Source: a virus. From it: a stretch of 64,000 nucleotides of DNA. The position numbers and the translations under genes are program-made. Shown here piece after piece: positions 1 through 64,000 of this stretch. Numbering within the stretch: position 1 is the first letter of the stretch; every line of letters starts with the position of its first letter. Location of the stretch: IMG/VR virus record IMGVR_UViG_3300032287_002972, positions 103,991 to 167,990 of that record, one strand, 5' to 3'. Under the pieces are notes generated by a model. It ran no database searches, was not told the origin of the DNA, and saw only the letters and a list, made by a program, of their open reading frames with translations.

Positions 1-18
1 AATTTAAAACGTATTACA

Positions 19-270
19 ATGAACCCACCAAAAGGTTATTACAGAAATTTGATTAGTGATTCTAACATCAGAATTGCGTTTACTCATACACCGATTCATG
101 GGTGTACAATCGTTGACAAATCTAAAACCTTAGAGGAGTTAGAGAAGTCAAATGACCAATATTCACAATACTATATTGACGGTTTGAAGTCGGGTAATAT
201 GGTTACGATTGTGGAGAACAGTGTTCATGATAGGTACTTTAGAACGGGTGAACTTTATTTCAGTAACTAA
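19..270 (+). CDS. hypothetical phage protein
   Basis: ORF followed by a terminator hairpin. Confidence 0.6.
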   Translation: MNPPKGYYRNLISDSNIRIAFTHTPIHGCTIVDKSKTLEELEKSNDQYSQYYIDGLKSGNMVTIVENSVHDRYFRTGELYFSN

Positions 271-276
271 AAAATT

Positions 277-304
277 AGGTGGGGAGAAATCCTCACCTTT
301 TTTA
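277..304 (+). terminator. Rho-independent terminator
   Basis: AGGTGGGGA-GAAA-TCCTCACCT followed by a T-run. Confidence 0.75.
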
Positions 305-315
305 TTGTTGGAAAT

Positions 316-361
316 GAATTTAGTGGGGCAAGGAATGGTTAGGTCGTTGCCCCACTAATTC
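316..361. repeat. intergenic palindrome (TTAGTGGGGCAA...TTGCCCCACTAA), copy 1
   Basis: Inverted repeat; copies at about 1026, 1690, 2471, 6584, 8967 and 10114. Confidence 0.9.
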
Positions 362-413
362 GAAATATGCACACGCTGTGGTAAAAAATGAATTAAAAAT
401 AATATAAAATAAA

Positions 414-445
414 TTTGGTTATATGAAATTATTGTTTTATCTTTG
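414..445 (+). promoter_or_regulatory. Bacteroidota sigma-A-type promoter (-33 TTTG / -7 TATCTTTG)
   Basis: TTTG-N20-TAnnTTTG; related copies before most + strand cassettes (about 1123, 1833, 2610, 6732, 7204, 7776, 9068, 10216, 11134, 11561, 12394, 12910, 13976). Confidence 0.85.
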
Positions 446-465
446 TCTAAACAAAAACAATAACG

Positions 466-690
466 ATGTATAACAAACACATTTGGGAAGGGTGGACTGT
501 TCGAGACTTTATTAACGACCTCGAACCAACATTTAATTTAATCATGGAGGGTCAATCTCACATGAAACCTTTTAACAATGATAATGAACTAAAAGAGTGG
601 TGTAAAGATAACCAACCTTATTACAAAAAACACATTCCCGAAGTTTTCAATTATTTTAAAGGTAAAATAATAAATTACAGAGGTCTTTAA
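466..690 (+). CDS. hypothetical phage protein
   Basis: ORF directly after promoter. Confidence 0.75.
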   Translation: MYNKHIWEGWTVRDFINDLEPTFNLIMEGQSHMKPFNNDNELKEWCKDNQPYYKKHIPEVFNYFKGKIINYRGL

Positions 691-701
691 AACTATTTAA
701 A

Positions 702-977
702 ATGAGTAACCAAAAAATTGTTCGTGATTTATCTAAAGAGTTTATTAGTAAAATAGACAACTACAATATAAGGGGGTGTTTTATTGATTTTAAAAAACCA
801 TTTAAAATATACGTTGAACAAGGTAGTGAAAACGTGAAACACTCTTATGTTGTTTATGGTATGGACGAAAAAGGTCTTTATACAAGTGATTTTGATATTC
901 CATTAAGTGATATTGAAGTTGAAACACTTGGGTATATTCTCGATGTTCTTGAATCAAATGAATTTATTATCGGTTAA
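702..977 (+). CDS. hypothetical phage protein
   Basis: ORF followed by terminator. Confidence 0.7.
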   Translation: MSNQKIVRDLSKEFISKIDNYNIRGCFIDFKKPFKIYVEQGSENVKHSYVVYGMDEKGLYTSDFDIPLSDIEVETLGYILDVLESNEFIIG

Positions 978-1025
978 ACTAAAATCCCCTTACGAAAGTT
1001 TGGGGAATTTTTTTGGGTCAAATCC

Positions 1026-1154
1026 AATTTAGTGGGGCAAGGAATGGTTAGGTCGTTGCCTCACTAATTCGAAATATGCACACGCTGTGGTAAAAAATGA
1101 ATTAAAAATAGTATAAAATAAATTTGGTTATATGAAAACTTTGTTTTATCTTTG
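1026..1154 (+). repeat. palindrome + promoter cassette, copy 2
   Basis: Near-identical to 317-445. Confidence 0.9.
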
Positions 1155-1177
1155 TCTAAACAAAAACAATAACAATT

Positions 1178-1636
1178 ATGGGATTTTTTTCATGGAAAAC
1201 GAGTGATACTAATAAAAGTATCCCAAGTAATTACAGTAACAGAAGTACCTTTACTGTACACTTAATTACAAAAGACCGTCAAATTTTCACTGAATCCGAT
1301 TATGAAGGTTATGGTGTGTTTGGTGGTAAAGATTTTTACGAACTTGTTGCGGAACTGAATGGAATTACAGAAGGAACTACTGACGAAAAAAGAAGTGAAG
1401 GGATTGATATTTGTTTCAAAGATAATCCAAGTGGTGAGTTTAACGGAACATTTGAATATCCAAAATTGGTTGAGGAACTACCAAGTGAATCTCGTTGGGA
1501 AGAACAATGGGAAAGATTACCTTATCCTGAAAATTGTGAACATCAGGGATTTTTTTACGGTGATGAGGAAGAAGAAGAAGAAGAAGAAGAAGAATATGAA
1601 TTTGAGGAAGAAGAAGAAGAATTTGAGGAAAAGTAA
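1178..1636 (+). CDS. conserved phage protein with poly-Glu tail
   Basis: MGFFSW...YEGYGVFGGKDFYEL; GAA repeat tail. Confidence 0.8.
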   Translation: MGFFSWKTSDTNKSIPSNYSNRSTFTVHLITKDRQIFTESDYEGYGVFGGKDFYELVAELNGITEGTTDEKRSEGIDICFKDNPSGEFNGTFEYPKLVEELPSESRWEEQWERLPYPENCEHQGFFYGDEEEEEEEEEEYEFEEEEEEFEEK

Positions 1637-1646
1637 TTAAATTAGT

Positions 1647-1864
1647 CCCGTATCATTTATTTGATACGGGATTTTTTATGATCGAAAATGAATTTAGTGA
1701 GGCAAACAAAACGTATGACATTGCCCCACTAAATTCGGACTTGCTGTTGCACACTATTAATCTTTTGCCTCACTAAATTTGAACTCAGCACACGCTGTGG
1801 TAAAAAATGAATTAAAAATAATATAAAATAAATTTGGTTATATGGAATTATTGTTTTATCTTTG
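1647..1864 (+). repeat. terminator + three-armed palindrome + promoter cassette, copy 3
   Basis: About 140 bp nearly identical to 2429-2570. Confidence 0.9.
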
Positions 1865-1884
1865 ACGAAACAAAAACAGACAAG

Positions 1885-2091
1885 ATGAAAAAACAAAAAG
1901 GTGTTCAAGTATTATCCCCTGACGGGATAACAATCGAGTTTGGGTCTTTCTATTATGAGAATATGAAAGAAGCGAAAAGGGGTTTTGAACGGTGGAAAAA
2001 AAGATTTGAAAATCAGGGTTTTTACAGTTCAAATAACGGTAGAATCCCTTTAGATGAATTAGAAAAACATTGTCAATTTAAACCTATTTAA
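1885..2091 (+). CDS. hypothetical phage protein
   Basis: ATG after promoter (track start 1834 lies inside the promoter). Confidence 0.7.
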   Translation: MKKQKGVQVLSPDGITIEFGSFYYENMKEAKRGFERWKKRFENQGFYSSNNGRIPLDELEKHCQFKPI

Positions 2092-2094
2092 AAA

Positions 2095-2415
2095 ATGGAA
2101 AAGTTTAATCAAGTATGTGTTTGGGAAGGTACTACTGTTGGTGTTGGGTCTGAACAAGAATTTGTTGATTGGTTAAAACAAGTGTTTGGTGTGAGAGGTA
2201 AATATTTGGAAGAGGTGGAAACTTTACCTACACGAAATGAACCAAACACGGGTGGTAGAATTGATTTATTCTTTAGTGTACATGATGATGACATACCTAA
2301 ATTTGCGGTATCGAGGATTCTTTATGGTATTAGGTGGTGGGAAGACGTTTTAGGAAACGGTGGTGGTCAACTGTACGATGATACCGTATTACATAGGTAT
2401 CCTAAGAGTTGGTAA
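2095..2415 (+). CDS. hypothetical phage protein
   Basis: ORF, GGRIDLFF...GIRWWED. Confidence 0.75.
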   Translation: MEKFNQVCVWEGTTVGVGSEQEFVDWLKQVFGVRGKYLEEVETLPTRNEPNTGGRIDLFFSVHDDDIPKFAVSRILYGIRWWEDVLGNGGGQLYDDTVLHRYPKSW

Positions 2416-2428
2416 TTAATCCCAAAAG

Positions 2429-2641
2429 TCCGTATCATTTATTTGATACGGATTTTTTATGATCGAAAATGAATTTAGTGAGGCAAACAAAACGTATGAC
2501 ATTGCCCCACTAAATTCGGACTTGCTGTTGCTCACTATTAATCTTTTGCCCCACTAAATTTGAACTCTGCACGTGCTGTACTACAAAATAAAAAAAAGTA
2601 TAAAATAAATTTGGTATAATGAAAACTTTGTTATATATTTG
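2429..2641 (+). repeat. terminator + three-armed palindrome + promoter cassette, copy 4
   Basis: Duplicate of 1647-1790. Confidence 0.9.
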
Positions 2642-2662
2642 TGGTATCAAAAAACAAACAAG

Positions 2663-2917
2663 ATGAAAGATGGAAAAATCACCTTATTAAAAGGTGAAGG
2701 AGCTCACCAACATACTTTGTATGGTAGGTTTGAGGTCAAAAAAGATTTTACCGATTTTACAGAAGTTGACGTACTCGAATGTCAATTAAGACATGAACTA
2801 CCAAACGGTACATTTGGTGAACACAATACACTAAATGTAGAAAGTGGTGAATGGGTCATGGGTAAACAAGTTGAGTATAATCCTTTGAGTAAAAAGGTTA
2901 CAAGAATTTGGGATTAA
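2663..2917 (+). CDS. His-rich QGD-family partner protein lacking the N-terminal QGD strand
   Basis: Aligns with 36176-36565 (GEGAHQH, ECQLRH, EH...G.W...QVEYNPL...RIWD). Confidence 0.75.
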   Translation: MKDGKITLLKGEGAHQHTLYGRFEVKKDFTDFTEVDVLECQLRHELPNGTFGEHNTLNVESGEWVMGKQVEYNPLSKKVTRIWD

Positions 2918-3006
2918 TCAAAAAAAGACTATCTACCTTTACTATATCTTAAATAATGGTAGATAGTCTTTTTATCTTTTTCATTATATTTATAATAAAA
3001 AGTATA

Positions 3007-3606
3007 ATGAAAAAGATAAGAGAAGTTTTAGCACCAAACCAAAAAATTTTTACAACTAAAGGTGAAGAAACATCGTGGTCATTTTTACATGATGTTGAAT
3101 ACAAAAAATACGGTAAAACCGTGAGAAGAATAATTAAAGTTAAATGTGAATGTGGTAGAATTAAAGATGTTCAATATAACAACATTCGTGGAGGTCATTC
3201 AAAATGTTGTGGTTTTGATCCTTGTCGAATACCATATAATAAACATAGAAGAAATCCTGAAACCACATATAATGTACTTTATTATACATACAAAAAAGGT
3301 GCGTTAAAAAGACATTTACCTTTTGAATTAAGTATAGACCAATTTAAAACATTTTTAGATAAAAATTGTTTTTATTGTGATGAAATACCTTCAAGTGTAT
3401 ATGAAATTAGAAACAGTCAAACAGGTAGAATTAGGGCTGGTTTACCATTAACATATAATGGTATTGATAGAATGGATAATAATATTGGATACACGATGGA
3501 TAATTCCGTAACTTGTTGTATTACTTGTAATAGAATGAAACTGGCGTTAGGTTATCAAGATTTTTTAAATCATGTTGAAAAAATATACAAAAAAATGTAC
3601 AAATAA
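3007..3606 (+). CDS. HNH homing endonuclease
   Basis: CECG, CFYC, GIDRMDNNIGY..DNSVTCCITCN. Confidence 0.85.
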   Translation: MKKIREVLAPNQKIFTTKGEETSWSFLHDVEYKKYGKTVRRIIKVKCECGRIKDVQYNNIRGGHSKCCGFDPCRIPYNKHRRNPETTYNVLYYTYKKGALKRHLPFELSIDQFKTFLDKNCFYCDEIPSSVYEIRNSQTGRIRAGLPLTYNGIDRMDNNIGYTMDNSVTCCITCNRMKLALGYQDFLNHVEKIYKKMYK

Positions 3607-3676
3607 ATTTGAAAATATAAAATTTATATTTGTATATTTGTGTTGTTATTTACTTATTAACTCAAAAAAATTCATA

Positions 3677-4084
3677 ATGAATCCTGAAGTACATTCAAAA
3701 AGTTCAGTAAAAAGATGGGGTGGTAAAATTTCTGATTATTTGGACATACATATTCTTTTAGATAGTCCAAAATCAACAATGAACAATAATAGTTCAAGGT
3801 TACTCACTCACAATACATGGTTTGCGTATCACATTATACCCAAAATATTTGGTTACAATATAACCAATAGTGACGGAAAAAGTGTTGATACTGTTGACGT
3901 GGCGATGTTACACATAGCCGAAGACTTTAGAATGAAATTTGTACCTACCCCACAAGATTATTTAAAACATTTAGATGTTCAACCGTGGATGTGTAATGGT
4001 ATAAAAGATTTAGGTAGTAAAGAAGGAACTGAAATTGTTAAAAACTTAAACCAAAAACTAAAAGATGAAAACTCAAACAGTTGA
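3677..4084 (+). CDS. DUF6915-like protein
   Basis: HSKSSVKRWGG..DY..IH..LD..K, R...H, NSDGK, HIAED. Confidence 0.7.
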   Translation: MNPEVHSKSSVKRWGGKISDYLDIHILLDSPKSTMNNNSSRLLTHNTWFAYHIIPKIFGYNITNSDGKSVDTVDVAMLHIAEDFRMKFVPTPQDYLKHLDVQPWMCNGIKDLGSKEGTEIVKNLNQKLKDENSNS

Positions 4085-4721
4085 ATTAGAAGAAAGTTTA
4101 AAACTATGGAAAAAATCAATGATTGACCATTGTATTATGGATTTTTCATGTGGTGGTGATTCTATGAATGAATTTACTTTTGTATTTTATGATGAAAATA
4201 AAAATGTATTACGTTCTGAAGACATTGAAACCATTGATAAATTTTTTGAAGAAGAAGTTTTTGATAAGGTAGATTTTTATGTAAATTCTGACGGTCACTA
4301 CTTGGGTGAATTTGGAACGGTACATATTGAATTGAATAATGATGGTGATGATTTTGAATATTCAAAAGATTCTTCATCTGAATATTCTGAATCCGTTACC
4401 GAAGAATTTATATTCCAATTAACTGATGATGAGTATGACTTACTTAGTGAAAAAATTTCAGATTTTAATGGTGATACTTCGGGACTTGTTGTAAACTACA
4501 ATTTGGATTGTATTATTACCGATAAAGAAATAATCACTATGAATGATTTTGAAAAGAAAATTATTAACTTTGTTCTTGATGTTGAATTTGAACATGGTTT
4601 TGAGGAGGCTCAAGAAGAAAGTGAAACTTTTGAATGTAATGTTCAAGATGTATTAAACGAAAATAAGACGATAGAACTTATTATAACTAGGTCGTATTAC
4701 GTCACTGTTACTAATGATTAA
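4065..4721 (+). CDS. acidic hypothetical protein (FSCGGDS motif, possibly DUF6878-like)
   Basis: Overlaps the previous gene; GGDS motif. Confidence 0.6.
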   Translation: MKTQTVELEESLKLWKKSMIDHCIMDFSCGGDSMNEFTFVFYDENKNVLRSEDIETIDKFFEEEVFDKVDFYVNSDGHYLGEFGTVHIELNNDGDDFEYSKDSSSEYSESVTEEFIFQLTDDEYDLLSEKISDFNGDTSGLVVNYNLDCIITDKEIITMNDFEKKIINFVLDVEFEHGFEEAQEESETFECNVQDVLNENKTIELIITRSYYVTVTND

Positions 4722-4786
4722 TAAATCTATTTAAGAATCCCTAACTATTTTGTTAGGGATTCAAAAACAAAACAAAAACAAACAAG

Positions 4787-5494
4787 ATGAAAATAGTTAT
4801 TGATAATGTTGAGTTTCCTTTCAATGAAGGTTGTAAACTCCTCAAACTAAAACATGGTTCAAATACTGAAAGTCCTTTTAAAGAGATTGAAGACTTTTGG
4901 AACGAAATTGAACCATTAACATTTAAAGAAATTATTACCACATTTAATAACGTGGAACAAAGGAGAATAGCCTTATCCTATTTAGGTTTAGAAAATCTTT
5001 CAAAAGAAATCAATTCTAAATTGGTTTCAAGTGAAACAATTTCAAAAGAAACTACATGGGTCAATAAAGAAGGTGTTACCGAAACAATTAAGTTTGAAGA
5101 CAAATATGAATTATATTCTGTTGACCCAAAAGAATTAGGGTATCATGAACAACACGTTTGGTATAATGGGAGTATCAATATGGGAAATTACCATTACCTT
5201 AAATTTAAAGATACGTCAACCGATAGAGAATATTTACTTTGGGTGGATTGTGGAAACATAATTAGAACGAAATCCGAAGGAAAAAATAATGATACACATT
5301 TACGCACAATTCATGTTGACGCCATTGACGCCATCGCATGGACAATTCAAACTAATCTAAAAAAGGGTGACATTGAAAAAATTATCCGTCAAGGTGATTG
5401 TATCTTACTGAAAAGAAAAAAAGGTGTTGAAACTGATGTTGTAAGACATTTAACAAGTGACGAATATCGTTCTTTACTTGTATTGGAAAGTTAA
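4787..5494 (+). CDS. DUF6745-like protein with C-terminal RQGD motif
   Basis: NVEQRR, DTSTDREYLLWV, DAIAWT; aligns with the C-terminal half of 36591-37544. Confidence 0.7.
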   Translation: MKIVIDNVEFPFNEGCKLLKLKHGSNTESPFKEIEDFWNEIEPLTFKEIITTFNNVEQRRIALSYLGLENLSKEINSKLVSSETISKETTWVNKEGVTETIKFEDKYELYSVDPKELGYHEQHVWYNGSINMGNYHYLKFKDTSTDREYLLWVDCGNIIRTKSEGKNNDTHLRTIHVDAIDAIAWTIQTNLKKGDIEKIIRQGDCILLKRKKGVETDVVRHLTSDEYRSLLVLES

Positions 5495-5583
5495 ATTTTC
5501 ATTCTTGATTTTTGTTTAAAATCCCTGACTAATTTGTCGGGGATTTTTCTTATCTTTGTTTAAACTTTAAAAAACCAAAACGT

Positions 5584-6474
5584 ATGACAAAAAATGTAGT
5601 ATCCTTATTCGATGGAATGAGTAGTTTACAAATATCCTTGAGAAACTTGGGTATTGAAATTGATAACTATTATGCTTCTGAAATTGAACCCGACCCAATT
5701 AAAGTAACATTATCCAATTTCCCTAAAACAAAATATCTTGGTGATGTTAGATATATTGATACGTCAACCCTATACAATATATGGTTGTTAGGTGCAGGGT
5801 CACCATGTACAGATTTTTCTTTAATGGGTTTGAGAAAAGGTTTATTAGATATTCATACTTTAGATGAATATCTTAGATTGAAACATGAAGGTTTTGATTT
5901 CGGGAATACTCAATCTATTTTGTTCTTTGAGTTTCTAAGAATCTTAAAAGAATTAAACCCAACGTACTTTTTTTTGGAGAACGTGGTATTAAAAGGAGAA
6001 TTTAAAAAGTACGAGAAAATGATTTCTGAATACTTAGGGGTTGAACCAATGATTATAAATAGTTCTTTGGTTTCATCACAAAATAGAGAAAGATGTTATT
6101 GGACAAATATCCCGAATGTAAGTGTTCCAAAAGATAGAAAGATTTATTCTTTTGATGTTATTCCTAATTCAATTAGTTGTGGTGTTAGAGGTGTAATGAA
6201 TAAAGATGAAGGTAAGTATATTCAAAAATTAACCTTTAGAAAAGATGATAAATTTAACTGTTTGGTTACGAATCCCCATTCAACAAATTTAGTTAAGGTT
6301 GGGAATGAGGATATAAGAAAAATAACTATCGAAGAATCTGAAAGAATCCAAACAGTTCCCGTTGGTTATACTAATGTTGAAGGTGTTTCCGATTCAAGTA
6401 AATATAAAATGATTGGTAATGGTTGGACAATTAATGTTATTGACCATTTGTTAGAACCATTAATTAATGAATAG
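5584..6474 (+). CDS. dcm: DNA (cytosine-5) methyltransferase
   Basis: SLFDG, GSPC, ENV, QNRER, GNG motifs. Confidence 0.92.
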   Translation: MTKNVVSLFDGMSSLQISLRNLGIEIDNYYASEIEPDPIKVTLSNFPKTKYLGDVRYIDTSTLYNIWLLGAGSPCTDFSLMGLRKGLLDIHTLDEYLRLKHEGFDFGNTQSILFFEFLRILKELNPTYFFLENVVLKGEFKKYEKMISEYLGVEPMIINSSLVSSQNRERCYWTNIPNVSVPKDRKIYSFDVIPNSISCGVRGVMNKDEGKYIQKLTFRKDDKFNCLVTNPHSTNLVKVGNEDIRKITIEESERIQTVPVGYTNVEGVSDSSKYKMIGNGWTINVIDHLLEPLINE

Positions 6475-6583
6475 TTTACTTTCTATTTGGTTTTGTGTAT
6501 AATTACCATTATTGTGTTATCACAAAATTTATCTTTGGTTTGAGGGTGGAATTTTTTTCACCCTTTTTTTTATACCTGAAAAT

Positions 6584-6682
6584 GAATTTAGTGGGGCAAG
6601 TTGTAACAAATAAATGCTTAATTTGTTACAACACAAATTTAGTGGGGCAAGGATTGGAAACGGGGTTGCCCCACTAAATTCA
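6584..6682. repeat. intergenic palindrome, copy 5 (two forward arms, one reverse)
   Basis: AATTTAGTGGGGCAAG twice plus TTGCCCCACTAAATT. Confidence 0.85.
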
Positions 6683-6792
6683 AAATTTACGCACGGAGTA
6701 AAAAATAATTATAAAAAAAGTATAAAAAACATTTGGTTATATCAAATATTCTTTTTATCTTTGTATTATTAAATAACTAAAACAATAACATC

Positions 6793-7098
6793 ATGGCATT
6801 TTACGGCGACGGGAAACACAATGAGAACATGGAAAAAACAACTCCAGTTTTAAGAGAGTTTATTTTTAATTTAGACCAAAAGGTCACTACATGGATGAGA
6901 ACAGAATTTACGATTGAAGCGGAAACATTGACTGAAGCAAAAGAACTTGCAATTAAGTTTCATTTAGATGGAGAAACAGAAGAAATTGAATGGAAACAAA
7001 TTGAGGGGTGTTATGAAAAATTAGACATAGAAGATAACTTTAATGACCCTACGGAAGAAATTTTCTTTAACGGTCTTATTGTATATTCTAACAAGTAA
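6793..7098 (+). CDS. hypothetical phage protein
   Basis: Promoter-ORF-terminator cassette. Confidence 0.7.
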   Translation: MAFYGDGKHNENMEKTTPVLREFIFNLDQKVTTWMRTEFTIEAETLTEAKELAIKFHLDGETEEIEWKQIEGCYEKLDIEDNFNDPTEEIFFNGLIVYSNK

Positions 7099-7256
7099 TA
7101 AAAAAGGGTGGGAAGAAATTTCCACCTTTTTTTGTTTATGTGTATTACGTCACCAACTTACATTCGTGTATTACCTGAGCGGTAAAAAAAAGTATAAAAA
7201 ATATTTGGTTATATGAAATTATTGTTTTATCTTTGTGGAAACAAAAACGAACAACT

Positions 7257-7481
7257 ATGAGGTATCAAATTAAAAGAGAATGTTGGAACGAAAAAACGTT
7301 CAACGGTTATCAAGACAATCCATATTGGAGAATTGATTTTCAAGATATGGGGTATGTTTTATTAGATGATGGTAGAGTATGGTGTACTAATGGTATGGAA
7401 ATTTCAGACCCTGTTTTAGATGATATTAGGACAATTATTAAGGAATGTAAACTTAATATTGAATCACTAATAAAACTATAA
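7257..7481 (+). CDS. hypothetical phage protein
   Basis: ATG after promoter. Confidence 0.65.
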   Translation: MRYQIKRECWNEKTFNGYQDNPYWRIDFQDMGYVLLDDGRVWCTNGMEISDPVLDDIRTIIKECKLNIESLIKL

Positions 7482-7484
7482 ACA

Positions 7485-7763
7485 ATGAAAAAAACAGAAT
7501 TGATTAATTACATTCAAGGGGTTGTTAAAACGTATGGTGAATTTTCAACCGCTGACGTTGAAGCAGATTCAAGTCCCGTTATTAAATCATTACGGAACAC
7601 ACACTTATTAGCAGAAGTTTTTGGTGAAGAAAAAGTAACGGCGGTTTTATATGTCGATGACAATGATGTTGATGAGGAATATATTAGTTATGATGAGTTA
7701 AGTAAAGATGTGTTGAAAGAAATTTCTTTACTATGTAAACAATGGGAATTACAGGAAAAATAA
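7485..7763 (+). CDS. hypothetical phage protein
   Basis: ORF. Confidence 0.7.
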   Translation: MKKTELINYIQGVVKTYGEFSTADVEADSSPVIKSLRNTHLLAEVFGEEKVTAVLYVDDNDVDEEYISYDELSKDVLKEISLLCKQWELQEK

Positions 7764-7828
7764 ATATAAAAAATGTTTGGTTATTTCAAATATTCTTTTT
7801 ATCTTTGACGAAACAAAAACGGTAAATT

Positions 7829-8023
7829 ATGAAACTAAAGTTTGAAGTAAAATGTAATTGGTGTGATTGGGAAGGTTACGAAGACGATTTGACATTAGAA
7901 GTAGATTTGTCCGATAACTTAATTTCACACGACGTACAGTATAGGAAAGTTTGTCCTGAATGTTTATCAGAGGATCATTTAATGGATATTGAATCTGATG
8001 AATTAACATCTAAAATAGATTAA
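7829..8023 (+). CDS. small Zn-ribbon protein
   Basis: CNWC...CPEC. Confidence 0.65.
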   Translation: MKLKFEVKCNWCDWEGYEDDLTLEVDLSDNLISHDVQYRKVCPECLSEDHLMDIESDELTSKID

Positions 8024-8026
8024 ATT

Positions 8027-8206
8027 GGTAAGGTGGCGGAATGTTTAAACAACCCCGTTCCAGACGGGAAAATAACGTGGTTCGAATCCACTACGGGGTT
8101 AATGTTTAAACTTGGTTAGACGCACCATAATAATAATATTTGGAAGGAGATAAGAATGGCGCTTACCCTAAACCAAATTTTACGGGTTCGAATCCCGTCC
8201 TTACCG
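8027..8206 (+). ncRNA. tRNA-like RNA with no canonical anticodon arm and a D-loop insertion
   Basis: Acceptor GGTAAGG/CCTTACC, split D arm GCGGAA..TTGGTTAGACGC, T arm ACGGGTTCGAATCCCGT. Confidence 0.75.
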
Positions 8207-8396
8207 CGACAGTTAGCGGATTATACTTGGTAGTTCTTGTAAAGTCTGACTATACGTGAGGTGGTTTTTTTAACTTTCCACCAGTAGTGTTCAAAACTAA
8301 AAGTTAATGCAGGTTAATAAAGGGGTAAGGGAAAGTCTAACTATCGAGTACCTTACAACCTACTGTATAAAATGTACATATTTAAAATTGATTATT

Positions 8397-8780
8397 ATGG
8401 AAACCAATTTCAAAATTCCTAAATTTATAAATAATAACAATTCATTTGAAAAGATTGGATATGATGAATATTGTATTACATATCTTAAAGGACTTAAAGT
8501 CCATCAATTAAGGATTGTTGTGAATGGATATTTAACCAAACAATCAATAAACATTATTGATTTTAGTTCAGGATATAAAAACAAAATATTAATTGGTATT
8601 AAAGAATATCTTACAAACGGTAAGGATAGTAAAAATAAAGTCACTAAAAAAGTTACACTGTATTACTTAGAAACTTTTTATTCAAAAAAAATAATTCATA
8701 ATGTTAAATCATTCTTATTACCTATTAATAAAGAAGAGTCAAGAGATAAATTAACTGAATTTGGATTAATCAATTTATAG
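8397..8780 (+). CDS. hypothetical phage protein
   Basis: ORF between two tRNA-like RNAs. Confidence 0.65.
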   Translation: METNFKIPKFINNNNSFEKIGYDEYCITYLKGLKVHQLRIVVNGYLTKQSINIIDFSSGYKNKILIGIKEYLTNGKDSKNKVTKKVTLYYLETFYSKKIIHNVKSFLLPINKEESRDKLTEFGLINL

Positions 8781-8876
8781 TAAGGTGGTGGAATTGGTTA
8801 GACACACCGAAAGGTAGGTACGGTATGGATCCCGATTAAATAATCCTAAATACGGGTTCGAATCCCGTCCTTACTA
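8779..8876 (+). ncRNA. tRNA-like RNA, anticodon arm replaced by an ACC-GAAA-GGT hairpin
   Basis: Acceptor AGTAAGG/CCTTACT, Leu-type D arm, canonical T arm. Confidence 0.75.
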
Positions 8877-8966
8877 CATATTCTCGATTTCTGTTTATAG
8901 TTGTTGTAATTACGTTTTTGGTTTGAGGGTAGGAAGAAAAATCCTACCCTTTTTTTATGCTTAATT

Positions 8967-9013
8967 GAATTTAGTGGGGCAAGGATTGGAACGGAGGTTG
9001 CCCCACTAAATTC
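8967..9013. repeat. intergenic palindrome, copy 6
   Basis: GAATTTAGTGGGGCAA...TTGCCCCACTAAATTC. Confidence 0.85.
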
Positions 9014-9128
9014 AAACTATATTGTTACCTGGTTCAAAAAAATACTTATAAAAAACTATAAAAAACATTTGGTTATATGGGATTTTATTTTTATCTTTGT
9101 TAAGTATTTATAACTAAAAAACTTTGAC

Positions 9129-10052
9129 ATGAATAAACAAATTAGAGAAGACATTAATCGAGTGATTGAACTAAATAAAATTTTAGAATCACAATCAGAA
9201 ATGGGAGAAAGTGGATTTAGTTCTGTTGGGAGACAACTTAGGGGTCTTAATCCTAAAGTCCAAACAATTGCAATTCTTACGGGTGAAAATCCTTGTGCAG
9301 TAAAGTTAACACCACAAGAGAATACTGAACTAAATAGAAAATTAACCGACTATTTAGGGAAGGAATATTACGATTTTATTAACGGTAAACGTATAGGTTA
9401 TAGACCCGTAAAAGGTATGTATGGTTCACCAGAAAATAGTTATATTGTAAATAATATTACTAAAGATGATGCAATGAAAATTGGTAGTGATTTTGAACAA
9501 GAAAGTATTGTCTATGGTGAAAGATATGAAGAAGGTGATGAATATGGAATGAAATTCCAATTAATTGTAAGTCACCCATGTCCTACAACAGAAGATCCCG
9601 TTGGTACTGTATGGGGTGAAACAAAAGTTTTTATTAATGTAAGAAAAAATGCAGATGATTTTTACACCGAAGTTAAGGGTCGTAAATTTTCAATACCTTT
9701 CTTTGGTGCAGATAAGTACGACAAAGATTTAGATACTGATGGAAAAGAACAGAAAGACCAAGACGGAGAAATTAAATTAAAAAAAGTTGGGTATAGTGAT
9801 TATAGTAAAGCCGGTTGGGAAAAAGATAGTGGTAAAATAAAAGATATTGATTTTACTCCCGAACCTATTAATGAAACTTTTGACTATAAGGGAACTGTAT
9901 ATAAACCGAACCAAAATTATAAAAATATCCCTAATGAATTAAACGAACAAATTGATAGGGCTCTACGTGGTAGTTTAAATTCTCCAAATCCTCCAAGTAG
10001 AAAAATAAGAAGGGCGTTTGTTATGACTAAATTAAGAAAGTATAAAGATTAA
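9129..10052 (+). CDS. putative S-adenosylmethionine lyase (T3 SAMase-like) with N-terminal leader
   Basis: ILTGENP, N..L, GMYG.PE.S, FEQESIV, FYTEVKGRKF. Confidence 0.6.
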   Translation: MNKQIREDINRVIELNKILESQSEMGESGFSSVGRQLRGLNPKVQTIAILTGENPCAVKLTPQENTELNRKLTDYLGKEYYDFINGKRIGYRPVKGMYGSPENSYIVNNITKDDAMKIGSDFEQESIVYGERYEEGDEYGMKFQLIVSHPCPTTEDPVGTVWGETKVFINVRKNADDFYTEVKGRKFSIPFFGADKYDKDLDTDGKEQKDQDGEIKLKKVGYSDYSKAGWEKDSGKIKDIDFTPEPINETFDYKGTVYKPNQNYKNIPNELNEQIDRALRGSLNSPNPPSRKIRRAFVMTKLRKYKD

Positions 10053-10113
10053 AATAAAACAAAATAAAAAAAATCCCCGTATTAAAAACACGGGGATTTT
10101 TTTATGCTTAATT

Positions 10114-10160
10114 GAATTTAGTGGGGCAAGGATTGGAACGGGGGTTGCCCCACTAATTTC
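10114..10160. repeat. intergenic palindrome, copy 7
   Basis: Same arms as copy 6. Confidence 0.85.
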
Positions 10161-10269
10161 AAACTACGCAGTTACCTGTATCAAAAAAATACTTATAAAA
10201 AAAATATAAAAAATATTTGGTTATATCAAATATTTGTTTTATCTTTGTCGAAACAAAAAACGATAAACA

Positions 10270-11025
10270 ATGAATTATTTGAATCGACCCAACGCAAAGA
10301 AATTAACGGGACTAAATTATTTAGGTTCTATTAATCTAACAACGAAACACGCTAAGGCGTACGACTACAATGAACTAACCTATTCACTTTATTTGGCACC
10401 CGCTAAAATGAGTGGTTATGAGGTTTGTCCTAAAAGGAATGAGGAGTGTACCTCTTTATGTTTAAACGAATCGGGAATGAATCGTATTGACGTAAAGAAA
10501 AACAGAATCAATGAATCGAGGATTAAAAAAACAAAACTATTTTTTGAAGAAAGGGAATTTTTTGTAAATTGGTTAATCGATGAAATTTCCATTGCGAAAA
10601 GGAAATCTGAAATTGTGGGTTATAAATTTAGTGTTAGGTTAAATAACACGTCGGATATTTCACCCGAATTATTTTACACTATGATTGACGGTAAAAAGAA
10701 AAACATATTGGAAATATTTCCTGATGTTCAATTCTACGATTATACGAAAGTATATAACAGAATTAAACTAACTAAAAAATATCCTAATTACGACCTCACA
10801 TTTTCATTCAGTGGTTATAATTTTGATGAGTGTATTGAATCCTTAAATAATGACGTTCGTGTTGCCGTGGTCTTTAAAAAAGTACCTGAAAAATTTTGGG
10901 GTTATGAAGTCATTGACGGTGACAAATATGACATGAGGTACAAAGATGGAAAAAATGTTATTGTGGGTTTGAAATTTAAAACAGTTAGAAATAAAATTAA
11001 AGAAAATTATAAATTCGTTGTTTAA
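10270..11025 (+). CDS. GP88-like phage protein
   Basis: LYLAP, CP...C...CL, RLNNTSDI, FYDYTK, DGD..D.R, GLK. Confidence 0.75.
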   Translation: MNYLNRPNAKKLTGLNYLGSINLTTKHAKAYDYNELTYSLYLAPAKMSGYEVCPKRNEECTSLCLNESGMNRIDVKKNRINESRIKKTKLFFEEREFFVNWLIDEISIAKRKSEIVGYKFSVRLNNTSDISPELFYTMIDGKKKNILEIFPDVQFYDYTKVYNRIKLTKKYPNYDLTFSFSGYNFDECIESLNNDVRVAVVFKKVPEKFWGYEVIDGDKYDMRYKDGKNVIVGLKFKTVRNKIKENYKFVV

Positions 11026-11186
11026 TCTTTTTGTTTTATTCCGTACCATTTATTTGGTACGGATTTTTTATAATCTAATTTAGATTTAATTTGGTAAGGA
11101 CTGTCATACAACACAAAAAAAATATAAAATATATTTGGTTATATGGATTATTCTTTTTATCTTTGTCTTAATAAAAAAACATAAAC

Positions 11187-11468
11187 ATGAATGAAGTAAC
11201 GAGAGCAAAAGAAGTTTTAAAAAACGCAGGTTATTTTGTGGATAACCTTTGGTGTAATGATGACATTGAATCTTTTTTTACTAATGTATCTAAAGAAGAC
11301 TGTCAAAAAGTATTAAACAGAGCGTTAACCAATGATGCAACAATGGAACAAATTTGGTACGCAATCGAATCTGTTGGTGAAGACATGGGGTTAAAACGTA
11401 CTGACTATGAGGAGGACGACAACACTTGTTCGTACTGTGGAAGAAAGGATTGTGTGAAACATGATTAA
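11187..11468 (+). CDS. hypothetical phage protein
   Basis: ORF with C-terminal CSYC...C..H. Confidence 0.7.
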   Translation: MNEVTRAKEVLKNAGYFVDNLWCNDDIESFFTNVSKEDCQKVLNRALTNDATMEQIWYAIESVGEDMGLKRTDYEEDDNTCSYCGRKDCVKHD

Positions 11469-11613
11469 TTTATTTGGGTAGGATAATTTTCCTACCCTTT
11501 TTTATTGTTCGATTTGAATTTATGTATTACCTACATTACAAAAAATAATTATAAAAAATGTTTGGTTATATGGAAAAGTATGTTTATCTTTGTCTAAACA
11601 AAAAACAATTACT

Positions 11614-11982
11614 ATGAAAAATGAATTTATCCCGTTTCAACAAGCGTTGGAACTAAAAGAATTAGGATTTGATGAACCCTGTTTAGGTAAATTTTACTAT
11701 AATCATTTAGAAATTGGAGGAAATTGGCGTAATGATGATTTTAAAGAAGACCCTGATATTTTTATTTCGGCGCCACTATACCAACAAACATTTAGGTGGT
11801 TTAGGGAAAAACATAGTTTATTTCATTCAATAGACCCACTTGGATATAATATGTGTTTAGGACTTGTAGGTCAATTAGGGAAATTAAAATCTTGTAATGT
11901 ACCTAATTATGGTACTTATGAAGAGGCGGAACTTGAATGTACTAAAGAATTAATCTCAATAGTGAAAACAAAAAAGAACTAA
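11614..11982 (+). CDS. conserved phage protein, EFxxxxxALELKxLxFDEPC family, paralogue 1
   Basis: Paralogous to 11984 and 13580. Confidence 0.8.
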   Translation: MKNEFIPFQQALELKELGFDEPCLGKFYYNHLEIGGNWRNDDFKEDPDIFISAPLYQQTFRWFREKHSLFHSIDPLGYNMCLGLVGQLGKLKSCNVPNYGTYEEAELECTKELISIVKTKKN

Positions 11983-11983
11983 A

Positions 11984-12391
11984 ATGGAAAATGAATTTAT
12001 CCCGTTTCAACAAGCGTTGGAACTAAAAGAATTAGGATTTGATGAACCCTGTTTTGGTAAAATCTATGCTGATGGTGGAAGTGAACAATTATCGTACCCT
12101 TATAAAAATAGTGACCAAATAGGGAAAGTAACAAGTTGTTCCGCACCACTATACCAACAAGTATTTAGATGGTTTCGGGAGAAGTACAATTTGAGAGGAT
12201 TTATAGGGTTTAGACCAAATATAAAACAATTTGATTATCATATCTATGATATGTCTTTGTCAGGTAAGGAATATGTTAAACAAAGAACTTATGAAGAGTT
12301 TCAGAAAGACCCTAAATTCGGAACTTACGAAGAAGCAGAACTCGAATGTACTAAAGAATTAATCTCAATAGTGAAAAATAAATATAAATAA
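11984..12391 (+). CDS. same family, paralogue 2
   Basis: Ends near-identical to paralogue 1. Confidence 0.8.
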   Translation: MENEFIPFQQALELKELGFDEPCFGKIYADGGSEQLSYPYKNSDQIGKVTSCSAPLYQQVFRWFREKYNLRGFIGFRPNIKQFDYHIYDMSLSGKEYVKQRTYEEFQKDPKFGTYEEAELECTKELISIVKNKYK

Positions 12392-12446
12392 TATTTGGTT
12401 ATATGGAAAAGTATGTTTATCTTTGTCTAAACAAAAAATAATAACA

Positions 12447-12857
12447 ATGAGAAGAATTAAAGTTAGATTTTCCTTACAACGTGGGGAGAATTACATGAAG
12501 TGGAAAGTAGTTGATAGTGACGGAACTGTTACTTATTATTCACCATGTGATACACAACTAATCATGCGGGGGTGTACTTTGAAAAACAATACAAAACTAT
12601 CTGAAAAGATTTTCAATGGTACGTCAACTAAGAACATATGTGGTTGGATTTTATGTGAAAGTATTGAGATTAACCATTCCGATTTTATTAAAGAATCGGA
12701 TTTTAAAATCAAATACAACCCTAAAATTGCACCGTACTGGATGTTCTTAGGTGAGAATGTTGACAATAGAGAAATTTCATATATTGTTTCTGTTGACTAC
12801 AAACTATGTATTGACTTAATTCCCGACGCGATGAAATTAGGGGGCTACAAAGGTTAA
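12447..12857 (+). CDS. hypothetical phage protein
   Basis: ORF after promoter. Confidence 0.7.
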   Translation: MRRIKVRFSLQRGENYMKWKVVDSDGTVTYYSPCDTQLIMRGCTLKNNTKLSEKIFNGTSTKNICGWILCESIEINHSDFIKESDFKIKYNPKIAPYWMFLGENVDNREISYIVSVDYKLCIDLIPDAMKLGGYKG

Positions 12858-12973
12858 TATCGGTATCACAAACTTTTATTCAATTATGTAAAAAATAGTT
12901 GAATAAAAGTTTGGAAAATAAAAACATTAACTTTATATTTGTATATTATTTATAACCAAAAAAAATTAGAACA

Positions 12974-13519
12974 ATGGGATTAGACATGTATTTGTACAAA
13001 AAATCGTATGTACAAAATTGGGATCATCATGAACCAAAAGAAAAACATACAATTACTGTTAAACTTGGTGAAAATATCCGAGAGGATATTAAACCAGAAC
13101 GTATTACCTACATAGTTGAAGAAGTTGGGTATTGGAGAAAGTTCAATGCGTTACACTATTGGTTTGTTGAAAATTGTCAAGATGGGGTCGATGATGGAAG
13201 AGAACATTATGTTACAATGAATCAAATGAAAGAATTATTGGACACTCTTAATGAGGTTAAGAACTTATTAGATAAATCTAAATTAGTTTCTAAAGTTTCA
13301 AAAGATTGGCAAGGTAATGAAATTACTGTTGAATGTTTCGAGTGTGAAAACGAAGTTATGGATATTCTACCCCCAATGGAAGGGTTTTTCTTTGGTGGAA
13401 CTGATATAGACCAATACTACAAAAACCAAATTGAAAGAAGTATCGATATTATTCAAGAGTTGATTAATGAAACAGATAACGGAAAAAGTTCTGAATTTCA
13501 TTATCACGCATCATGGTAA
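12974..13519 (+). CDS. conserved phage protein (MGLDMYL / YWRK family)
   Basis: MGLDMYL...YWRKFNALHYWF...GFFFG...YHASW. Confidence 0.8.
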   Translation: MGLDMYLYKKSYVQNWDHHEPKEKHTITVKLGENIREDIKPERITYIVEEVGYWRKFNALHYWFVENCQDGVDDGREHYVTMNQMKELLDTLNEVKNLLDKSKLVSKVSKDWQGNEITVECFECENEVMDILPPMEGFFFGGTDIDQYYKNQIERSIDIIQELINETDNGKSSEFHYHASW

Positions 13520-13579
13520 AATGATTTATGGTACGGTCTTCATTGACCGTACCTTTCTTTAAAAACAAAATAGATTAAT

Positions 13580-13921
13580 ATGGAAAAGGAATTTGTAAGT
13601 TATGAAATAGCGTTAGAACTTAAACAGTTGGATTTTGACGAACCATGTTTAGCGTCTTGGAATTTTCGAACAAAAGATTTTTATTACAACGGTCAACCGT
13701 CAAAATTTAGTAGTGAAGACGTAATACAATTACCATTGTACCAACAAGTGTTTACATGGTTTAGAGAAAAGTACGGTATTTATGGGTCTCCAGAAAAATT
13801 TGACGAAAAAACATGGTGGATCGAATGGGGGGGTTGGAATAGTTCTATTTGTGAAACTTATAAAGAAGCTGAAAACGAATGGTTATTGAAATTGATTGAA
13901 GCCGTAAAAGAATCTATTTGA
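13580..13921 (+). CDS. same family as 11614, paralogue 3
   Basis: ALELKQLDFDEPC, PLYQQVF.WFREK. Confidence 0.8.
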   Translation: MEKEFVSYEIALELKQLDFDEPCLASWNFRTKDFYYNGQPSKFSSEDVIQLPLYQQVFTWFREKYGIYGSPEKFDEKTWWIEWGGWNSSICETYKEAENEWLLKLIEAVKESI

Positions 13922-14044
13922 GATTAAAGAGTGTAGTACAAACTTTCATTCACATAAAAAATAATTGAACAAAAGTTTGGAAATTAAAAATATTAACTTT
14001 ATATTTGTATATTATTTATAACCAAAAAAACAAAACAGGTTAAA

Positions 14045-14353
14045 ATGAAAAAGACAACATTATCTGCTGGTGGGACATCTTATCATGGTGTAAACATTAC
14101 AACAACAGTTCAACAATTAATTGATATTCTTGGTGAACCAACTCATGTTGAAAACACGGGAGAAGACAAAACTAATTTTGATTGGAACTGTATTACAAAT
14201 AATGGTGACGTTGTTACCATTTATGACTGGAAAGAATATAGACCGATTAGTGAAGATGAAGTAATTGAATTTCATATTGGTGGATATACTTTAAGTCCCA
14301 CATTAGATGCACAAAAAGAATTATTAGAAATGATCTCAAATAGATTAAAATGA
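14045..14353 (+). CDS. conserved phage protein
   Basis: DKT..W, TIYDWK, FHIGG. Confidence 0.75.
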   Translation: MKKTTLSAGGTSYHGVNITTTVQQLIDILGEPTHVENTGEDKTNFDWNCITNNGDVVTIYDWKEYRPISEDEVIEFHIGGYTLSPTLDAQKELLEMISNRLK

Positions 14354-14661
14354 TAAATGAACTTAATGACAAAATTACAGAAGAATTTGGTTTAGATTTC
14401 GATCAATTGTTAGATACTAACAATATGATTGAAGACTCTTACAAAAAACATAGAAGAGATTCAACTTTTTGGAAACAAACTATCATTGGAATTAATGTGA
14501 ATAATTATCCACATATTAATAAAGAACTATATGGTTTTTGGGAAACTAATATATATGTTTGGAGTGATGAATATGGTTTCGACAAAAGAGATATTATTAC
14601 TTTAAACAGGGTAGAACCAAAAGAAAGAACTATTATTCAAAAATATTGGGAAGAGGTGTAA
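14350..14661 (+). CDS. hypothetical phage protein
   Basis: ATGA-type overlap with the previous gene. Confidence 0.7.
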   Translation: MINELNDKITEEFGLDFDQLLDTNNMIEDSYKKHRRDSTFWKQTIIGINVNNYPHINKELYGFWETNIYVWSDEYGFDKRDIITLNRVEPKERTIIQKYWEEV

Positions 14662-14668
14662 AAAGATT

Positions 14669-14745
14669 AGTCAGGTGGCTGAATTGGAGACAGAGGCACT
14701 CCGTTAGATGACGGGTGGATACAGGTTCGAATCCTGTCCTGACTA
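14669..14745 (+). ncRNA. tRNA-like RNA with a non-canonical 6-nt loop
   Basis: AGTCAGG/CCTGACT-A, T arm ACAGGTTCGAATCCTGT; central hairpin CCGT-TAGATG-ACGG. Confidence 0.7.
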
Positions 14746-14769
14746 CAAAAACAAACAAAATAAATTAAT

Positions 14770-15111
14770 ATGAGTGGAGGATTTTTTAACTACGACCAAT
14801 CTCGGATACGGAATATAATTGATTCCATTGAAGATTTGATTGAAAATAATGGTAGACCTAAAACAGAACAAGAACTAAAAGATGGTTCTTGGGGTTATGC
14901 TAATTACAAGGAGTATTACGAAATATATCCTGGAGAAAGGTTTTGGCATAGGTATCCTGATGAAGTCATTGAAGAGTTTAAAAAAGGATTAACTTATTTA
15001 AAAATTAGTTATGTCTATGCTAAACGGATCGATTGGTTAGTGTCAGGTGACGATGGTAATGAATCTTTTCTAAAAAGATTAGAAAAAGAATTAAGTGACC
15101 TTGAAAAATAG
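14770..15111 (+). CDS. conserved phage protein (MSGG.F.Y...RIDWL.SGDDG)
   Basis: Motifs as named. Confidence 0.75.
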   Translation: MSGGFFNYDQSRIRNIIDSIEDLIENNGRPKTEQELKDGSWGYANYKEYYEIYPGERFWHRYPDEVIEEFKKGLTYLKISYVYAKRIDWLVSGDDGNESFLKRLEKELSDLEK

Positions 15112-15300
15112 ATTAATATGAATGAAACAAAAATGGTTGAACAACCTGTTGTAACTATCGACAACTTTTATCATGGTGAAAATGTACTTGTAGTACACTC
15201 ACACATTAACTCAAAAGGAAAGATGATATTGAACAAAGTCGAGGCGTCTTTGTTATTATTGGAACTTTACAAGTTTATTAAATCTTAAAAAACAAATAAG

Positions 15301-15522
15301 ATGGAATTTACATTAGAAGAAAAAATGAAGGCAATCTTCAACTCAGGAAATGTTGTTAAGGTTGAAAAAGTAATAAGAACAAAAAGTGGGGGTACGTATT
15401 ACAAATATGTTTGGGACGTTGATGGAACAAAATCAAGAAATTGGTTTGGGTTCGACACTCTCGATGAGTGCGTTGAGGATTGTTTAACATATTTAACTAT
15501 AATTAACTATAAATTAAAATGA
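15301..15522 (+). CDS. hypothetical phage protein
   Basis: ORF. Confidence 0.6.
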   Translation: MEFTLEEKMKAIFNSGNVVKVEKVIRTKSGGTYYKYVWDVDGTKSRNWFGFDTLDECVEDCLTYLTIINYKLK

Positions 15523-15722
15523 ACGAACAATTAATTACCGAATTAATTAAAATCAAATCTGATGCTGGTGTACAATTAACCGATAGGGAACTGGCCATTA
15601 GATGGTGGGGTAGATTATCCACAACTGAACAAGAAGAAGTTCTCAGTAATTCTAATATGGTAATACGTCCAATTGATGATTATGATATAATGTATTGGTT
15701 ATGGTTAAACCAACAAAAATGA
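15519..15722 (+). CDS. hypothetical phage protein
   Basis: ORF. Confidence 0.6.
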   Translation: MNEQLITELIKIKSDAGVQLTDRELAIRWWGRLSTTEQEEVLSNSNMVIRPIDDYDIMYWLWLNQQK

Positions 15723-15897
15723 AAGAAAGAAATTTTATTAACTAAAATAAAAACTTTAAAATTATGATAGTAAAAATTATTTATTTATTGTTTACAATTT
15801 TCATTATATTTGCATTAGGATTTGAAGTTGGTAGAAGTGTTGGTATTCATCAAGTTAAGAAAATAATAGATAAGTGGAGTTAATCGTAAGGTGAAAA

Positions 15898-15918
15898 TCG
15901 AATCCTGTCCTGACTACA
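15898..15918 (+). repeat. isolated 3' end of a tRNA-like element
   Basis: TCGAATCCTGTCCTGACTACA, identical to the 3' ends at 14745 and 16201. Confidence 0.8.
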
Positions 15919-16072
15919 AATAAATAAATAAATAAATGAAAAATTTAAAATCAAAAGAATCTAAGGTTGGAACTTTGTCAACTTGTAAATGTAATTATAT
16001 TTTGACAACGGAACAAGGACATAGAGTGATTAAATGTTTAAAATGTGGTGATGTAAAACCTATTTAATAAAT

Positions 16073-16201
16073 AGTCAGGTGGCGGAATTGGTAGACGCAA
16101 GAAGGAGTAACTTTAGAGTGAGAAGTAATCAGCCTCATTGATGGGTGAAAGTTCCAAGTGCCGGTGATTTGGAGATACAGGTTCGAATCCTGTCCTGACT
16201 A
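16073..16201 (+). ncRNA. tRNA-like RNA with an expanded central region
   Basis: AGTCAGG TGGCGGAATTGGTAGACGC ... ACAGGTTCGAATCCTGT CCTGACT A. Confidence 0.75.
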
Positions 16202-16519
16202 CAAAAACAAAATAGATTAATATGATAAGTGAAATAATACTACTCATTCAGATGTTCATATTAGGTTTTCTACTTGGTATATTGAGTGTCATTAAAAAGA
16301 ATTCAGAAAAAGATTGAATCTTTATGAAAAACAAACGTGTAACTATCGACAAGATAATAGATAACGATGTAAAAAGAAAGATGGTTAAAGAAATAAGGGA
16401 CAGGGGTATCACAAATCATATGTATATTCACAGTCGATTATATTTACCGATCTTAAATCGTCTTAGACAAATGGTCGACTTCAACAGTCTCTTAAAATTT
16501 TAAAACAAATTAGTGCGGC

Positions 16520-16978
16520 ATGAAAAAAATTACAAATGGTGTTTTTACACCAATTATTGAAACCTCAAGTAGAAAGAGTTCTTTTGAATGTTTTATTACT
16601 AACATTGGAAATGAAAATGGTCCTTTGTTGAACTCATTGTTAGAACAATATAAAGAACATATTTATGAACATGAAGAATTGTTCAATCAACTAGCTTACC
16701 TCGAAGAACTTATTATCCAAATTAAAATTCGGGAGAACATGGATGAGATTAAATTATTTATTGTTCGTGATTATATCTACGCAAGAACAACATTCTTTAC
16801 TAAGGAAAAAGAAAGATCCGAAATTAGAACAATCGTAGATAGATTGGATAAGTATCCATATAAAACAATCGAAGATTTAAATAAGGACACTTTCTTTATG
16901 TCTATGGTTTCCAAGAAACTCAAAGCAATGATGGATATCGAAATAGAAAAAAATGTAAAAGTCGTTTCTGAAGTATGA
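16520..16978 (+). CDS. hypothetical protein
   Basis: ORF. Confidence 0.7.
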   Translation: MKKITNGVFTPIIETSSRKSSFECFITNIGNENGPLLNSLLEQYKEHIYEHEELFNQLAYLEELIIQIKIRENMDEIKLFIVRDYIYARTTFFTKEKERSEIRTIVDRLDKYPYKTIEDLNKDTFFMSMVSKKLKAMMDIEIEKNVKVVSEV

Positions 16979-17415
16979 AAAAAAATAATTTTATTAAAAC
17001 AATCAAACCATCACAGTTAACAAACATAGTATGGTTTGTATTACCTTTCGTATCTTTAATTTTCCCTCCACTGGTAGTCCCCGCACTGATATTTGCTTGG
17101 TACAAATTTTTCGACGTGGATACTTGGTCATATAATTTCTATGAGAGAACCATAGAAGAACGTAGAGGTGTGTTCAATGTATCACAAGAAGAAGTTCAGT
17201 ACTATAGGATTAAATCCATAATGGTAGAAGAACCATTGTGGATGAGATTGTTCGGTCTGTGTGTGATTCACATAATAACCTCAGAACAGTTTAAACCACG
17301 TATGACAATCTATGCTGTGTATGACGGAGAATATATTAGAGAAATGATCTCCGGTCTAACCTATGACTGGAGATTGAAAATGAACATTAGAGATCACGAT
17401 ATTTATAATATATAA
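16975..17415 (+). CDS. membrane protein with bacterial PH (bPH_2/YdbS-like) domain
   Basis: Two N-terminal TM segments, then Y...ERRGVF....EV.YYRIKSI...PLW.RLFGL. Confidence 0.75.
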   Translation: MKKNNFIKTIKPSQLTNIVWFVLPFVSLIFPPLVVPALIFAWYKFFDVDTWSYNFYERTIEERRGVFNVSQEEVQYYRIKSIMVEEPLWMRLFGLCVIHIITSEQFKPRMTIYAVYDGEYIREMISGLTYDWRLKMNIRDHDIYNI

Positions 17416-17423
17416 TATATTAC

Positions 17424-18005
17424 ATGAGTAAAGACATTAGAAAAATAATCGATAAGGTCAGGAACTTTACAATTAATGAAAGTGAAAAAACACTTGAGGA
17501 TTTTTATGTGGAAAATAATATTGACCCCGAAGAATTATCCTACTTAGGTAAGGGTGACTTCGGGGTCGCCTATTCCACAAATGATGGTCGTGTCCTGAAA
17601 CGGACAACCAGTAAAAGTGAATTTAGTGCGGCAAAGGAAATGGAACAATCCGATTCCCCCGTTTTAAATTCATTTGTAAAAATATATAAAACAGAAATCA
17701 TTAAAGGTGAAATGTATATTCTTCAGGAAGAACTCATAGAAGATTCCCACATAGAAAATCTTTACTATGAACTAAAATCTTATTTAGATGACCAAGGTTT
17801 ACCCATACAATATCTTCACTATCTAGATACCGATGATCTAGAAATCTCAGATGAACTACAAAAATTTATGGATGATATCGATGATATAAATAGAGCATAC
17901 CGATACCTAGGAATAGAAGCGTCAGATATTAGACCCGAAAATTTAGGTTACTCCGAAGATGGGAAACTTAAAGCGTTCGATATAGATAACAATCAAAGAA
18001 ACTAA
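17424..18005 (+). CDS. Ser/Thr protein kinase-like protein
   Basis: LGKGDFGVAY, VLK, DIRPEN, AFD. Confidence 0.8.
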   Translation: MSKDIRKIIDKVRNFTINESEKTLEDFYVENNIDPEELSYLGKGDFGVAYSTNDGRVLKRTTSKSEFSAAKEMEQSDSPVLNSFVKIYKTEIIKGEMYILQEELIEDSHIENLYYELKSYLDDQGLPIQYLHYLDTDDLEISDELQKFMDDIDDINRAYRYLGIEASDIRPENLGYSEDGKLKAFDIDNNQRN

Positions 18006-18154
18006 TCTATTTTAAATCGGAGATTTATTTATTTACCCCCCTTAGATAGACTTTTCATATTAATCTATTCTATTGTCCCACTCGGTCCATGTATCACAAC
18101 CATACATGTATGACAGGTTATATTATATATATAACATATATATAATTATATCTA

Positions 18155-18176
18155 TAATGTTCCACGTGGAACATTA
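18155..18176. promoter_or_regulatory. parS-type palindrome TGTTCCACGTGGAACA at the strand-convergence region
   Basis: Perfect 22-bp palindrome whose 16-bp core matches the parS consensus. Confidence 0.7.
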
Positions 18177-18509
18177 ATTTAATATAACAGTTTAAAAATT
18201 ATAGAGTTATATCGATGAGTGGGACATGGGACAATCTCCAGTGTACTGGACCCAGTGTAATAGTAGTGTTATTATTTCCTGATCCATGTATTCCCAGACG
18301 GAAAAACGAACCATATATACGAATATAAAATCACAATTTGTAATACGACAATACTTCCTATTTTTTAACCCAAAAAAACCACATTATATACTGTTTTTAC
18401 CCCTACGTATGACACAATATTTTTGGTTTAAAAAACCATTAGGGGTGTCTCTTTTCTTCCGAGTAGAGAACCCCAACATAATGTTTTTATGTATGACAGT
18501 AAGGTGATA

Positions 18510-19250
18510 TTATTTATTTAAAGTTAGTCTAATCTTTTTTTTACCTTTAGTTAATTCACTAATTTTTCTTCTTGTTTCTTCAGAATGTTTTTTACCTTTA
18601 GCAGATTCACTTAATTTTCTCTTATGTTCTTCTGAAAATATTTTACCTTTAGCAGCTTCACTCATTCTTCTTTTTGTTTCATCAGACATATTCTGTTTTG
18701 CTTCACTCATTCTTCTTTTCGTTTCTTCGGATATGTTCTGTTTAATTTCACACATCTTTTTTCTTGTTTCTTCAGAATGTTTTTTACCTATAAGGGACAA
18801 ACTTATATTTCTCTTATGTTCTTCTGAATGTAATTTACCTTTACGAGATTCACTCATGTTTCTCTTATGTTCTTCAGAAAATGGTTTACGAGAGTTAGAC
18901 TCCTTTTTACTTTCAGGTATGAGTCCAAATATTCTTCCAAACACTTTCCTATCCTCAATAGATTTTCTATTGTTAACAGATTTTATTATCTTATTAATTT
19001 CAAGAACATTTATATTTTCAGTTTCACTTAGAATGGTTTCAGGTATCCCCATTATAAAACATGAAGTATATAGATACATGTCTCTACATTCAACATGTAA
19101 ACTATTATAGGATTTTATTCCAATGTTATGATATTCTTTATATTCTACATCGAAAATATCTTTAATAATTCGTTTAGAAATACTTAATGAAATCACATAT
19201 TCATCCATTGTGGTATTAGATGAAAAATTCATACAATTTAATCCTTTCAT
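18510..19250 (-). CDS. NUMOD3-repeat DNA-binding protein
   Basis: About 6 repeats of (H)SEE(H/T)(K/R)R(K/N)(M/I)SE..KGK. Confidence 0.8.
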
Positions 19251-19453
19251 ATTAATGTGTTTTGTTTTATTTTGAAATGAAATTCTATTTGACTATATAG
19301 TTGGACACGTAATCTATCACGTGATTCAATAAAAAAATGAACACCTATTTGATTACGTACTTCATTATATAAATGAACACCTATTTGATTACGTACTTCA
19401 TTATATAATATATTAATTATTTGGTTACGTATTTGGTCACTAATTATCTTCAT
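19247..19453 (-). CDS. QVxx array protein
   Basis: array member. Confidence 0.7.
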
Positions 19454-19632
19454 ATGTTTTGTTTTACTTTAGTATATAGAGGTACGCGTACATCCATATG
19501 TATTTTAAGTTGTACATCATCATACACTTGGTCACGTACTCTACCAATCACTTGTCTTACAGCTTTTCTAAATAAATTTTCTAATATAGTTTCTTCTAAA
19601 CTATGGTTTATTTTTTCACTTATTGGTCTCAT
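19450..19632 (-). CDS. QVxx array protein
   Basis: array member. Confidence 0.7.
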   Translation of the reverse strand: MRPISEKINHSLEETILENLFRKAVRQVIGRVRDQVYDDVQLKIHMDVRVPLYTKVKQNI

Positions 19633-19649
19633 GTTAATATATTGTTTGG

Positions 19650-19853
19650 TTAATCATTTGAGGTTGATATATATATGTTATTACATAAATCATTATTTAC
19701 TTTAGATGTTACTTGGGTGCGTATTTCATTATATAATTGAACATTTATTTGTTTATGTAATTTAAAATTTACCTCTTGATGTATCCGATTATTTGTTTGG
19801 CCATATAATTTATTACTTATATGTCTACATATTTGTTTATGTGTCTTATTCAT
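19650..19853 (-). CDS. QVxx array protein
   Basis: array member. Confidence 0.7.
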   Translation of the reverse strand: MNKTHKQICRHISNKLYGQTNNRIHQEVNFKLHKQINVQLYNEIRTQVTSKVNNDLCNNIYISTSND

Positions 19854-19960
19854 ACATATTGTTTTAGTTGAAGGGTTATTCGTATAGTTACTTGACTATA
19901 TACGTTATTATGTAATTGAACATTTATTTGTTTACATACTTGATTACTTTCTGATTTCAT
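19850..19960 (-). CDS. QVxx array protein, 36 aa internally deleted copy of 20129-20311
   Basis: MKSESNQVCKQINVQLHNNVYSQVTIRITLQLKQYV, translated by hand. Confidence 0.65.
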   Translation of the reverse strand: MKSESNQVCKQINVQLHNNVYSQVTIRITLQLKQYV

Positions 19961-20132
19961 GAATAATATTATGTTTTAATTGAACATTTACCTCATCACT
20001 TATTTGTGCCCATAATTTATTACTTATTTGAAGATGTAGATGAACAATTACGTTATCAAATACATGTTTATTTAATTGACCACGTATTTGATTTAATAGT
20101 TGGTCACGTACTTGGTTATTTAGTGATTTCAT
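19944..20132 (-). CDS. QVxx array protein
   Basis: array member. Confidence 0.7.
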   Translation of the reverse strand: MKSLNNQVRDQLLNQIRGQLNKHVFDNVIVHLHLQISNKLWAQISDEVNVQLKHNIIHEIRK

Positions 20133-20311
20133 ATTAATCTATTTTGTTTTAGTTGAAGGGTTATTCGTATAGTTATTTGACTATATACGTTATTATGTAA
20201 TTGAACATTTATTTGTTTACGTACATTTATATGTACGTTAGACCTTACTCTCGCATTATTATGAACTTTTTCATTTATTTGTTTACATACTTGATTACTT
20301 ACTGATTTCAT
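20129..20311 (-). CDS. QVxx array protein
   Basis: array member. Confidence 0.7.
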   Translation of the reverse strand: MKSVSNQVCKQINEKVHNNARVRSNVHINVRKQINVQLHNNVYSQITIRITLQLKQNRLI

Positions 20312-20526
20312 ATTTTTTCCCTGAATTTAAATTCTATTTGATTACATACTTGACCATGTATTCGGTCACGACCAACGGGAAGTTTTTCCAGTATTTTATT
20401 ATATAATTTAGTACTTACTCTCGAAGGGATTTTTTTATACATTTCAATATAAAATATTTTAATAAAAAATAGAAAATATATTTTGTAATATACTTGTTTC
20501 ATGTGTTTTCTTATAGTTGTTCCCAT
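20308..20526 (-). CDS. QVxx array protein (start probably later)
   Basis: array member. Confidence 0.6.
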   Translation of the reverse strand: MGTTIRKHMKQVYYKIYFLFFIKIFYIEMYKKIPSRVSTKLYNKILEKLPVGRDRIHGQVCNQIEFKFREKI

Positions 20527-20735
20527 ACTTTATTACTTATTTGTAACCATATTTGACCCCATACTTGGCCACTTACTCGATTAGATACTTGACCACCTAC
20601 TTGTTCATATAATCCGTTATCTACATTATTATTTACTTGTTTATGTAGTTTCTTACGTATTTGATTAGATACCTGTTCATATACTTGGTTATCTACCGGT
20701 CCCATATTAATCTGTTTTGTTTTATTTGTTCCCAT
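20511..20735 (-). CDS. QVxx array protein (start probably later)
   Basis: array member. Confidence 0.65.
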   Translation of the reverse strand: MGTNKTKQINMGPVDNQVYEQVSNQIRKKLHKQVNNNVDNGLYEQVGGQVSNRVSGQVWGQIWLQISNKVWEQL

Positions 20736-20866
20736 ATTTGATTACTAACTCTAATACTTACTCCATCACGTACATCATTATTTACCTGTTTATATAATAG
20801 ATTATGTACTTGATGATTTAATTTAAAACATACTTGTTCATATATTTGGTTTCTTACTTTTTTCAT
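20693..20866 (-). CDS. QVxx array protein (57 aa, not in track)
   Basis: MKKVRNQIYEQV... Confidence 0.65.
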   Translation of the reverse strand: MKKVRNQIYEQVCFKLNHQVHNLLYKQVNNDVRDGVSIRVSNQIWEQIKQNRLIWDR

Positions 20867-21111
20867 ATTACTTTGTTTTGTTTATGTGGATTCGACAATT
20901 GTCTATGTAATTGGTCACTTAATTGTATCCATACTTGTCTATTTACTTGACCCCATATTTGTATTTGTAATTGGTTAGTTACTTGACCCCATATTTGTAT
21001 TTGTACTTGATGACGTACATTAGTATTTACTTGGTCATCAAGTACAAGACCAATTTGATTACGCATCTGAATACGTACTCGTTCATCAATTTTTTTACTT
21101 ACTGATTTCAT
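20863..21111 (-). CDS. QVxx array protein
   Basis: array member. Confidence 0.7.
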   Translation of the reverse strand: MKSVSKKIDERVRIQMRNQIGLVLDDQVNTNVRHQVQIQIWGQVTNQLQIQIWGQVNRQVWIQLSDQLHRQLSNPHKQNKVI

Positions 21112-21304
21112 ATGTTTCTACACTTACTTGGTCATATAATTTATCACTTATCTGATTACTTACTTGGTTATATATTTGTTCAAATGTTTCACCATTTACT
21201 TGATTACCTACTTCAGTATATACTTCACCATATACTTGAATATGAAATCTATTATTTACTTTATCCCATACTTGATTACATATTTTGTTATTTACTGTTT
21301 CCAT
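21095..21304 (-). CDS. QVxx array protein
   Basis: array member. Confidence 0.7.
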   Translation of the reverse strand: METVNNKICNQVWDKVNNRFHIQVYGEVYTEVGNQVNGETFEQIYNQVSNQISDKLYDQVSVETYEISK

Positions 21305-21504
21305 ATGTTTCGTTTTAATTGATTACTTGTTTGCGCACGTATTTGATTAAAAATCTCATAACCTATGTGGCCCATTATTTGTATCCATAATTGTTTATGG
21401 ATATGGTCATATACTTGTTTATCTAATCGACCACGTATATTATATGATACTATCTCACTTATATGAGAACTTACTGACCCCATTTTATTTTCTACTAAGT
21501 TCAT
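21292..21504 (-). CDS. QVxx array protein
   Basis: array member. Confidence 0.7.
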   Translation of the reverse strand: MNLVENKMGSVSSHISEIVSYNIRGRLDKQVYDHIHKQLWIQIMGHIGYEIFNQIRAQTSNQLKRNIWKQ

Positions 21505-21510
21505 ATTAAT

Positions 21511-21693
21511 CTACAATTGTTTTAACAATTCACTGTACATTTTATTCCATATTTGGTTAATTAGATGAAGACGTACTTGATTACCCACTTGATCAGATAC
21601 TTGAACACTTATTTTATCACGTACTTCAATATATGCCTGAACAACTATTTGGTTATGTATTTGTTTAGTCATTTTATTACTTACTGTTTTCAT
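21511..21693 (-). CDS. QVxx array protein
   Basis: array member. Confidence 0.7.
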   Translation of the reverse strand: MKTVSNKMTKQIHNQIVVQAYIEVRDKISVQVSDQVGNQVRLHLINQIWNKMYSELLKQL

Positions 21694-21901
21694 ATGTTTT
21701 TAGGTTTCTTACTTGATTTCTTACTTGGTACTTTAATTCACTATAATTTTGACCATATACTTGATTATCTACCGGTTCTCTAATTTGTTTACTTACTTGA
21801 CTATATATTTGGATACTCACTTGGTCCCATGCTCGATTATTCATTTTTAACCTCAATTGAGTATGTATTTCTTTACGTATTTTTTTTCTTACCGATTTCA
21901 T
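21677..21901 (-). CDS. QVxx array protein
   Basis: array member. Confidence 0.7.
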   Translation of the reverse strand: MKSVRKKIRKEIHTQLRLKMNNRAWDQVSIQIYSQVSKQIREPVDNQVYGQNYSELKYQVRNQVRNLKTYENSK

Positions 21902-22092
21902 ATCTTTCCAAATATTTGATTACTCATTTGTCCCCTTATTTGACTACTTACTTGATTATATACTTGAATAGTAATCTGATTACTTACTTTATCAACTACT
22001 TGGTCACATATTTTATTATTTACGTGACTATATATTTGGATAGTTAAATAATCACGTAATTGTGTCTGTTGATTAAACAATCTAATATTCAT
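21898..22092 (-). CDS. QVxx array protein
   Basis: array member. Confidence 0.7.
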   Translation of the reverse strand: MNIRLFNQQTQLRDYLTIQIYSHVNNKICDQVVDKVSNQITIQVYNQVSSQIRGQMSNQIFGKI

Positions 22093-22274
22093 ATGTTTAT
22101 TTTAGTTTGAAAACCTATTTGTCTACCACGTTCTTGCTCATATAGTTTATCATATACTTGGTCATATATTTTTTTATTTACTTGGTTAAATATTTGGTGA
22201 TATATTTTTTTATTTACTTGACTATATATTTGGATAATTAGTCCATCACGTAGTTGTGTCTGTCCCAGTTTCAT
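22089..22274 (-). CDS. QVxx array protein
   Basis: array member. Confidence 0.7.
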   Translation of the reverse strand: MKLGQTQLRDGLIIQIYSQVNKKIYHQIFNQVNKKIYDQVYDKLYEQERGRQIGFQTKINI

Positions 22275-22435
22275 AACGTTATGTTTTGTTCTATTTGGGA
22301 ATATAATTGATTACGTAATTGAATCCATATTTGTGAACGTAAATTAATATGAAAAGGTTCACTTAACTTATCCTGTATTTTATCATATACATGATAATAT
22401 ATGTGGTAATTAATATCTTTACTTACTTTTTTCAT
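22271..22435 (-). CDS. QVxx array protein (54 aa, not in track)
   Basis: MKKVSKDINY...EQNITL. Confidence 0.65.
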   Translation of the reverse strand: MKKVSKDINYHIYYHVYDKIQDKLSEPFHINLRSQIWIQLRNQLYSQIEQNITL

Positions 22436-22634
22436 AATGATTTATTCGTTCACTTACAATTTCATGTACTGGGTCGACAAATTGAATATCAACTTGTTCA
22501 TTTACTTTTTCGTACACTTCTCCAACGACTATGTTACATATATTAAACGGTACTTCAACTATCATTTGTGCATACATTTGGTCAAATACCCCACGAGATA
22601 TTTTATGATATACTTGTCCATCAATCGATTTCAT
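22419..22634 (-). CDS. QVxx array protein
   Basis: close paralogue of 28155. Confidence 0.7.
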   Translation of the reverse strand: MKSIDGQVYHKISRGVFDQMYAQMIVEVPFNICNIVVGEVYEKVNEQVDIQFVDPVHEIVSERINHYEKSK

Positions 22635-22849
22635 AATGTGTTCTGTTTTATTTCCTTATGTATTTGTACTTGTTCACGTACATTAGAAGATATTTGTACT
22701 TGAACTTGGTCACATATCTCATCATATATTTGGGTTTTTATTTGTTTAAATAATTGAATGTCCAATTGATTAAAAAACACCTCATCATTTAAACGTAAAC
22801 GTATATCAATACGAATTTGTTTACATATTTTATCTTTTACTGATTCCAT
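22631..22849 (-). CDS. QVxx array protein
   Basis: close paralogue of 28395. Confidence 0.7.
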   Translation of the reverse strand: MESVKDKICKQIRIDIRLRLNDEVFFNQLDIQLFKQIKTQIYDEICDQVQVQISSNVREQVQIHKEIKQNTL

Positions 22850-22854
22850 ATGTT

Positions 22855-23106
22855 TTAATTGAATATATAGTTGAGAAACCTATCAATTAAATCCCAAATT
22901 GGTGTCTTTTTTTTCCTTTGAAGTTCTACTTGAATAATAACTGGACTATTCATTTTACCACATACTTGACTCCATACTTGGCTACTCATTATCCTAACTA
23001 TATCATAACGTATATGGTTATATATGTGTCCATGTACTCGTTTATATAATTTATCACGTACTTGATTATCTACATGTTCAAGTATTTGTCCTCTTACTGA
23101 TTTCAT
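22855..23106 (-). CDS. QVxx array protein
   Basis: array member. Confidence 0.7.
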   Translation of the reverse strand: MKSVRGQILEHVDNQVRDKLYKRVHGHIYNHIRYDIVRIMSSQVWSQVCGKMNSPVIIQVELQRKKKTPIWDLIDRFLNYIFN

Positions 23107-23297
23107 ATCGTTTGTTTTATGTGAATATGTACTTGTTCAGATACTTGAGTTTCAACATTATCATATAACCCTTTACTTACTTGTTCACCTACTTGATAAT
23201 ATATATCATTATTCATTTTACTCCATACTTGGTTTTGTAATTGATTATGTACTTGATTACGTACTTGGTCATTTACAATATTTTTTACTTGTTTCAT
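23103..23297 (-). CDS. QVxx array protein
   Basis: array member. Confidence 0.7.
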   Translation of the reverse strand: MKQVKNIVNDQVRNQVHNQLQNQVWSKMNNDIYYQVGEQVSKGLYDNVETQVSEQVHIHIKQTI

Positions 23298-23539
23298 ATG
23301 TTTTCTTTAAATTGAGATTCCACATTTTCTAAAACTATATAAAATTGACCATATACCAACCCACTAATATATTTAAATATTTCAGAGTCTCTGAAATATA
23401 GATCACGTATAGAATATGTATGATGACCTATTTGGGGATATGATCTACTATTTATTAGACGAATTAATTCTTTATCTAATCGTTTGGTTATTTGTTCAGA
23501 TACTCCCTTCATATGTTTCTTTAACTTGCACTTCCACAT
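23294..23539 (-). CDS. QVxx array protein (divergent)
   Basis: array member. Confidence 0.6.
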   Translation of the reverse strand: MWKCKLKKHMKGVSEQITKRLDKELIRLINSRSYPQIGHHTYSIRDLYFRDSEIFKYISGLVYGQFYIVLENVESQFKENI

Positions 23540-23684
23540 TGTTTAATCGATTAATTACCATATCACTAATATGATTGTATAGTTTAATACGTGATTTATT
23601 ATACGCTTCTCTATGTGGTCCATATACTTCCTTACGTACAATTTTATATAATACAATACGTATTTCTTCACTAACTCGTTTCAT
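23496..23684 (-). CDS. QVxx array protein
   Basis: array member. Confidence 0.65.
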   Translation of the reverse strand: MKRVSEEIRIVLYKIVRKEVYGPHREAYNKSRIKLYNHISDMVINRLNNVEVQVKETYEGSI

Positions 23685-23851
23685 ATGTTTTGTTTTAGTT
23701 GTTTAGTTACTTGTTCACGTAATTGATTATCAATTTGACCCCATACTATATTATACATTTGATAACGTACTTCGTCACTTACTGTGCAATATATTCGACC
23801 ATTTATTTGTCCACATAATCTTTCATATACTTCATGATTTATTATCCTCAT
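23681..23851 (-). CDS. QVxx array protein (56 aa, not in track)
   Basis: MRIINHEVYE...KQLKQNI. Confidence 0.65.
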   Translation of the reverse strand: MRIINHEVYERLCGQINGRIYCTVSDEVRYQMYNIVWGQIDNQLREQVTKQLKQNI

Positions 23852-24060
23852 AGTACAATGTAGTCTTTTAGTTGATTATTTATTTGTTCCTGTATTTTAA
23901 GAATCGTACCTACAAATATTTGTTCATTTACTATTTCATATATTTCACTAGACACTTGCTCACTTAATCGGTAACGTACTTGTTCCTTTGTTTGCTCACG
24001 TAATTTACCATGTAATTTATAATATACTTGTTTACTTACTTGTTCACGTACTATCCTCAT
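23848..24060 (-). CDS. QVxx array protein
   Basis: array member. Confidence 0.7.
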   Translation of the reverse strand: MRIVREQVSKQVYYKLHGKLREQTKEQVRYRLSEQVSSEIYEIVNEQIFVGTILKIQEQINNQLKDYIVL

Positions 24061-24257
24061 AATGACATGTTTTGTTTTAGTTGATTAGTTATGTGTTTAT
24101 ACAATTCATCAAATATATCATCACGTAATTGATAGTGTATTTGATTAAGTACTTGTTCACTTGTAAAAATATGTACCTGTAGATATATTTTATCAGGTAC
24201 TTTTTTATACACTTGTTTACATACTTGGTTACTTACTTGAGTGTATATTGTCCTCAT
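24057..24257 (-). CDS. QVxx array protein
   Basis: array member. Confidence 0.7.
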   Translation of the reverse strand: MRTIYTQVSNQVCKQVYKKVPDKIYLQVHIFTSEQVLNQIHYQLRDDIFDELYKHITNQLKQNMSL

Positions 24258-24454
24258 GGTATAACGTTTTCTTCTACTTGGAAACTCATTTGTCTATATA
24301 CTTGTTGACTTACTTGTTCATTTACTCGACTACTTACTTGTTCATTTACTTGTTCATTTACTCGGTTACTTACTTGTTCATTTACTTGTTCACGTAATTG
24401 GTCACGCACTTGTGAACATACTTGGTTACTTACTTGAGTGTATATTAATTTCAT
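24254..24454 (-). CDS. QVxx array protein (purest tetrad repeat)
   Basis: QVSN QVCS QVRD QLRE QVNE QVSN RVNE QVNE QVSS... Confidence 0.75.
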   Translation of the reverse strand: MKLIYTQVSNQVCSQVRDQLREQVNEQVSNRVNEQVNEQVSSRVNEQVSQQVYRQMSFQVEENVIP

Positions 24455-24510
24455 AATACTACGTATTGTTTTAGTTGATTACTTACTTGTTCATTTACTT
24501 GGTCACGTAA
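24451..24510 (-). pseudogene. 3' remnant of an array gene (RDQVNEQVSNQLKQYVVL*)
   Basis: No start codon; matches the 3' end of 24698-24886. Confidence 0.6.
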
Positions 24511-24701
24511 ACGTTTTGTTCTACTTTGAAACTCAGTTGTCCATATACTGGTTGACTTACTTGTTCCCATATTTCATTATTTACTTTTTCCCATACTTCA
24601 TCATGTACTTGTTCATTTACTTGTTCACGTACTTTTCCATATACTTCTTCACGTACTTGTTTACATACTTGGTTACTTACTTGAGTGTATATTAATTTCA
24701 T
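24495..24701 (-). CDS. QVxx array protein
   Basis: array member. Confidence 0.7.
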   Translation of the reverse strand: MKLIYTQVSNQVCKQVREEVYGKVREQVNEQVHDEVWEKVNNEIWEQVSQPVYGQLSFKVEQNVYVTK

Positions 24702-24886
24702 AATACTACGTATTGTTTTAGTTGATTACTTATTTGTTCATTTACTTTTCCATATACTTGTTCACGTACTTGTGCGTGGTAATATAACCGAGATGGTTTA
24801 CGTACTTGTTCACGCACTTTGATATATAATTGTTCATGTACTTGATCATATATTTGTCTACGTATTTGTTCACGTACTATTCTCAT
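24698..24886 (-). CDS. QVxx array protein
   Basis: array member. Confidence 0.7.
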   Translation of the reverse strand: MRIVREQIRRQIYDQVHEQLYIKVREQVRKPSRLYYHAQVREQVYGKVNEQISNQLKQYVVL

Positions 24887-25125
24887 AACGATATGTTTTG
24901 TTTTAGTTGATTACCTATTTGTTCCTGTACTTGATCACGTATTGGACCCCATATATTATCATATAATTGTTTATGTATATGAATACGTATTTGGGTATGT
25001 ACTTGTTCACGTAACTTACGATGTAATTTATAATATATTTTAGACCATATTTCAGTCTGTACTTGGTTACATGATTGATGATATATTATCCACATAATAA
25101 AATGTTTTGTTTTAGTTGAAAACAT
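24883..25125 (-). CDS. QVxx array protein
   Basis: array member. Confidence 0.65.
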   Translation of the reverse strand: MFSTKTKHFIMWIIYHQSCNQVQTEIWSKIYYKLHRKLREQVHTQIRIHIHKQLYDNIWGPIRDQVQEQIGNQLKQNISL

Positions 25126-25292
25126 ATTTGTTCAAGTATTTGTTCACGTATTTGAACAAATACTTCATCACATACTTTGTCATTTACTTGTTCATATACT
25201 TGACCTGATATTTGTTTACCTAATTGGTTACGTGCTTGATCCCATATTTTATTAGTTACTTGTTTACTTATTTGAACGTATACTGATTTCAT
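25086..25292 (-). CDS. QVxx array protein
   Basis: array member. Confidence 0.7.
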   Translation of the reverse strand: MKSVYVQISKQVTNKIWDQARNQLGKQISGQVYEQVNDKVCDEVFVQIREQILEQICFQLKQNILLCG

Positions 25293-25489
25293 AATGTAAT
25301 GTTTTGTTTTAGTTGATTACTTACTTGTTCATTTACTTGGAAATATAAATGTTCACGTACTTGTTCATTCACTTCGTCACGTAATTGTTCACATACCTGA
25401 GACCATACCTGAGACCATACCTCAACATCTATTTGGTTACGTACTTTAATACGTATCTTTTCATTTACTTCTTTATATACTAATTTCAT
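25289..25489 (-). CDS. QVxx array protein
   Basis: array member. Confidence 0.7.
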   Translation of the reverse strand: MKLVYKEVNEKIRIKVRNQIDVEVWSQVWSQVCEQLRDEVNEQVREHLYFQVNEQVSNQLKQNITL

Positions 25490-25710
25490 ATTGAAATGTT
25501 TTCATTTATTTGGGTACATATTTGTTCACGTACCATTCTCGTAATTGTTGGGGTACTTAATCGCCTAAACACTTGATCCCATAGTAAAAAATGACGTACA
25601 TTATTATTTACTTGTTCACGTAATTCACTATGTAATTTATAATATACTACACGATATATTTGAGCACTTGCACTTGTTTGATTAAGTAAATGGTTACTTA
25701 CTGATTTCAT
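25486..25710 (-). CDS. QVxx array protein
   Basis: array member. Confidence 0.7.
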   Translation of the reverse strand: MKSVSNHLLNQTSASAQIYRVVYYKLHSELREQVNNNVRHFLLWDQVFRRLSTPTITRMVREQICTQINENISI

Positions 25711-25955
25711 ATTGTGATGTTTTGTTTTAGTTGACGTGTCATTTTTTTAGATATACGAACCAATACTTGGTCATATATTTGATTACATACTGAGACATAT
25801 GTTTTGTTAGGTAATTGGGTAGAGTTTCTCTTACCTATTTTACCATATACTTGTCTACGTACTTGGACTTGTAATTGAGTATGTATTTGTTCATTTACTT
25901 GATTATACACATGTCTACGTACTTCGTCACGTACTTGAATATATACTGTTTTCAT
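25707..25955 (-). CDS. QVxx array protein
   Basis: start MKTVYIQV at the ATGA overlap. Confidence 0.65.
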   Translation of the reverse strand: MKTVYIQVRDEVRRHVYNQVNEQIHTQLQVQVRRQVYGKIGKRNSTQLPNKTYVSVCNQIYDQVLVRISKKMTRQLKQNITI

Positions 25956-26140
25956 ATTGAAACGTTTTCTTTTATTTGGAGTGTCATTTGTCCACTTACT
26001 TGATTCCATATTCTTTCAAGTATATGATCACATACATGTCCACGTACTTCATACCACATTTGTTTACGTATTTCTTCATGTAGTTGTTCCTCCACTCGAT
26101 TAAATAGTTGTTTACGTACTTGCATAGATATTGACTTCAT
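25952..26140 (-). CDS. QVxx array protein
   Basis: array member. Confidence 0.7.
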   Translation of the reverse strand: MKSISMQVRKQLFNRVEEQLHEEIRKQMWYEVRGHVCDHILERIWNQVSGQMTLQIKENVSI

Positions 26141-26144
26141 ATAT

Positions 26145-26327
26145 TTAAATGTTTTGTTTTATTTGGAGTGTCATTTGTCTATATACCTGACCCAATATTA
26201 TATTACGTAAGTGAACAGTTACTTTCTCACTCGCTTGATTAAGTAAATGGTTACTTATTTGGGCATATAATTGATTATGTACTTGTTTATGTACTTGTTT
26301 AAATACTTGGTTATGTATTTGTTTCAT
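26145..26327 (-). CDS. QVxx array protein
   Basis: array member. Confidence 0.7.
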   Translation of the reverse strand: MKQIHNQVFKQVHKQVHNQLYAQISNHLLNQASEKVTVHLRNIILGQVYRQMTLQIKQNI

Positions 26328-26497
26328 ATTGAGATATTTTCTTTTAGTTTAACACTAATTTGTCTACGTACTTGAGTATGTATAGTTTGTACTTGAATAC
26401 TGACATGATTAAATACTTTAGTACTTACATGGTTAAATACTTGATTACTTAGACCCAAATATACAACTTCGAATTTTTGATTACACATCGAATTCAT
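26324..26497 (-). CDS. QVxx array protein (57 aa, not in track)
   Basis: MNSMCNQKF...LKENISI. Confidence 0.6.
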   Translation of the reverse strand: MNSMCNQKFEVVYLGLSNQVFNHVSTKVFNHVSIQVQTIHTQVRRQISVKLKENISI

Positions 26498-26506
26498 ATT
26501 GATGAC

Positions 26507-26689
26507 TTATTTGATTTCGTAATTATATAAAACCTTTATAATCGTTTGATCACGACCTACTGGGTATTTTACATTATCGTACAATTGGTTAAGTACTATG
26601 TTTATTACGGTACCATGCACTTGACCATATGCTGGATTATATATTTTATGGAATATCTGAGTACGAATTTGTTCATGCACTAATTTCAT
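26507..26689 (-). CDS. QVxx array protein
   Basis: array member. Confidence 0.65.
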   Translation of the reverse strand: MKLVHEQIRTQIFHKIYNPAYGQVHGTVINIVLNQLYDNVKYPVGRDQTIIKVLYNYEIK

Positions 26690-26865
26690 AATAATAGGTT
26701 ATGTTTGGTTTGAAAACTTATTTGTCCACCACGTACTTGTTCATATAGTTGGTCATATATTTGATTCCTTACTTCCCCACTTAATTGGTTACGTACATGG
26801 TAATTCACAATATCACGTAATTGTTTATGTATATGAATACGTATTTGGGTATGTACTGGTCTCAT
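26686..26865 (-). CDS. QVxx array protein (59 aa, not in track)
   Basis: MRPVHTQIRIH... Confidence 0.65.
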   Translation of the reverse strand: MRPVHTQIRIHIHKQLRDIVNYHVRNQLSGEVRNQIYDQLYEQVRGGQISFQTKHNLLL

Positions 26866-27062
26866 ATAATTATATGGTTATGAACATGTCTAAGTAATTG
26901 ACTAAACACTTGAAAATGTATATAGTCACGCACATCACCATATACATTATTATATAATTGAATATGTACTTGTTTAGATATTTGACAACGTAATTTATAA
27001 TGTATATTATTACGTAATCGATCATTTATATGAGTACGTATTTGGTTATTAACCCTTTTCAT
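26862..27062 (-). CDS. QVxx array protein
   Basis: array member. Confidence 0.7.
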   Translation of the reverse strand: MKRVNNQIRTHINDRLRNNIHYKLRCQISKQVHIQLYNNVYGDVRDYIHFQVFSQLLRHVHNHIII

Positions 27063-27274
27063 ATCAGTATCTTTTTTATGTGGAAAACTAATCCTATTTC
27101 TCTACGTACTTGGCCACGTACTTGAAATAAAAAAAAACTACGACGGTAATCACTTACATGGTCACTCACTCGGTTACGTACTTCTTCACTCACTTCGCCA
27201 CGTAATTGCTCACGTAACCGGTTACGTAACTGGTTAAGTATTTGTTCATTTACTTGTGTGTATGTTGATTTCAT
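27059..27274 (-). CDS. QVxx array protein
   Basis: array member. Confidence 0.7.
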   Translation of the reverse strand: MKSTYTQVNEQILNQLRNRLREQLRGEVSEEVRNRVSDHVSDYRRSFFLFQVRGQVRREIGLVFHIKKILI

Positions 27275-27468
27275 GATATTTCTTCTGATACTTGATAACG
27301 TACTTTATCGTACATTTGTCGAAATATTTGAGTATATACTTGAAAACGTATTTGCTTAATTATTTCTACATGTATTGGTATATTTGTACACGCACTCAAT
27401 TCACCATATATTTTATTATTTACTTGGTTACATACATGAGTACGTATTTGTTTATCGACCGATATCAT
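27271..27468 (-). CDS. QVxx array protein
   Basis: array member. Confidence 0.7.
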   Translation of the reverse strand: MISVDKQIRTHVCNQVNNKIYGELSACTNIPIHVEIIKQIRFQVYTQIFRQMYDKVRYQVSEEIS

Positions 27469-27469
27469 A

Positions 27470-27700
27470 TCAGTATGTTTTTTTTATGTGAAAAACTAAA
27501 CCTTTTACGTATTGATAACGTACTTTATCGTACACTTGTTCACGTATTTGAAAAGATACTTGAAAACGTATTTGAAAAGATACTTGAAAACGTACTTCGC
27601 TAAGTATTTTGTTATATATTTGACTCTCTACTTGATTATACAGTTTGTCACGTATATCAAAACCAATATCATAAGTAATTTTATCACTTACTGATTTCAT
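27470..27700 (-). CDS. QVxx array protein
   Basis: internal RFQVSFQI duplication. Confidence 0.7.
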   Translation of the reverse strand: MKSVSDKITYDIGFDIRDKLYNQVESQIYNKILSEVRFQVSFQIRFQVSFQIREQVYDKVRYQYVKGLVFHIKKTY

Positions 27701-27855
27701 AATATGTTTCGTTTTACTTCGAGATATACTTGTTGAAATATTTTGTCATATACTTTATGATATACTTCGTCACGTAATTTATTACGTAATTTACCATATA
27801 CTATACCAACACGGTATTCTATTTGAGTATTAATATGATTACCAACCTGTTTCAT
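27697..27855 (-). CDS. QVxx array protein (52 aa, not in track)
   Basis: MKQVGNHINTQ... Confidence 0.65.
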   Translation of the reverse strand: MKQVGNHINTQIEYRVGIVYGKLRNKLRDEVYHKVYDKIFQQVYLEVKRNIL

Positions 27856-28013
27856 AATATCTCCTGTTTTATTTGAGAATATATTAAATTACGGATTTCA
27901 TTCCATATTTTAAAACGTAATTTAATATGTAATTGTTCACTTAACTTATCATGTACTTTACCATACATGTGAGAATCTAATCGAGTGTTAATATAATCAC
28001 TTACTGATTTCAT
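27852..28013 (-). CDS. QVxx array protein (53 aa, not in track)
   Basis: MKSVSDYINTRLD... Confidence 0.65.
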   Translation of the reverse strand: MKSVSDYINTRLDSHMYGKVHDKLSEQLHIKLRFKIWNEIRNLIYSQIKQEIL

Positions 28014-28171
28014 AACGTGTTTTGTTTTATTTGTTTATAAATTTGTATTTGTACTTGATTCCATATTTGATCACGTACCTTGTTATTCACTTGGTGAATT
28101 AACTTATCATGTTTTAAAACATATAAAAAACCATCTAATCGAGTGTTAATGTGATTACTTAATTTTTTCAT
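28010..28171 (-). CDS. QVxx array protein (53 aa, not in track)
   Basis: MKKLSNHINTRLD...KQNTL. Confidence 0.65.
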   Translation of the reverse strand: MKKLSNHINTRLDGFLYVLKHDKLIHQVNNKVRDQIWNQVQIQIYKQIKQNTL

Positions 28172-28373
28172 ATTGATTTATATATTTTTCCATTACGATT
28201 TCACGTACAGGATCAACCAATTGAATATCCACTTGTTCATTTACATTATCGTACAGTTGTTCAACTACTTGGTTACATATTTTAAAATGTATTTGTAATA
28301 TCATTCGTACATACATTTCGTCATATACCCTACCGGATATTTTATCGTACACTTGTTTGTCAACCGATTTCAT
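28155..28373 (-). CDS. QVxx array protein
   Basis: array member. Confidence 0.7.
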   Translation of the reverse strand: MKSVDKQVYDKISGRVYDEMYVRMILQIHFKICNQVVEQLYDNVNEQVDIQLVDPVREIVMEKYINQYEKIK

Positions 28374-28394
28374 AATAAGTTTTGTTTTAGTCGA

Positions 28395-28625
28395 TTACCT
28401 AATGATACGTAATAAGTCAGGAACACGTAATTGAATACTCGTTTTATATGTGTTGTTTTTTATTTCCCTATATATCTGTACTTGCACTTGATTACGCATC
28501 TCATGATATATTTTGGTTTTTATTTGTTTAAATGGTTGAACATCAAATTGATTAAAAAAAACATCATCATGTAAACGTATATCGTGACGAATTTGTTTAT
28601 AAATCTTATCTTTTACAGGATTCAT
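28395..28625 (-). CDS. QVxx array protein (frameshifted C-terminus)
   Basis: array member. Confidence 0.65.
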   Translation of the reverse strand: MNPVKDKIYKQIRHDIRLHDDVFFNQFDVQPFKQIKTKIYHEMRNQVQVQIYREIKNNTYKTSIQLRVPDLLRIIR

Positions 28626-28821
28626 ATGTTTCTGTTTGTTTTATTACTTCAATATATACTTGAGCATGTAATTGACTAAATACTTGTAGACGTATCTGTT
28701 CATGAACTATATTACCCATATACATATATACTTTCTGACTCACTCGATTATATATTTTCTCGTCCCCTATGTTACGTACTTTATATACTCGACGTGAAAT
28801 TCTATCTTTTACCGAATTCAT
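28606..28821 (-). CDS. QVxx array protein
   Basis: array member. Confidence 0.7.
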   Translation of the reverse strand: MNSVKDRISRRVYKVRNIGDEKIYNRVSQKVYMYMGNIVHEQIRLQVFSQLHAQVYIEVIKQTETYESCKR

Positions 28822-29023
28822 GTGTACGTCTTTTATTACGTAATAAAGAAGAAATTACCTGAATATATATTGTAATCTCCACTTGACGAAGCATTAAAAC
28901 ACGTATTTGGTTCTCTACTTGATATTCTATTGAACTATCCACTTGTCTCCGTATTTGGTTATACAGTTTGTCACGTATATGAAAACGGATTTTATTACCA
29001 ATGTTATCACTTAGTGCTTTCAT
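28802..29023 (-). CDS. QVxx array protein
   Basis: array member. Confidence 0.7.
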   Translation of the reverse strand: MKALSDNIGNKIRFHIRDKLYNQIRRQVDSSIEYQVENQIRVLMLRQVEITIYIQVISSLLRNKRRTHEFGKR

Positions 29024-29232
29024 ATTGAAATGTTTTGTTCTACGTTCCTAAATACTTGTCTATATGTTTGTAGACGAGATTCTCTTTCTATTTCTTCATT
29101 CATATGGTCAAACAATTCTTGTGATATTTCGTCACCAACACTATCCTGTATTTGATTTAAGAATTTATCACGTACTTGATAACTTATTTGGTGACTTAGT
29201 TTTACATAATTTTTTTTACATACTGATTTCAT
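29020..29232 (-). CDS. QVxx array protein
   Basis: array member. Confidence 0.7.
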   Translation of the reverse strand: MKSVCKKNYVKLSHQISYQVRDKFLNQIQDSVGDEISQELFDHMNEEIERESRLQTYRQVFRNVEQNISI

Positions 29233-29417
29233 ATGGATATATTTTGTTTTAGTGGTAAAGTCATTTGACTAAATAGTTGATTATCTATTATACTATATAG
29301 TTTTTCAGACACATTATTACTTACTTGTCGAGATACATTACCCTGTATTTCTTCAATCATTTGATCCCATACTTTTTGTATTGGTGATTCAAGAGTTTTT
29401 TTATTCACTCCATTCAT
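29229..29417 (-). CDS. QVxx array protein
   Basis: array member. Confidence 0.7.
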   Translation of the reverse strand: MNGVNKKTLESPIQKVWDQMIEEIQGNVSRQVSNNVSEKLYSIIDNQLFSQMTLPLKQNISI

Positions 29418-29419
29418 AT

Positions 29420-29506
29420 CTATCCGTTTCGTCTTATTTGAGAATTTACTTGGGTGATTACTTGGTCATGTATTTTTCTTAATGGTTTACTATATGTTGA
29501 TTTCAT
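29420..29506 (-). pseudogene. truncated array member (28 aa)
   Basis: MKSTYSKPLRKIHDQVITQVNSQIRRNG*. Confidence 0.5.
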
Positions 29507-29745
29507 AAAAAAAATCTATAAGACGATAAATCAGTTACACATACTTGGTTCAGTACTTGACGAAACACTTGTTCATATACTTGACCCGACATTTCTTCAC
29601 CTACTTGTTTACGTACTTGTTCACTTACTTCAAGTTTTACTTTATCACATATTTGGTTACTTACTTGATTAGTTACTCTACGACCTATTCTATTTTTTAT
29701 TTTAAGATTTACTAATTTCATATGTTTTGTTTTGTCTGATTCCAT
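29503..29745 (-). CDS. QVxx array protein
   Basis: array member. Confidence 0.65.
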   Translation of the reverse strand: MESDKTKHMKLVNLKIKNRIGRRVTNQVSNQICDKVKLEVSEQVRKQVGEEMSGQVYEQVFRQVLNQVCVTDLSSYRFFL

Positions 29746-29906
29746 ACTTGTTCACTCACTTGTTCGAACACCTCACGATATATTTGACCGTATGACTGTG
29801 TAACTACTTTCTCACATGCACGTATACGTACTTCATAATACATGTCATTATGTAATATTTTATGTAATGGATTAATAACTTGGTCACTCACTGGTTTCAT
29901 ATACAT
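29718..29906 (-). CDS. QVxx array protein
   Basis: array member. Confidence 0.7.
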   Translation of the reverse strand: MYMKPVSDQVINPLHKILHNDMYYEVRIRACEKVVTQSYGQIYREVFEQVSEQVWNQTKQNI

Positions 29907-30111
29907 AAAAATATGTGTTTAATTTTAATTGGTTAGTTACTTGTTCCTGTACTTGGTCATTTATTTCATCATATACTTTTCTAATTACTTGAAAATTTAC
30001 ATCAACATCTATATGGTCATGTAGTTTTTCGTTTAGTTTATCAAGTACTTTCTCACTAATTTCTTTATTTGCTAAATTCATATAAATTTTTTTTATGGTC
30101 ACGTACTTCAT
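29884..30111 (-). CDS. QVxx array protein
   Basis: array member. Confidence 0.65.
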   Translation of the reverse strand: MKYVTIKKIYMNLANKEISEKVLDKLNEKLHDHIDVDVNFQVIRKVYDEINDQVQEQVTNQLKLNTYFYVYETSE

Positions 30112-30316
30112 TACTTACCTTAAAAAATATTTGACCCCACACTTGGTCAAGTATTTTATTACGTACCTGATTATGTACTTGGTCATATAATTGAATACAT
30201 ACTTGTTCAGATGTTTGAACCTCTACCTTACATATATAATCACGTACTTTTTCATATACTTGGACACGTACATGTTTACATACTTCGTTATGTAGTTGGT
30301 GACTTAATGGTTTCAT
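30065..30316 (-). CDS. QVxx array protein
   Basis: array member. Confidence 0.7.
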   Translation of the reverse strand: MKPLSHQLHNEVCKHVRVQVYEKVRDYICKVEVQTSEQVCIQLYDQVHNQVRNKILDQVWGQIFFKVSNEVRDHKKNLYEFSK

Positions 30317-30608
30317 ATATGTATGTTTTACTTATTTGGGATCGTAATTGATTACGTAAATGTTCATATATATTAGTACGTGGTCCCATATATATGTTAT
30401 CACGTAAATTATTATTTACTCGACCACATACTTTAGTGAACACTTCATCATGTAATTGGTTACGTACATCAATATGCGTTGTATAACCTATTTCTTTCCA
30501 TAATTGTTCATATACTCGATTAATTATGTGATAATATGTTTGTTCAGATATTCGATCACGTACCGATTTCATATGATTGGTTATGTATTTGAATACGTAG
30601 ATTATCAC
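30288..30608 (-). CDS. QVxx array protein (start probably MKSVRDR)
   Basis: array member. Confidence 0.65.
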   Translation of the reverse strand: MIIYVFKYITNHMKSVRDRISEQTYYHIINRVYEQLWKEIGYTTHIDVRNQLHDEVFTKVCGRVNNNLRDNIYMGPRTNIYEHLRNQLRSQISKTYIYETIKSPTT

Positions 30609-30741
30609 GTATTTGTTGATGTGTTTCTAAACTATACCTTCGATGTAATCTATTCCATACTAAATAATCCATTTTGAAAAATATTTTATTAAGTACCTGT
30701 TCACGTACTTTAGTATTTATTCGATCACGTACCGATTTCAT
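30556..30741 (-). CDS. QVxx array protein
   Basis: array member. Confidence 0.7.
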   Translation of the reverse strand: MKSVRDRINTKVREQVLNKIFFKMDYLVWNRLHRRYSLETHQQIRDNLRIQIHNQSYEIGT

Positions 30742-30959
30742 ATCGATTGGTTTTTATACATCTTACGTACATCATACCATAATCGATTAGTTATTTGGTC
30801 ATATACTTGATTATACACTTCATTACATATTCGAACTCGGATTCGACTATTCACTTGATTCCATACATTAGTACGTAATTCTTTACCTAATGATTCTTCT
30901 AATGTATCAACAATTTCATCACGTACTCGATTATACATCAATAGACTTACTGATTTCAT
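30738..30959 (-). CDS. QVxx array protein
   Basis: first gene after the internal promoter. Confidence 0.75.
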   Translation of the reverse strand: MKSVSLLMYNRVRDEIVDTLEESLGKELRTNVWNQVNSRIRVRICNEVYNQVYDQITNRLWYDVRKMYKNQSI

Positions 30960-30984
30960 ATTAAAATGTTTTTTTTTATTATCA

Positions 30985-31016
30985 CAAATGTAATAATAAA
31001 ATCTTAATTATCCAAA
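30985..31016 (-). promoter_or_regulatory. Bacteroidota-type promoter inside the array
   Basis: minus strand TTTG-N20-TACATTTG. Confidence 0.75.
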
Positions 31017-31032
31017 CTTATTTTTTTTAATT

Positions 31033-31263
31033 TTACAAATGATGTATTGATATGTTTTGTAGTATATTAGTATGTAATTGAACTTCAGTTTGTTTAATTA
31101 AAATTTGGTTTAGTTTGTCATATACTTTTCTACGTACTTGGTCGTCTATTTGAATATCCGATAGAGTACGTGAGTGTTCATCCATGTTTTCGGTCAATTG
31201 GTCATTCAATCGTTCCCATATTTTACTAACATGTTTAAGTAGTTGTTCGTTCACTGTTTTCAT
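31033..31263 (-). CDS. QVxx array protein
   Basis: array member. Confidence 0.7.
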   Translation of the reverse strand: MKTVNEQLLKHVSKIWERLNDQLTENMDEHSRTLSDIQIDDQVRRKVYDKLNQILIKQTEVQLHTNILQNISIHHL

Positions 31264-31480
31264 TTGATATACTTTGTTTTACAATAGATATTTGTCCCCA
31301 TATTTGTTTACGTATTCTATCACGTATTCTGTCGTATAGTTGATCTTCCACTTTGTCATTTATTTGGTCATATAACCTATCACGTATTTGTCTAAATATA
31401 TTATCATGTAGTTTAATATCGACCCGTTTATCTATTCGATTATACACTTGGTCGTATATTACTTTACTCACCGATTTCAT
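31235..31480 (-). CDS. QVxx array protein
   Basis: array member. Confidence 0.7.
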   Translation of the reverse strand: MKSVSKVIYDQVYNRIDKRVDIKLHDNIFRQIRDRLYDQINDKVEDQLYDRIRDRIRKQIWGQISIVKQSISNENSERTTT

Positions 31481-31653
31481 AATTTTATGTTTTCCTTTAC
31501 AGTGTTACTTATTCTGTCAGTTGATCGAAACCACATTTTTTTCGATACTTGATTCCACACATGAGTATATAATTGATTAGCCAATTTATTATATACGTCA
31601 TTAGTTAGTTTATCAATTATCATATCACTTATTTTAATATTTACTCGTTTCAT
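31477..31653 (-). CDS. QVxx array protein (58 aa, not in track; near-duplicate of the 31853 gene)
   Basis: MKRVNIKISDMIIDKLTN...ENIKL. Confidence 0.7.
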   Translation of the reverse strand: MKRVNIKISDMIIDKLTNDVYNKLANQLYTHVWNQVSKKMWFRSTDRISNTVKENIKL

Positions 31654-31856
31654 AATGTTACCCTTTCTTCTATTTCCATTTGTTCTTCTAATGGTATCAT
31701 TAATTGGTCAGATATTTGTAATAGTACTTCACGCTCAATTTGTTCTTCTACTTGAATACGTACTTTGTAATGTACCGAATTATGTACTAAGTTACGAAAT
31801 TTATAACGTATTTGGTCACGAATATTAAGCATAACTTCACTAGACGCCATTTTCAT
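31650..31856 (-). CDS. QVxx array protein
   Basis: array member. Confidence 0.7.
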   Translation of the reverse strand: MKMASSEVMLNIRDQIRYKFRNLVHNSVHYKVRIQVEEQIEREVLLQISDQLMIPLEEQMEIEERVTL

Positions 31857-32065
31857 AATTTTATATTTTCATTTACAGTATTACTTATTCTGTCAGATGG
31901 TCGAAACCACATTTTATTCGATACTTGATTCCACACATGAGTATTTATTTGATTAACCAATTTATTATATACACCATTAGTTAGTTTATCAATTATCATA
32001 TCACTTATTTTAATCTTTACTCGTTCCATAATGATAAATCTAATTGAGTAATTATTTGACCCCAT
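31853..32065 (-). CDS. QVxx array protein
   Basis: array member. Confidence 0.65.
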   Translation of the reverse strand: MGSNNYSIRFIIMERVKIKISDMIIDKLTNGVYNKLVNQINTHVWNQVSNKMWFRPSDRISNTVNENIKL

Positions 32066-32217
32066 ATTTGGTCAGTTATTTGAACACGTACTCGATTTTC
32101 TGTCTCCTTCCATATTTGGTCATATACTTGGACATTCATTACATTATATGCACGTTTAGTTATTTCTCTACGTTCAGGTATTCGTTTATATATTATTTCA
32201 TTTGATACTGATTTCAT
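32017..32217 (-). CDS. QVxx array protein
   Basis: array member. Confidence 0.7.
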   Translation of the reverse strand: MKSVSNEIIYKRIPERREITKRAYNVMNVQVYDQIWKETENRVRVQITDQIWGQIITQLDLSLWNE

Positions 32218-32414
32218 AATGGTAAATTTAGTTTTATTTGAAAAACCCCTAGGTCATGTACATTTCTCCGTAATTGATTATGCGTTCCATTAAACACTTC
32301 CATAACCAAATCACTACTAAATTTATTACTTACATGGTCAAACATACCAATACATACTTTACAATATATATGTTGATATGTTTTATCTCTTACTCGTATT
32401 TTTCTTATTTTCAT
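32214..32414 (-). CDS. QVxx array protein
   Basis: array member. Confidence 0.65.
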   Translation of the reverse strand: MKIRKIRVRDKTYQHIYCKVCIGMFDHVSNKFSSDLVMEVFNGTHNQLRRNVHDLGVFQIKLNLPL

Positions 32415-32617
32415 AGTGATATGTTTCGGGTTACTTGTTGAAATAATTGTTCACTTACCTGACCCCATATAACCTCATTTAATCTTTTACGAACATCCTT
32501 AAGTACTTGACTACTCACTTCATCATACACTCTTTGTTTAAACCTTAGATTATTCCACATTTTCAAATGTATTTCTTCTTGTGTTTTATTTTTTTTTTTC
32601 GTTTCATATTGATCCAT
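32411..32617 (-). CDS. QVxx array protein
   Basis: array member. Confidence 0.65.
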   Translation of the reverse strand: MDQYETKKKNKTQEEIHLKMWNNLRFKQRVYDEVSSQVLKDVRKRLNEVIWGQVSEQLFQQVTRNISL

Positions 32618-32801
32618 TTTGTTTAAAATGAGTTTTCATTTGATGATACATTTGACCTCTTAGTTGGCTAATTCCTCTAACCATTAATTCGTTACGAATT
32701 CGATTATATGTTTCATCACCTATTTGAGTTTCGACTTCAAACAAGAATTGATTTAGTGTTTTGGAACACTTACTAAATATTTTATTCCTTACTCTTTTCA
32801 T
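32604..32801 (-). CDS. QVxx array protein
   Basis: array member. Confidence 0.65.
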   Translation of the reverse strand: MKRVRNKIFSKCSKTLNQFLFEVETQIGDETYNRIRNELMVRGISQLRGQMYHQMKTHFKQNGSI

Positions 32802-32817
32802 GTGTGTCGTTTATTCT

Positions 32818-33009
32818 CTATCTGGAACGTATTTGTATAAGTATGTTACCATAAACTTGATTATGTATTTTAAACCATAATTCAGCAAATAAAGTACCAC
32901 GTACTTGATGATATATTCGTTCACTTAAATGTTTTACTGTTTTATTATGTGACCAATTATACATTTTATAGTGTATTTGTTCATACATTTCTCTACTTAC
33001 AGATTTCAT
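32818..33009 (-). CDS. QVxx array protein
   Basis: array member. Confidence 0.65.
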   Translation of the reverse strand: MKSVSREMYEQIHYKMYNWSHNKTVKHLSERIYHQVRGTLFAELWFKIHNQVYGNILIQIRSR

Positions 33010-33194
33010 ATTTTTATATTTTCAATTAATATATTTCGTAACCCAATAATATGTTCGTGAGTTATTGGAACCACTATATTACTACGTACATGTGCCCATA
33101 CAGCATAACTTAATTTATCGTACACAGTTTTGTGTGCGTCATAAGAATAACATACTTTAACTCGATTATATATTTGTTCTTCAACTGACTTCAT
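33006..33194 (-). CDS. QVxx array protein
   Basis: array member. Confidence 0.65.
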   Translation of the reverse strand: MKSVEEQIYNRVKVCYSYDAHKTVYDKLSYAVWAHVRSNIVVPITHEHIIGLRNILIENIKI

Positions 33195-33379
33195 AATTTT
33201 ATGTTTTCCGCTACAATACCTACCATTTGAATCATTACTTGGTCAAATATTTTTTTCTCTGTTTGGTGACACATATCATTATATACATGTCTATTTATTT
33301 TACCGTATATTTTATTACACATTTTAGATGCACAATAATCATATACTTTTTTTTTAATTAAATATTTCGTATCATTCAT
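33191..33379 (-). CDS. QVxx array protein
   Basis: array member. Confidence 0.65.
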   Translation of the reverse strand: MNDTKYLIKKKVYDYCASKMCNKIYGKINRHVYNDMCHQTEKKIFDQVMIQMVGIVAENIKL

Positions 33380-33573
33380 AATTTAATGTTACTTTTTACT
33401 CGGTTAAAAAATCTACTATGTACTTGATTTGATATTTTACTACCTACTCGTTCATCTACTTGGTCAAATACATTACCACTAATTTTTCCATATACTTGTT
33501 CATGTACTTCGTCATATAATAGAAACCACACTTTATGTACTTGAATACCTAATCTAACACTTACTTGTTTCAT
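33376..33573 (-). CDS. QVxx array protein
   Basis: array member. Confidence 0.7.
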   Translation of the reverse strand: MKQVSVRLGIQVHKVWFLLYDEVHEQVYGKISGNVFDQVDERVGSKISNQVHSRFFNRVKSNIKL

Positions 33574-33770
33574 TATTTTATATTGTTTTTTATATCAATT
33601 GTAATATTAGGGACATTATTGTCAAATAAAACAATGAGTGTATGGAAATATATCTGACCATTTACACCACATAACAATGTGGTGCTCATTTTATTACGAG
33701 AACCACCACTAAAGAACCCTAATTTTTCATTCACTTGAGATTCAATATTTTTCATACTTTCAGATTCCAT
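33573..33770 (-). CDS. array protein (divergent)
   Basis: array member. Confidence 0.6.
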   Translation of the reverse strand: MESESMKNIESQVNEKLGFFSGGSRNKMSTTLLCGVNGQIYFHTLIVLFDNNVPNITIDIKNNIK

Positions 33771-33940
33771 TTTATTTGACGAAATATTTGGTTGTGTAAT
33801 TGGTTATTTATACATATAGTAATATTATTTTCTACATGTATACATACAACAAAAGGCACATGTTTGTTTACAATTGAAATGAGTGGTTTCTGTACTTCAC
33901 TCCATATGATTCTTTGAGGTACTTCTAAAGATGTTATCAT
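33752..33940 (-). CDS. array protein (divergent)
   Basis: first gene after promoter. Confidence 0.6.
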   Translation of the reverse strand: MITSLEVPQRIIWSEVQKPLISIVNKHVPFVVCIHVENNITICINNQLHNQIFRQIKWNLKV

Positions 33941-33963
33941 GATATATTATCGTTTTGTTAAGA

Positions 33964-33995
33964 CAAAGATAGGTCGAATGTTTCACATAACCAAA
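33964..33995 (-). promoter_or_regulatory. Bacteroidota-type promoter inside the array
   Basis: minus strand TTTG-N20-TATCTTTG. Confidence 0.8.
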
Positions 33996-34013
33996 TTAAT
34001 AACTTGAACCTTA

Positions 34014-34214
34014 TCATTTTTTTTGTTGTTCATTCTTAATTTGGTCAAGTATGGGTCTATATAATTGTTCACTTACTTGGGTATTCACGTAAATATGTAC
34101 ATCAGAAACTAACTTACCTTGTATCCTTATAGAGACACTATTAAACAAATCCTCATATATTTTGTGACGTATAGAACTAATATCTTTACGTAGTGATTCG
34201 TTAAAGTTCTTCAT
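34014..34214 (-). CDS. array protein
   Basis: array member. Confidence 0.65.
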   Translation of the reverse strand: MKNFNESLRKDISSIRHKIYEDLFNSVSIRIQGKLVSDVHIYVNTQVSEQLYRPILDQIKNEQQKK

Positions 34215-34282
34215 AATGTTTTATTTACAACCATATTAATAATAACTTGGTTACGTATTTGATTATACAATAAATGATATGA

Positions 34283-34471
34283 CTAATCTTCTTTTTCATA
34301 TTCTTTATATAATGAAACAAGAGATAAATTATAATTCCTATTAGGGATAAATAATTTAGTCTGAATAGTGTCTCTTACATGATAATTAACATTAGAACAT
34401 ATCGCTTTACTGTGAATATACATTATTTTATTCACCAAAATGTCGCTAATTATTTTTTGAAAATTATTCAT
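34283..34471 (-). CDS. array protein (divergent)
   Basis: array member. Confidence 0.6.
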   Translation of the reverse strand: MNNFQKIISDILVNKIMYIHSKAICSNVNYHVRDTIQTKLFIPNRNYNLSLVSLYKEYEKED

Positions 34472-34476
34472 ATTAT

Positions 34477-34713
34477 TTATGGTTTAATATTTTTTAACGA
34501 ATAAATATTTTCACTTTCAACCTTATTTGGGTAAATATTATTCACATCTTTCCATACTGTGTCCATATGTATACTCACGTCAATCATTACATCATTACAA
34601 ACTTTTTCTCTAGATAATAAAATAATATCAGATAGAAATTTATGCATCTTGTTATCAATAACCTTCTCAATCTTTTTCATTTTTTTATCAATCTTGTTTA
34701 TAACACTTTTCAT
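34477..34713 (-). CDS. array protein (divergent)
   Basis: array member. Confidence 0.6.
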   Translation of the reverse strand: MKSVINKIDKKMKKIEKVIDNKMHKFLSDIILLSREKVCNDVMIDVSIHMDTVWKDVNNIYPNKVESENIYSLKNIKP

Positions 34714-34898
34714 GGTTTAACATTTTGTTTTACTTGAACATATGATTTATCACTAACCTGTTCAAATACTTCTCCATGAATATCATCATATATTTGTGTA
34801 TGTAATTTATCAGAAAATTTCTTATCTAATAATTTATGTATATGTCTATACACACTTTTAATTAACCGATTACGTATTTTAGTTCTCAAATTCTTCAT
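34710..34898 (-). CDS. array protein
   Basis: array member. Confidence 0.65.
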   Translation of the reverse strand: MKNLRTKIRNRLIKSVYRHIHKLLDKKFSDKLHTQIYDDIHGEVFEQVSDKSYVQVKQNVKP

Positions 34899-35089
34899 CG
34901 TTCATATTTTTTTCTAAATTTAATATCATAATAAACTCTATTCTTAGTTAAATTGGATATGCTATTAATCACAGTTTTATTATTCACTTTATTATAGATT
35001 TTACTACCCACAGTTTCAAAAAATTCTGCATGGTTAGGTTTAATTTTAAGTCCGATGATATCTGATATTTTAATTCTTATATTATTCAT
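34895..35089 (-). CDS. array protein (divergent)
   Basis: array member. Confidence 0.6.
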   Translation of the reverse strand: MNNIRIKISDIIGLKIKPNHAEFFETVGSKIYNKVNNKTVINSISNLTKNRVYYDIKFRKKYER

Positions 35090-35093
35090 AATG

Positions 35094-35321
35094 TTATTTT
35101 TTTTTTAATAGATTTAATTTATTTGTTTTTAAGAAATAAAAAACATGTAAAATTAACACTATTGTATTAACAACAATTATCGGAAATTCTTGTTTATAAA
35201 GACCATAAAATACCCAAACAACACACGCCATCGCGTTAATAAATCTTATCTTGTTCTCACCTTTTGGGATAAAAGAAATTATTGTTAATGAAGTTGCTAA
35301 CCAACCAATGTAATTAATCAT
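35094..35321 (-). CDS. small 3-TM membrane protein (PQ-loop/YgjV-like)
   Basis: IGWLA..L.IISF, R.IN...C.VWV.YG, P.IV.N. Confidence 0.65.
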   Translation of the reverse strand: MINYIGWLATSLTIISFIPKGENKIRFINAMACVVWVFYGLYKQEFPIIVVNTIVLILHVFYFLKTNKLNLLKKK

Positions 35322-35328
35322 AATTAAT

Positions 35329-35778
35329 TTATATACTGTTAAAAAAATCATTGTTTTTAAAAATCAAGACAATAAAATCTAAGACAGAATCATCTAAAGG
35401 TTTATAGATATCACCTTGTATTGTCTGAAATAATAATATAACACATTCCTTGTCCCCCATTTCAGATAGAACATCGTATGGAACAGTTTCAATACCTTTT
35501 CTTTTTAAAATAACATTTATATCGAAAGAACACTTTGGTTGAATGTAATTTACAGGTATGTCAAGTTTCATCTTAAACAACTGATCACATTTCTCATAGT
35601 CCTCAATTTTTTCAAACTCTTTGATTAATACAGATAACCCTGAATTATATGTAATCATATTAAATTTACTAACACCATCGGTTATATATTTATAGTACAT
35701 ATATTCCACATTATCCATTTCTTTAGATAATGTTAAGTACATTGAATTATTTGTAAATAGTTCATCCATGAAACTCAT
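35329..35778 (-). CDS. hypothetical protein (EDYEKC UVR-like motif)
   Basis: ORF. Confidence 0.65.
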   Translation of the reverse strand: MSFMDELFTNNSMYLTLSKEMDNVEYMYYKYITDGVSKFNMITYNSGLSVLIKEFEKIEDYEKCDQLFKMKLDIPVNYIQPKCSFDINVILKRKGIETVPYDVLSEMGDKECVILLFQTIQGDIYKPLDDSVLDFIVLIFKNNDFFNSI

Positions 35779-36109
35779 TGTTTTCCTTTTTTTTCTTGTA
35801 ATATTGTCGTTGTCTCTCCAATATTTTTTCTCTATTATTTTGATAATATTTTTTTTGTGTATCCTTTTTTTTACTTTTCTTTAAAATAATACTCTCTTTG
35901 TTTTTCTCATAATACTCTTTTTGTCTTTCCAAGAATTTTTCCTTATTCTCCAAATAATATAAACGTCTTTTGTTTTTCAATTTCTCTTTAGAATATTGAG
36001 ACATATTATGATAATACTCTAACCTATCTTTCTTGTGTTTTTCCTTCTCCTCCTCATTCATACTGAGATATCTTTCTCTAAAGTATTGTTTTCTTTCTTC
36101 AGTTTTCAT
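35762..36109 (-). CDS. basic helical repeat protein (YYxxNKE repeats)
   Basis: Low-complexity K/E/Y repeats. Confidence 0.65.
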   Translation of the reverse strand: MKTEERKQYFRERYLSMNEEEKEKHKKDRLEYYHNMSQYSKEKLKNKRRLYYLENKEKFLERQKEYYEKNKESIILKKSKKKDTQKKYYQNNREKILERQRQYYKKKKENNEFHG

Positions 36110-36175
36110 ATTAATCTATTTAAAATAAAAAAAGGGACATATAAAAATTATATGTCCCATGTAAGAAGAAAGATA

Positions 36176-36565
36176 TTAATCAATCACTCTCTTCTTAACA
36201 TTTTCCAAGGGGTCGAACCTTGTTTGAATGTCCACGTAGTATTTACCCGGTGGTACAATCGTGTGACGGTGGTCCTTCTTTGTTGTCACAACAGGTTTAT
36301 CCAATGTGATTCCAAGACCTTGTAACTCGGACTGTAAAGAGTGATTTAAAATACACTCCTCATGTGCTTCGATTACGAAACCACCGTTATCGTACTCGTA
36401 GATATCGTAGTTACCGAACAGAGCGTGGAAGCTACCAGATCTCTCTGACGCTGCAATGTACTGCTTTGTAACTTTTTTAATACCTTTGGGGAGTTCCTTC
36501 ACTTTGAAGAACTGAACATCACCCTGATGAAAACTAACGTTTTCGAACTTTAATTTGTTTTTCAT
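36176..36565 (-). CDS. HQGDV-motif His-rich protein (DUF6745 partner)
   Basis: HQGDV, SERSGSFH, LNH, DH, PPGKY, Q..FDP. Confidence 0.75.
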   Translation of the reverse strand: MKNKLKFENVSFHQGDVQFFKVKELPKGIKKVTKQYIAASERSGSFHALFGNYDIYEYDNGGFVIEAHEECILNHSLQSELQGLGITLDKPVVTTKKDHRHTIVPPGKYYVDIQTRFDPLENVKKRVID

Positions 36566-36590
36566 GAAAAACGGTTTTATATATAAATAT

Positions 36591-37544
36591 TTAGTTTGCT
36601 GAATACCAAGTATAATCTACAGAATCAGGTACATTACTTGGTCTGTGCCATTTAGCACATTCAATAGCATCTGTAAATGTTGGACATGTATCAATCAGAT
36701 ATACTGACTTCGTACTTGGACAAGTAAACTCAATCCAAGCGTATGGTTGATCTAACTCTCCTTTACTATTCTGTAAGAATGAATACTTTGTTTTACTTCT
36801 ATAAATTCTAATCGTCTCTTCGTAACCATTTTCGTGTTTAACATTCTTCTCATCAACAATTTCAGCGTCCAACATTTCTAATAAACCTTGATTACCAAAA
36901 TTCTCTTTAATGATTGTGATGATAGCCGCTCTGATATCCTCATTTGTATTTTTATGGAAACAAATCTTAGCGTTAATCAAAGAATCACATTCGTTAAAAA
37001 TATCTTCTTCGATAAATCTACCATTAACATAATGTTGTCCATAACCATCATCAAATTGAATAGCGTGTCCTGTGGTACAGTGAAGGTCGTTATTAGCGTT
37101 TCTAGAAATCTTGTTTGGATATTTAGACACTAAACAAACTTTATCCATTTGGATTTGAAGATATGAATTAGAAACACACTCACTAATCAGATTAAAATTT
37201 TCTCTGTGTTCTTCCATGAAATCGAAGTTATCAAGAAAATATTCATAAAAAGATAACCACGAAGTGTCGTCAGCGTTTATGTAAGCCGAAAACGGTTCAT
37301 ATACTCTCTTTTCATTACCTAATAACCTGTTAATCTCAACTTGACAAGCCATAGGACTATCTAACAAAAACACTTCAGGTTCATCTAATTCACAGAACTT
37401 ATACAATTTCTTCATTGCAATTTCTGTTTTCTTTTGGTCATGGTTTTTGTAAAACTCATAATTGAAAATTTTAGATAACCACTTTTCCCTTTGGGAATCT
37501 AATTTACCTTCTTGTTCTGGTGTTAATTTCTCAATTTTAGACAT
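36591..37544 (-). CDS. DUF6745-family protein without the central repeat insert
   Basis: IEKLTPEQE, DSP, WLSFYEYF, LHC..G.AI.F.DG, NEDIR, CPST. Confidence 0.75.
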   Translation of the reverse strand: MSKIEKLTPEQEGKLDSQREKWLSKIFNYEFYKNHDQKKTEIAMKKLYKFCELDEPEVFLLDSPMACQVEINRLLGNEKRVYEPFSAYINADDTSWLSFYEYFLDNFDFMEEHRENFNLISECVSNSYLQIQMDKVCLVSKYPNKISRNANNDLHCTTGHAIQFDDGYGQHYVNGRFIEEDIFNECDSLINAKICFHKNTNEDIRAAIITIIKENFGNQGLLEMLDAEIVDEKNVKHENGYEETIRIYRSKTKYSFLQNSKGELDQPYAWIEFTCPSTKSVYLIDTCPTFTDAIECAKWHRPSNVPDSVDYTWYSAN

Positions 37545-37704
37545 GATTTTTTTTATTTAGTTATAAAATCTAACGACACAAAGATACAAATAAAAAACGA
37601 AAAAAAAAATATTTTATACAATTTTATTATTTTTTTTATCTGTACCCTCTTGTTTCATATTTCGATGTAAAGATAAGTTATCTTTTTCATATTTCAAAAT
37701 TTTT

Positions 37705-37899
37705 TTATAAAATTTTTAAAATAATTATATCTCTTAATAATTTTGTAGTTCTAATCCATACAGACATGTAAATTTGAGAACTAACATTTTCAGTTACCAA
37801 TTTATCAACATTAAAATCTAATAATCTTTTACATTTAATTCTAGATAAACTTTGTATTGATTTAATTCTATTTCCTATTTCTTTTTCTATATTTTTCAT
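37705..37899 (-). CDS. small hypothetical protein (possible distant array relative)
   Basis: size and MKNI start. Confidence 0.55.
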   Translation of the reverse strand: MKNIEKEIGNRIKSIQSLSRIKCKRLLDFNVDKLVTENVSSQIYMSVWIRTTKLLRDIIILKIL

Positions 37900-37904
37900 T
37901 AACG

Positions 37905-38153
37905 TTAGATTATTAAATTACCCATACTTGTGAATGTCATTTTATGGTCATCAACATCGATTACACCTAATTTTTTTTTCAGATTATCTTTACACATATT
38001 ATCTGAATGTGTTTTTTGTTTTTTTGATATAAACAATTTCTCATCTGCTTCATCAAATAATTTTTCAGATAGGTTTTCCATTGTGACTTTAATTAAATCG
38101 TTTCTTAATTTTTTAGTTATTTTAAAAAATACTTGATACTTTATGTTTTCCAT
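37905..38153 (-). CDS. small hypothetical protein
   Basis: ORF. Confidence 0.55.
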   Translation of the reverse strand: MENIKYQVFFKITKKLRNDLIKVTMENLSEKLFDEADEKLFISKKQKTHSDNMCKDNLKKKLGVIDVDDHKMTFTSMGNLII

Positions 38154-38160
38154 TTTATTT

Positions 38161-38343
38161 TTATTTTTTTATGTTCGTTAATAGTTCATGAACAATTATT
38201 AAAAAATCTGTTTCATAGTACATGTTAATAAAATTAAAAAAAATACCATCATCTTTATCGGATAAATTATCATTAATTTTTTTAAACATTTCTGTTTCAA
38301 TTTTATTAACACTATTAATTATGACAGATTCTTTATTTTCCAT
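38161..38343 (-). CDS. small hypothetical protein
   Basis: ORF. Confidence 0.5.
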   Translation of the reverse strand: MENKESVIINSVNKIETEMFKKINDNLSDKDDGIFFNFINMYYETDFLIIVHELLTNIKK

Positions 38344-38674
38344 CGATACGTGTTTTAACTAATAATTCATATAGGTCTTCAGGTGTTATTAATTCGTAAT
38401 GAACGTTATCTAAGATAACATGACCATCTTTATATTTTTTACCAAATTCTAATTCCCATATATAATAATCTATCCAACTATTTTGTTCATCATCTTTTGT
38501 TAATATCTGAAGTATTTTTATTAATTGACTATACAGGTTATTATTATCATATCCAGACACATAATCATTTGGTAATAATTTTTTAAACGCTTTAGAACAT
38601 TCCGAATCAATTTCATATTGTTTTTGAATCATTTTAATCGATTCAATAAATAATTCCTTTGTTATATTTTCCAT
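38333..38674 (-). CDS. conserved phage protein (WI.Y..WEL.FG)
   Basis: motif. Confidence 0.7.
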   Translation of the reverse strand: MENITKELFIESIKMIQKQYEIDSECSKAFKKLLPNDYVSGYDNNNLYSQLIKILQILTKDDEQNSWIDYYIWELEFGKKYKDGHVILDNVHYELITPEDLYELLVKTRIDGK

Positions 38675-38689
38675 AATATTATTTTTTAA

Positions 38690-39247
38690 TTAATAAATTT
38701 CTAAATGTGGATTAACTAAATTTTCTACTTTTGTTAATTCATCGTAAATCTCTTGAGTAAACCTACCATATACTCTTAAAGTACCATATTTAGTCTTTAT
38801 ATCGTGTATCATTATCCCACCAGTTAATAATTGTTTAACATGAGATAAATGAATATTTCTAATTCTAACAATTGAATTATCTTCACCAAAAAGATGTAAT
38901 AAATTTAATACAAATCTTGGTATCCACCAAGGTTTTGATTTCTTATCAACGAACATAATAAAATTCTCCAAATAATCGTATAGGTCTGTATTTTCATTAA
39001 AAATATTCCAACTTATACCAAGATAATGATATTTGTGATCTCTATGATTCGAGAAACAATTTAAAACATCTTTAAAATTTATTTCACTCAAATAAACCAT
39101 TTTATTTTTGGGTGAATCTGTTATACTATATTTTTTACGAAATTTCATAGAAGAAATTGTAAAAGAAATATAATGTTTAATATAATGAAACATTATATAA
39201 CCAATTAAAAACATAGGGTACGACATTATTAAAAAAAATATTATCAT
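38690..39247 (-). CDS. hypothetical protein with N-terminal TM
   Basis: IKTKYGTLRVY motif. Confidence 0.65.
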   Translation of the reverse strand: MIIFFLIMSYPMFLIGYIMFHYIKHYISFTISSMKFRKKYSITDSPKNKMVYLSEINFKDVLNCFSNHRDHKYHYLGISWNIFNENTDLYDYLENFIMFVDKKSKPWWIPRFVLNLLHLFGEDNSIVRIRNIHLSHVKQLLTGGIMIHDIKTKYGTLRVYGRFTQEIYDELTKVENLVNPHLEIY

Positions 39248-39253
39248 ATTAAT

Positions 39254-39547
39254 TTATTTTAAATTATCTGAAATTAATTTTACCAAAACATCACCATGAC
39301 AAGATTGTGGATGACACCAACAACCAAGTACTTTATCTTTAAGTTCATGAAGGTCATTCATTAAATGTTTTCCATCCCCATTGGTTATCCATTCTTCATA
39401 TGACTTAACCGCCTCGTCCCTACTTCCAACTATATGTTTAGCCATAGTTTTCCCATCTTTTATGTGTGAAAATGGATTACCCCATTTACTTGGTCTACCA
39501 ATATAAACGTCATATAATTCCTTTTTACAATGAACAACTTTGGTCAT
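39254..39547 (-). CDS. DUF4326-family protein
   Basis: YIGRPSKWGNPF, LGCWCHP..CHGDVL. Confidence 0.85.
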   Translation of the reverse strand: MTKVVHCKKELYDVYIGRPSKWGNPFSHIKDGKTMAKHIVGSRDEAVKSYEEWITNGDGKHLMNDLHELKDKVLGCWCHPQSCHGDVLVKLISDNLK

Positions 39548-39548
39548 G

Positions 39549-40031
39549 TTATAATATTTTTGTTATTTTTTCAATCACATTTTCATCCCAAACACATCCA
39601 GACTCAACATCCCATGTACTAATCCAAATATTATATAATGTACTTGAGATAAATGGATTAATTTCTATACCACCTTTAGTTTCACAAAATCTACCCCATT
39701 CTATTAAAGTAAAACAAGTATTAACTATATGTCCTAAAGGTTTATTATATTCAGAAGTAAAATCTCTTAATACTTTACTGTTGTCTATTTTTAGAATTTT
39801 ACTTTCATCAAGTTTTATTTCGAAAATATTATCACATTCCCATCCAGGCATATTTGATCTGACCCAATCTATCCAACTGGTTCCAATACCATACCATAAA
39901 CCAGATGGTTTAAAACCATTTTCTTGTTTTGAGAGTGGTGTTGGTATAAAATTAATTTCACTTTCTTTAGACATTATAATCCTTGAATTAGAATAATTTT
40001 TTGAAATGAAATTATAATCTTTCTGATTCAT
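39549..40031 (-). CDS. conserved phage protein (KP.GLWY...WDV.SGC.W)
   Basis: motif. Confidence 0.7.
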   Translation of the reverse strand: MNQKDYNFISKNYSNSRIIMSKESEINFIPTPLSKQENGFKPSGLWYGIGTSWIDWVRSNMPGWECDNIFEIKLDESKILKIDNSKVLRDFTSEYNKPLGHIVNTCFTLIEWGRFCETKGGIEINPFISSTLYNIWISTWDVESGCVWDENVIEKITKIL

Positions 40032-40098
40032 AATCTTTCTCTCTTTTTTTGTTTACGGAAATATTTTTTAAAAAAATTAGAAATTTTAGAAATTATTT

Positions 40099-40821
40099 TC
40101 ATGATACTACCCCTAAAGATATTTTTTCATCTTGATAAATAAGATACTCACCACTTGTTCCTAATGTATCAATGTAATAATACCTACCACCAGTTGTTTG
40201 TCCTTTGATATCAATTTTATTTTGTGTGGTGTGTCCCACAACCTGAATATATTCTTTTCTAAAAGAATCGTAATTAGATTCTTGTAATGACTTTGGTCTT
40301 ATCCATATAGGTGAAGACTCTACACTATCACCATACGGATCCCATCCGATAAATTTAAATGATTTTAAATTATTTTTAAATAAATCATTAACAATGATAT
40401 CAACTGATTCGTTAATATCCATGTCATATTTTTTTACCCAATATTCAAACCATTTATTACTAATACCTGCATGACTTATCAATATGTTATCTATTTTATG
40501 ACACATCGATAAGTGTTCCATTGTTTCATTCAGTTTTTCCTGAATAACAAAATGATGTTGTCTCTGATGACCACTATATGTTTCGTTCACACCAGGTAAA
40601 TAATGGAAATCATGATTCCCTGTTAATAATACTACCTCAAAATCAGAAGTCTTTTTTAGTGCAACTAATTCTTGGTAATTATATAATTGTTCTGTGAAAC
40701 TAATACTTTCATGAGTATCAAAATAATCACCAACAAAAACAACTTTATCAGGTTGTTCGTTTTTAATGATTTCTCTCCATACACCACGACCGTGTATGTC
40801 ACCAATGATAATTGTTTTCAT
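40099..40821 (-). CDS. calcineurin-like metallophosphoesterase
   Basis: GDIHG, GDYFD, GNHD, HAG, GHT. Confidence 0.9.
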   Translation of the reverse strand: MKTIIIGDIHGRGVWREIIKNEQPDKVVFVGDYFDTHESISFTEQLYNYQELVALKKTSDFEVVLLTGNHDFHYLPGVNETYSGHQRQHHFVIQEKLNETMEHLSMCHKIDNILISHAGISNKWFEYWVKKYDMDINESVDIIVNDLFKNNLKSFKFIGWDPYGDSVESSPIWIRPKSLQESNYDSFRKEYIQVVGHTTQNKIDIKGQTTGGRYYYIDTLGTSGEYLIYQDEKISLGVVS

Positions 40822-40882
40822 TTTAATATTTTAATATTTTAATATAGTACAAATATATGAATAATAAACGATAAAACCAATT

Positions 40883-41947
40883 TTAAACGTATTTTTTATT
40901 TACCGTATCAAATATCCTCTTCATTCTATTAATATCATCATCGTTTATATTATATAAGTCACTACTATCATCCGTAGATATTAAATTATATTCTTTAACG
41001 TAATGTTTTTCTTTAGATATATCTTTTAACATAGATTGACAGTTGTCATAATATTCAAAATCTGTACTAACTTTTTGTGGTACTATTTTTAAATAATATG
41101 TAGATTTTTCACGTAAAATACAATCGTAAAAAATATCATCATTTTGTTTAAGAACTTTTAAAATAAAACAATATAGAAGAAATTCTTTACTAAATTGTTC
41201 ATTAGATTCACCATAATAATATATATTATTTTTCATCACATATGAAATCATGGTTTGGAATGAATTATATATGTCTTCATTTTTTAATGATTTAACTATA
41301 TAATTCTCAATACTCATATTATTTCTAAACATATAAAACAACACATCTAAAAAATAATAATCATATCCAGGTGAAATACTAGATAATAAATTATCTTCTG
41401 TTTTCCAATCTATTAAATTAAATACACAATAATAAATTCCATCTTTAATAACTAAATCATCCCATCTATCTACCATATCTGATAATTCAAGAGAACTATC
41501 TTCATCATCATATTCTTCACTACTTAAAATAAGTACGGGAATATACTTTTGTCCCAAATTGTCTGCCGCAACAACTCTATGTCGACCTTCTTGTTGGTTT
41601 TCAACATAATTTAAATACGGCATGTCAAATTTAACACCCTCCTTCATCTTTTCCATAATCCGTTGTACTTTCCAATCGATAATGTATCTAAATTGATCAG
41701 AATAACTAGTGTTTTGTAGTTTTGAACATTCTTGTAAGTATTTCTCTTTAGTCATCCATTTAATTTCACCTTCCCAATACTCATATTTTTTTGGTAGTTC
41801 ATTATTTTTCCCAAACAATACTTTATCATAATCAGGAATAGATGAAACGGTTTTAAAAAAACCATAACTATTATCTTCGTTTAGGTTTTTTAAACTTTCA
41901 TTTAAATTTTTAACTAAATCAATCTGTTCTCTTATTTGTTTCGACAT
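40883..41947 (-). CDS. ParB/Srx-like N-terminal domain protein
   Basis: EGRHRVVAA..LG...IPV. Confidence 0.6.
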   Translation of the reverse strand: MSKQIREQIDLVKNLNESLKNLNEDNSYGFFKTVSSIPDYDKVLFGKNNELPKKYEYWEGEIKWMTKEKYLQECSKLQNTSYSDQFRYIIDWKVQRIMEKMKEGVKFDMPYLNYVENQQEGRHRVVAADNLGQKYIPVLILSSEEYDDEDSSLELSDMVDRWDDLVIKDGIYYCVFNLIDWKTEDNLLSSISPGYDYYFLDVLFYMFRNNMSIENYIVKSLKNEDIYNSFQTMISYVMKNNIYYYGESNEQFSKEFLLYCFILKVLKQNDDIFYDCILREKSTYYLKIVPQKVSTDFEYYDNCQSMLKDISKEKHYVKEYNLISTDDSSDLYNINDDDINRMKRIFDTVNKKYV

Positions 41948-42115
41948 GGTTATCTTTTTTTTGATTTAAAAACCTTAACCAAAAAGTTTTCACACATATC
42001 GTATCTGGTTAATCTAATATCTCTTCTGATTTCAAACAATCCATTAAGATTTCTTGAGTCTACACGATTATTCATTTTTTCTAACATTTTAAAAGGTGAT
42101 TTTATCATAAATACT

Positions 42116-42949
42116 TTATTTTAATCTTTTTAAAACATCACTCATTCTAGAATACATTTCAGCACCAATTGGTATAGATGATAATGTCATAATAAAATTA
42201 TTGATGTATGAATAAACATAAATAATCTCACCAGATGTTTTTGTTGCGGTACTATTAATATAGACCAATATTGAAATGATAATAAAAGAATATTTTAAAA
42301 CGTTTATCCAAAACCAATTTTTTCCCGATAATGTTGATGAAAATATAATCAATCTTCTACTACGATAGAAAAAGTTTTTTATTCCATCAATATCCGAATT
42401 ACTAATAGTATTAACTCTATTTTCTGAATGATTGTTCATTACGGAAGTAGATTGAGATATTTTTTTGTAAAATATCTTTACTATAAAATAAACAGGAATA
42501 TAACAAAACACCATAATAAATCCAACTGTTTTGTTTTGTGAAAATACGAACGAAACACTACCTATCATAGTAATAATTGTTGCCAAATAATAATGTGCAT
42601 AATTCTCAAGTAAATTTATCACTTGACTAGCTAAATCAACTCTAGCAATTTTAGTTGAAGAATCTTCATTACTTTTTGATATGAAATTGATTACAATATC
42701 GTTATATATCTTTGTATATACTTTAGTATCATATACCATTCTTTTATAAAGAAAGACAATGTATCCAACATATATCCCAATTAATACCAATAGTGGTGAA
42801 TAATTTTTATTAATTATTCCATCAATGGTTTTACCCAAAAAAAATGGTTGAAGTAAAACTAATATTTCAACTAACCCCATAAAGATATATATGGTTATTA
42901 ATTGGAATTTATATTTTTTGTAAAGTTTTTTTAGTAAGTTGTTGTTCAT
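42116..42949 (-). CDS. ABC-transporter six-TM domain protein (no ATPase)
   Basis: PFFLGKTIDG, R.VYDTKVY, multiple TM helices. Confidence 0.7.
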   Translation of the reverse strand: MNNNLLKKLYKKYKFQLITIYIFMGLVEILVLLQPFFLGKTIDGIINKNYSPLLVLIGIYVGYIVFLYKRMVYDTKVYTKIYNDIVINFISKSNEDSSTKIARVDLASQVINLLENYAHYYLATIITMIGSVSFVFSQNKTVGFIMVFCYIPVYFIVKIFYKKISQSTSVMNNHSENRVNTISNSDIDGIKNFFYRSRRLIIFSSTLSGKNWFWINVLKYSFIIISILVYINSTATKTSGEIIYVYSYINNFIMTLSSIPIGAEMYSRMSDVLKRLK

Positions 42950-42958
42950 TATTTTTTT

Positions 42959-43213
42959 TTAAAAATTATCAAAACACCATATTGGGGTTTTCTCCCCCAC
43001 ATAAGCGTCTTTCATATTGAAATAAAAATATTCTATTGCATCCTCGTAATCCATATCATTCATTAGTATTTCAATACATTTTGATACAGAATAAATAAGT
43101 CTCATGTCATTTTCATCAACACCTATTATGGCATCATCAAAACCATCTACTTTAAGAAAATACTCGCTTGGATATGCATCAAATATTGCATTAACATAGG
43201 GAATGTCATTCAT
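42959..43213 (-). CDS. conserved phage protein (DGFDDAIIG...YVGEKTP)
   Basis: motif. Confidence 0.75.
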   Translation of the reverse strand: MNDIPYVNAIFDAYPSEYFLKVDGFDDAIIGVDENDMRLIYSVSKCIEILMNDMDYEDAIEYFYFNMKDAYVGEKTPIWCFDNF

Positions 43214-43277
43214 AATAAATTATTTTTTTTAAAAATACTATGTTATATCGGAAATATCAACTTCTCTTTTCAGAATT

Positions 43278-44657
43278 TTAATTCCCCATGTATTTTTTAT
43301 ATAACTCATTTGCTTTGTTTGTTGTTGAATTTTCTATTCTCACCAGTACATAGTAAAAAATAGATTCAACAGTTTCTTCAAACTGTTCAACAGTCCTAAA
43401 ATTACCAATATTTGTTATATTTAATTTATCAGATATATTCAAATTTTTTATATCAAATAAGTCTTCTACATGACTTTTATCTAAGGCATAAAAATACTTT
43501 AATATGTTTCTATCTTTATCGAATATGATACCCTTAATAACACTATAAAGTCTTTGTAAACATTCGTATAGAACCTTTTGTACTTGAGCAGATTCTAATG
43601 CGTTATTATATGTTACACCATCTATCTCTATCCAACCTTCAAGGTCTTCATATTGATTGTCAAATTCCTCAAACGCCTCATTTATAAGGTATAAATATAA
43701 ATCTTTTTTGTACTCATCCAAATCTTTAACAGTTTGTTTTCCATATTTCTTTACTTTTACATAATCTTCTATGGATGTTGCCTTATTTTTACGTATGTCT
43801 TTTCTTAACAAATCTAATATGAATCTTGAGTGTTTACTACTGTCTGATTGAATATTAAAAATCTGATTTTTTATGTGTTTAGGTAATTGATCCAAATATA
43901 AACTATCCTTTTTAAAGAATTTATCCTTAAATTCTTTAAAATCATCATCGAAATTTTCAAAACCGTTCATGTCATCAATATATTGTGTGATTGTTTTATA
44001 TAAATCATCATCATTATACATTACCAAATATGCTATTTGTTTGAAAGGATATGTATGATATACATATTTACTAATTAATGTGTCATCTAAATCTGTAGTA
44101 TAGGTATCCTTATATTCAATAGGATTTCTTTGACTATAGAAATTCTGTAATTTATCATATAGAAATATTGGAATATCAACTTTCTTACATAATAATACGA
44201 TTTTTTTCACAAAGTTATTTGGATTTTCCCCTACGTATATATGAACTTCTAAAATATACTTTATAGCATTAGGTATACTAGGCATATCTGTTATTATTCT
44301 GTCCTCTTGTTCTAAACTGTCTATTGAGTTAACATAACTACTTTTATCTTGTTTATCACTTTTTGGTAAGTTCCAATAATCAACAGGAGTAATTGCATAT
44401 CTTTGTTTAAGTTTCCTACCATCCAAAACTATTTTACCATATGTTTTTTTATATCCACTACTCCTACTTCGTGTTGTTGAAAGATAGTAAAATTTTTTTT
44501 TGTTAATTTTATAATCAGTATCACTACCCATTGATGCGACGGTATTTAATCTATTGTTTTCTATTACTTCTAATATGTATTTTGGGTCTATATAATGATA
44601 TAAAATGTCGGAAGAACCTTCATTAATTAAATTTTCTAAAATAGTTATTAAGTTCAT
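43278..44657 (-). CDS. putative ADP-ribosyltransferase-fold protein
   Basis: LYHY...LSTTR...EQEDR (H-S-ExE) in the N-terminal half. Confidence 0.5.
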   Translation of the reverse strand: MNLITILENLINEGSSDILYHYIDPKYILEVIENNRLNTVASMGSDTDYKINKKKFYYLSTTRSRSSGYKKTYGKIVLDGRKLKQRYAITPVDYWNLPKSDKQDKSSYVNSIDSLEQEDRIITDMPSIPNAIKYILEVHIYVGENPNNFVKKIVLLCKKVDIPIFLYDKLQNFYSQRNPIEYKDTYTTDLDDTLISKYVYHTYPFKQIAYLVMYNDDDLYKTITQYIDDMNGFENFDDDFKEFKDKFFKKDSLYLDQLPKHIKNQIFNIQSDSSKHSRFILDLLRKDIRKNKATSIEDYVKVKKYGKQTVKDLDEYKKDLYLYLINEAFEEFDNQYEDLEGWIEIDGVTYNNALESAQVQKVLYECLQRLYSVIKGIIFDKDRNILKYFYALDKSHVEDLFDIKNLNISDKLNITNIGNFRTVEQFEETVESIFYYVLVRIENSTTNKANELYKKYMGN

Positions 44658-44730
44658 AAATTAGTTTATTATAAATATTGTAAGATATATAATGTGTATT
44701 TCTAAAGGATACAGACGAAATAATATATTT

Positions 44731-44946
44731 TTAATACACCTTCTCCCCACATTTCAAAGGTGTACCGTCAGTATTTAACACCTGAATCGTACCATGTCTA
44801 TTATATTTGTAAATAAAACCATTTTCACAAACTATAGTGTAATCCCAATGTGTACCAATCTCATATGGGTCTTTCTGAGATTCACAATATACCCCTAAGA
44901 ATACAAATACAATTGATATTAATATTAAAAATAACATACTTTTCAT
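44731..44946 (-). CDS. small membrane or secreted protein
   Basis: N-terminal hydrophobic helix. Confidence 0.6.
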   Translation of the reverse strand: MKSMLFLILISIVFVFLGVYCESQKDPYEIGTHWDYTIVCENGFIYKYNRHGTIQVLNTDGTPLKCGEKVY

Positions 44947-44960
44947 GACACATAATTTTT

Positions 44961-45362
44961 TTACAATAAAATTTCAAATCTTCCTCTCATCTTTTCTATT
45001 GTTTCTTTTGGACAATCATGTACGTTCTCACCTCCATGTCTATTCTCCACAATAATAGAAAACACTTGATATCCATAAGTTTTAGCCAAATCAAAATAGG
45101 GTTTCATTTCCCATTCTTGTGTGAATGTATTAGATACCACAATTCTATCAACATTAACTTGTTCACCATTAGTGTTCATCCAAGCCGAAGTTTGTGCCTG
45201 ACAATAATTATGTGCTAATTTGATTTTAGAACTGTCAAATTTATATTCACCATTTTCCATAAAATATTGGTCTGCCTCAATGTGAACACCACCCAATAAT
45301 TTTGACAATGTGCTTTTACCACTCCCTGGTAGTCCTCTTAATAAGAAAAGTGTTTTACTCAT
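44961..45362 (-). CDS. P-loop kinase (AAA_33 / polynucleotide kinase-like)
   Basis: RGLPGSGKST, VSNTFT..WE, NVH..P. Confidence 0.85.
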   Translation of the reverse strand: MSKTLFLLRGLPGSGKSTLSKLLGGVHIEADQYFMENGEYKFDSSKIKLAHNYCQAQTSAWMNTNGEQVNVDRIVVSNTFTQEWEMKPYFDLAKTYGYQVFSIIVENRHGGENVHDCPKETIEKMRGRFEILL

Positions 45363-45363
45363 T

Positions 45364-45567
45364 CTAACGATATTTAAATGGATTGCCTTTCAAAATTTCT
45401 ATCAGTGCTCCCATAAAACCATATAAACCCATAACAATTAATGAAATTATTAAAGTTAAATAACTTAAAGGGTTGTAAGGATTTAAACGATGTCTTTCGT
45501 ATCCTCTTTCATTTATTATTTTCTGTGTTATTCCTAAAAATAATAAAATTTTTCTAAATTTTTTCAT
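45364..45567 (-). CDS. small membrane protein
   Basis: RLNPYNPLSY + TM. Confidence 0.55.
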   Translation of the reverse strand: MKKFRKILLFLGITQKIINERGYERHRLNPYNPLSYLTLIISLIVMGLYGFMGALIEILKGNPFKYR

Positions 45568-45607
45568 CGTTATTTTTTTTATACACAAATATAAGAAAAT
45601 AAAATTA

Positions 45608-46156
45608 CTATACAAGTTCTTTCTCTAATCTTTTCAAAACGTCATGACCCGTATGACCATCAAAAGGGAATAATGCCTTTGATGTTTCAGGAACTTTAAA
45701 ACCATTCCATCTGTCTGCAGGATAATGATTGGATATTTGACCACTTGGTAGTTTTGCTACAACAATAAACCAACCTCCGTCAAAACAAGGTTTACCATCA
45801 TTATGATTCCAACTCTTATGTACACTGTACTTGGTGTTATGTGTTACCATGTTCACGTCATGGAATTCTTCATCACCTTTTTGTTTTGACCACTCATTAA
45901 ACAATAAAGCATTGTAAACTGATCTAAAATCGTACAACTCCTTAAAAGTGTGATAACCATCAGAGGTGTTTTCAGTTACTTTATGATGATCCTCTTCCAA
46001 TTCAAATTGTCGAAGTATTTGAATTTCCCCTATTAATTGATTTTCTATTTTTATTGTTTCAATATCAGAGTTTTTAAATACTCCGTTTTTACGAATTTCA
46101 ATTACTTCTTGTAACTGTTTCTTTTTATCTTCAAGTTTTTGTTTCAAATTTTCCAT
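45608..46156 (-). CDS. conserved phage protein (SDGYHTF.ELY...FDGHT)
   Basis: motifs. Confidence 0.75.
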   Translation of the reverse strand: MENLKQKLEDKKKQLQEVIEIRKNGVFKNSDIETIKIENQLIGEIQILRQFELEEDHHKVTENTSDGYHTFKELYDFRSVYNALLFNEWSKQKGDEEFHDVNMVTHNTKYSVHKSWNHNDGKPCFDGGWFIVVAKLPSGQISNHYPADRWNGFKVPETSKALFPFDGHTGHDVLKRLEKELV

Positions 46157-46212
46157 ATTTTTTTTATACACAAATATATAACAAAGTTTTTATAATTCCA
46201 AATACATTTTTG

Positions 46213-46291
46213 TGGTCAGGGCCGGACTCGAACCGGATAAGTAACCATTTTACTGGACTCGGAAACCATTCCTCATTACACCCACCTGACC
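46213..46291 (-). ncRNA. tRNA-like RNA
   Basis: GGTCAGG/CCTGACC-A, CCGGTTCGAGTCCGG T arm; atypical D and anticodon region. Confidence 0.6.
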
Positions 46292-46294
46292 ATT

Positions 46295-46514
46295 TCCCCA
46301 CCATGAGATTACTGGTGAGTAGATTTTAACGGTTTTGTTTTCTTAAAAACTCTAACCATTAGTGTCTTACCACATGAAATCTAAAATCACACTACTAGGA
46401 GGGATTGTGTTTTCCCTTTATTCCTAAGAGACCGGCGTTTAAGGATGTCCAGTCCAATATCCTACCAAGTTTAAATGAGACATTGGCAAGTCTGCTGAGT
46501 ACCTCTTACTCATT
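46295..46514 (-). ncRNA. putative structured RNA
   Basis: No ORF, raised GC, several hairpins. Confidence 0.4.
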
Positions 46515-46515
46515 G

Positions 46516-46693
46516 TAGTCAGAATAGGGTTCGAACCTATACATACTATAGTATCAACCTGACGTATCCACGCCAGTTAAGGAATTGAACCTTAATATAG
46601 TATCCCACTTTGGGTAAATCGGATTTGCACCGAAGCGTCTACCAATCAGGAATATCAACTTTATCAGTGTTGCCCTTGTTCCGCCATCTGACT
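46516..46693 (-). ncRNA. tRNA-like RNA with a D-loop insertion and extra T-loop hairpins
   Basis: AGTCAGA/TCTGACT-A; GCGGAA..TTGGTAGACGC; ATAGGTTCGAACCCTAT. Confidence 0.7.
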
Positions 46694-46756
46694 GTATTAA
46701 GATTTCTAAAACCCATCTTTTACAAGGTAAGTAAACTCCATCTTATGTTTTTTGCG

Positions 46757-46858
46757 ATGTCAGAATGGGATTTGAACCCATACGAAGTATCTTAATTACA
46801 GGCTCTTTTCACGATACTACCAAGCCATGTGTGTGTCTACCAATTCCACCATCTGACA
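46757..46858 (-). ncRNA. tRNA-like RNA with an expanded centre
   Basis: TGTCAGA/TCTGACA; GTGGAATTGGTAGACAC; ATGGGTTCAAATCCCAT. Confidence 0.7.
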
Positions 46859-46864
46859 ATTTTG

Positions 46865-47203
46865 TCAGTTCGTAATTAAAAAGAACATTACCGCCGAAAG
46901 TAAATCCTGAAAAGACTTATAAGTTTCTCCATCAAAATTATATCTTTTCTTTTTTGGGTTATATAGTATTTCTCTTTCTTTTCCATTGAATGCCATAATT
47001 ACATTATCACATTCAGGAACCACAAAAGTTAACATATAACCAACACAAATAATAAAGTCTTTCTGTTTACTAACAATGACATATTCATCTTTTTTTTGGT
47101 CAGGAATAAACATTACCGTATTATTCACAACACAGTTAATTTGTTCTTGACCATAAGAAACGAAAGAACAAAATAAGATTAAAACTGAAAAAATTATTTT
47201 CAT
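46865..47203 (-). CDS. secreted hypothetical protein
   Basis: Signal peptide ending SYG-Q. Confidence 0.65.
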   Translation of the reverse strand: MKIIFSVLILFCSFVSYGQEQINCVVNNTVMFIPDQKKDEYVIVSKQKDFIICVGYMLTFVVPECDNVIMAFNGKEREILYNPKKKRYNFDGETYKSFQDLLSAVMFFLITN

Positions 47204-47379
47204 ACGTTTTTTTCTAATTGTGATTCTGAAAAGATATGTAACATCCCATTATCATCTAATTCAGCCACAACTCTAACATCACCATTTGTTGTCCTAAAAA
47301 CAGAAACAACAGTACCAGGGAATTTATAACCTTTCGGTTTATGTATCTTATCCCCTACTTCAAATTTTAATTTATTCAT
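47200..47379 (-). CDS. small SH3/KOW-like protein
   Basis: FEVGDKI.K..GY.F.GTVV; start MNKLK. Confidence 0.65.
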   Translation of the reverse strand: MNKLKFEVGDKIHKPKGYKFPGTVVSVFRTTNGDVRVVAELDDNGMLHIFSESQLEKNV

Positions 47380-47422
47380 ACTTTTGAAATTTTTTACTGT
47401 AAAATATTGATATAATTTTTTT

Positions 47423-47720
47423 AGGTTGTAGAAGTGAGAAGTTGAATAGACAAAATAAAAAATAATGTTAAAATTAAAGACCCAACTTACTTCAAAGACA
47501 AAAACAAAAACCAAGACTTTTTTTATCACATAATTATCGATATACGTAACCTATGTGATGTTTGAGTTCTATCTCAGTTTTATGTTTGTAAATTGGCGAT
47601 ATGGTTTTTACATTTTAGTAAATTGTCAAGGTAATATATTACCATTTTTTTATAAATTACTCCCCACCTCCACATAAAAGTTTTAATATTTAAACTCTTG
47701 TAAAAATATTAAACTAACCT
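47423..47720 (-). ncRNA. putative structured RNA downstream of the 306-aa gene
   Basis: 15-bp long-range stem with 4 G.U pairs (47659-47673 with 47428-47442). Confidence 0.5.
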
Positions 47721-47721
47721 A

Positions 47722-48642
47722 TTATTCTTCTTTAAGAAAACTTAAATATTGGTCAATGACTGGTTTAAATCTTGGGTCAACCGAAATTCTTAACGCTGAC
47801 ACCCTACCAATTTCATTTTGAATTTCAGCATTAAATTCCATATTAGCTTTCCTATAATCATTTTGCCATTCATTAATTAAATTAACATAATCTCTTGTTA
47901 ATTTTTTGTTCTCATCATTAATCTTACCTTGAGTGTTAGCATTTTCATTAGCAATTCGAGCATTTTCAATTGTAACCAAATTCTTCACCTTAGCTTTGAA
48001 ATAATTTACTCTTTGTTCATGCTCTCTATGAATAGAAGAAAACTCTTTATGTAAATCACCTAATTGGTCGATATTATGGTGTATCGAAACATTGAGAGGG
48101 GTTTTCTTATCTTTTTCTATTTCGATCCATTCTAATGTTTTTAACTTAGGTAGTTCATTTCTTAGTTTATCTAACTTCCCTCCTTTATGGATAAATTGTC
48201 CATAATGAGAAGCGTATGCCTCAGATTCTAAATATTCGTTATGTTCATCTACTGTAAGTTGTTCCCAACCCCAATCTTCGTCAACAGATTCTCTTTCAAT
48301 GAAATATTCTAAATTTGGTTCTTCAGGTTTAGGAACATTATAAACAAATTTTCTATTTTTTAATTCTTCAATTAAATTTGATTTTGCTTGGATATTCTCC
48401 ATAAGGAAAGCCTGAGTAGCATGTAACGTGGCCTTTTTATGGAGTAATTCCCCAATATTTTCAGGTATAGGAAATCCTTGTGTTTCTACATACACACCAG
48501 TTGGTAACGTCAATGTTTTTTCACAATTGTTGATAGTTTCAATTTTTGATTGAATATCTCTTGATTCCTGAAAACACAAGTTACTTATTGATTGTGCTTG
48601 AGATAAAGATAACCCTTTTGTAGATAGAGAATTTTTTTTCAT
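47722..48642 (-). CDS. conserved coiled-coil phage protein
   Basis: GLSLSQAQSISNL, EA.A.H.GQFIH; long helical segments. Confidence 0.75.
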   Translation of the reverse strand: MKKNSLSTKGLSLSQAQSISNLCFQESRDIQSKIETINNCEKTLTLPTGVYVETQGFPIPENIGELLHKKATLHATQAFLMENIQAKSNLIEELKNRKFVYNVPKPEEPNLEYFIERESVDEDWGWEQLTVDEHNEYLESEAYASHYGQFIHKGGKLDKLRNELPKLKTLEWIEIEKDKKTPLNVSIHHNIDQLGDLHKEFSSIHREHEQRVNYFKAKVKNLVTIENARIANENANTQGKINDENKKLTRDYVNLINEWQNDYRKANMEFNAEIQNEIGRVSALRISVDPRFKPVIDQYLSFLKEE

Positions 48643-48721
48643 AATTTATGTTTTTTTTACGTTACAAAGATAGTCATTATTTATTAATAAACCAAAAAAA
48701 ATATTAAAAAAAATTTATTTA

Positions 48722-49150
48722 TTATTCGTTATCCAATGTTTTTGTTGTGTGTGGTATATACCATCTAATACAATCTTGTGGTAATTTATTGATGTGTTTA
48801 TAATTATTTATATATCCCATCATATTTGACGCCCCAATAGGGTTAGCTGAATGGATAAATACTTTACACACCGGTTTTCCATTCATCCATTGTTCAACCA
48901 ACCATTTTGTACAATCCATTCCAGTTTTTTCTAAAATGTTTTCGTATTCTATTTTATATTCCTTATGGTTTTTTTTCCATTCTATAAGTGCCGTCTCACC
49001 TAAATCGTGATCTAATGAGATAACATCAATATTTTCTAATCCAATTTCATTTATTTTAGAAATGAAATCGTCATAATTTCTAACAACAACCCAATCCATA
49101 ACTTCATTAGGTGTTCTTATATCATCAAGATAAATATTCTTTTTTTCCAT
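48722..49150 (-). CDS. cyclic-phosphate-processing receiver domain protein
   Basis: YLDDIR.P, ISLDHDLG, TG.D, HSANP.G. Confidence 0.8.
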   Translation of the reverse strand: MEKKNIYLDDIRTPNEVMDWVVVRNYDDFISKINEIGLENIDVISLDHDLGETALIEWKKNHKEYKIEYENILEKTGMDCTKWLVEQWMNGKPVCKVFIHSANPIGASNMMGYINNYKHINKLPQDCIRWYIPHTTKTLDNE

Positions 49151-49177
49151 TTGTTTTATTTTTAAATATTTAAAAAA

Positions 49178-49447
49178 TTAATTACCCATACCCATCAATA
49201 TATGAGGAGCATATACTGTAGGTTTCAATAATACATTATAGTATTTACATGCTTGTCCAATTCCATTACCTGAAAAATCAACAAAAACATATTTTTCATT
49301 AAATGATGTGATTTTACCATATTCGTATGGAACGTATAAATTACGCCACTCATCCTTATACATAACTTCTTTCCCTATAAATGTTTCATCAATACTTTCG
49401 GGAAAGATTCTTTTTGGTGTTAATCCTTCATAATCAAAATTATTCAT
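49178..49447 (-). CDS. hypothetical protein
   Basis: ORF. Confidence 0.65.
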   Translation of the reverse strand: MNNFDYEGLTPKRIFPESIDETFIGKEVMYKDEWRNLYVPYEYGKITSFNEKYVFVDFSGNGIGQACKYYNVLLKPTVYAPHILMGMGN

Positions 49448-49458
49448 ACTTAATTTAT

Positions 49459-49929
49459 TTAAAAAGGTAAATCATGAAGAGAATTATAAATCTCATCTAA
49501 ATCATCCCGATGTTTTTTATTTTTTTTACTATATGTTTTTTTAGCAATAATTGCATAATTCACATTCTGTATTTTTATTTTTCTATTTAAAAAAGTAAAA
49601 TTAGAATGTTCTAATTCTTCATCACCAACTTTAAAACAACACACTTTAACATCATTAATCTTCGCACCGACTCTTTGAATTTCTTTACCATTCATATCCG
49701 TAACGGTATCTGATGTCATTTCATCTAAAGCACCAATAGATAAAAACTCTTTAAAATTTTCGTTCATCGAGAGAAATATATCAACATCGTTTATTTTTCT
49801 TGATATTAATCCGACTGCATTTAACGCAATTGAACCACCAAATACAACATGTGGTACTTTTTCTAATATCCTATCAATAGATTCAATTAACTCTTCTGAC
49901 AAGATATATTTGTTTTCTAAGTTATTCAT
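49459..49929 (-). CDS. Pol-beta-fold nucleotidyltransferase
   Basis: FGGSIAL...R...DVDI; C-terminal KH..DL. Confidence 0.7.
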   Translation of the reverse strand: MNNLENKYILSEELIESIDRILEKVPHVVFGGSIALNAVGLISRKINDVDIFLSMNENFKEFLSIGALDEMTSDTVTDMNGKEIQRVGAKINDVKVCCFKVGDEELEHSNFTFLNRKIKIQNVNYAIIAKKTYSKKNKKHRDDLDEIYNSLHDLPF

Positions 49930-49954
49930 AATGTTTTTTTTTGTTGTTTAGTAA

Positions 49955-50227
49955 TTAAAATCTATCTGCTATTTTTCTGATGATTTCTTGTTCTTCATCA
50001 GTGAGTTTCCATCCATTATTATGTAATTTTTTTAATACAAAATTAAATTCGTCATCCCTGTCATCATCTTGAATCATTTTTTTACCTTTTAATTGCTCTA
50101 AAATGGATTCATCTTTTTTTAATAAATCAATAAAGTATTCCATTTTTTTAGGTCTACTTTTTAATTCATCCAAAAACTCTTCAAAATCTATCTCCGCTTC
50201 GGCTTCGACCGTCATGCTTATATACAT
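49955..50227 (-). CDS. hypothetical protein
   Basis: ORF. Confidence 0.65.
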   Translation of the reverse strand: MYISMTVEAEAEIDFEEFLDELKSRPKKMEYFIDLLKKDESILEQLKGKKMIQDDDRDDEFNFVLKKLHNNGWKLTDEEQEIIRKIADRF

Positions 50228-50237
50228 AATTTTACTT

Positions 50238-51317
50238 TTAGTTTGATAAAGGAATGTTTATTTTACTATGTGATTGATATCCTTCGATAAAGAAATCTTT
50301 TACTGAACAACTATTCAAAAATTCATCAATACCCTCATTTAAATTAATTTTATCGGACATAATTAATTTTGGTAACGGAAATGAATCTCTTGTTAGTTGT
50401 TCCTTAACTCCATCAATTTGATTAGAATATATATGACAATCACCCAAATTACCAATCAATTCATCCGGAACCATATTAACCATTTTAGCAATTATTTCTA
50501 ATAATAAACCATAAGATGCAACATTAAAAGGAGTACCCAATGGTACATCTTGACTTCGGGCATTGAACATTAAAGAGATTGATCTGGTCGGTATATTTGA
50601 GTCATCCAAATCTTTAAAGGTAATCTTTTCTAAAAATCTTTCAACTTTTTTACCTTGCATAAATAAAAGAATTCTCTCATATAAACTTAATTCTCTTGTA
50701 TAAACTTGAAATCCATAATGACAAGGTGGTAGAACCATATTGTCTAACTCACCTACATTCCAAGCGTTAACAATTAATCGTCTTGAATCAGGGTTTGTTC
50801 TAAGGTCGTTGATGAGGTTTTGTATTTGGTCTATAAGTTCTATATTTTCAATCTTAAATGGAGGTATTAATCTTTCATCCCAAACCTCGTCAACTTTTTT
50901 CCATCTTCTCCATTGCTTACCATATATTCTACCCAAGTCTCCCCATACTTCAGCAAATCCATTGTCGGTTTTGATTTTATTAATAAATTCATCCTGAGTG
51001 AGGACATCTATTCCCTGATTAATTTGGAAATTGTGTCTTAGTTTATATAATTTGTACGCATCTCCATTCCAAATGTGACAATCATTATCAAGAAGATACT
51101 TAATATTAGTGTCCCCTTTTAAAAACCATAAAAGTTCAACAAGAATACCTTTAAAGTACATTTTTTTAGTGGTGAGAAGTGGAAATCCTTCACTCATTTT
51201 ATGTCGGATTTGTTTACCAAATAAACTTATAACTTCACCATTACGTGTTTTTTTCTTTGTACCATTCTCTAAAATGTCTTTTAAAAGATTTTGGTAATCT
51301 AAATCTAATTTATTCAT
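50238..51317 (-). CDS. thyA: thymidylate synthase
   Basis: FPLLTTK, YGKQWR, DSRR, LPPCH, RSQD..LG.PFN, DCHIYSNQ. Confidence 0.97.
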   Translation of the reverse strand: MNKLDLDYQNLLKDILENGTKKKTRNGEVISLFGKQIRHKMSEGFPLLTTKKMYFKGILVELLWFLKGDTNIKYLLDNDCHIWNGDAYKLYKLRHNFQINQGIDVLTQDEFINKIKTDNGFAEVWGDLGRIYGKQWRRWKKVDEVWDERLIPPFKIENIELIDQIQNLINDLRTNPDSRRLIVNAWNVGELDNMVLPPCHYGFQVYTRELSLYERILLFMQGKKVERFLEKITFKDLDDSNIPTRSISLMFNARSQDVPLGTPFNVASYGLLLEIIAKMVNMVPDELIGNLGDCHIYSNQIDGVKEQLTRDSFPLPKLIMSDKINLNEGIDEFLNSCSVKDFFIEGYQSHSKINIPLSN

Positions 51318-51328
51318 CTTTTGTTATT

Positions 51329-52465
51329 TTAATGTGAATCTCCTACATTGTGTTTCTCACTATATATCAAATAGTCAGGATTAATTACTTTAGCAACTTT
51401 TTGTCTGCTTCCAACAACCGTTTTTATCACAACACCTTCATGTGGTACTTTGGTGTTATTTATAAAATTATTAAGTACAAATTTATTTTTCATTTCCTCT
51501 AAATAAAGTCCTTTGTACAATACTTCAACGTAAGGTAGATTTAAACAATCCTCAACAACATATTTACATGCAGTTAAATTTAAATACTTTTTATCTATTT
51601 CGATGTCGAAAATACAAATCTGTATATCATCCAATCCGTACTCATAATTTTTCTGTATTCCTTTCCCGTAGATTTCACCATAGATTATAACCCCACTACC
51701 TATGTTGTCTATATCACCATTCGGTATATTATTTTTAACAAAATACCATAATTTATTCTTAATATCATATTTTTTTTCAATATCGTACCAAACATTAGTA
51801 TCATAGAAACCCTGTGTATCAGAACCCTTTTCTACGTTATGAGAACCTACAACAAATTCATACTCGTCCCAACCTAAATTAAAACCAAAGAACCTTTTAA
51901 TTTTATTCCATAGTGATAATTTACTTTTCTTAACGATTCCGTATCTTGCGTTCGTTCCATGAATTTTTCTGGTGATTTCCACATAATCATTTTCATCAAA
52001 CATGTTCGGAACATTTTTGATGTTAGGGAATTTATAATAAATTAAAAAATTAGGATTCTCATGGTATCTCCTTCTTTTTCCGTTAGATAACCTAACCATT
52101 TTAACTTGAGGTTCGTACTTAAATATTTTAAGCACATCCATTAAATCTTCCCCATCTTTTCTTTTATTCTGTGGAATTAAATCAATTGGCATTAATAAAC
52201 ATTCGCTATAAACACCCCTTAACTTAACCGTCCTAACCCTTTCTTTATTTCTTAGATAATTGGTAACACCCAATTTTTCAGAAATTTCAATAGGGATAAT
52301 AGCGTCAGTAGTTGCACAAATAACCATGTCACCAATAACAAAAGAACCTTTTTTTACAACACAATTCCATCCGTTTACGATGACTAATTCTATGTTGTCA
52401 GAATCAATTATCGGTTTTGTATCATTTACGATAGATACAAAACAAACACTGTTTTCATTTTTCAT
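51329..52465 (-). CDS. RNA ligase (Rnl2/DRB0094 family, N-terminal OB domain)
   Basis: KIHGTN, YGEIYG, FDI, EGVV, KVINPDYL. Confidence 0.88.
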   Translation of the reverse strand: MKNENSVCFVSIVNDTKPIIDSDNIELVIVNGWNCVVKKGSFVIGDMVICATTDAIIPIEISEKLGVTNYLRNKERVRTVKLRGVYSECLLMPIDLIPQNKRKDGEDLMDVLKIFKYEPQVKMVRLSNGKRRRYHENPNFLIYYKFPNIKNVPNMFDENDYVEITRKIHGTNARYGIVKKSKLSLWNKIKRFFGFNLGWDEYEFVVGSHNVEKGSDTQGFYDTNVWYDIEKKYDIKNKLWYFVKNNIPNGDIDNIGSGVIIYGEIYGKGIQKNYEYGLDDIQICIFDIEIDKKYLNLTACKYVVEDCLNLPYVEVLYKGLYLEEMKNKFVLNNFINNTKVPHEGVVIKTVVGSRQKVAKVINPDYLIYSEKHNVGDSH

Positions 52466-53156
52466 AAGTTAATAAATTTTTATTGTCAAAGATACGATTT
52501 TTTGAGATATTAAAATACTTTTCGTCATTTTCTATACCAAAAAATTTTCTACCATATTTCATACATGCAATTGCAGTTGTTCCACTACCTAAAAATGGGT
52601 CAATTATAATATATTCTTCTGGTAATATACCAATAATGTTTTCCATTATTTGTAATGGCATTTGACACGGGTGTTCTGTTTTTTCTTTACTCACGTTTTT
52701 AACTTGATTCACATTCCACCAATCGTACAACTTAGCCATCTTCCCCTCTTCAATCCGTTTCATTATTCTCTTATCTTTTAGATTTTTATATTCTTGACCC
52801 ACTTTTTTAAAATCAGGTTTAACACCAAAAAACGCTATTTGTCTATGTTGTCTTGCGGTGTTCGAATTATAAACCCATGGAACTATCTTTTGTGGTATCT
52901 CATTAATTTTAAAAGCGTATTTAAATAAATTTTCAGCATAGTGAATTATAACCTGTTTATTGTTCCCAAATATGGTATATAACCAATCATAGTATTCAGT
53001 TTCCTTCATATTATCACTATATGTTTCATAATGATAACCAATGTTGAACGGAGGGTCACTAACAAAAATACATTTCGAATAATCTAAATTTAGATTATTT
53101 AAAACTTCTAAATTATCCCCGTGATAAATTTTTATATTACCAATACTATATTCCAT
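52455..53156 (-). CDS. DNA N6-A/N4-C methyltransferase (beta class)
   Basis: DPPF before DPFLGSGTT; HP.QMP. Confidence 0.9.
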   Translation of the reverse strand: MEYSIGNIKIYHGDNLEVLNNLNLDYSKCIFVSDPPFNIGYHYETYSDNMKETEYYDWLYTIFGNNKQVIIHYAENLFKYAFKINEIPQKIVPWVYNSNTARQHRQIAFFGVKPDFKKVGQEYKNLKDKRIMKRIEEGKMAKLYDWWNVNQVKNVSKEKTEHPCQMPLQIMENIIGILPEEYIIIDPFLGSGTTAIACMKYGRKFFGIENDEKYFNISKNRIFDNKNLLTYEK

Positions 53157-53292
53157 AAAATAATATTTTTTAAAAAAGGTGCTCGTACTTTCCGAGCCGT
53201 CATATTCATCCGCTAACGCAATCTATTGTAAAGAAATGTTCAAAAGAACCAATAAACCCTGCGGTCTGCAAATAATTCTTTAAACCGTTGGT

Positions 53293-53640
53293 TTATTTAT
53301 TTTTCTTAATGTCTTCTAATTTCTTTAGAAAAATCTCTTCCTTATTATTAAACATCTTTTTTTTCTGAATAAATTGTTTTGTATCTATAAGAACATCATC
53401 ATAATTTGATACCCCACTATGTGTTACCCCAATATGTGTTAGACCACTATAATTAAAATAATTAGTTGGTGGTATAAAATATGGTGTATTTATTTCATTC
53501 ATAGTTACTGCAGTAATTTGACATGTTGATGTGTAAGTTGGTGGTAAGTTTGGATAAACAACACCTAATTCATTTGTGTTATTTGATTTCCTTGAAAATA
53601 TTTCTCTAATATGTTTAATCATTTTTGATAACTTTTTCAT
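53293..53640 (-). CDS. hypothetical protein
   Basis: ORF. Confidence 0.55.
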   Translation of the reverse strand: MKKLSKMIKHIREIFSRKSNNTNELGVVYPNLPPTYTSTCQITAVTMNEINTPYFIPPTNYFNYSGLTHIGVTHSGVSNYDDVLIDTKQFIQKKKMFNNKEEIFLKKLEDIKKNK

Positions 53641-54365
53641 ATATTTGTTTTTATTGGGATATGTTTTTGTTTGTTAACATCAGATGTGGATTCAAACTTT
53701 TTAATTTCACGTATAATTATATCGTACATTTCATTAGTAAACGGTAAATCATATGCATTTGTTTTATTATCGTTTGATAACCATCCTAAAACTTCTTTTG
53801 TTCGTTTTTCAATCGAAATTGCCCATTTTTTATTTTCTTTTTTATTGATCACATAAATTAATTTAAAAGATGGATAATATCTATCCCAATGTACTTTTTG
53901 TGTGGAACACCATTTTGTGTTATAACCATAAACTTTAGATGCTTCAAATGTGAGTGGAATTAATATTAACCAAAATTCAGTATCATATAATTTTACCACA
54001 TCTTTTTCAACCTGTTTAATCTGCACTTGGTGGTCGGCCTTTTCAACCGATTCGATAATATCATTAAAATTCCTATATAAACCAATATCAGTTTTATCTA
54101 TTCGATTATTTCTGATATGATTTTCAAATTCAATCAACTGAATTAAGTTTTCTGCACCAAATAAATATAACCCTATCTTTTTGTAAAAAGATTCATAATC
54201 GTTTTTTAAAATGAATTCATCTTTTAAAACCTTTAAAAGAAGGTCCATATACTTATATGTGTTTGTGGGTTCACAAGCTGCAATAATATCGATAAGGGAA
54301 ACATCTAATTTAGGATTTTGTTTTTTTAGTTTTTCCAGTCTGTTCATAAAAGAAATTAAATCCAT
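53637..54365 (-). CDS. conserved phage protein (PLT.EAS..YG..TKWC)
   Basis: motif. Confidence 0.7.
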   Translation of the reverse strand: MDLISFMNRLEKLKKQNPKLDVSLIDIIAACEPTNTYKYMDLLLKVLKDEFILKNDYESFYKKIGLYLFGAENLIQLIEFENHIRNNRIDKTDIGLYRNFNDIIESVEKADHQVQIKQVEKDVVKLYDTEFWLILIPLTFEASKVYGYNTKWCSTQKVHWDRYYPSFKLIYVINKKENKKWAISIEKRTKEVLGWLSNDNKTNAYDLPFTNEMYDIIIREIKKFESTSDVNKQKHIPIKTNI

Positions 54366-54411
54366 TTAAATAATCCACAAATATAAAACATATTTTCGAA
54401 TAAACAAAATA

Positions 54412-55149
54412 TTAATCCCAATATCCAATATCTTTTTTAAAAAAATCTTTATTATTCCTATTAATAAAGTTTATTATAACTAGTTTAATCATATTAAAAT
54501 AACCCATTTTTTTAAATCTTCTATCGTCTTGACCAACATAGTGATTAAATAATATAAATTTTTGTGGACTATATTGTTTACTTAAACAAAAATCTTCTGA
54601 GTTTTTAATTGTTTCATCAAAACCCCCTAAAGAATTGAAAACGTTTCTATCTGTTAAAAAAAACGTACCTATCGCAAATGGGGTTTTTAAACTCAAAAAT
54701 CTATTAATTAAATTAAATAATTTAAATACTATAACAGTTTTTATTGATCCGTTATCAGACTTCACCTTACAAGTTAAAAGTTCACATTTTTTATTAATAA
54801 TTTCATTCAGTGCATATTGAATTGTGTTTTTATCATATAAAACACTATCACCATCTATGAATAAAACATATTTTGTTGTTGATATTTTAACTCCATTATT
54901 TCTTCCAACACTAACAGAACCTCCGTTAATTATTTCTATATCTATTTTTTCTGAATAAACTTTGGAGAGTAATTTTACCTTTTGTCTTGTTTTATCTGTA
55001 CTATGGTTATCGGATACGATAACTCTAGTACCATTGATACCATTTTGATTATAAATGGAACTAAGTGTATTTGTGATATATTTTTCTTCATTAAATGTCG
55101 GAATAATTATTGTTAAATTTTTACTTATAATGTATTTTGAATTCTCCAT
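54412..55149 (-). CDS. family 2 glycosyltransferase
   Basis: IIIPTFNEE, DNHSTD, GRN.G, FIDGD, GGFDE, EDF. Confidence 0.9.
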   Translation of the reverse strand: MENSKYIISKNLTIIIPTFNEEKYITNTLSSIYNQNGINGTRVIVSDNHSTDKTRQKVKLLSKVYSEKIDIEIINGGSVSVGRNNGVKISTTKYVLFIDGDSVLYDKNTIQYALNEIINKKCELLTCKVKSDNGSIKTVIVFKLFNLINRFLSLKTPFAIGTFFLTDRNVFNSLGGFDETIKNSEDFCLSKQYSPQKFILFNHYVGQDDRRFKKMGYFNMIKLVIINFINRNNKDFFKKDIGYWD

Positions 55150-55813
55150 CTTGGTATATTATATATGAATTATTTTCAACCCAATCTCCACAATTCAAAT
55201 AGTTAACATCATCTATCATTTTATTTTCGGGGTGATGAATGTGTCCACAAATAACAACATCACAATTCCTTTTTTTTGCCTGATGAACTAATTGTTTTTC
55301 AAAAGAAGTCATAAACTTTATCGCTTCTTTTACTTTATTTTTTAAAAATTTAGATAGTGATCTTTTTAACCCTAGTTTTTTTAGTTTTCTATCTATATAT
55401 ATCGCAAAGTCATAACCAATAGAACCTAATACACCTAACCATTTTAATTTAACCACACCATCATAAAGGTCACCATGTGTTATGAATATATTTTTATAAA
55501 CAAATTCATCATGTATCTCTATATTACCTAAATTAACATCTAAAAATTGTCTTAAAAATTCATCATGATTTCCTGTAATATATATAACTTTAACACCATT
55601 CTTAGAGTATGAAAGAATTTTTCTAACAACATTAGTATATGTTTGTTGCCAATAAAATCTTTTTTTTAATAACCAACCATCTATAATATCACCAACCAAG
55701 AATAAATACTCTGGTTGGTGGTCTTTTAAAACTTCTATTAATTTTTCAGCACCAATACCTCTGGCACCTAAATGTACATCTGAAATAAATAACGCTTCTA
55801 CCTTAATTCCCAT
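55121..55813 (-). CDS. LpxH-like UDP-2,3-diacylglucosamine hydrolase / metallophosphoesterase
   Basis: SDVHLG, GDIIDGW, GNHD, HGD, GHIH, NCGDWVE. Confidence 0.8.
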   Translation of the reverse strand: MGIKVEALFISDVHLGARGIGAEKLIEVLKDHQPEYLFLVGDIIDGWLLKKRFYWQQTYTNVVRKILSYSKNGVKVIYITGNHDEFLRQFLDVNLGNIEIHDEFVYKNIFITHGDLYDGVVKLKWLGVLGSIGYDFAIYIDRKLKKLGLKRSLSKFLKNKVKEAIKFMTSFEKQLVHQAKKRNCDVVICGHIHHPENKMIDDVNYLNCGDWVENNSYIIYQDGEFKIHYK

Positions 55814-55840
55814 TCACATAAATATATGAAAAGGTATTAT

Positions 55841-56302
55841 TTATTTTCCATTATAATCCTTTTCGGATGTGATAACATCATTTTGTTGTGAATACGTTTT
55901 AATAATATTAGAAATAACGACATTCTTCCACCATGGAATAGAATGTTCACTTTCAGGGTTATAACCCCCTTCAACCAAATACGAAATAATTGTATTTGGT
56001 TCTAATGTTAGGAAACCATGTGCCTTTGTATTAGGAATGTAGACTGCCTCATCTTTAGTTAAATGTTCATATTCAACTTCACCTGTTTCTAAATCTAAAG
56101 CGAAATCAATAATCTCACCCTGAATAACTTTTACGTATTTTTTTTGTGACGGATTAGTTTGGTAATGTAATCCTCTAAACGTAAATTCTTTTTCATTAAT
56201 ACTTATAGAACATTGTGTCCAATCGACTGATAGTGTTTTTAAATCAATAGGGGTATATGAACCCCTATTATCTACAAATGTAAGATGTTTAAATTTTTCC
56301 AT
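55841..56302 (-). CDS. rfbC: dTDP-4-dehydrorhamnose 3,5-epimerase
   Basis: DNRG, RGLHYQ, Q.K.V, AHGFLTL. Confidence 0.85.
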   Translation of the reverse strand: MEKFKHLTFVDNRGSYTPIDLKTLSVDWTQCSISINEKEFTFRGLHYQTNPSQKKYVKVIQGEIIDFALDLETGEVEYEHLTKDEAVYIPNTKAHGFLTLEPNTIISYLVEGGYNPESEHSIPWWKNVVISNIIKTYSQQNDVITSEKDYNGK

Positions 56303-56304
56303 AA

Positions 56305-58239
56305 TTAATATTGTGATATTTTCCCTATTTTAGTAACATTTTCACTATTAAAAGTTTCGTGAGCGCTTATAATACCATAAAACGAAACTTTTTCTCCAAT
56401 TTTATTAATAACAATTCTGTTATTAAAGTATTTTTTATCTATTTCTCCAAATTTGTATAAAATATTACCATTAGAATCAACTAAATCATGAATGATTGTT
56501 TCACCATATTTTGTATTTATTGTTCTAACACCTGTTATCGTTAGTTCTAAAAACACTTTAGAACCGATAGTCCCCACATGTTTACTATTGGCAATTTTTT
56601 TAACAACTTTAATCTTTTTATTTTCCCAAGCATCATAATCATTAATGAAACCTAATGTTGTTTTTGCTCGAGTATATGCAACATACTTTAAATTATTCTC
56701 TTGTTCAATTTCCCAAGACAAAAAAGCGTTTTTAGATGGTAATAATTCAGGATGTAAAATAAAAACTCTTTCAGATTCTAGCCCTTTTGATTTATGTATT
56801 GTACTTAAAGAAATACCTTGTTTATTATCATCTGAAAATATGTTTTCTATTTTTTTGATAACAATAATGGGATCATCAATTTCATCACTTAACCCTTCAA
56901 TAATATCTACTTTTTCATTAAATAAAATAACATTGTTTTGTTCTAACGCTTCTTGTCTGTTCATACTGTTATTAACCATAACTTTATCAATTAAATTTTC
57001 TTTTTCTTGATGTAGTCTGGCAAAAACGTTTTCCATATTAAATTCTTCATTCTTTCTTTCACATTTATTTATCATGTTTATTAAAGATAAACCAATATCA
57101 GAACCAATAATATATGATTTCTTACCTTTTGATAATAAATGGATACAAAAAGAAACTAATGGAAAGGTATTTCTACATAAAACCATATCCCCATCTTCTA
57201 TGTCTAAATGTGAAAAATCATGAATAACTTTTCCTTTTTTATTTTTTGGATGTGGTAAAATTTCGGAATTAATGTCTTTAACCATGTTAACAATTTCAGG
57301 TGAACATCGATATGTTTCTGATAAGGGTAACTCAATAGTGTTTGGGATTTCTCTTAATTTATTATAAGATTCAGCGTCCGCACCTGCAAAGGCATAAATC
57401 GCTTGTTTAGGATCACCAACGGCAATAAATCTACCTGTTTCTGGTTTTATAGCTTCTTGCATTAATAATCTTTGACAAGTATTCAAGTCTTGACACTCAT
57501 CAATAAAAACAAAATCATATTTAGGGACATTTAATTTTAACACATTTGGTAGAAATATCATGTCTGTATAATCTATCATATCCATGTAATTCATACCCAT
57601 TTTAGTTAAATAAAACGCAATTTCACATTGTTTATCTTCTGTTATAACTGAATGTACATTTGATAAAAATTTTAATTCACTAACACCAACAGAAAATGTA
57701 TTGAAATCAATATAATGAAGTCTACCTAAATTCGATAACTTTAATACATCACTCTTAAATGTAATGTCAAACAAATTTTTATCGTTTATTAAATTTTTTA
57801 TTTCATAAAAATACCCGATATTTATTTGGTCAAAACTATATTTAGTTTTTAATATTGAATAGTCTTTAGTTTTTAAACAGGTAATGATATCCTGATATAA
57901 TAACCTATACTTATTCTGATTAATTTCTGGATTAACTACCGAAGTTAAAATTGTGTAACCAAAAGAATGTACTGTCCTAACCTCTATACATTTGTTTAAC
58001 GGAACTCTCTTTTTTAATTCGTCACTTATGTTTTTATTAAAAGCCAAAAATAGTACAGAATTATCTTTAGGGATAATTTCAAGAGCCTTTATTAATGTTG
58101 TTGTTTTACCACTACCAGCAACCGCAGAAATTAATCCATTTTTTTTATCTTTTGTGATAAACTTAAAAATTTCTTTCTGATATTTACTAGGTGTAAATTT
58201 TTTAACAACTTTTTTTGTTTCCGTTATTTCAGTATTCAT
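56305..58239 (-). CDS. UvrD/Rep-family SF1 helicase
   Basis: AGSGKT, DECQD, GDPKQAIY, YRC, TIHKSKGLE, YVAYTRAK. Confidence 0.92.
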   Translation of the reverse strand: MNTEITETKKVVKKFTPSKYQKEIFKFITKDKKNGLISAVAGSGKTTTLIKALEIIPKDNSVLFLAFNKNISDELKKRVPLNKCIEVRTVHSFGYTILTSVVNPEINQNKYRLLYQDIITCLKTKDYSILKTKYSFDQINIGYFYEIKNLINDKNLFDITFKSDVLKLSNLGRLHYIDFNTFSVGVSELKFLSNVHSVITEDKQCEIAFYLTKMGMNYMDMIDYTDMIFLPNVLKLNVPKYDFVFIDECQDLNTCQRLLMQEAIKPETGRFIAVGDPKQAIYAFAGADAESYNKLREIPNTIELPLSETYRCSPEIVNMVKDINSEILPHPKNKKGKVIHDFSHLDIEDGDMVLCRNTFPLVSFCIHLLSKGKKSYIIGSDIGLSLINMINKCERKNEEFNMENVFARLHQEKENLIDKVMVNNSMNRQEALEQNNVILFNEKVDIIEGLSDEIDDPIIVIKKIENIFSDDNKQGISLSTIHKSKGLESERVFILHPELLPSKNAFLSWEIEQENNLKYVAYTRAKTTLGFINDYDAWENKKIKVVKKIANSKHVGTIGSKVFLELTITGVRTINTKYGETIIHDLVDSNGNILYKFGEIDKKYFNNRIVINKIGEKVSFYGIISAHETFNSENVTKIGKISQY

Positions 58240-58294
58240 ATGATGATGTTAAGTTACAAAAATAAATAAAAAAAATTAAATAACCAAATAATTG

Positions 58295-58813
58295 TTAAAA
58301 TATTTCTCTTAATCTTTCTCGTTTGATTACTTGTTTTAATAATTTAACATAATCTTCAGATTCAGCATAGTTACAGGATAAATATGTGAAGTAGTCATCC
58401 TCTGTTTTAATCCGATGAAGATAAGTCGCTTGTAAAAAAGCGTAATCATAAACAGATTCAGTCCAATTAAAATAATAAGCATATCCGTATAGTAAAGAAT
58501 CTGATGTGGTAACTCTACTAGTTGATCTTTTCATACCAAATAAGTTGTTATTACTAACAAATATTTCACTTCTAAAATGACCAGATTCAACAATACTTTG
58601 TGCCATAACAATATGTGGATACCTTAAGTTTGTTCTTTTTAATAAATTGATAAGTTTTTCTTTGGAAAAATCTCTTTCATGGTGAATAATTTCAATATTA
58701 TTAATCTCCTTCGTAAAGAAAAAATCAGAATAACGAGCACCAAAAAAGAAACTAATTATCATTAGAATATGTAAAAGGAATAATATAATAAATTTACGAA
58801 TTTTAAAATACAT
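58295..58813 (-). CDS. GH73 glucosaminidase with N-terminal TM (endolysin-like)
   Basis: AQSIVESG, NNLFGMK, YAES..Y. Confidence 0.85.
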   Translation of the reverse strand: MYFKIRKFIILFLLHILMIISFFFGARYSDFFFTKEINNIEIIHHERDFSKEKLINLLKRTNLRYPHIVMAQSIVESGHFRSEIFVSNNNLFGMKRSTSRVTTSDSLLYGYAYYFNWTESVYDYAFLQATYLHRIKTEDDYFTYLSCNYAESEDYVKLLKQVIKRERLREIF

Positions 58814-58841
58814 AATTATAAGTTTTATATAAATACCCTAC

Positions 58842-59390
58842 TTATACCGATAAGTAGAGTCTATTGAAATTATATGAGGCAACTGCGTTGTTTTTAGCGA
58901 TATCACCGTATCTATTCATTACATGGTTATAAACAACTTGATGATTTTCATTAATTACTTCAGATAATATTTCACTAAATCCATAATTTGATTCATCAAC
59001 TATTTCTTGATTAACATTATGAACACCACAAATATATGCCTCTCCGACTTCTGAAATAAACATACCAGAATAAAATCCTTTTAATTTAAATTTTTCAACA
59101 AACTTATCTGCGTTACACCATATGTAAACTGAATTATTTTTTTTAATTAAAGTAGGTACAAAACTATGGTCAATAATATAACCACCATTATCTTTAAATA
59201 AATTCATATTAAATAAACCAAAGGGCGAACCATGACCCATCATCATAACTCGGTCATATTCTTCCATTTTTTCAATCAATTCTATTTTAGAAACACCACC
59301 ATCAATAACTTTTTTTTCAGGTATTGATTTGTAAATTTTTTCTAAAAAAGTCGTTGTGTTATCCTTTGGATGTACAATTAAAGTTCTCAT
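58842..59390 (-). CDS. conserved phage protein (GHGSP.GL...WCNAD)
   Basis: His/Cys motif, possibly caspase-like fold. Confidence 0.65.
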   Translation of the reverse strand: MRTLIVHPKDNTTTFLEKIYKSIPEKKVIDGGVSKIELIEKMEEYDRVMMMGHGSPFGLFNMNLFKDNGGYIIDHSFVPTLIKKNNSVYIWCNADKFVEKFKLKGFYSGMFISEVGEAYICGVHNVNQEIVDESNYGFSEILSEVINENHQVVYNHVMNRYGDIAKNNAVASYNFNRLYLSV

Positions 59391-59665
59391 GAATTTAAGA
59401 TATTAAAATGTTAACAATATTTCTTTACTTTCTAAAAATATCTAAAACAAAAAAGATAAAACTAAAAACACCTGCAATAAAAAATGGTGCCATGACCCAC
59501 CACCAAGATAATGTGATTGACCCGTTTAATTTTAATGTCGTAAACAGTATAATTGTAAAAATAAAAAATTTTACACTGTTTTTTGAAATCTCTATTTTTT
59601 CCATATTTTTTTTTGAATTGCAAAGATATAGAAAAAAAATTAATTATCCAACTTAATTTATTTTT

Positions 59666-59956
59666 TTACCAATTAGTGTCAAATTCGGTTTCATTATCCC
59701 ATTTGTCCATTTCATCTATTTCATCAGATATGTGACTTTCAATTAATGATTCTAAAACCATAATTTCATTTACCCATTCTGGTAAACCTACATCGTTATT
59801 TGACTCAAAATGTACTACTTGAAATAAATCTTCATCCAATGAATTATTATAATCATCAGAAACATAATATGATACATAAACATCAAATTCCTGATCTGTA
59901 TTATCATCATATACAGTTATTACTTTTGTTTGTAACCCTTTTTTGTTGTTATTCAT
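59666..59956 (-). CDS. acidic hypothetical protein
   Basis: ORF. Confidence 0.6.
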   Translation of the reverse strand: MNNNKKGLQTKVITVYDDNTDQEFDVYVSYYVSDDYNNSLDEDLFQVVHFESNNDVGLPEWVNEIMVLESLIESHISDEIDEMDKWDNETEFDTNW

Positions 59957-60252
59957 CTCTTTGTATTTTATTATTTAATATATATCTTATTTTATAAAAA
60001 AAATGAAAATGGATATAATATACTTTGAAATAAAATTATCATTATAAAAAATAATAAACAAAACATAGATAATATTACTAATGCAATGAAAAATATTAGT
60101 TTAATTATAAAATTACGGTTCGTAAATGATACAAATAAAAATTTTAAAATATTATTAATCATAATTAAAGATTTCTATATAAAAAAGAAAACCCTCAAAT
60201 ATAAAATTTGAAGGGTTTTCCAAACATAATTATTCAAACAACCAACTATATT

Positions 60253-60489
60253 TTAATAACGAAAAACTTCGTTTGTTTTAGTATTTATAACCATAATTTT
60301 ACGTGTAATTGGATCTTCACCAATCATTATATCAGGTATACTTTCAGTACTGTTTCCAACTAAAAAATCTTCACCGGTACCAATATCAACTGTTTCAGTA
60401 TCAGAAAAATCATCAGATTCCATTTCATTTATTGTATTTTTTACAATTTTTTCAATGTCATTCAAATTTAATTTTATTATTTTTTTCAT
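60253..60489 (-). CDS. small protein with MKKIIKL..NDIEKIVK..INE leader
   Basis: leader motif. Confidence 0.65.
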   Translation of the reverse strand: MKKIIKLNLNDIEKIVKNTINEMESDDFSDTETVDIGTGEDFLVGNSTESIPDIMIGEDPITRKIMVINTKTNEVFRY

Positions 60490-60507
60490 TTTATTATTTG
60501 ATTATAA

Positions 60508-61767
60508 TTATCTTGATTTATTTTTCAATTCTTTAATTACTGAATTAACTAAAAAATTAATTTTCTTATTTTCATTGATTTCTTCAGGACTTGAACTCAT
60601 CATATGTACATCTAAAGTGACTGTTTCTAAAATTTTCTCTTCTGGTACTTCAAGTATTTTGGATTTTAACTCTTGAATACAATCTACAAGACCATTAACT
60701 ATATCGTTATTATTAAATAACGGTTTATTTTCATCATATTCTGTAACATTTACTGTTACCATAGAACTATCTCTAAATATTTTTTTGTAATTACCGACAC
60801 TATAATCATTAAGTTTTTTTACTCTAAAAGAAACATTAATGGACGATTCCCAAGTATAATTATTCTCATCGTCCATAGTTCCCTTTAATGTAAAATCTAA
60901 CCTAACACCAGCTGAAAAATTAAGTTCTCGAAGCCCTACCTTATTTAATTTATATTTCTTAGTAAGACCTTCATATGTATTTGTGAATATCCTATCAATA
61001 TCCCAATTTTTATATTTCTGATTATATTGTCTTGCCTCTTCTGTTGTTCTATCTAATTCATCTTTAACATCGATATCGCCATCTAATCTTGATAATGTTG
61101 TATCAAAAAGTTCTTCTAAACTACCATAAGGTCTGACTGAATGTACATTAATTAAAACATCATCATTTTCTGTCCTACCTTCATATTCATCTAAATTTTT
61201 TTCTTCAAATTTATAAAATGGTATTCCTCTTTTTATTGATTCTTTTAAAAAATCTGTATCATTAATTAAATAATTCCTTAATAATGCGAATATATTTTTT
61301 TTATTAGATAATTCTATACTCTGTTTTTTTCCTGAAGGTGCATATGATGTACCAAGATCAACACTTCTTGGTTTATCTGTTAGTCTAAAAATACTCCCTG
61401 GTGTTAATTTAGCCTTTGGAGTACTACATTTAACAACACTCATTGTTAAACCTCGTTCTTCGAATTCTTTTAAAAGAGTTTGTAGTTCTTCATTACTTCT
61501 GACTTTATCTTCAAAATCCTCACAATCAGAAAACATTATTATAGGCACACCATTTATTTCCCACGCATCTGGAACTCCCTCTATTTCACCTCGTCTATTC
61601 TTGAATGTTGTTTGGTTATCTTTAGAGAATAATGCCTTAAATTTTTTAACTCTATCTTTGTTTTTATCGTCTCTAACCCCTCTTGTAACCCTTGCCATTT
61701 CATCGACATCAGTACTCAAAGATTCTTTAATGATATTTTTTAAATAATATTTTACTTTTTTATCCAT
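60508..61767 (-). CDS. hypothetical, probably virion-associated protein
   Basis: IIKE leader, upstream TATTTATA. Confidence 0.7.
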   Translation of the reverse strand: MDKKVKYYLKNIIKESLSTDVDEMARVTRGVRDDKNKDRVKKFKALFSKDNQTTFKNRRGEIEGVPDAWEINGVPIIMFSDCEDFEDKVRSNEELQTLLKEFEERGLTMSVVKCSTPKAKLTPGSIFRLTDKPRSVDLGTSYAPSGKKQSIELSNKKNIFALLRNYLINDTDFLKESIKRGIPFYKFEEKNLDEYEGRTENDDVLINVHSVRPYGSLEELFDTTLSRLDGDIDVKDELDRTTEEARQYNQKYKNWDIDRIFTNTYEGLTKKYKLNKVGLRELNFSAGVRLDFTLKGTMDDENNYTWESSINVSFRVKKLNDYSVGNYKKIFRDSSMVTVNVTEYDENKPLFNNNDIVNGLVDCIQELKSKILEVPEEKILETVTLDVHMMSSSPEEINENKKINFLVNSVIKELKNKSR

Positions 61768-61819
61768 TTTTAATTTATATTTTAAACTTATATATAAATA
61801 TCAGTTAAATTTAATTTAT

Positions 61820-62047
61820 TCATGAATTGTTTACCATATATCTTATTTTTTCACCTAATTCCATATCATTTGGTGTGTCTTTAACAATTTTTTTTGGTAT
61901 CGTTAGTGTTTCCTCATTTTTTTCACCATTATAACATGGTTGACATAATTGACCCATACCTTCAACATAACCATACCTTAAATGGATATTGGTTTCAAAA
62001 TCATATGGTGTAATATTTCCACACATTACACAAGTATCTTTTGCCAT
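61820..62047 (-). CDS. small Zn-finger protein
   Basis: CVMCG...YVEGMGQLC..CY. Confidence 0.7.
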   Translation of the reverse strand: MAKDTCVMCGNITPYDFETNIHLRYGYVEGMGQLCQPCYNGEKNEETLTIPKKIVKDTPNDMELGEKIRYMVNNS

Positions 62048-62096
62048 AACTTTTTTTTTATAAAAATACAAAAATAGTTGAAAAAAAACAAGTGTT

Positions 62097-63530
62097 TTAT
62101 ACCATCGTTTCAGTTCCTGTGTTCTTTGATATAATGGGTGTTGCAACCCTATTAACATCCATCGCTAATTTATTTAAAATTCTTTCATAGTTGGGGGCAG
62201 TTGCGTATCTGTTCCCACTTTTATTTACAAAATTAGTCAATAGGTCCTTTGCTGATCTCCCTTTACCTAAATAATTTTTTGCTATTAAATCATAGTACGC
62301 GTTAATCCCTAATTGTACATCATTATGAAATATATTTTCACCAGTATCAACATTACCAACATTAAATGGATTTTTGGTACGGATTGGTCTACTATTTAAA
62401 TTCCCATTTTTAATACCCCCTTCAAGTACTAATTGACTTAAAGCTAATTCAGGTGCAACATATTTTTTATATTTATCAAAAGCACCTTTAGCACCTCTCG
62501 CCATCATTTCACCAGTGATACCTAATGGGTTTGGTGTATTTTTACTTATAAAAGCATCACATATTTCAATATAAGTTTCATAACCTTCATTTGTATTTAA
62601 ATCTAAATCAGTAAACCCTTCACCACTTATTTGTATGTCAATAAAAGATTTTAATTCTTCTGGTTTCACACCTCTTGCTCTTAATAACTCAATTAATTTG
62701 TTTAACATTTCTGGCGATGCAGAAATATCCGTTGAAGTTGATGAACTTGTTCCACCATATTGTAAATGAAAATGTCCTCCAGTAGATGCGGATGAAGGGG
62801 TTTTATATTCATCTATAAATGAAAATTTAGAATCTTTTGATTTGTATTTATTTAATATTGTTGTGAAATCATTTGAAGATTCTGTATTGTGTGGGTTTAA
62901 TGTTATGTCTATCGCGTTACCTTCAGTATGTTTACTTTTATATCCTAATCGTTTATGAAAATTATCATTTCCTGAAGTTATGGTAACTTTAACATTAGGA
63001 TTTGATTTTTTAAAATCATTTAATATATTGCTAACAATTGTACTTATCTCGTTTGTGATGTTTCCACCGCTAGTAATTTCTGAACCCTTTTCGGTATAAC
63101 CTAAAGTATCTAACGTTGTTCTTAATTTGTTTGCATCCTCATTTAATTTATTTAAATGATCCGATGTGAATTTCTGTACAACCTCACCTGTTTCTGGTCC
63201 AAATAATCCGTCGATTCCGTATTTTGGTAATTGATAACCTAATAATGTTAAACCAATCTGCATAGATTCAACTGATTTTTGATAACCCATTTCACCTGAT
63301 GATTGTTGTTTTAAACCACCAGAATTTGCTGCGTCCTCAATTGTTTTAAAAAAATCTGAAACATCGGGGCTAACAAAATCTGCCTTCTTTGGATCATCTG
63401 TAGATTTATCAACATCTGATTTTACTCCAATTTTATTTAGAATATTATCAATAAAACTTTCATTGATTATTTTATTACCATAAGTAATTTCATGTATCCT
63501 ATGTAATTCTTCTTTAAGACTTTTTTTCAT
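62097..63530 (-). CDS. multi-domain peptidoglycan hydrolase (PG-binding + M15 peptidase + lysozyme-like)
   Basis: IDGLFGPET; SKH..G.AID...HFH; LSQLVLEG..NPFNVG..YATAPNY. Confidence 0.8.
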   Translation of the reverse strand: MKKSLKEELHRIHEITYGNKIINESFIDNILNKIGVKSDVDKSTDDPKKADFVSPDVSDFFKTIEDAANSGGLKQQSSGEMGYQKSVESMQIGLTLLGYQLPKYGIDGLFGPETGEVVQKFTSDHLNKLNEDANKLRTTLDTLGYTEKGSEITSGGNITNEISTIVSNILNDFKKSNPNVKVTITSGNDNFHKRLGYKSKHTEGNAIDITLNPHNTESSNDFTTILNKYKSKDSKFSFIDEYKTPSSASTGGHFHLQYGGTSSSTSTDISASPEMLNKLIELLRARGVKPEELKSFIDIQISGEGFTDLDLNTNEGYETYIEICDAFISKNTPNPLGITGEMMARGAKGAFDKYKKYVAPELALSQLVLEGGIKNGNLNSRPIRTKNPFNVGNVDTGENIFHNDVQLGINAYYDLIAKNYLGKGRSAKDLLTNFVNKSGNRYATAPNYERILNKLAMDVNRVATPIISKNTGTETMV

Positions 63531-63663
63531 ATCCTGACAAATATTTAAATGTTTTTTTAAAATATATGTAAAATTAATAATTTTACATATATAAATATAA
63601 AATTATTAATTTTTATTTACCAATAAAAAAATTGTTGGTATTTATTATATATAAAAAATAACA

Positions 63664-64000
63664 ATGGTAATATATGGTGTTGATGTAACAGGATCACTTT
63701 TTGTTTCAGGTTCTTCAAAATTTGACGGTAATATGTTTATAACTGGTTCACAAAACATATCAGGATCGTTAAATGTTTTAGGTTCTATTTTATTAAATGG
63801 TGAGCCATTTACTGGAAATCAGGGTCCACAAGGAAATCAAGGACCAACTGGTCTTCAAGGAACCAATGGAACCGTAGGTACACAAGGAAATCAAGGACCA
63901 ACTGGTCTTCAAGGATTCCAAGGTAGACAAGGAAATCAAGGACCAACTGGTCTTCAAGGAACCAATGGAACCGTAGGTACACAAGGAAATCAAGGACCAA
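63664..64000 (+). CDS. collagen-like (Gly-X-Y) fibre protein, 5' part (runs off the window)
   Basis: MVIYGVDVTGSL...GNQGPQGNQGPTGLQGTNGTVGTQG; not in the ORF track. Confidence 0.85.
   Translation, partial: MVIYGVDVTGSLFVSGSSKFDGNMFITGSQNISGSLNVLGSILLNGEPFTGNQGPQGNQGPTGLQGTNGTVGTQGNQGPTGLQGFQGRQGNQGPTGLQGTNGTVGTQGNQGP

Follow-up and report, generated by a model that had tools for sequence, protein, structure and literature searches.

Two loci in the 64,000-nucleotide window (the whole stretch of phage DNA that was analysed) each pair a small beta-protein with a DUF6745-like protein (Table 1). At 36176-37544, which we call the canonical pair, the small protein p129 has its own N-terminal beta-hairpin and the large protein p317 has none. 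At 2663-5494 the small protein p84 is without the hairpin. The question raised by the second arrangement is what has become of the missing element, and whether p84 and its large neighbour p235 act together to replace it. That one phage carries two architecturally distinct versions had been proposed in a sequence-only reading of this DNA, and this holds for 2663-5494 and 36176-37544; it is an unusual situation, as nine other sampled phage records have just one version each.

Table 1. Positions of the genes and elements discussed, numbered along the window.
Feature	Position	Strand	Description
Promoter-like intergenic repeat	2590..2666	+	Repeat family D1; directly 5′ of the p84 start codon
p84	2663..2917	+	84 aa; QGD small beta-protein in its short form, N-terminal hairpin missing
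Stem-loop, terminator-like	2922..2973	+	After p84; 16-bp stem, 20-nt loop, U-rich tail
HNH endonuclease gene	3007..3606	+	Inserted in the cassette; phrog_1035 (4e-11), phrog_3118 (6e-10)
DUF6915 protein	3677..4084	+	Pfam PF21866 at 101.5 bits (cut-off 27), full profile 1-102
GGDS protein	4065..4721	+	218 aa, no known family; invariant CGGD and SDGHY.GE.G
p235	4787..5494	+	235 aa; DUF6745-like, C-terminal module only, carries the hairpin
Beta-hairpin in p235	5372..5416	+	Residues 196-210, RQGD at the turn; presumed donor element for p84
Intrinsic terminator	5518..5547	+	After p235; 12-bp stem, then T-run
p129	36176..36565	-	129 aa; long-form QGD protein with its own N-terminal hairpin
p317	36591..37544	-	Full-length DUF6745-like protein without the hairpin; partner of p129 in the canonical pair

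The two small proteins are homologous. The alignment that the sequence-only reading had drawn between 2663-2917 and the protein at 36176 was recovered by BLASTP (p84 17-84 with p129 47-129, E 0.001) and, over a greater length, by comparison of family profiles with hhalign (p84 2-84 with p129 31-129, probability 94%, E 1e-7). Because this alignment begins at p129 residue 31, p84 is without the N-terminal ~30 residues of p129, and with them the invariant HQGD. Against long forms the p84 family gave a match of 99.7% probability (E 1.7e-26) in which p84 1-84 corresponds to long-form residues 25-110 only; the p129 family matched general long forms at 99.2% (E 1.1e-19). The p84 family thus matches the body of the QGD family (motifs GE..H.H, L.H, EH, and EY.P...V.D with a C-terminal Asp) by profile; the conserved residues of p84 are E12, H17, H44, E53, H54 and the C-terminal D84. 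What p84 lacks is the N-terminal hairpin with its [R/H/Q][Q/H]G[D/E] turn. In p129 this hairpin occupies residues 7-22 (nt 36500-36547), with AF2 strands at 7-14 and 17-22 and an HQGD (residues 13-16, nt 36518-36529) that is invariant in the family; long forms bear RQGD, RHGD or QQGD at residues ~6-10. As judged from these alignments, p84 begins exactly past the family's N-terminal beta-hairpin, whose turn bears the invariant RQGD/HQGD. The absence of a QGD element from p84 had thus been read correctly, while the element itself is a two-stranded hairpin and not the single strand first described.

By profile comparison, p84 and p129 fall in a family of small, His-rich all-beta proteins that is widespread among phages and includes phrog_27831 members. 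Four long forms (P0388, P0383, P0356 and P0368) match phrog_27831, and p84 and p129 have no PHROG match at E <= 0.1, so that their tie to this family is one of profile-profile comparison only. Homologues of p129 form 422 clusters at 90% identity. The short form is a conserved family as well, of ~84-90 aa, with 18 invariant residues across 24 sequences at 51-74% identity, and is present in 84 IMG/VR loci.

The sequences flanking p84 leave no place for a displaced hairpin. A promoter-like repeat abuts the ATG, so there is no room for hairpin coding upstream; a hidden upstream exon or an alternative p84 start encoding the hairpin was ruled out on this ground, and no QGD-type motif lies nearby in any frame. 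The repeat belongs to a family with seven copies within positions 1-8000, each immediately ahead of a gene start, and a sigma-70-like match lies at 2611-2639, upstream of p84. The stem-loop that follows p84 has a predicted RNA fold of -21.5 kcal/mol (z = -6.65), and 0 of 200 shuffled sequences folded as well. With this strong stem-loop and three genes between p84 and p235, p84 is apparently transcribed separately from p235, a point against the joint assembly proposed below.

The large proteins of the two loci are also related. The p235 and p317 families matched by hhalign at 95.6% (E 1.3e-8), p235 38-151 corresponding to p317 183-284, in the last third of p317, and by profile p235 is homologous to the C-terminal module of DUF6745, with its EQRR helix and PST/DTST strand-loop. 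The Pfam DUF6745 profile, PF20530, scores p235 at 10.8-11.6 bits, below the gathering cut-off of 27 and over profile positions 92-138 only; the N-terminal part (profile positions ~1-90) is absent from p235. For p317 the score is 25.4-26 bits, just below the same cut-off, and p317 matches a protein at another locus (L013) that has a precomputed PF20530 match (BLASTP 9e-13). No other matches to PF20530 besides p235 and p317 were found in the whole phage record. The DUF6915 and GGDS proteins were considered as the missing N-terminal half of DUF6745 and were rejected (hhalign probability about 0.1%). More than 1168 clusters of p235 homologues exist at 90% identity.

The hairpin that is missing from p84 is found in p235. 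In the AF2 model of p235 (pLDDT 84.7), strands 196-202 and 205-210 form a hairpin with QGD at its turn, which follows the last helix of the core and precedes a short tail at the C-terminus; RQGD occupies residues 201-204 (nt 5387-5398), and in the AF2 models of p129 and p235 alike HQGD/RQGD sits at the hairpin turn. An alignment of 45 homologues, with identity down to 31%, shows no variation at R201, Q202, G203 or D204, which bears out the expectation that RQGD would be conserved in homologues of the 4787 protein. The sequence-only reading had placed the element at the C-terminus of this protein; it is present, and it is internal, with 25 residues after it. When the p235 family was compared with long forms, the sole profile match joined p235 198-211 with long-form residues 4-17 (E 1.3e-3). 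The matched stretch is the part that is missing in p84. The match is short, at 14 columns and an hhalign probability of 18%. A pairwise BLASTP search of p235 against p129 and a first profile comparison gave no match. In the six-frame translation of the window, the pattern [RHQYI][QH]GD followed by a hydrophobic residue occurs three times, in p235, in p129 and at 35421, the last probably by chance.

A simple shift of a gene boundary was considered as the origin of the p235 hairpin and is not a fully convincing fit. The stretch beyond the hairpin, p235 residues ~220-235, looks like the tail that ends canonical DUF6745 proteins (L012 and gp174 of Microcystis phage Ma-LMM01). This likeness suggests that the hairpin arose by internal insertion and not by terminal capture.

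Searches for structural relatives and for earlier descriptions were negative. The p129 model had no fold neighbour by Foldseek against the PDB (best E 0.72) or by a wide VIA-align search (best Z 3.1), and neither had the p235 model (best E 0.03 and best Z 3.4). Profile searches against PDB sequences returned nothing for the long forms and just noise at E ~0.5 for p235. Pfam, PHROGs, NCBIfam and PADLOC held no family for p84, p129 or GGDS, and a literature search found no paper on DUF6745 or DUF6915.

If the hairpin has been relocated from one partner to the other, its presence in the two proteins should be reciprocal. This was the case in every adequately sampled locus: a small protein without the hairpin adjoined a DUF6745-like protein that carried it, and vice versa. 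On the short-form side, the motif was present in 0 of 51 distinct p84-type ORFs and in 55 of 57 distinct p235-type ORFs, the remaining two of which are truncated. A divergent clade (L164/L165, 31% identity) showed the same split. Four more divergent short forms were chosen before their neighbours were seen, and all four adjoined a p235-like gene with RQGD or RHGD. On the long-form side, p129 homologues at 18 IMG/VR loci had a p317 homologue directly upstream in 14 cases and downstream in 1, none with RQGD. Long forms lie beside a motif-less DUF6745-like gene at L012 and L013-15 as well, and in Ma-LMM01 the long form gp175 adjoins the motif-less gp174 (PF20530, 54.4 bits). The reciprocity spans at least six divergent lineages.

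Fused versions of p84 and its partner, for which the sequence-only reading had suggested a survey of homologues, were not found when the p84 profile was run against 1.84 billion representative proteins; the search returned stand-alone short (~80-100 aa) and long (~104-134 aa) forms. Two longer proteins also matched the profile, one a repeat protein and the other a protein of 2507 aa with a marginal partial match. Among GenBank phage genomes there was no nucleotide match to positions 2000-7000 and no tblastn match for p235 or p129; only distant long forms were found there, in Microcystis phages.

The variant pair is part of a conserved four-gene cassette. About 150 IMG/VR loci have the genes for p84, DUF6915, GGDS and p235 together. 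Their order is a single circular one that is cyclically permuted in four ways (38, 6, 5 and 1 distinct loci), and in the minority orders p84 comes immediately after p235. DUF6915 and GGDS always accompany the variant, whereas neither gene was found beside the canonical pairs sampled. In the window an HNH gene (about 3007-3606) lies between p84 and p235 too, so that the sequence-only reading, which had listed DUF6915 and GGDS as the intervening genes, was right about both and one gene short. The HNH reading frame is open from 2956, and its likely start is the ATG at 3007, past the stem-loop. The gene is present in L092/L161 and absent from most related cassettes. The hairpin split is independent of the HNH insertion and far older than it.

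Structure prediction for p84 and p235 together gave a complex with a score of 0.80, as compared with 0.59 for the best control, an unrelated protein. A margin of 0.20 over the best control was required and 0.21 was obtained, a narrow result; 58 of 80 solved complexes cleared this mark, as did 2 of 110 mismatched pairs. The runs agreed in at least 90% of contacts, with a partner pLDDT of at least 82. The predicted contacts of lowest error joined p235 206-210 with p84 62-67 and p235 186-191 with p84 65-70, and p235 202-210 falls within the predicted interface. Invariant residues are found there in both chains: 14 of 18 in p84 (P = 0.002) and 7 of 20 in p235, including S144, T145, Q202, G203 and D204 (P = 0.044). 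The p84 and p235 proteins very probably assemble as one unit. Together with the reciprocal hairpin rule, the predictions support the earlier proposal of a complex formed by strand complementation, and they suggest that p84 relies on p235.

In our view p84 and p235 likely form a single two-subunit assembly, in which the hairpin relocated to p235 completes the p84 sheet in trans. The assembly would derive from a gene pair widespread in phages, in which a DUF6745-like protein accompanies a QGD protein that is small, all-beta and rich in His. Where the pair is of the ordinary kind, as at 36176-37544, the small protein opens with the beta-hairpin and its invariant turn motif; in the variant the hairpin is built into p235 at residues 196-210, and p84 starts just past the hairpin position. 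The second hairpin strand (p235 205-210) is predicted to pair with p84 strand 62-67, which would complete the p84 sheet and bring the QGD turn to the p84 face bearing the conserved His, Glu and Asp. The principle would be that of donor-strand complementation, with DUF6915 and GGDS as further obligatory members of the variant module. From the pattern of conservation, the His/Glu/Asp cluster made up of p84 E12, H17, H44, E53, H54 and D84 with p235 D204 may form an interfacial site for a metal or ligand. Of the two His in the H.H motif, the first has been lost from the p129 family and varies within the p84 family, which weighs against a metal site.

Alternatively, p84 and p235 could belong to the same module, and perhaps to the same complex, with no complementation of folds. 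The p84 protein would then be self-sufficient and the RQGD hairpin would act in cis in p235, for example by independently binding the same ligand or metal. AF2 folds the hairpin confidently without p84 (pLDDT about 83-93), so that p235 could keep it stable unaided; the complex score beats the best control only narrowly, and four-gene synteny alone would account for co-occurrence. We nevertheless think this unlikely, as it leaves unexplained the strict reciprocal loss and gain over the divergent lineages and the recurrence of the same motif, the same hairpin-turn position and the RHGD variant in both settings, and the invariant p84 residues concentrate in the predicted interface.

Two further explanations would dispense with relocation. 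The RQGD of p235 might be a chance or convergent motif and p84 merely an N-terminally truncated paralogue, a view that finds some comfort in the 14-residue alignable stretch, its low hhalign probability and the empty p235-p129 comparisons. It would have to accommodate a motif that is invariant in the p235 family, a pattern seen just three times in six frames of 64 kb, placement at the hairpin turn in both models and a presence/absence rule that held in four of four blind tests, and we regard it as improbable. That p84 is a decaying pseudogene, severed from a QGD gene by rearrangement or HNH insertion, is scarcely credible: the N-terminal segment of the family is indeed missing and a homing-type HNH gene adjoins p84, but the frame is intact, a promoter-like element is present, the short form is a conserved family with its own invariant residues and many loci, and the HNH gene is missing from most cassettes.

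Judged by its gene neighbourhood, the module may take part in DNA or nucleotide metabolism early in infection, or in host takeover. A bolder proposal, which we offer as a long shot, is that DUF6745-like and QGD proteins constitute an unrecognised two-subunit metalloenzyme, with an active site at the interface (QGD turn, three His, Glu/Asp and the DTST/PST loop) that can be divided differently between the chains. The p235 hairpin would then let the short and long forms assemble or be regulated separately, for example through timing, since p84 comes with a promoter-like element and a stem-loop of its own, or by cross-talk among p235, p84, p317 and p129.

The variant can be set beside several known systems. 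The canonical DUF6745 and QGD pair (Ma-LMM01 gp174/gp175; 36591-37544/36176-36565) comprises the same two families as p235 and p84 and shares with them the QGD hairpin, GE..H.H, L.H, EH and the C-terminal Asp, and the PST/DTST loop in the large protein. There the small protein begins with the hairpin, whereas at 2663-5494 the hairpin is inside the large one, and p235 has just the C-terminal module of DUF6745. In chaperone-usher pili (PapD/FimC with pilin subunits), an incomplete beta fold is completed by a partner's edge strand. In the p84-p235 case a beta fold is likewise incomplete and, by prediction, the missing element comes from another polypeptide. It differs in that the proteins and folds are unrelated, that the donated element is a two-stranded hairpin with the family's most conserved motif, that the complete ancestral form coexists with the split form, and that there is no sign of later strand exchange or polymerisation. 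In T4, topoisomerase is encoded by separate genes (gp39/gp60), and nrdA and DNA polymerase genes of T4-like phages are split by homing endonuclease genes. As in these, one ancestral fold would come from two genes with post-translational assembly, and a homing-type HNH gene lies within the cassette; unlike these, the small piece is grafted into an existing partner protein and is not a free-standing gene product. Engineered split GFP, in which GFP1-10 is completed by GFP11 in trans, likewise combines a beta-rich protein without a terminal beta element with a second polypeptide that carries the element, but the arrangement described here is natural, and its donor element lies within a partner protein that is itself folded. 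A literature search found nothing joining Ma-LMM01 with gp174, or donor strand complementation with gene fission. If the predicted complex is correct, p84 and p235 would be a natural example, of a rare kind, in which a structural element has moved between partner proteins.

The finding turns the DUF6745 and phrog_27831-type QGD families, which are abundant in aquatic phages, into a testable binding pair: the two should interact, through contact residues that can now be specified, and the QGD turn is expected to belong to a site at their interface. For annotation, the lesson is that a short ORF which looks truncated, as p84 does, is not necessarily defective. The cyclically permuted cassette offers a small system for studying changes in gene order. 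As an example in protein evolution, an element with the family's most conserved motif would have been reassigned from one subunit to the other, with the ancestral and derived architectures in one genome and many lineages available for comparison.

The QGD family (p84 here) and the DUF6745-like family (p235 here) are evolutionary partners, and within the loci examined exactly one member of each pair carries the QGD hairpin, a beta-hairpin with an RQGD- or HQGD-type motif at its turn. In pairwise comparison, p84 (a short-form QGD protein) showed weak similarity to p129 (the long-form protein of the window's canonical pair; E 0.001), and comparison of the two families gave a clear relationship (hhalign 94%, E 1e-7). 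A p84-family profile search of 1.84 billion representatives recovered 90 proteins of two kinds: short forms of ~80-100 aa, and long forms of ~104-134 aa that start with RQGD, RHGD or QQGD. No Pfam matches were found among them; the long forms matched phrog_27831, a family without known function. When aligned with 24 long forms, the p84 family matched at 99.7% (E 1.7e-26) with only long-form residues 25-110 covered, and the p129 family matched at 99.2% with the N-terminus included. Long-form invariants are the Gly of QGD, the Glu of GE, the two His of H.H, the His after a conserved Leu, the His of EH, one Gly and a C-terminal Asp, corresponding in p84 to E12, H15 (variable), H17, H44, H54, G62 and D84. 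The profile alignment and these mapped positions indicate that p84 truly belongs to the family, with nothing missing beyond the ~24 N-terminal residues.

For the larger protein, p235, the homologues fall into more than 1168 clusters, with lengths of ~216-256 aa. Residues 38-151 of its family align with residues 183-284 of the family of p317, the DUF6745-like protein of the canonical pair (95.6%, E 1.3e-8), and by sequence p235 is the counterpart of the C-terminal module of DUF6745-like proteins. None of R201, Q202, G203 and D204 varies across 45 homologues (identity down to 31%), and the DTST loop (142-145) is likewise invariant. The sole profile match between the p235 and long-form QGD families pairs p235 198-211 with long-form 4-17, a short alignment (E 1.3e-3, probability 18%) that falls on the piece absent from p84.

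Features of the two loci in the window
Feature	Position	Strand	Remarks
Promoter-like intergenic repeat	2590-2666	+	1 of 7 copies within 1-8000
p84	2663-2917	+	84 aa
Strong stem-loop	2922-2973	+	-21.5 kcal/mol, z = -6.65
HNH endonuclease gene	likely 3007-3606	+	ORF open from 2956; phrog_1035, phrog_3118
DUF6915 gene	3677-4084	+	Pfam 101.5 bits
GGDS gene	4065-4721	+	matches no family
p235	4787-5494	+	
Intrinsic terminator	5518-5547	+	3' of p235
C5 cytosine methyltransferase gene	5584-6474		downstream of p235 and terminator
p129	36176-36565	-	directly after p317
p317, DUF6745-like	36591-37544	-	25.4-26 bits vs cut-off 27

The source record is 168 kb and an estimated ~50% complete. Copies of the 77-nt promoter-like repeat (394-470, 1103-1179, 1813-1889, 2590-2666, 6712-6788, 7184-7260 and 7756-7832) each end at the start codon of one of a succession of small genes, and together with upstream palindromes (family D3, TTAGTGGGGCAA-type arms) and terminators they form an array of one-gene expression units. 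A 152-aa protein encoded at 1178-1636 carries a long C-terminal poly-Glu tract derived from a GAA repeat (family D5). Just downstream of p317/p129, ~11 paralogous genes of 62-66 aa occupy 32818-35089 on the minus strand; a repeat-rich ORF of similar flavour lies at the expected position of the DUF6745-like gene in another locus, L175. The 149-aa protein downstream of p129 (35329-35778, minus strand) contains IQGDI at 35421, the third QGD-type match in the window and the sole one besides those of p235 and p129; this motif is probably due to chance.

Approximately 150 IMG/VR loci were fetched via the p84 or p235 family; many are close relatives, and counts refer to distinct sequences, not independent events. 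In these loci p84-type, DUF6915, GGDS and p235-type genes co-occur on one strand. RQGD was present in 55 of 57 distinct p235-type ORFs, the remaining two being truncated, and an N-terminal QGD motif in none of 51 distinct p84-type ORFs. In a divergent clade (L164/L165, 31-32% identity), a short form without the motif lies beside a DUF6745-like protein that is longer and contains RQGD. In a blind test on the contigs of four more divergent short forms (P0319, P0354, P0338 and P0305) recovered by the profile search of representatives, a p235-like gene with the hairpin motif was adjacent in every case, once as RHGD. At p129-family loci (n = 18), a DUF6745-like gene without the motif lay upstream in 14 and downstream in 1; of the other three loci, one lay at a contig edge, one had a truncated gene and one showed no detectable neighbour. 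Long forms likewise adjoin a motif-free DUF6745-like gene in L006-L010, L012 and L013-15 (the L013 neighbour has a recorded PF20530 match), and in the cultured Microcystis phage Ma-LMM01 gp175 (long form, RQGD) lies next to gp174 (PF20530, 54.4 bits; RQGD absent). Nine sampled phage records, several 90-100% complete, held exactly one QGD-family gene each, short or long; the presence of both forms in one phage, as here, is unusual.

Two irregular loci were also seen. A second p235-like ORF on the L149 contig (3491-4264) stops before the hairpin and tail and may be a truncated paralogue or pseudogene. In L182 a p129-type gene (460-836) is split across two frames, by frameshift or assembly error, and the DUF6745-like gene follows rather than precedes it.

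The cassette (p84, DUF6915, GGDS and p235 genes) occurs in the window's order, p84-DUF6915-GGDS-p235, at 38 distinct loci; p235-p84-DUF6915-GGDS is found at 6, DUF6915-GGDS-p235-p84 at 5 and GGDS-p235-p84-DUF6915 at 1. These are cyclic permutations of a single circular order, and all four possible rotations are represented (L016-L165), with no non-cyclic rearrangement except in L085/L149, whose genes are spread over ~14 kb. The simplest explanation of this pattern would be that the cassette was duplicated in tandem and its ends were then lost. The HNH gene, which separates p84 from DUF6915 in the window, is absent from most related cassettes. An HNH gene also occupies this junction in one other lineage (L092/L161), with a short DUF6915-like fragment beside it, suggesting that it homed into the DUF6915 gene at its 5' end.

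In the minority orders, the p84 start lies no more than tens of bases from the p235 stop. The p235-then-p84 adjacency mirrors the canonical order of DUF6745 then QGD, and would be consistent with gene fusion and later re-splitting. On the other hand, p235 finishes with ~15 residues similar to the C-terminal tail found in canonical DUF6745 proteins, so that the hairpin resembles an insertion within the protein.

AF2 models p129 as all-beta (pLDDT 74); strands 7-14 and 17-22 make up its opening hairpin, and HQGD (13-16) occupies the turn. In the p235 model (pLDDT 84.7), a hairpin (196-202 and 205-210) with QGD at its turn is followed by a loop, a helix (224-230) and a short strand (231-234). Neither model had informative neighbours among solved structures. 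The p235-p84 complex, predicted in three runs from alignments built in this analysis, scored 0.80 versus 0.59 for the best control, a narrow margin; the mark applied was attained by 58 of the 80 solved complexes and by 2 of the 110 mismatched pairs. Contact agreement between runs was at least 90%, and partner pLDDT at least 82. The lowest-error predicted contacts join p235 206-210 to p84 62-67 and p235 186-191 to p84 65-70; p84 62-68 corresponds in the family alignment to p129 107-113, a strand in the p129 model. The predicted interface holds 14 of 18 invariant p84 residues, including H17, H44, E53, H54 and D84 (hypergeometric P = 0.002), and 7 of 20 invariant p235 residues, including S144, T145, Q202, G203 and D204 (P = 0.044).

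The p235 hairpin is predicted to complete the p84 sheet in trans. Together with the small protein's conserved His/Glu/Asp residues and the DTST/PST loop of the DUF6745 module, the QGD turn would form one site at the interface, which, given the three conserved His, may bind a metal. Gene neighbourhoods give a weak hint of DNA/nucleotide metabolism or early host takeover: the neighbours in the window are HNH and C5 methyltransferase genes, L009 has helicase-methylase and sliding-clamp genes nearby, and the Ma-LMM01 pair is flanked by a DNA polymerase gene (3'-5' exonuclease gene beyond) and a uracil-DNA glycosylase gene (153-159 kb of L192). Gene order in Ma-LMM01 is reversed relative to the metagenomic loci, with gp175 (QGD) ahead of gp174 (DUF6745).

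We found no mention of DUF6745 or DUF6915 in the literature. The predicted mechanism is akin to donor-strand complementation and to naturally split proteins, although the p84 and p235 families are unrelated to those systems. Fold completion in trans is known; what is new here is that, in the predicted p84-p235 complex, it would operate through a conserved hairpin that has shifted between partners.

Follow-up and report, generated by a model that had tools for sequence, protein, structure and literature searches.

A family of tRNA-shaped RNA elements with a constant shell and variable inserts in an uncultured lake phage

What are the tRNA-shaped elements that recur, seemingly without anticodon arms, in the DNA of an uncultured phage from a lake? 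The stretch that we analysed (the window) comprises 64,000 nucleotides of a 168-kb phage contig. A reading of the sequence alone had placed seven such elements at 8027, 8779, 14669 and 16073 on the plus strand and at 46213, 46516 and 46757 on the minus strand, and had taken them for natural tRNA-scaffolded RNAs in which a constant shell holds a variable, anticodon-less cargo. All of these coordinates are correct, and the elements, here named E1 to E7, measure exactly the 77 to 180 nt that had been claimed.

Identification and structure of the elements

The contig was searched over its whole 168 kb with R1, a covariance model purpose-built for the shared part of the elements, the chassis. The features are the following.

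8027..8206, plus strand: E1, 180-nt chassis RNA (partial R1 match, 27 bits)
8043..8111, plus strand: module nested in the E1 D loop (from sequence reading and folding)
8779..8876, plus strand: E2, 98-nt chassis RNA (R1, 79 bits)
8925..8951, plus strand: hairpin resembling an intrinsic terminator, about 50 nt 3' of E2
14669..14745, plus strand: E3, 77-nt chassis RNA
15886..15919, plus strand: collapsed relic (from sequence reading; R1 14 bits, E 0.6)
16073..16201, plus strand: E4, 129-nt chassis RNA (insert of 76 nt with several hairpins)
46213..46291, minus strand: E7, 79-nt member of a separate subtype
46516..46693, minus strand: E6, 178-nt chassis RNA (two partial R1 matches)
46757..46858, minus strand: E5, 102-nt chassis RNA with discriminator U (R1, 67 bits)

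R1 recovered the seven elements and the relic and nothing else in the contig, and its full matches (63 to 79 bits) were restricted to the element loci. Four elements also scored above the 29-bit cut-off of the Rfam tRNA model (E2, 39.9; E4, 39.1; E3, 38.8; E5, 36.4 bits). The Rfam tRNA scores and the confinement of R1 matches to these loci establish that E1 to E7 are real and non-random. ARAGORN, from which undetermined calls had been expected, called E3 alone, as tRNA-??? with a four-base 'anticodon', and found no canonical tRNA in the 168-kb contig. The single-sequence folds of five of the seven elements were no stabler than those of shuffles (z -0.07 to -1.1), and the MFE z-score of E1 was -2.5.

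The chassis consists of a 7-bp acceptor, a Leu-type D arm and a T arm, mostly with A73 and without an encoded CCA. As had been read from the sequence, the acceptor is fully paired (7/7 bp) in all seven elements; its 5' strand occurs as GGUAAGG, AGUAAGG, AGUCAGG, UGUCAGA, AGUCAGA and GGUCAGG, and the 3' strand matches each, as in GGUAAGG/CCUUACC of E1. The absence of an encoded CCA from all seven and the A-CA ends of five (E2, E3, E4, E6 and E7) also proved accurate, the remaining ends being G-CG in E1, where the discriminator is G, and U-CG in E5. Among 93 family sequences U8, G53, U54, U55, C56, A58 and C61 are invariant, and A14, A15, G18 and G19 are each present in at least 90%. A73 is found in five of the seven elements here and in 91% of 172 family members; the discriminator is other than A in E1, E5 and 30% of the E7 type. 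Inserts lie at the anticodon/variable position or at D-loop positions 16/17 and are directed outward from the core, E1 and E6 having D-loop inserts besides the cargo at the anticodon/variable site.

E1 carries 69 nt within the D loop and 57 nt replacing the anticodon/variable region. Its D-loop insert is itself a nested mini tRNA-like module: the palindrome GTTTAAAC stands on either side of a long closing helix, which encloses a 4-bp hairpin (loop UUCCAGA) and another T arm (GUGG-UUCGAAU-CCAC); a 17-mer search for this module gave no relatives, only four unrelated GC-rich chance matches. The E2 insert comprises a 3-bp stem capped by a GAAA tetraloop and two small hairpins, and in E3 the anticodon position is taken by a 5-bp stem and its 11-nt loop, the variable region being 3 nt long. 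Reading of the E5 insert by sequence only gives two helices that cross, GGCU/AGCC and AGUAUC/GAUACU, and may form a pseudoknot. E6 has a D-loop insert of 33 nt and a further insert of roughly 100 nt, in which another T arm precedes a 7-bp acceptor-like hairpin that is closed. E7 has a 4-bp T stem and no Leu-type D arm; a single stem at the D position encloses two small hairpins, one with a conserved GGU loop. By eye, the E2 insert resembles the 3' region of 16S rRNA, and E1 and E4 contain an SD-like GAAGGAG; both likenesses are too short to weigh.

No element has a usable anticodon arm, and in none of the seven do a 5-bp stem, a 7-nt loop, U33 and a Leu anticodon occur together. The claim that the elements are anticodon-less holds in that a 5-bp/7-nt arm is present in none of them, and has to be qualified for E6, where a 4-bp/7-nt hairpin with loop UGCAAAU stands exactly at the anticodon-arm position, with G33 replacing U33. 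CAA occupies the anticodon position, and this hairpin looks like a vestige of tRNA-Leu(CAA). Perhaps, then, the elements do decode, as tRNAs with introns or with anticodon arms of an unconventional kind; ARAGORN can be forced to calls when introns are allowed, and in other phages the same acceptor/T shell carries canonical tRNA-Lys(UUU) and tRNA-Ile(UAU). We consider this very improbable. When 782 single deletions per element were compared with shuffled interiors, no single deletion produced a clean cloverleaf, so that the outcome by which the sequence-only reading would have been refuted, canonical anticodon arms restored by removal of an intron, did not occur. The cloverleaves that did arise were poor, with mismatched stems, and mostly within the range of the shuffles, the sole excess being a 'Trp' in E1 that uses the hairpin of the nested module. 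Moreover, E3 (77 nt) and E7 (79 nt) are too small for an intron, the inserts of 20 to 110 nt are below the size of group I or II introns, and insert sequence is conserved, which spliced-out spacers do not need.

Selection on shell and insert, and distribution of the family

The sequence-only reading had also claimed that the acceptor stems covary. To avoid circularity, the test for E2 was anchored on the insert alone, and in this set double compensatory changes were found in 5/7 acceptor pairs, 1/3 D pairs and 2/5 T pairs, with no broken pairs. The E2 insert is almost invariant across 13 viral contigs, while the acceptor, D and T stems vary by compensatory pairs. The A3 count gave double changes in 45 cells against 5.2 in shuffles, although the acceptor part of the count is to some extent circular. 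The picture of a constant, covarying shell around variable cargo is thus upheld.

The inserts themselves are, as judged from the alignments, under selection. E3 is 100% identical in the relative G004, where the flanks are not alignable, and E4 is 94% identical there, with similarity that stops at the element edges. E7 has orthologues in G001 and G004, and more than 119 viral contigs contain its type; an alignment of 47 distinct sequences shows a conserved core with a covarying Y12-R pair. The roles suggested in the sequence-only reading, a decoy for tRNA-targeting defences or synthetases or else a processing signal, leave the cargo without a part. Cargo that is conserved at least as well as the shell points instead to the cargo as the working part. 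Given their strong sequence conservation, the E2 and E7 types probably each contact a conserved host component.

These observations bear on the possibility that tRNA pseudogenes in decay, or a selfish repeat whose ends resemble a tRNA, underlie the elements. The collapsed relic would suit such an origin: its 5' acceptor strand is fused directly to one half of a T arm, after which come the 3' acceptor strand and CAA, and it is without D arm, insert and 5' T stem. An 8-bp direct repeat borders the E1 insert on both sides, and neighbours share shell variants (E1/E2, E3/E4 and E5/E6), the agreement over all loci being 0.917 of shell positions in adjacent pairs and 0.883 in non-adjacent ones. Against this, every stem is maintained by compensatory changes, E3 is perfectly conserved between diverged flanks, and inserts differ within a genome and are conserved between genomes, the reverse of what a transposing repeat would give. 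We therefore disfavour this explanation as hardly credible. General homogenisation of shells within genomes was likewise not supported (0.897 within loci versus 0.903 between), which leaves only the modest adjacency effect.

The 5' shell pattern occurs in more than 120 IMG/VR contigs, in elements of 70 to 162 nt whose inserts fall into about 136 clusters that are unrelated to one another. Among 185,579 species genomes the shell was present in six short MAG contigs only, and in GenBank phages it was absent. Megablast of positions 8000-17000 against GenBank phages gave no match, and blastn gave generic T-arm matches only for E4 and none for E7. In a pattern scan the E3 type occurred elsewhere in G004 alone. 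E1 to E7 are thus members of a large phage RNA family for which we found no earlier description.

Genomic setting, maturation and possible roles

In the window, the distance from the preceding stop codon to the start of an element is always 0 to 10 nt, and element and neighbours share a strand. The terminator-like hairpin downstream of E2 places this element at the 3' end of its transcription unit, and E5 to E7 end shortly before a promoter-like motif; the single promoter-like motif for which we scanned was not found upstream of any element in the window. Such an arrangement would be expected of cis-acting punctuation, in which cuts by RNase P and RNase Z at the tRNA-like fold separate cistrons, or the fold shields mRNA 3' ends from exonucleases, and the freed RNA is a by-product. 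We regard this as unlikely, because cleavage would need no more than a minihelix, whereas the elements retain the entire elbow and conserved inserts. In addition, the same RNAs lie in relatives within tRNA arrays that have no ORFs in between, G001, G004 and other contigs holding the elements inside tRNA islands, and the identical E3 of G004 has other surroundings, a promoter-like motif lying shortly upstream. The ORF-poor stretch at 19-35 kb was not opened by any alternative genetic code and is an array of tiny ORFs.

The 3' ends of the elements resemble those of the canonical tRNAs from the same loci. C74 is present in 96% of family members versus 98% of these tRNAs, and in both the commonest trailer is CAA and CCA is seldom encoded. 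No gene for a CCA-adding enzyme was found in the phage or three relatives. From this shared 3' signature, the tRNA-array location in relatives and the lack of a phage CCA-adding enzyme, we infer a tRNA-like maturation. The elements would be transcribed as part of the surrounding operons, host RNase P together with a 3' nuclease would release the RNAs, and a host enzyme would add CCA, as for the genuine tRNAs of the relatives. The tRNA shape may then confer defined ends, stability and perhaps recognition by LeuRS or EF-Tu.

Recognition of the chassis by LeuRS is plausible, as the determinants are kept (A73, U8, A14, G18G19, U54U55C56 and A58) and leucylation does not need the anticodon arm (PMC2377443). 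Perhaps the chassis itself acts, as a CCA-tailed and possibly leucylated mimic that serves as a decoy or sponge for acceptor-end toxins, LeuRS or EF-Tu, or as an aminoacyl donor. Consistent with this, the chassis derives from a tRNA type whose synthetase ignores the anticodon, A73 predominates and hardly any variation is seen in the tertiary-core bases. Genes for RNA repair are present in the window too (encoding a cREC domain protein, an RNA ligase and a metallophosphoesterase), which suggests RNA attack by the host. We nevertheless find a mimic rather unlikely. A decoy has no need of a conserved insert, yet the inserts are conserved as strongly as the shell, and anticodon nucleases would not recognise RNAs without an anticodon loop. 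With A73 missing in E1, E5 and many E7-type members, leucylation cannot be universal, and no Leu/Phe-transferase (Aat) was found in the phage or three relatives.

The explanation that we favour, with somewhat more confidence than doubt, is that E1 to E7 are genes for stable, trans-acting phage RNAs in which a tRNA-Leu-derived chassis presents an insert that acts as the effector. Each insert type would be a conserved RNA family with its own target, and the RNAs are unable to decode. Several observations count against this explanation: the folds of five elements are no stabler than shuffles, the discriminator is not A in E1, E5 and 30% of the E7 type, the window elements abut stop codons without an upstream promoter-like motif, which a cis role fits too, and motif, Rfam and antisense searches gave no insert target. 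No motif common to the 136 insert clusters rose above z of about 4.5 among thousands of k-mers, Rfam at permissive E-values matched no insert in the window and seven family-rich loci, and the reverse complements of the E2 and E3 loops matched only themselves in the contig. Proteins neighbouring the elements had no informative Pfam domains. The E2 loop is like that of a repeated palindromic hairpin at 10 of 11 positions, a likeness that is probably due to chance.

More tentatively, and with the balance of our judgement against so broad a claim, freshwater Bacteroidota phages and others may run a natural 'tRNA-scaffold' system. A constant chassis that RNase P and a 3' nuclease mature, that receives a CCA tail and that can perhaps be charged with leucine would carry a large, exchangeable library of effector modules, such as aptamers, anti-defence RNAs or antisense RNAs, chassis and cargo having separate evolutionary histories and T4 species 1 RNA being the lone long-known member. 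If the RNAs are made and matured as proposed, the family would enlarge the very small number of known phage RNAs by hundreds that are distinct and conserved, and would provide naturally optimised scaffolds and cargo modules ready for use. For annotation, Rfam-based pipelines will label many such elements as tRNAs.

Comparison with known systems

Class II tRNA-Leu (RF00005), including that of phages, shares the acceptor/D/T framework, A73 and the D-arm sequence with the elements, and canonical phage tRNA-Leu is found in the same kind of island. The elements differ in replacing the interior with 20 to 110 nt of unrelated structure, some also having D-loop inserts. A 'tRNA scaffold' for recombinant RNA expression was reportedly engineered by Ponchon and Dardel in 2007. 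Its architecture is identical, with a foreign structured RNA in place of the anticodon stem-loop, giving tRNA-like processing and stabilisation, but it is a laboratory device, whereas the elements are natural, multi-copy and evolutionarily conserved. If the RNAs are made and matured as proposed, phages have long disguised arbitrary structured RNAs as tRNAs by the same trick.

YrlA has a closed acceptor-like stem, and its RNA ends belong to the Ro60-binding helix, whereas in the elements the RNA ends form the acceptor. YrlA-type Y RNAs are also non-decoding, with a tRNA-like module of T arm, D arm and acceptor-like stem (PMC4201824). The Rfam YrlA model had no match in the window at E up to 10, and a TROVE/Ro60 gene is absent from this phage and three relatives (genomes G000, G001, G002 and G004). 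The tmRNA likewise joins an acceptor/T domain to a large insert instead of an anticodon arm, but the elements have U3-A70 acceptors without the G3-U70 Ala identity, and no tag reading frame or pseudoknot series; an ARAGORN search of the contig found no tmRNA. The tRNA-Other pseudo-tRNA of Bacillus cereus is tRNA-shaped and, though inactive in translation, has a phenotype (PMC3399842); it differs in being encoded by one chromosomal gene, in its ordinary tRNA length and in having no inserts.

The closest known system is T4 species 1 RNA (rnaC, 139 nt), which lies with rnaD in a tRNA cluster and, like the elements, is a stable phage RNA beside tRNA genes. This setting among tRNA genes holds for the relatives, our own contig being without canonical tRNA. 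No function has been assigned to species 1 RNA (PMC9697503), and it is not in Rfam. It differs in its 46-nt 5' extension, in the absence of a Leu-type D arm and of any shell or insert sequence similarity to the elements, and in being a single gene and not a multi-copy family with exchangeable inserts. On T4, R1 gave rnaC 26 bits, from generic acceptor/T features, which is above several T4 tRNAs, with tRNA-Leu at 36 bits. The likeness resides in the 3' 92 nt of rnaC, where a 7/7 acceptor helix, a D-like GG hairpin and a T arm with a UUCGAAU loop surround a non-anticodon interior. If the RNAs of the elements are made and matured as proposed, this 50-year-old orphan of T4 would gain a family.

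Seven tRNA-shaped elements

All seven tRNA-shaped elements of the sequence-only reading (E1 to E7) were read again in the sequence, at these positions of the window:

8027-8206 (+): E1
8779-8876 (+): E2
14669-14745 (+): E3, 77 nt
16073-16201 (+): E4
46757-46858 (-): E5
46516-46693 (-): E6
46213-46291 (-): E7, 79 nt

The window makes up the final 64 kb of its IMG/VR phage contig, which is 168 kb long, with 27.5% G+C and a CheckV completeness of about 50%. In every element the 7-bp acceptor stem is fully paired and U8 is present; the T stem, of 4-5 bp, carries a 7-nt loop that reads UUCGAAU in four of them and a near variant of it in E5-E7. As had been claimed, the D arms of six of the seven match bacterial tRNA-Leu and none encodes CCA, with CA following directly in five. 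The Rfam tRNA model scored E2, E4, E3 and E5 at 36-40 bits (cut-off 29). ARAGORN found no canonical tRNA in the whole contig and, in line with the undetermined calls that had been predicted, reported E3 alone, as 'tRNA-???' with a four-base anticodon. A covariance model of the shell, or chassis (acceptor, D arm and T arm), was built from 93 family members. This model, R1, recovered exactly the seven elements in the contig plus a weak match on a collapsed relic (15886-15919, +), and gave no match in the remaining 104 kb; E1 and E6 were only partial matches because of their long inserts. Single-sequence folding energies were unremarkable for five of the seven.

The inserts occupy sites that are tolerated in tRNAs. 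They either replace the anticodon and variable arms or interrupt the D loop after A15 and before G18; this second site is occupied in E1, E6 and one further contig. The segment inserted into the D loop of E1 (8043-8111) is closed by a long helix flanked by two copies of GTTTAAAC, and it also contains a hairpin with a 7-nt loop and a T arm of its own. The interior of E6 has another T arm and, after it, a closed acceptor-like hairpin of 7 bp. By inspection, these may be read as nested modules, and E5 has a candidate pseudoknot.

Anticodon region and decoding

No 5-bp/7-nt anticodon arm is present in any of the seven elements, in agreement with the sequence-only reading. The hairpin in the interior of E3 has 5 bp and a loop of 11 nt; in E2 a GAAA tetraloop sits on a 3-bp stem. 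E6 has a 4-bp/7-nt hairpin (UGCAAAU) at the anticodon-arm position but with G33, so that it resembles a remnant of tRNA-Leu(CAA).

Unconventional or split decoders would be another explanation, canonical anticodon arms being expected in the split case once an intron is removed. All single-segment deletions (782 variants per element) were searched with ARAGORN for full-length tRNAs, using shuffled interiors as the control. None restored a canonical anticodon arm, so the anticodon-less account stands; the deletions gave only cloverleaves with mismatched stems, mostly at no higher frequency than in the shuffled controls. The sole excess over the shuffles was an E1 'Trp', which uses the nested-module hairpin and not a restored anticodon arm, and E3 and E7 have no space for an intron. 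Some canonical tRNAs of other phages, tRNA-Lys(UUU) and tRNA-Ile(UAU), have the acceptor/T shell AGUCAGG ... CCUGACU-A as well (the 71-nt L032 and 73-nt L047 elements); decoders and non-decoders therefore have it in common. We consider a decoding role for E1-E7 very unlikely.

Family distribution and conservation of shells and inserts

Searching with a degenerate 19-nt pattern for the 5' shell gave matches in at least 120 IMG/VR contigs, contig counts from these collection scans being lower bounds. The extracted elements are 70-162 nt long with a nearly constant shell. Among the matches listed, 168 distinct sequences fall into about 136 unrelated insert clusters, across which no common k-mer was found. 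In other contigs the elements occur within arrays of ordinary tRNAs; one 9.8-kb contig (L193) is a tRNA island with about 10 chassis RNAs and then about 30 canonical tRNAs. A class-I type D arm replaces the Leu type in two chassis RNAs (L193 and the related viral contig G001). Among 185,579 prokaryotic species (one genome each), a 23-nt shell word was found in only 6 contigs, all of them short MAG contigs resembling phage tRNA islands; two are from Flavobacterium, and the rest include Chitinophagaceae. The shell is therefore not a host tRNA-Leu. From these MAGs and the missing Shine-Dalgarno sequences, a freshwater Bacteroidota is the probable host. GenBank phages gave no match to E4 or E7, and full-text literature searches turned up no account of the family; one survey, which covers 10,006 viral structured RNAs, treats tRNA-like candidates in general terms only (PMC10690425).

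In a 93-sequence alignment, 93.5% of cells were paired, with 45 double changes versus 5.2 in shuffles, counts that are partly circular because the scanner required acceptor pairing. A non-circular test used a 21-nt pattern anchored on the E2 insert, which found 13 contigs, nine sequences being aligned. None of the 15 shell pairs was broken in these nine, and changes on both sides were seen at 5/7 acceptor, 1/3 D and 2/5 T pairs. The acceptor variants (AGUCAGG to AGUCCUG, AGCAAGG or AGUAAGG) were matched by the 3' strand each time, which bears out the acceptor covariation first noticed between the copies in the window and, with it, selection on the stems.

Across this same set, whose shells change, the 45-nt E2-type insert is almost invariant; its first hairpin covaries (C-G, U-A, U-G) and its GAAA loop is constant. 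E3 is identical to its copy in the related 56-kb contig G004 (77/77, 100%) and E4 is 94% identical, the alignments collapsing exactly at the element edges and the adjoining genes being different. E7 represents a separate subtype, found in at least 119 contigs. Its core is conserved across 47 distinct sequences, each 75-81 nt long: a D-position stem surrounds two small hairpins, one of them with GGU as its constant loop, and a T stem of 4 bp comes next. These sequences also show covariation at a Y12-R pair, and longer members carry additional modules at fixed sites. Given this conservation of the E2, E3, E4 and E7 inserts, every insert type is itself a conserved RNA. The selection on inserts seen in these alignments is the main addition to the sequence-only reading. 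Against this conservation and the covariation of the shells, pseudogenes or selfish repeats, of the kind that the collapsed relic might bring to mind, are the most improbable of the explanations considered.

Neighbours E1/E2, E3/E4 and E5/E6 have shell variants in common and unrelated inserts, and other phages have the E2 insert in shells that differ; the histories of chassis and cargo have therefore been partly separate. The effect of adjacency on shells over all loci is modest (0.917 versus 0.883). The explanation that we favour, with slightly more confidence than doubt, is that the elements act in trans, the tRNA chassis serving maturation, stability and perhaps recognition by LeuRS/EF-Tu, with the insert as the putative effector.

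Genomic context, maturation and known systems

All seven elements lie on the same strand as their neighbours and start 0-10 nt past a stop codon. There is a terminator-like hairpin after E2, and E5-E7 end immediately ahead of a promoter-like motif; the one motif scanned had no match upstream of the elements. With this placement in view, a cis-acting role in mRNA punctuation or 3' capping has a rather small chance of being the explanation, and it is compatible with the trans-acting one. A recurrent promoter-like motif, CTTTG-N(2-8)-TANNTTTG (4 matches versus 0.8 expected), is similar to the Bacteroidota -7 box, and one copy lies just past E7; in G004 one lies just ahead of the E3 copy. It occurs at:

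46171-46186 (-): promoter-like motif
1139-1154 (+): promoter-like motif
2626-2641 (+): promoter-like motif
G004 flanks in A1/A2: promoter-like motif

C74 is present in 96% of family members versus 98% of genuine tRNAs at the same loci, and in both the commonest 3' trailer is CAA, with CCA seldom encoded. This common 3' signature suggests that the two follow one maturation route. Judged from sequence, the elements may be transcribed, processed, given CCA and charged, and may have a target. A CCA-adding enzyme, a Ro60/TROVE protein and a Leu/Phe-transferase are all missing from the phage and three relatives. Genes of RNA-repair type lie 2-9 kb away from the E5-E7 cluster:

48722-49150 (-): cREC_REC cyclic-phosphate-processing domain protein, RNA-repair-type
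51329-52465 (-): RNA ligase, OB fold and RNA_ligase domain (PHROG 'RNA ligase')
55121-55813 (-): metallophosphoesterase, calcineurin-like, RNA-repair-type

Several other features were seen near the elements. The E6-E7 spacer (46293-46515, -) is 223 nt, non-coding and of moderate fold (z -1.6). In G004 the E7 orthologue is followed, after about 107 nt, by a freshwater-1 RNA (RF02979, 73 bits; L218:8109-8171, -), which has no match within the window. A repeated palindromic hairpin with 12-bp arms, TTAGTGGGGCAA / TTGCCCCACTAA, adjoins terminators (window 8967-9012 and 10064-10193; genome C1:98398-100964) and gives spurious Rfam matches (Thr_leader, PyrR); its loop is like that of E2 at 10/11 positions, probably by chance. 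Downstream of E4, a 152-aa protein (16520-16978, +) matches the bacterial Argonaute MID domain only weakly, at 21 bits where the cut-off is 27. Across 16 kb (19247-35351, -) there are about 80 dense, often overlapping tiny ORFs (50-106 aa), and reassigning any one stop codon does not give longer frames there.

For LeuRS, A73 and the core U8-A14, G18-U55 and G19-C56 are critical, and affinity falls only 2.5-fold on deletion of the entire anticodon stem-loop (PMC2377443). The chassis retains exactly these features. A chassis acting as a decoy, as the sequence-only reading had proposed, or as a charged mimic has a modest chance of being the explanation, and would likewise be compatible with action in trans. 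The closest described object is T4 species 1 RNA (rnaC), the function of which is still unknown (PMC9697503) and which has no Rfam entry. In its 3' 92 nt the acceptor helix is paired 7/7, the D-like hairpin bears GG, the T arm is canonical and the interior holds no anticodon. R1 scores this RNA at 26 bits, more than several T4 tRNAs.

Follow-up and report, generated by a model that had tools for sequence, protein, structure and literature searches.

The window analyzed here, a 64,000-nt stretch of DNA (positions 103,991 to 167,990 of IMG/VR record IMGVR_UViG_3300032287_002972), comes from a large uncultured T4-like phage and contains a 16-kb run of very small genes that makes up 9.4% of the 168-kb record. 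This locus raises the question of where such a collection of genes originates and what it could be used for. A first-pass annotation read it as a library of variable helical binders, acting either as decoys or as specificity modules. The explanation that best accounts for the whole of the evidence, at a probability of about 0.55, is that the array is a library of roughly 80 separately translated helices that represent a detached DUF6745 repeat and dock on a core protein encoded nearby.

Architecture and expression signals of the array

ORF mapping identified 81 tiling, non-nested ATG ORFs on a single strand (Table 1), bearing out the earlier count of about 80 consecutive mini-genes. A family profile built from 24 of these microgenes matches 77 of the 81 at E ≤ 1e-3, and within the whole record the family is confined to the array and to the strand of the array. 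The ORFs are 28–100 aa long (mean 66.4, median 66) and contain approximately 12–14 tetrads each. Most junctions were said to be ATGA overlaps, and this 4-nt overlap is present at 43 of 80; a further six overlap by 17 nt, corresponding to a 1-nt slip of the ATGA junction, and only three gaps of 68–73 nt interrupt the array. Neighboring microgenes switch frame, indicating that the array is not a single long recoded ORF. The microgenes stop predominantly at TGA (TGA 53, TAA 22, TAG 6), in contrast to the long ORFs of this phage (TAA 91, TGA 17, TAG 6).

Table 1. Features of the array and its neighborhood, in window coordinates
Feature	Position	Strand	Remarks
DUF6745-like core gene (P0023), 317 aa	36591..37544	(-)	no internal tetrad repeat
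Partner gene (P0024), 129 aa	36176..36565	(-)	virus-only family, no known domain, omega 0.03
Intrinsic-terminator-like hairpin	36134..36158	(-)	11 pairs then T run; directly 3' of partner gene
Three small genes between partner and array	35094..36109	(-)	115 aa (K/E-rich), 149 aa, 85 aa
Microgene array	19247..35089	(-)	81 ORFs, a-b-Q-[VIL] tetrad; ORF map and family profile
Bacteroidota-type promoter motif, TTTG ... TATCTTTG	33964..33995	(-)	73-nt gap before unit 6
Bacteroidota-type promoter motif, TTTG ... TACATTTG	30985..31016	(-)	73-nt gap before unit 21
Last cistron, 246 aa	18510..19250	(-)	6 NUMOD3 motifs; ATGA overlap with unit 81

The terminal motifs of the microgenes are conserved to different extents. 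The MK(S/R/L)V start attributed to most members is reflected in an MK start in 50 of 81 and a Val at residue 4 in 42 of 81, while the proposed KQNI-x-L ending is reflected in a KQN-type C-terminus in 27 of 81 (approximately one third) and is degenerate in the rest. Units at ~23.7–26.4 kb are the most regular and look youngest, and divergence is greatest in the first few units (35089–33573). Units 28, 54, and 78 are examples of truncated or frame-slipped microgenes, as are the units with 17-nt overlaps.

The four-residue period described earlier is strict. The recurrence of V/I/L and Q at lags of 4, 8, 12, and 16 residues is 2.0–3.4 times expectation while other lags are depleted, and the phase of the tetrad is kept across nearly the full length of most ORFs. 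Across 715 tetrads, a conserved scaffold alternates with variable positions as the first-pass annotation had stated: position c is Gln in 47% (plus Lys/Glu/Arg) and position d is Val/Ile/Leu in 83%, while position a varies among R/Y/S/N/H/W and position b among N/E/D/K/G. At the DNA level, many tandem runs of 12, 24, or 36 nt are detected in the array (TRF), and the third codon positions of the tetrads are near-invariant while the first and second are variable. Codon usage departs from that of the genome as a whole, with CGT supplying 49% of Arg codons in the array vs 11% genome-wide, and GTA and ATA used at 71% vs 34% and 68% vs 41%, respectively. The array does not have the pattern expected of the target of a diversity-generating retroelement (DGR), as the variability is not confined to adenines; tetrad nucleotide positions 5, 8, 9, and 12, which are A in 60–81% of cases, are the conserved ones. 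A search for RVT_1 found no match in the 168-kb record, which is only ~50% complete.

Both internal promoters proposed previously are present as TTTG-N17–21-TAnnTTTG motifs and occupy two of the three 68–73-nt gaps (Table 1); the window contains 23 such sites vs 5.2 expected. No strong terminator was found in the array downstream of the second motif, and up to ~60 cistrons follow one promoter motif without a terminator-like site of more than 6 pairs. Upstream of the array, the hairpin behind the partner gene would split the core-partner unit from transcripts entering the array. A Shine-Dalgarno motif precedes only 9 of 114 phage genes, with positions -14 to -8 being A-rich instead, and the microgene junction sequence CTAAAACAAAACAT reproduces this start context. 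The ATG and the A-rich start context are retained at all microgene junctions, and the array is predicted from its sequence motifs to be an extreme case of translational coupling in a Shine-Dalgarno-free system.

Coding selection and exchange of units

The frames of the array are under selection as coding sequence. Comparison of 42 full-length, gapless units with raw DNA from three relatives showed 283 differences, which introduce no in-frame stop vs ~7.1 expected (Poisson P ~8e-4). The architecture of starts and stops is maintained throughout the 81 units. The dN/dS values for units shared with relatives are 0.57, 0.64, and 0.52, and the L032 set contains 59 synonymous differences vs ~39 expected under neutrality (chi-square ~12.7). 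Frame-slipping indels in shared units are few and mostly close to unit ends. Values of dN/dS above 1 among paralogues within the array are untrustworthy, as the tetrads compared are not positionally homologous. Together, the missing stops and a dN/dS below 1 in shared units rule out a non-coding or decaying minisatellite and support the earlier view of a real, selected coding family.

The array is also dynamic. Perfect 24- and 36-nt tandem duplications occur within units, and a block of three units has been duplicated (22269–22855 vs 28008–28631). Synonymous divergence (pS) is ~0.04 in the units shared with related phages vs 0.44–0.67 in the flanking genes, indicating recent exchange of cassettes between phages.

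A detached DUF6745 repeat beside a repeat-less core

The origin of the microgenes was traced by searching 1.84 billion proteins with the 24-unit profile, which retrieved 2770 proteins (best E 1e-56). The matches lie in the internal repeats of proteins of 350–600 aa, and 58 of the 60 best matches carry the Pfam domain DUF6745 (PF20530). Alignment of the unit profile with the repeat of the DUF6745 protein P0043 gives an hhalign probability of 97.6%, although likeness between periodic repeats can be partly compositional. The two repeats also share the same four-residue register, with aromatic/Arg/Gly/Ser residues at a, Asp/Asn/Glu at b, Gln at c, and Val at d in the DUF6745 repeat. By sequence comparison, the microgenes are therefore the tetrad repeat of DUF6745 proteins in free-standing rather than internal form, an origin that goes beyond the first-pass annotation, as does the adjacent core gene without a repeat.

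Most DUF6745 proteins, which occur in phages and bacteria, carry the repeat as an internal insertion of ~10 to >100 tetrads, located after the N-terminal helices and ahead of the DUF6745 domain. The microgenes, in contrast, are 81 separate ORFs, each having a start (Met-Lys in most) and a stop of its own, their products are basic, and the core lacks the insertion; consequently, they are best described as a detached form of the repeat rather than as members of the family by architecture. The core gene sits 1.5 kb upstream of the array. Residues 1–76 and 77–317 of the core align to residues 1–80 and 214–454 of P0043 (61% identity), such that P0043 has ~137 extra residues of xxQV tetrads between core residues 76 and 77. 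The core itself scores 25.4 bits against PF20530 (gathering cut-off 27; profile positions 28–138), while homologues of 88–89% identity are recorded with PF20530 and more distant, full-length, repeat-bearing relatives score 99.7 bits. All of the core homologues listed at 62–94% identity are repeat-less (316–323 aa). The core is under strong purifying selection (omega 0.04 vs its counterpart in L029). It seems that the repeat was excised from the core and amplified to give a library of exchangeable pieces.

The partner gene comes after the core whether or not the core of the phage carries the repeat (~125–130 aa at both types of locus). The 85-aa small gene encodes a membrane protein with a MtN3/PQ-loop-like match, and the counterparts of the three small genes in related contigs encode 110/90, 149, and 73 aa, the last in L029 only. 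Syntenic arrays with different unit content are found in at least eight related metagenomic phages. L029, L030, L037, and L038 share the gene order core–partner–small genes–array, and core-linked arrays are also present in L042–L049. In a second lineage (L054), ~21 microgenes with an "xSEL" tetrad lie between core and partner; across lineages, arrays are placed upstream of, downstream of, or between these two genes.

Among 28 IMG/VR loci, a count of at least 11 microgenes within 10 kb was reached at 10 of 17 repeat-less cores and at 0 of 11 repeat-bearing ones, a difference that is underlain by approximately two lineages, as loci of one lineage are not independent. The repeat-bearing L033 and L034 contain core and partner with no array. 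The remaining 7 of 17 repeat-less cores have no array (0–2 profile matches in the fetched flanks; L035 is similar), suggesting that the pairing is not obligatory or that the arrays are located elsewhere.

Proposed docking on the core and alternative explanations

The prediction that the members are helical agrees with structural modeling, in which a microgene unit forms a single long helix (residues 2–65, pLDDT 96). The core is modeled with a pLDDT of 91 and a pTM of 0.79, and places the insertion site in a surface loop after helix 64–75; no fold relative of DUF6745 was found. Co-folding of a mini-helix with the core yields an ipSAE of 0.75 (runs 0.74–0.77), with the best of three controls at 0.00. 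This mark is reached by 58 of 80 solved complexes vs 2 of 110 mismatched pairs, a calibration that holds only roughly here because our own alignments were used. The pLDDT of the co-folded partner does not fall below 83, and the runs have at least 95% of their contacts in common. The interface includes core residues 64–75 and 80–92, which flank the insertion site, and the 17 unit residues outside the listed contacts fall at position b (13) or a (4) and never at c or d. The co-fold may, however, echo memorized intramolecular packing of repeat-bearing DUF6745 proteins.

These results suggest a model in which the core of this phage lineage lost its insertion while the repeat persisted as microgenes. 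The microgenes would multiply by unequal crossing-over at the conserved junctions, lengthen or shorten by 12-nt slippage, and be swapped as cassettes between related phages. Transcription would start at Bacteroidota-type promoters within and upstream of the array, and the cistrons would be translated in turn by termination-reinitiation at the ATGA overlaps, with the A-rich codons of each C-terminus (LKQNI) doubling as a start region, free of a Shine-Dalgarno motif, for the cistron that follows. Each helix is then proposed to dock on the core in its helical N-terminal half, beside the site of the lost insertion, with positions c, d, and mostly a directed toward the core and position b outward. 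In this arrangement, one conserved core and partner pair could carry many alternative surfaces or lengths. Of the two roles suggested earlier, the detached-repeat origin and the repeat-less core favor specificity modules working with the core over free decoys.

A more ambitious extension, which is possible but tentative, is combinatorial recognition, wherein the conserved core and partner are armed by any of the ~80 co-expressed, cassette-exchanged helical subunits, perhaps with several helices together rebuilding the long internal repeat. The library would then provide a standing, germline-encoded repertoire of surfaces and lengths against diverse defense or surface proteins of Bacteroidota hosts, a strategy that, if it exists, has not been described for viruses of bacteria.

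Some precedents exist for parts of this arrangement. Poxvirus "genomic accordions" and the paralogue arrays of giant viruses are multigene families that expand under conflict, by tandem amplification of one gene followed by divergence, with copy numbers that differ between close relatives, and they involve whole ordinary genes, usually in a few or tens of copies. Unlike these expansions, the present array amplifies a piece of an internal repeat into 81 microgenes, predicted to be coupled, beside a protein that lacks the repeat. The closest analogy is to gp54 of mycobacteriophage Tweety, a tetrapeptide-repeat protein that provides tunable counter-defense against Phrann gp29/gp30 (PMC2884959, PMC9262239). 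Its unit spans 12 bp, in which the third position of each codon is near-invariant and the first two vary (PMC2884959), and its repeat number, which tunes counter-defense, varies between related phages and changes readily (PMC2884959, PMC9262239). Both systems are phage accessory repeats with the same unit length and codon-position pattern; however, the gp54 repeat is Ala-Ala-x-x, lies within one protein between N- and C-terminal domains, and forms no microgene array. Homology was rejected, as gp54 has no Pfam family and gives an hhalign probability of 0.2% against the core alignment. Counter-defense is the only role shown for such an analogous protein, and by this analogy the microgenes likely serve tuning or recognition in phage-host conflict, for example in counter-defense.

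The literature searched contains no description of DUF6745, of an internal protein repeat re-encoded as dozens of separate microgenes, or of such an expansion, in keeping with the earlier remark that no described phage gene family was known to be expanded to this copy number in one operon. If docking holds, the array would represent a new viral route to diversify a protein surface, in which a conserved core is combined with a heritable, recombining library of plug-in helices rather than a single gene being mutated (as in DGRs or gp54-type slippage), and it would offer a starting point for working out what a widespread, uncharacterized family of phage and bacterial proteins does. Together with their relatives in other phages, the 81 natural variants constitute a ready mutational series for studies of binding and specificity.

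Several observations count against docking and would fit microproteins that are expressed but act independently of the core. Such microproteins could imitate the DUF6745 repeat helix or compete with it (for example, as decoys for host factors sensing or binding this helix), or they could be basic helices whose targets are nucleic acid or other host proteins. With a median pI of 9.6 (pI >8 in 63 of 81), the microproteins are basic while the internal DUF6745 repeats that were inspected look aspartate-rich by eye, a terminator separates the core and partner from an array that has its own promoter motifs, 81 helices for one core gene is an odd stoichiometry for simple 1:1 docking, and some repeat-less cores have no array nearby. 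Core-independent action is nonetheless judged unlikely, as all lineages seen show tight linkage between array and core, arrays are absent wherever the core retains its own repeat, and the co-fold passes with its controls at zero.

The products might also have no function at all, if a repeat fragment with a start and a stop had been duplicated selfishly by unequal crossing-over and the array stayed open because mutation seldom produces a stop in codons of its design (NNT, RAN, CAA, NTA). Third codon positions that track ancestry rather than phage codon preference fit such a recent amplification, as do the evident slippage and block duplications, the truncated or frame-slipped units, and a dN/dS of 0.5–0.65 that reflects mild constraint only. 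Runaway amplification is improbable given the depletion of stops, the excess of synonymous differences in the L032 set, and the start context kept at every junction; moreover, the array occupies 9.4% of the record and is retained in at least eight related phages whose flanking genes are synonymous-saturated, and the same architecture recurs with a different tetrad in the second lineage. It is highly improbable that the units are untranslated donor cassettes, comparable to silent pilin or surface-antigen cassettes, whose copies enter an expression site, for instance the core gene. Cassette exchange between phages and conserved junctions that could act as recombination sites are compatible with this idea, but every unit has an ATG, an A-rich start region, and a stop, in-frame stops are avoided, and the unit ends are, by eye, unlike the core around residues 76/77. 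Furthermore, the listed core homologues are all repeat-less and those with contigs examined adjoin arrays, so no occupied expression site is seen. Homing-endonuclease-type genes in or beside arrays are a further point in favor of donor cassettes. NUMOD3, present in the last cistron here, is a homing-endonuclease DNA-binding module, and the N-terminal part of this cistron matches a separate 123-aa gene in relatives.

Architecture and coding status of the microgene array

The minus strand is tiled from 35089 down to 19247 by 81 non-nested ATG ORFs of 28–100 aa (mean 66), an array that occupies 9.4% of the record and perhaps ~5% of the whole genome, and that is exceptional in scale. The first-pass annotation had described about 80 consecutive mini-genes on one strand, built on a four-residue repeat and mostly joined by ATGA overlaps, and the present analysis bears out this description. 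ATGA overlaps are found at 43 of the 80 unit junctions, the 17-nt overlaps at six more arise where that junction has slipped by 1 nt, and there are only three gaps of 68–73 nt. Val/Ile/Leu and Gln are enriched 2–3.4-fold over expectation at lags of 4, 8, 12 and 16 residues, and the phase of the tetrad (positions a-b-c-d) is kept across most of each unit. In the consensus of 715 tetrads, c is Gln in 47% and otherwise Lys, Glu or Arg, and d is Val, Ile or Leu in 83%; a (Arg, Tyr, Ser, Asn, His or Trp) and b (Asn, Glu, Asp, Lys or Gly) are mixed, in keeping with the conserved scaffold and variable positions noted earlier. A family profile trained on 24 of the units matches 77 of the 81 ORFs, the four non-matching ORFs lying at the promoter-proximal end, and identifies no member of the family elsewhere in the 168-kb record.

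Several readings of this region other than a set of separate protein-coding genes were considered. The stop codons of the long phage ORFs (TAA 91, TGA 17, TAG 6) indicate the standard genetic code and the reading frame shifts from each unit to the next, which together rule out read-through or recoding of the array into a single giant protein. A decaying minisatellite had been raised at first pass as one outcome that would overturn its interpretation. The codon design of the tetrad (NNT-RAN-CAA-NTA) is rarely mutable to a stop codon, so that open frames alone are weak proof of coding. The window units were compared with unannotated sequence from related contigs, the ORFs of those contigs being disregarded. 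Across the 42 units that aligned at full length and free of gaps, 283 differences were counted, and the relatives carry 0 stop-creating changes versus ~7.1 expected. Furthermore, the dN/dS of shared units is 0.57 (28 units, contig L032), 0.64 (L029) and 0.52 (L031), below the value of 1 for a decaying repeat, and change in these comparisons is greatest at third codon positions. Judged from the missing stops and the dN/dS values, the unit frames are under real but mild protein-level constraint, and the array is very probably real and selected as coding. Truncated or frame-slipped units are few (e.g., units 28, 54 and 78). The plus strand at 19400–31600 also carries ORFs of up to 103 aa with a YLxxYLxx pattern, which arise from the stop-poor, 12-nt periodic codon design; these neither tile nor match the family profile, and they were rejected as genes.

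The diversity of the units has also been probed through codon usage. Within the tetrads, CGT accounts for 49% of Arg codons (11% in the genome), GTA for 71% of Val codons (34%) and ATA for 68% of Ile codons (41%), indicating that third positions track ancestry and that divergence is concentrated in the first and second. This codon usage shows the tetrads to be young copies of each other. Perfect 24- and 36-nt duplications are present within the units, together with larger duplications (table). Comparison of paralogous units yields a dN/dS of ~2 when pooled and 9 for units 53 and 55; these values are unreliable because tetrads aligned between units need not be homologous by position and all have a common third-position consensus, and they were set aside as evidence of positive selection. 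Mutagenesis by a diversity-generating retroelement (DGR) was likewise rejected, as the ~50%-complete record contains no reverse transcriptase and the conserved nucleotides of the tetrad are adenines.

Relation of the units to the DUF6745 repeat

Searches of the microproteins against Pfam returned only sub-threshold, chance-like matches, PHROGs returned only a weak match to phrog_36210 (function unknown), and tblastn against 50,697 GenBank phage records returned none. An exhaustive search of 1.84 billion representatives with the unit profile gave 2770 matches, the best of which (E down to 1e-56) comprise 3–7 stretches each inside proteins of 350–600 aa; the Pfam domain DUF6745 is carried by 58 of the best 60 of these 2770. 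A match to an already characterised family, which the first-pass annotation had named as grounds for refuting its view of the units, was not found in Pfam, PHROGs or GenBank phages; the units match the internal repeat of DUF6745 proteins. No mention of DUF6745 was found in the literature searched.

The gene just upstream of the array, P0023 (hereafter the core), also resembles DUF6745, with a score of 25.4 bits that falls slightly short of the cut-off, and its near-identical homologues are recorded with DUF6745. Longer homologues (P0043, P0045, P0048, P0052, P0089 and P0111) contain long xxQV tetrad runs after the motif SP-x-ACQ. Residues 1–76 and 77–317 of P0023 align with residues 1–80 and 214–454 of P0043 at 61% identity, which places ~137 extra tetrad residues of P0043 exactly at position 76/77 of P0023, and the unit profile aligns to this insert with 97.6% probability. 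The profile matches and the missing insert together suggest that the array units are a free-standing, detached form of the DUF6745 repeat that P0023 has lost, a reading to which we assign a probability of about 0.85.

Related arrays and their association with repeat-less cores

The profile search for copy number and synteny suggested at first pass identified small homologues in other metagenomes whose contigs bear syntenic arrays. The profile matches 66 times on L029 and 55 times on L030, arrays are also present on L031, L032, L037 and L038, and eight IMG/VR loci (L042–L049) have 11–25 matches within 10 kb. In L029, L030, L037 and L038 the gene order is the 317-aa core gene, a 129-aa partner gene, two or three small genes and the array; in L044, L046 and L047 the array instead lies upstream of the core gene. 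Unit content differs strongly among contigs. Between the window and L029, synonymous sites have reached saturation in the flanking genes (core, pS 0.67 and omega 0.04; partner, pS 0.44 and omega 0.03), whereas the units common to both are 91–100% identical with a pS of ~0.04. To judge by this difference in synonymous divergence, the common units must have been exchanged recently between phages, and the array thus behaves as a recombining cassette store. Homing-endonuclease-type genes recur in or at the arrays of the window, L029/L030 and L037/L038 (table).

Coordinates of the core, partner, duplications and array-associated genes
Feature	Location	Strand	Description
Core gene P0023	window 36591–37544	−	317 aa, DUF6745-like
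Partner gene P0024	window 36176–36565	−	129 aa
Duplicated block	window 22269–22855 and 28008–28631		three units
Register-shifted tandem copies	window 23.7–25.5 kb		
NUMOD3 gene at array end	window 18510–19250	−	six NUMOD3 motifs fused to the N-terminal part of the relatives' separate 123-aa gene
Homing-endonuclease-type genes in or at the L029 array	L029 16150–16797 and 17226–17597		array interrupted by a NUMOD3 gene, likewise in L030
Homing-endonuclease-type genes in or at the L037 and L038 arrays	L037 13231–13584; L038 6155–6508 and 11269–12216		both arrays interrupted by an HNH gene; a further gene of 315 aa in L038
Second-lineage array	L054 10571–14455 (IMGVR_UViG_3300021225_000468)		~21 overlapping microgenes, x-Ser-Glu-Leu tetrad, start MxNIRxEL, end REINSMI
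L041 microgenes	L041 5314–7994 (ENA ERZ23496912 scaffold_23)		~14 overlapping genes, 57–74 aa, start ME-I/R-I, recurring LW

The association of arrays with cores was surveyed in the 28 IMG/VR loci retrieved with a core alignment. Arrays accompany none of the 11 cores that bear the internal repeat, and of the 17 cores that lack it, 10 have 11 or more microgenes within 10 kb. The ten array loci fall in about two lineages, so a general tie between the repeat-less core and the array is suggestive only. In the second lineage (L054/L055, with a 360-aa core), the L054 microgenes stand between the repeat-less DUF6745-like core and a conserved 124-aa partner. Obligatory pairing was rejected, as seven repeat-less cores and L035 have no array in the DNA examined; the profile has no match in the examined flanks of L035, L060, L061, L066 and L069 and only 1–2 in those of L056, L057 and L059. 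The microgenes of L041, a PolA/DnaB-type phage, immediately precede a DUF6745-like gene of 335 aa that lacks the repeat; these microgenes are not tetrad-like, give a single weak profile match and were not accepted as a tetrad array. L033 and L034 contain a repeat-bearing homologue and the partner gene with no microgenes. At L034 2421–4484 (JGI 3300025318), the DUF6745 homologue (550 aa, ~65 tetrads) and its partner are flanked by the large terminase and portal genes of an HK97-type phage, an interval well known for housing accessory ('moron') genes.

Predicted docking, possible function and phage context

The AlphaFold2 model of a unit is a single long helix (residues 2–65, pLDDT 96); the first-pass annotation had proposed helical binders. 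The core model (pLDDT 91, pTM 0.79) is helical towards the N-terminus and alpha/beta towards the C-terminus, with the insertion point in the loop after helix 64–75. No solved fold resembling this model was found, as Foldseek against the PDB returned nothing at E ≤ 0.001 and the best wide VIA-align match (Z 5.9 over 77 residues) is within noise for helical models. Co-folding of core and unit gave an ipSAE of 0.75 (0.74–0.77) versus a highest score of 0.00 among three controls. In the benchmark, 58 of 80 solved complexes attain that mark, as do 2 of 110 mismatched pairs; our own alignments were used here. The partner pLDDT in the co-fold is at least 83 and contact agreement between runs is at least 95%. 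The predicted interface on the core (residues 3–27, 47–53, 64–75, 80–120 and 129–136) flanks the insertion point on both sides, and the predicted unit contacts include every c and d position, the 17 non-contact residues being 13 at b and 4 at a. We lean slightly towards docking of the unit helix on the core, as the models predict, although the co-fold may simply reproduce the packing of the internal repeat within repeat-bearing members of the family. The partner protein has no Pfam or PHROG family, and its Atlas clusters comprise only virus 'hypothetical protein' entries.

Among systems already studied, the closest is gp54 of mycobacteriophage Tweety, a protein that contains 48 Ala-Ala-x-x tetrapeptides encoded by a 12-bp unit with invariant third codon positions and variable first and second positions; its repeat number varies among related phages, and these changes tune a counter-defence directed at gp29/gp30 of the prophage Phrann (PMC2884959, PMC9262239). 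The codon signature is common to gp54 and the array, but gp54 is unrelated in protein, no homology to the array/core system having been found, and its repeat remains inside one protein, unlike the separate units described here. The counter-defence reading is therefore an analogy and not evidence, and a role of the array in conflict or counter-defence is a tentative and rather doubtful proposal.

The IMG/VR virus record (167,990 bp, 27.5% G+C, ~50% complete by CheckV), of which the window covers bases 103991–167990, has T4-type genes for the major capsid protein (Gp23), portal and large terminase, together with genes for a tail sheath and a DNA polymerase of family B, indicating a large T4-like myophage. 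Shine-Dalgarno motifs precede only 9 of 114 phage genes and leaders are A-rich, and the window contains 23 copies of TTTG-N17-21-TAnnTTTG, a motif of the Bacteroidota promoter type, versus 5.2 expected; on these signals the host is probably a member of the Bacteroidota. A sigma-70 promoter scan was uninformative (142 sites versus 166 in shuffles). The two internal host-type promoters proposed at 30985 and 33964 coincide with motifs of the Bacteroidota type in the gaps preceding units 21 and 6. A strong terminator-like hairpin (36158–36134) directly follows the partner gene, and downstream of 30985 on this strand only a weak 6-pair hairpin (30150–30131) occurs until past the NUMOD3 gene. At the conserved end of the units, the codons for L-K-Q-N-I form the A-rich stretch that stands ahead of every start codon in the phage, and conservation of the unit C-terminus may thus partly serve translation of the following cistron.

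Fifteen near-identical motifs of the same type as the two within the array (TTTGGTTATATG...TTTTATCTTTG) lie on the plus strand at 414–14007, each with a small gene behind it, and probably mark early-gene cassettes of the phage. A tRNA-like gene at 14669–14746 (+) has a 4-base anticodon (agat), to which ARAGORN could assign no amino acid. The SNF2-type helicase of the phage (G000:C1:5419-8271, outside the window) has LAGLIDADG and Hint matches forming an intein-like insertion. Finally, the thymidylate synthase at 50238–51317 (−) is 359 aa long and its Pfam match spans a 266-position profile, which suggests an insertion of ~90 residues.
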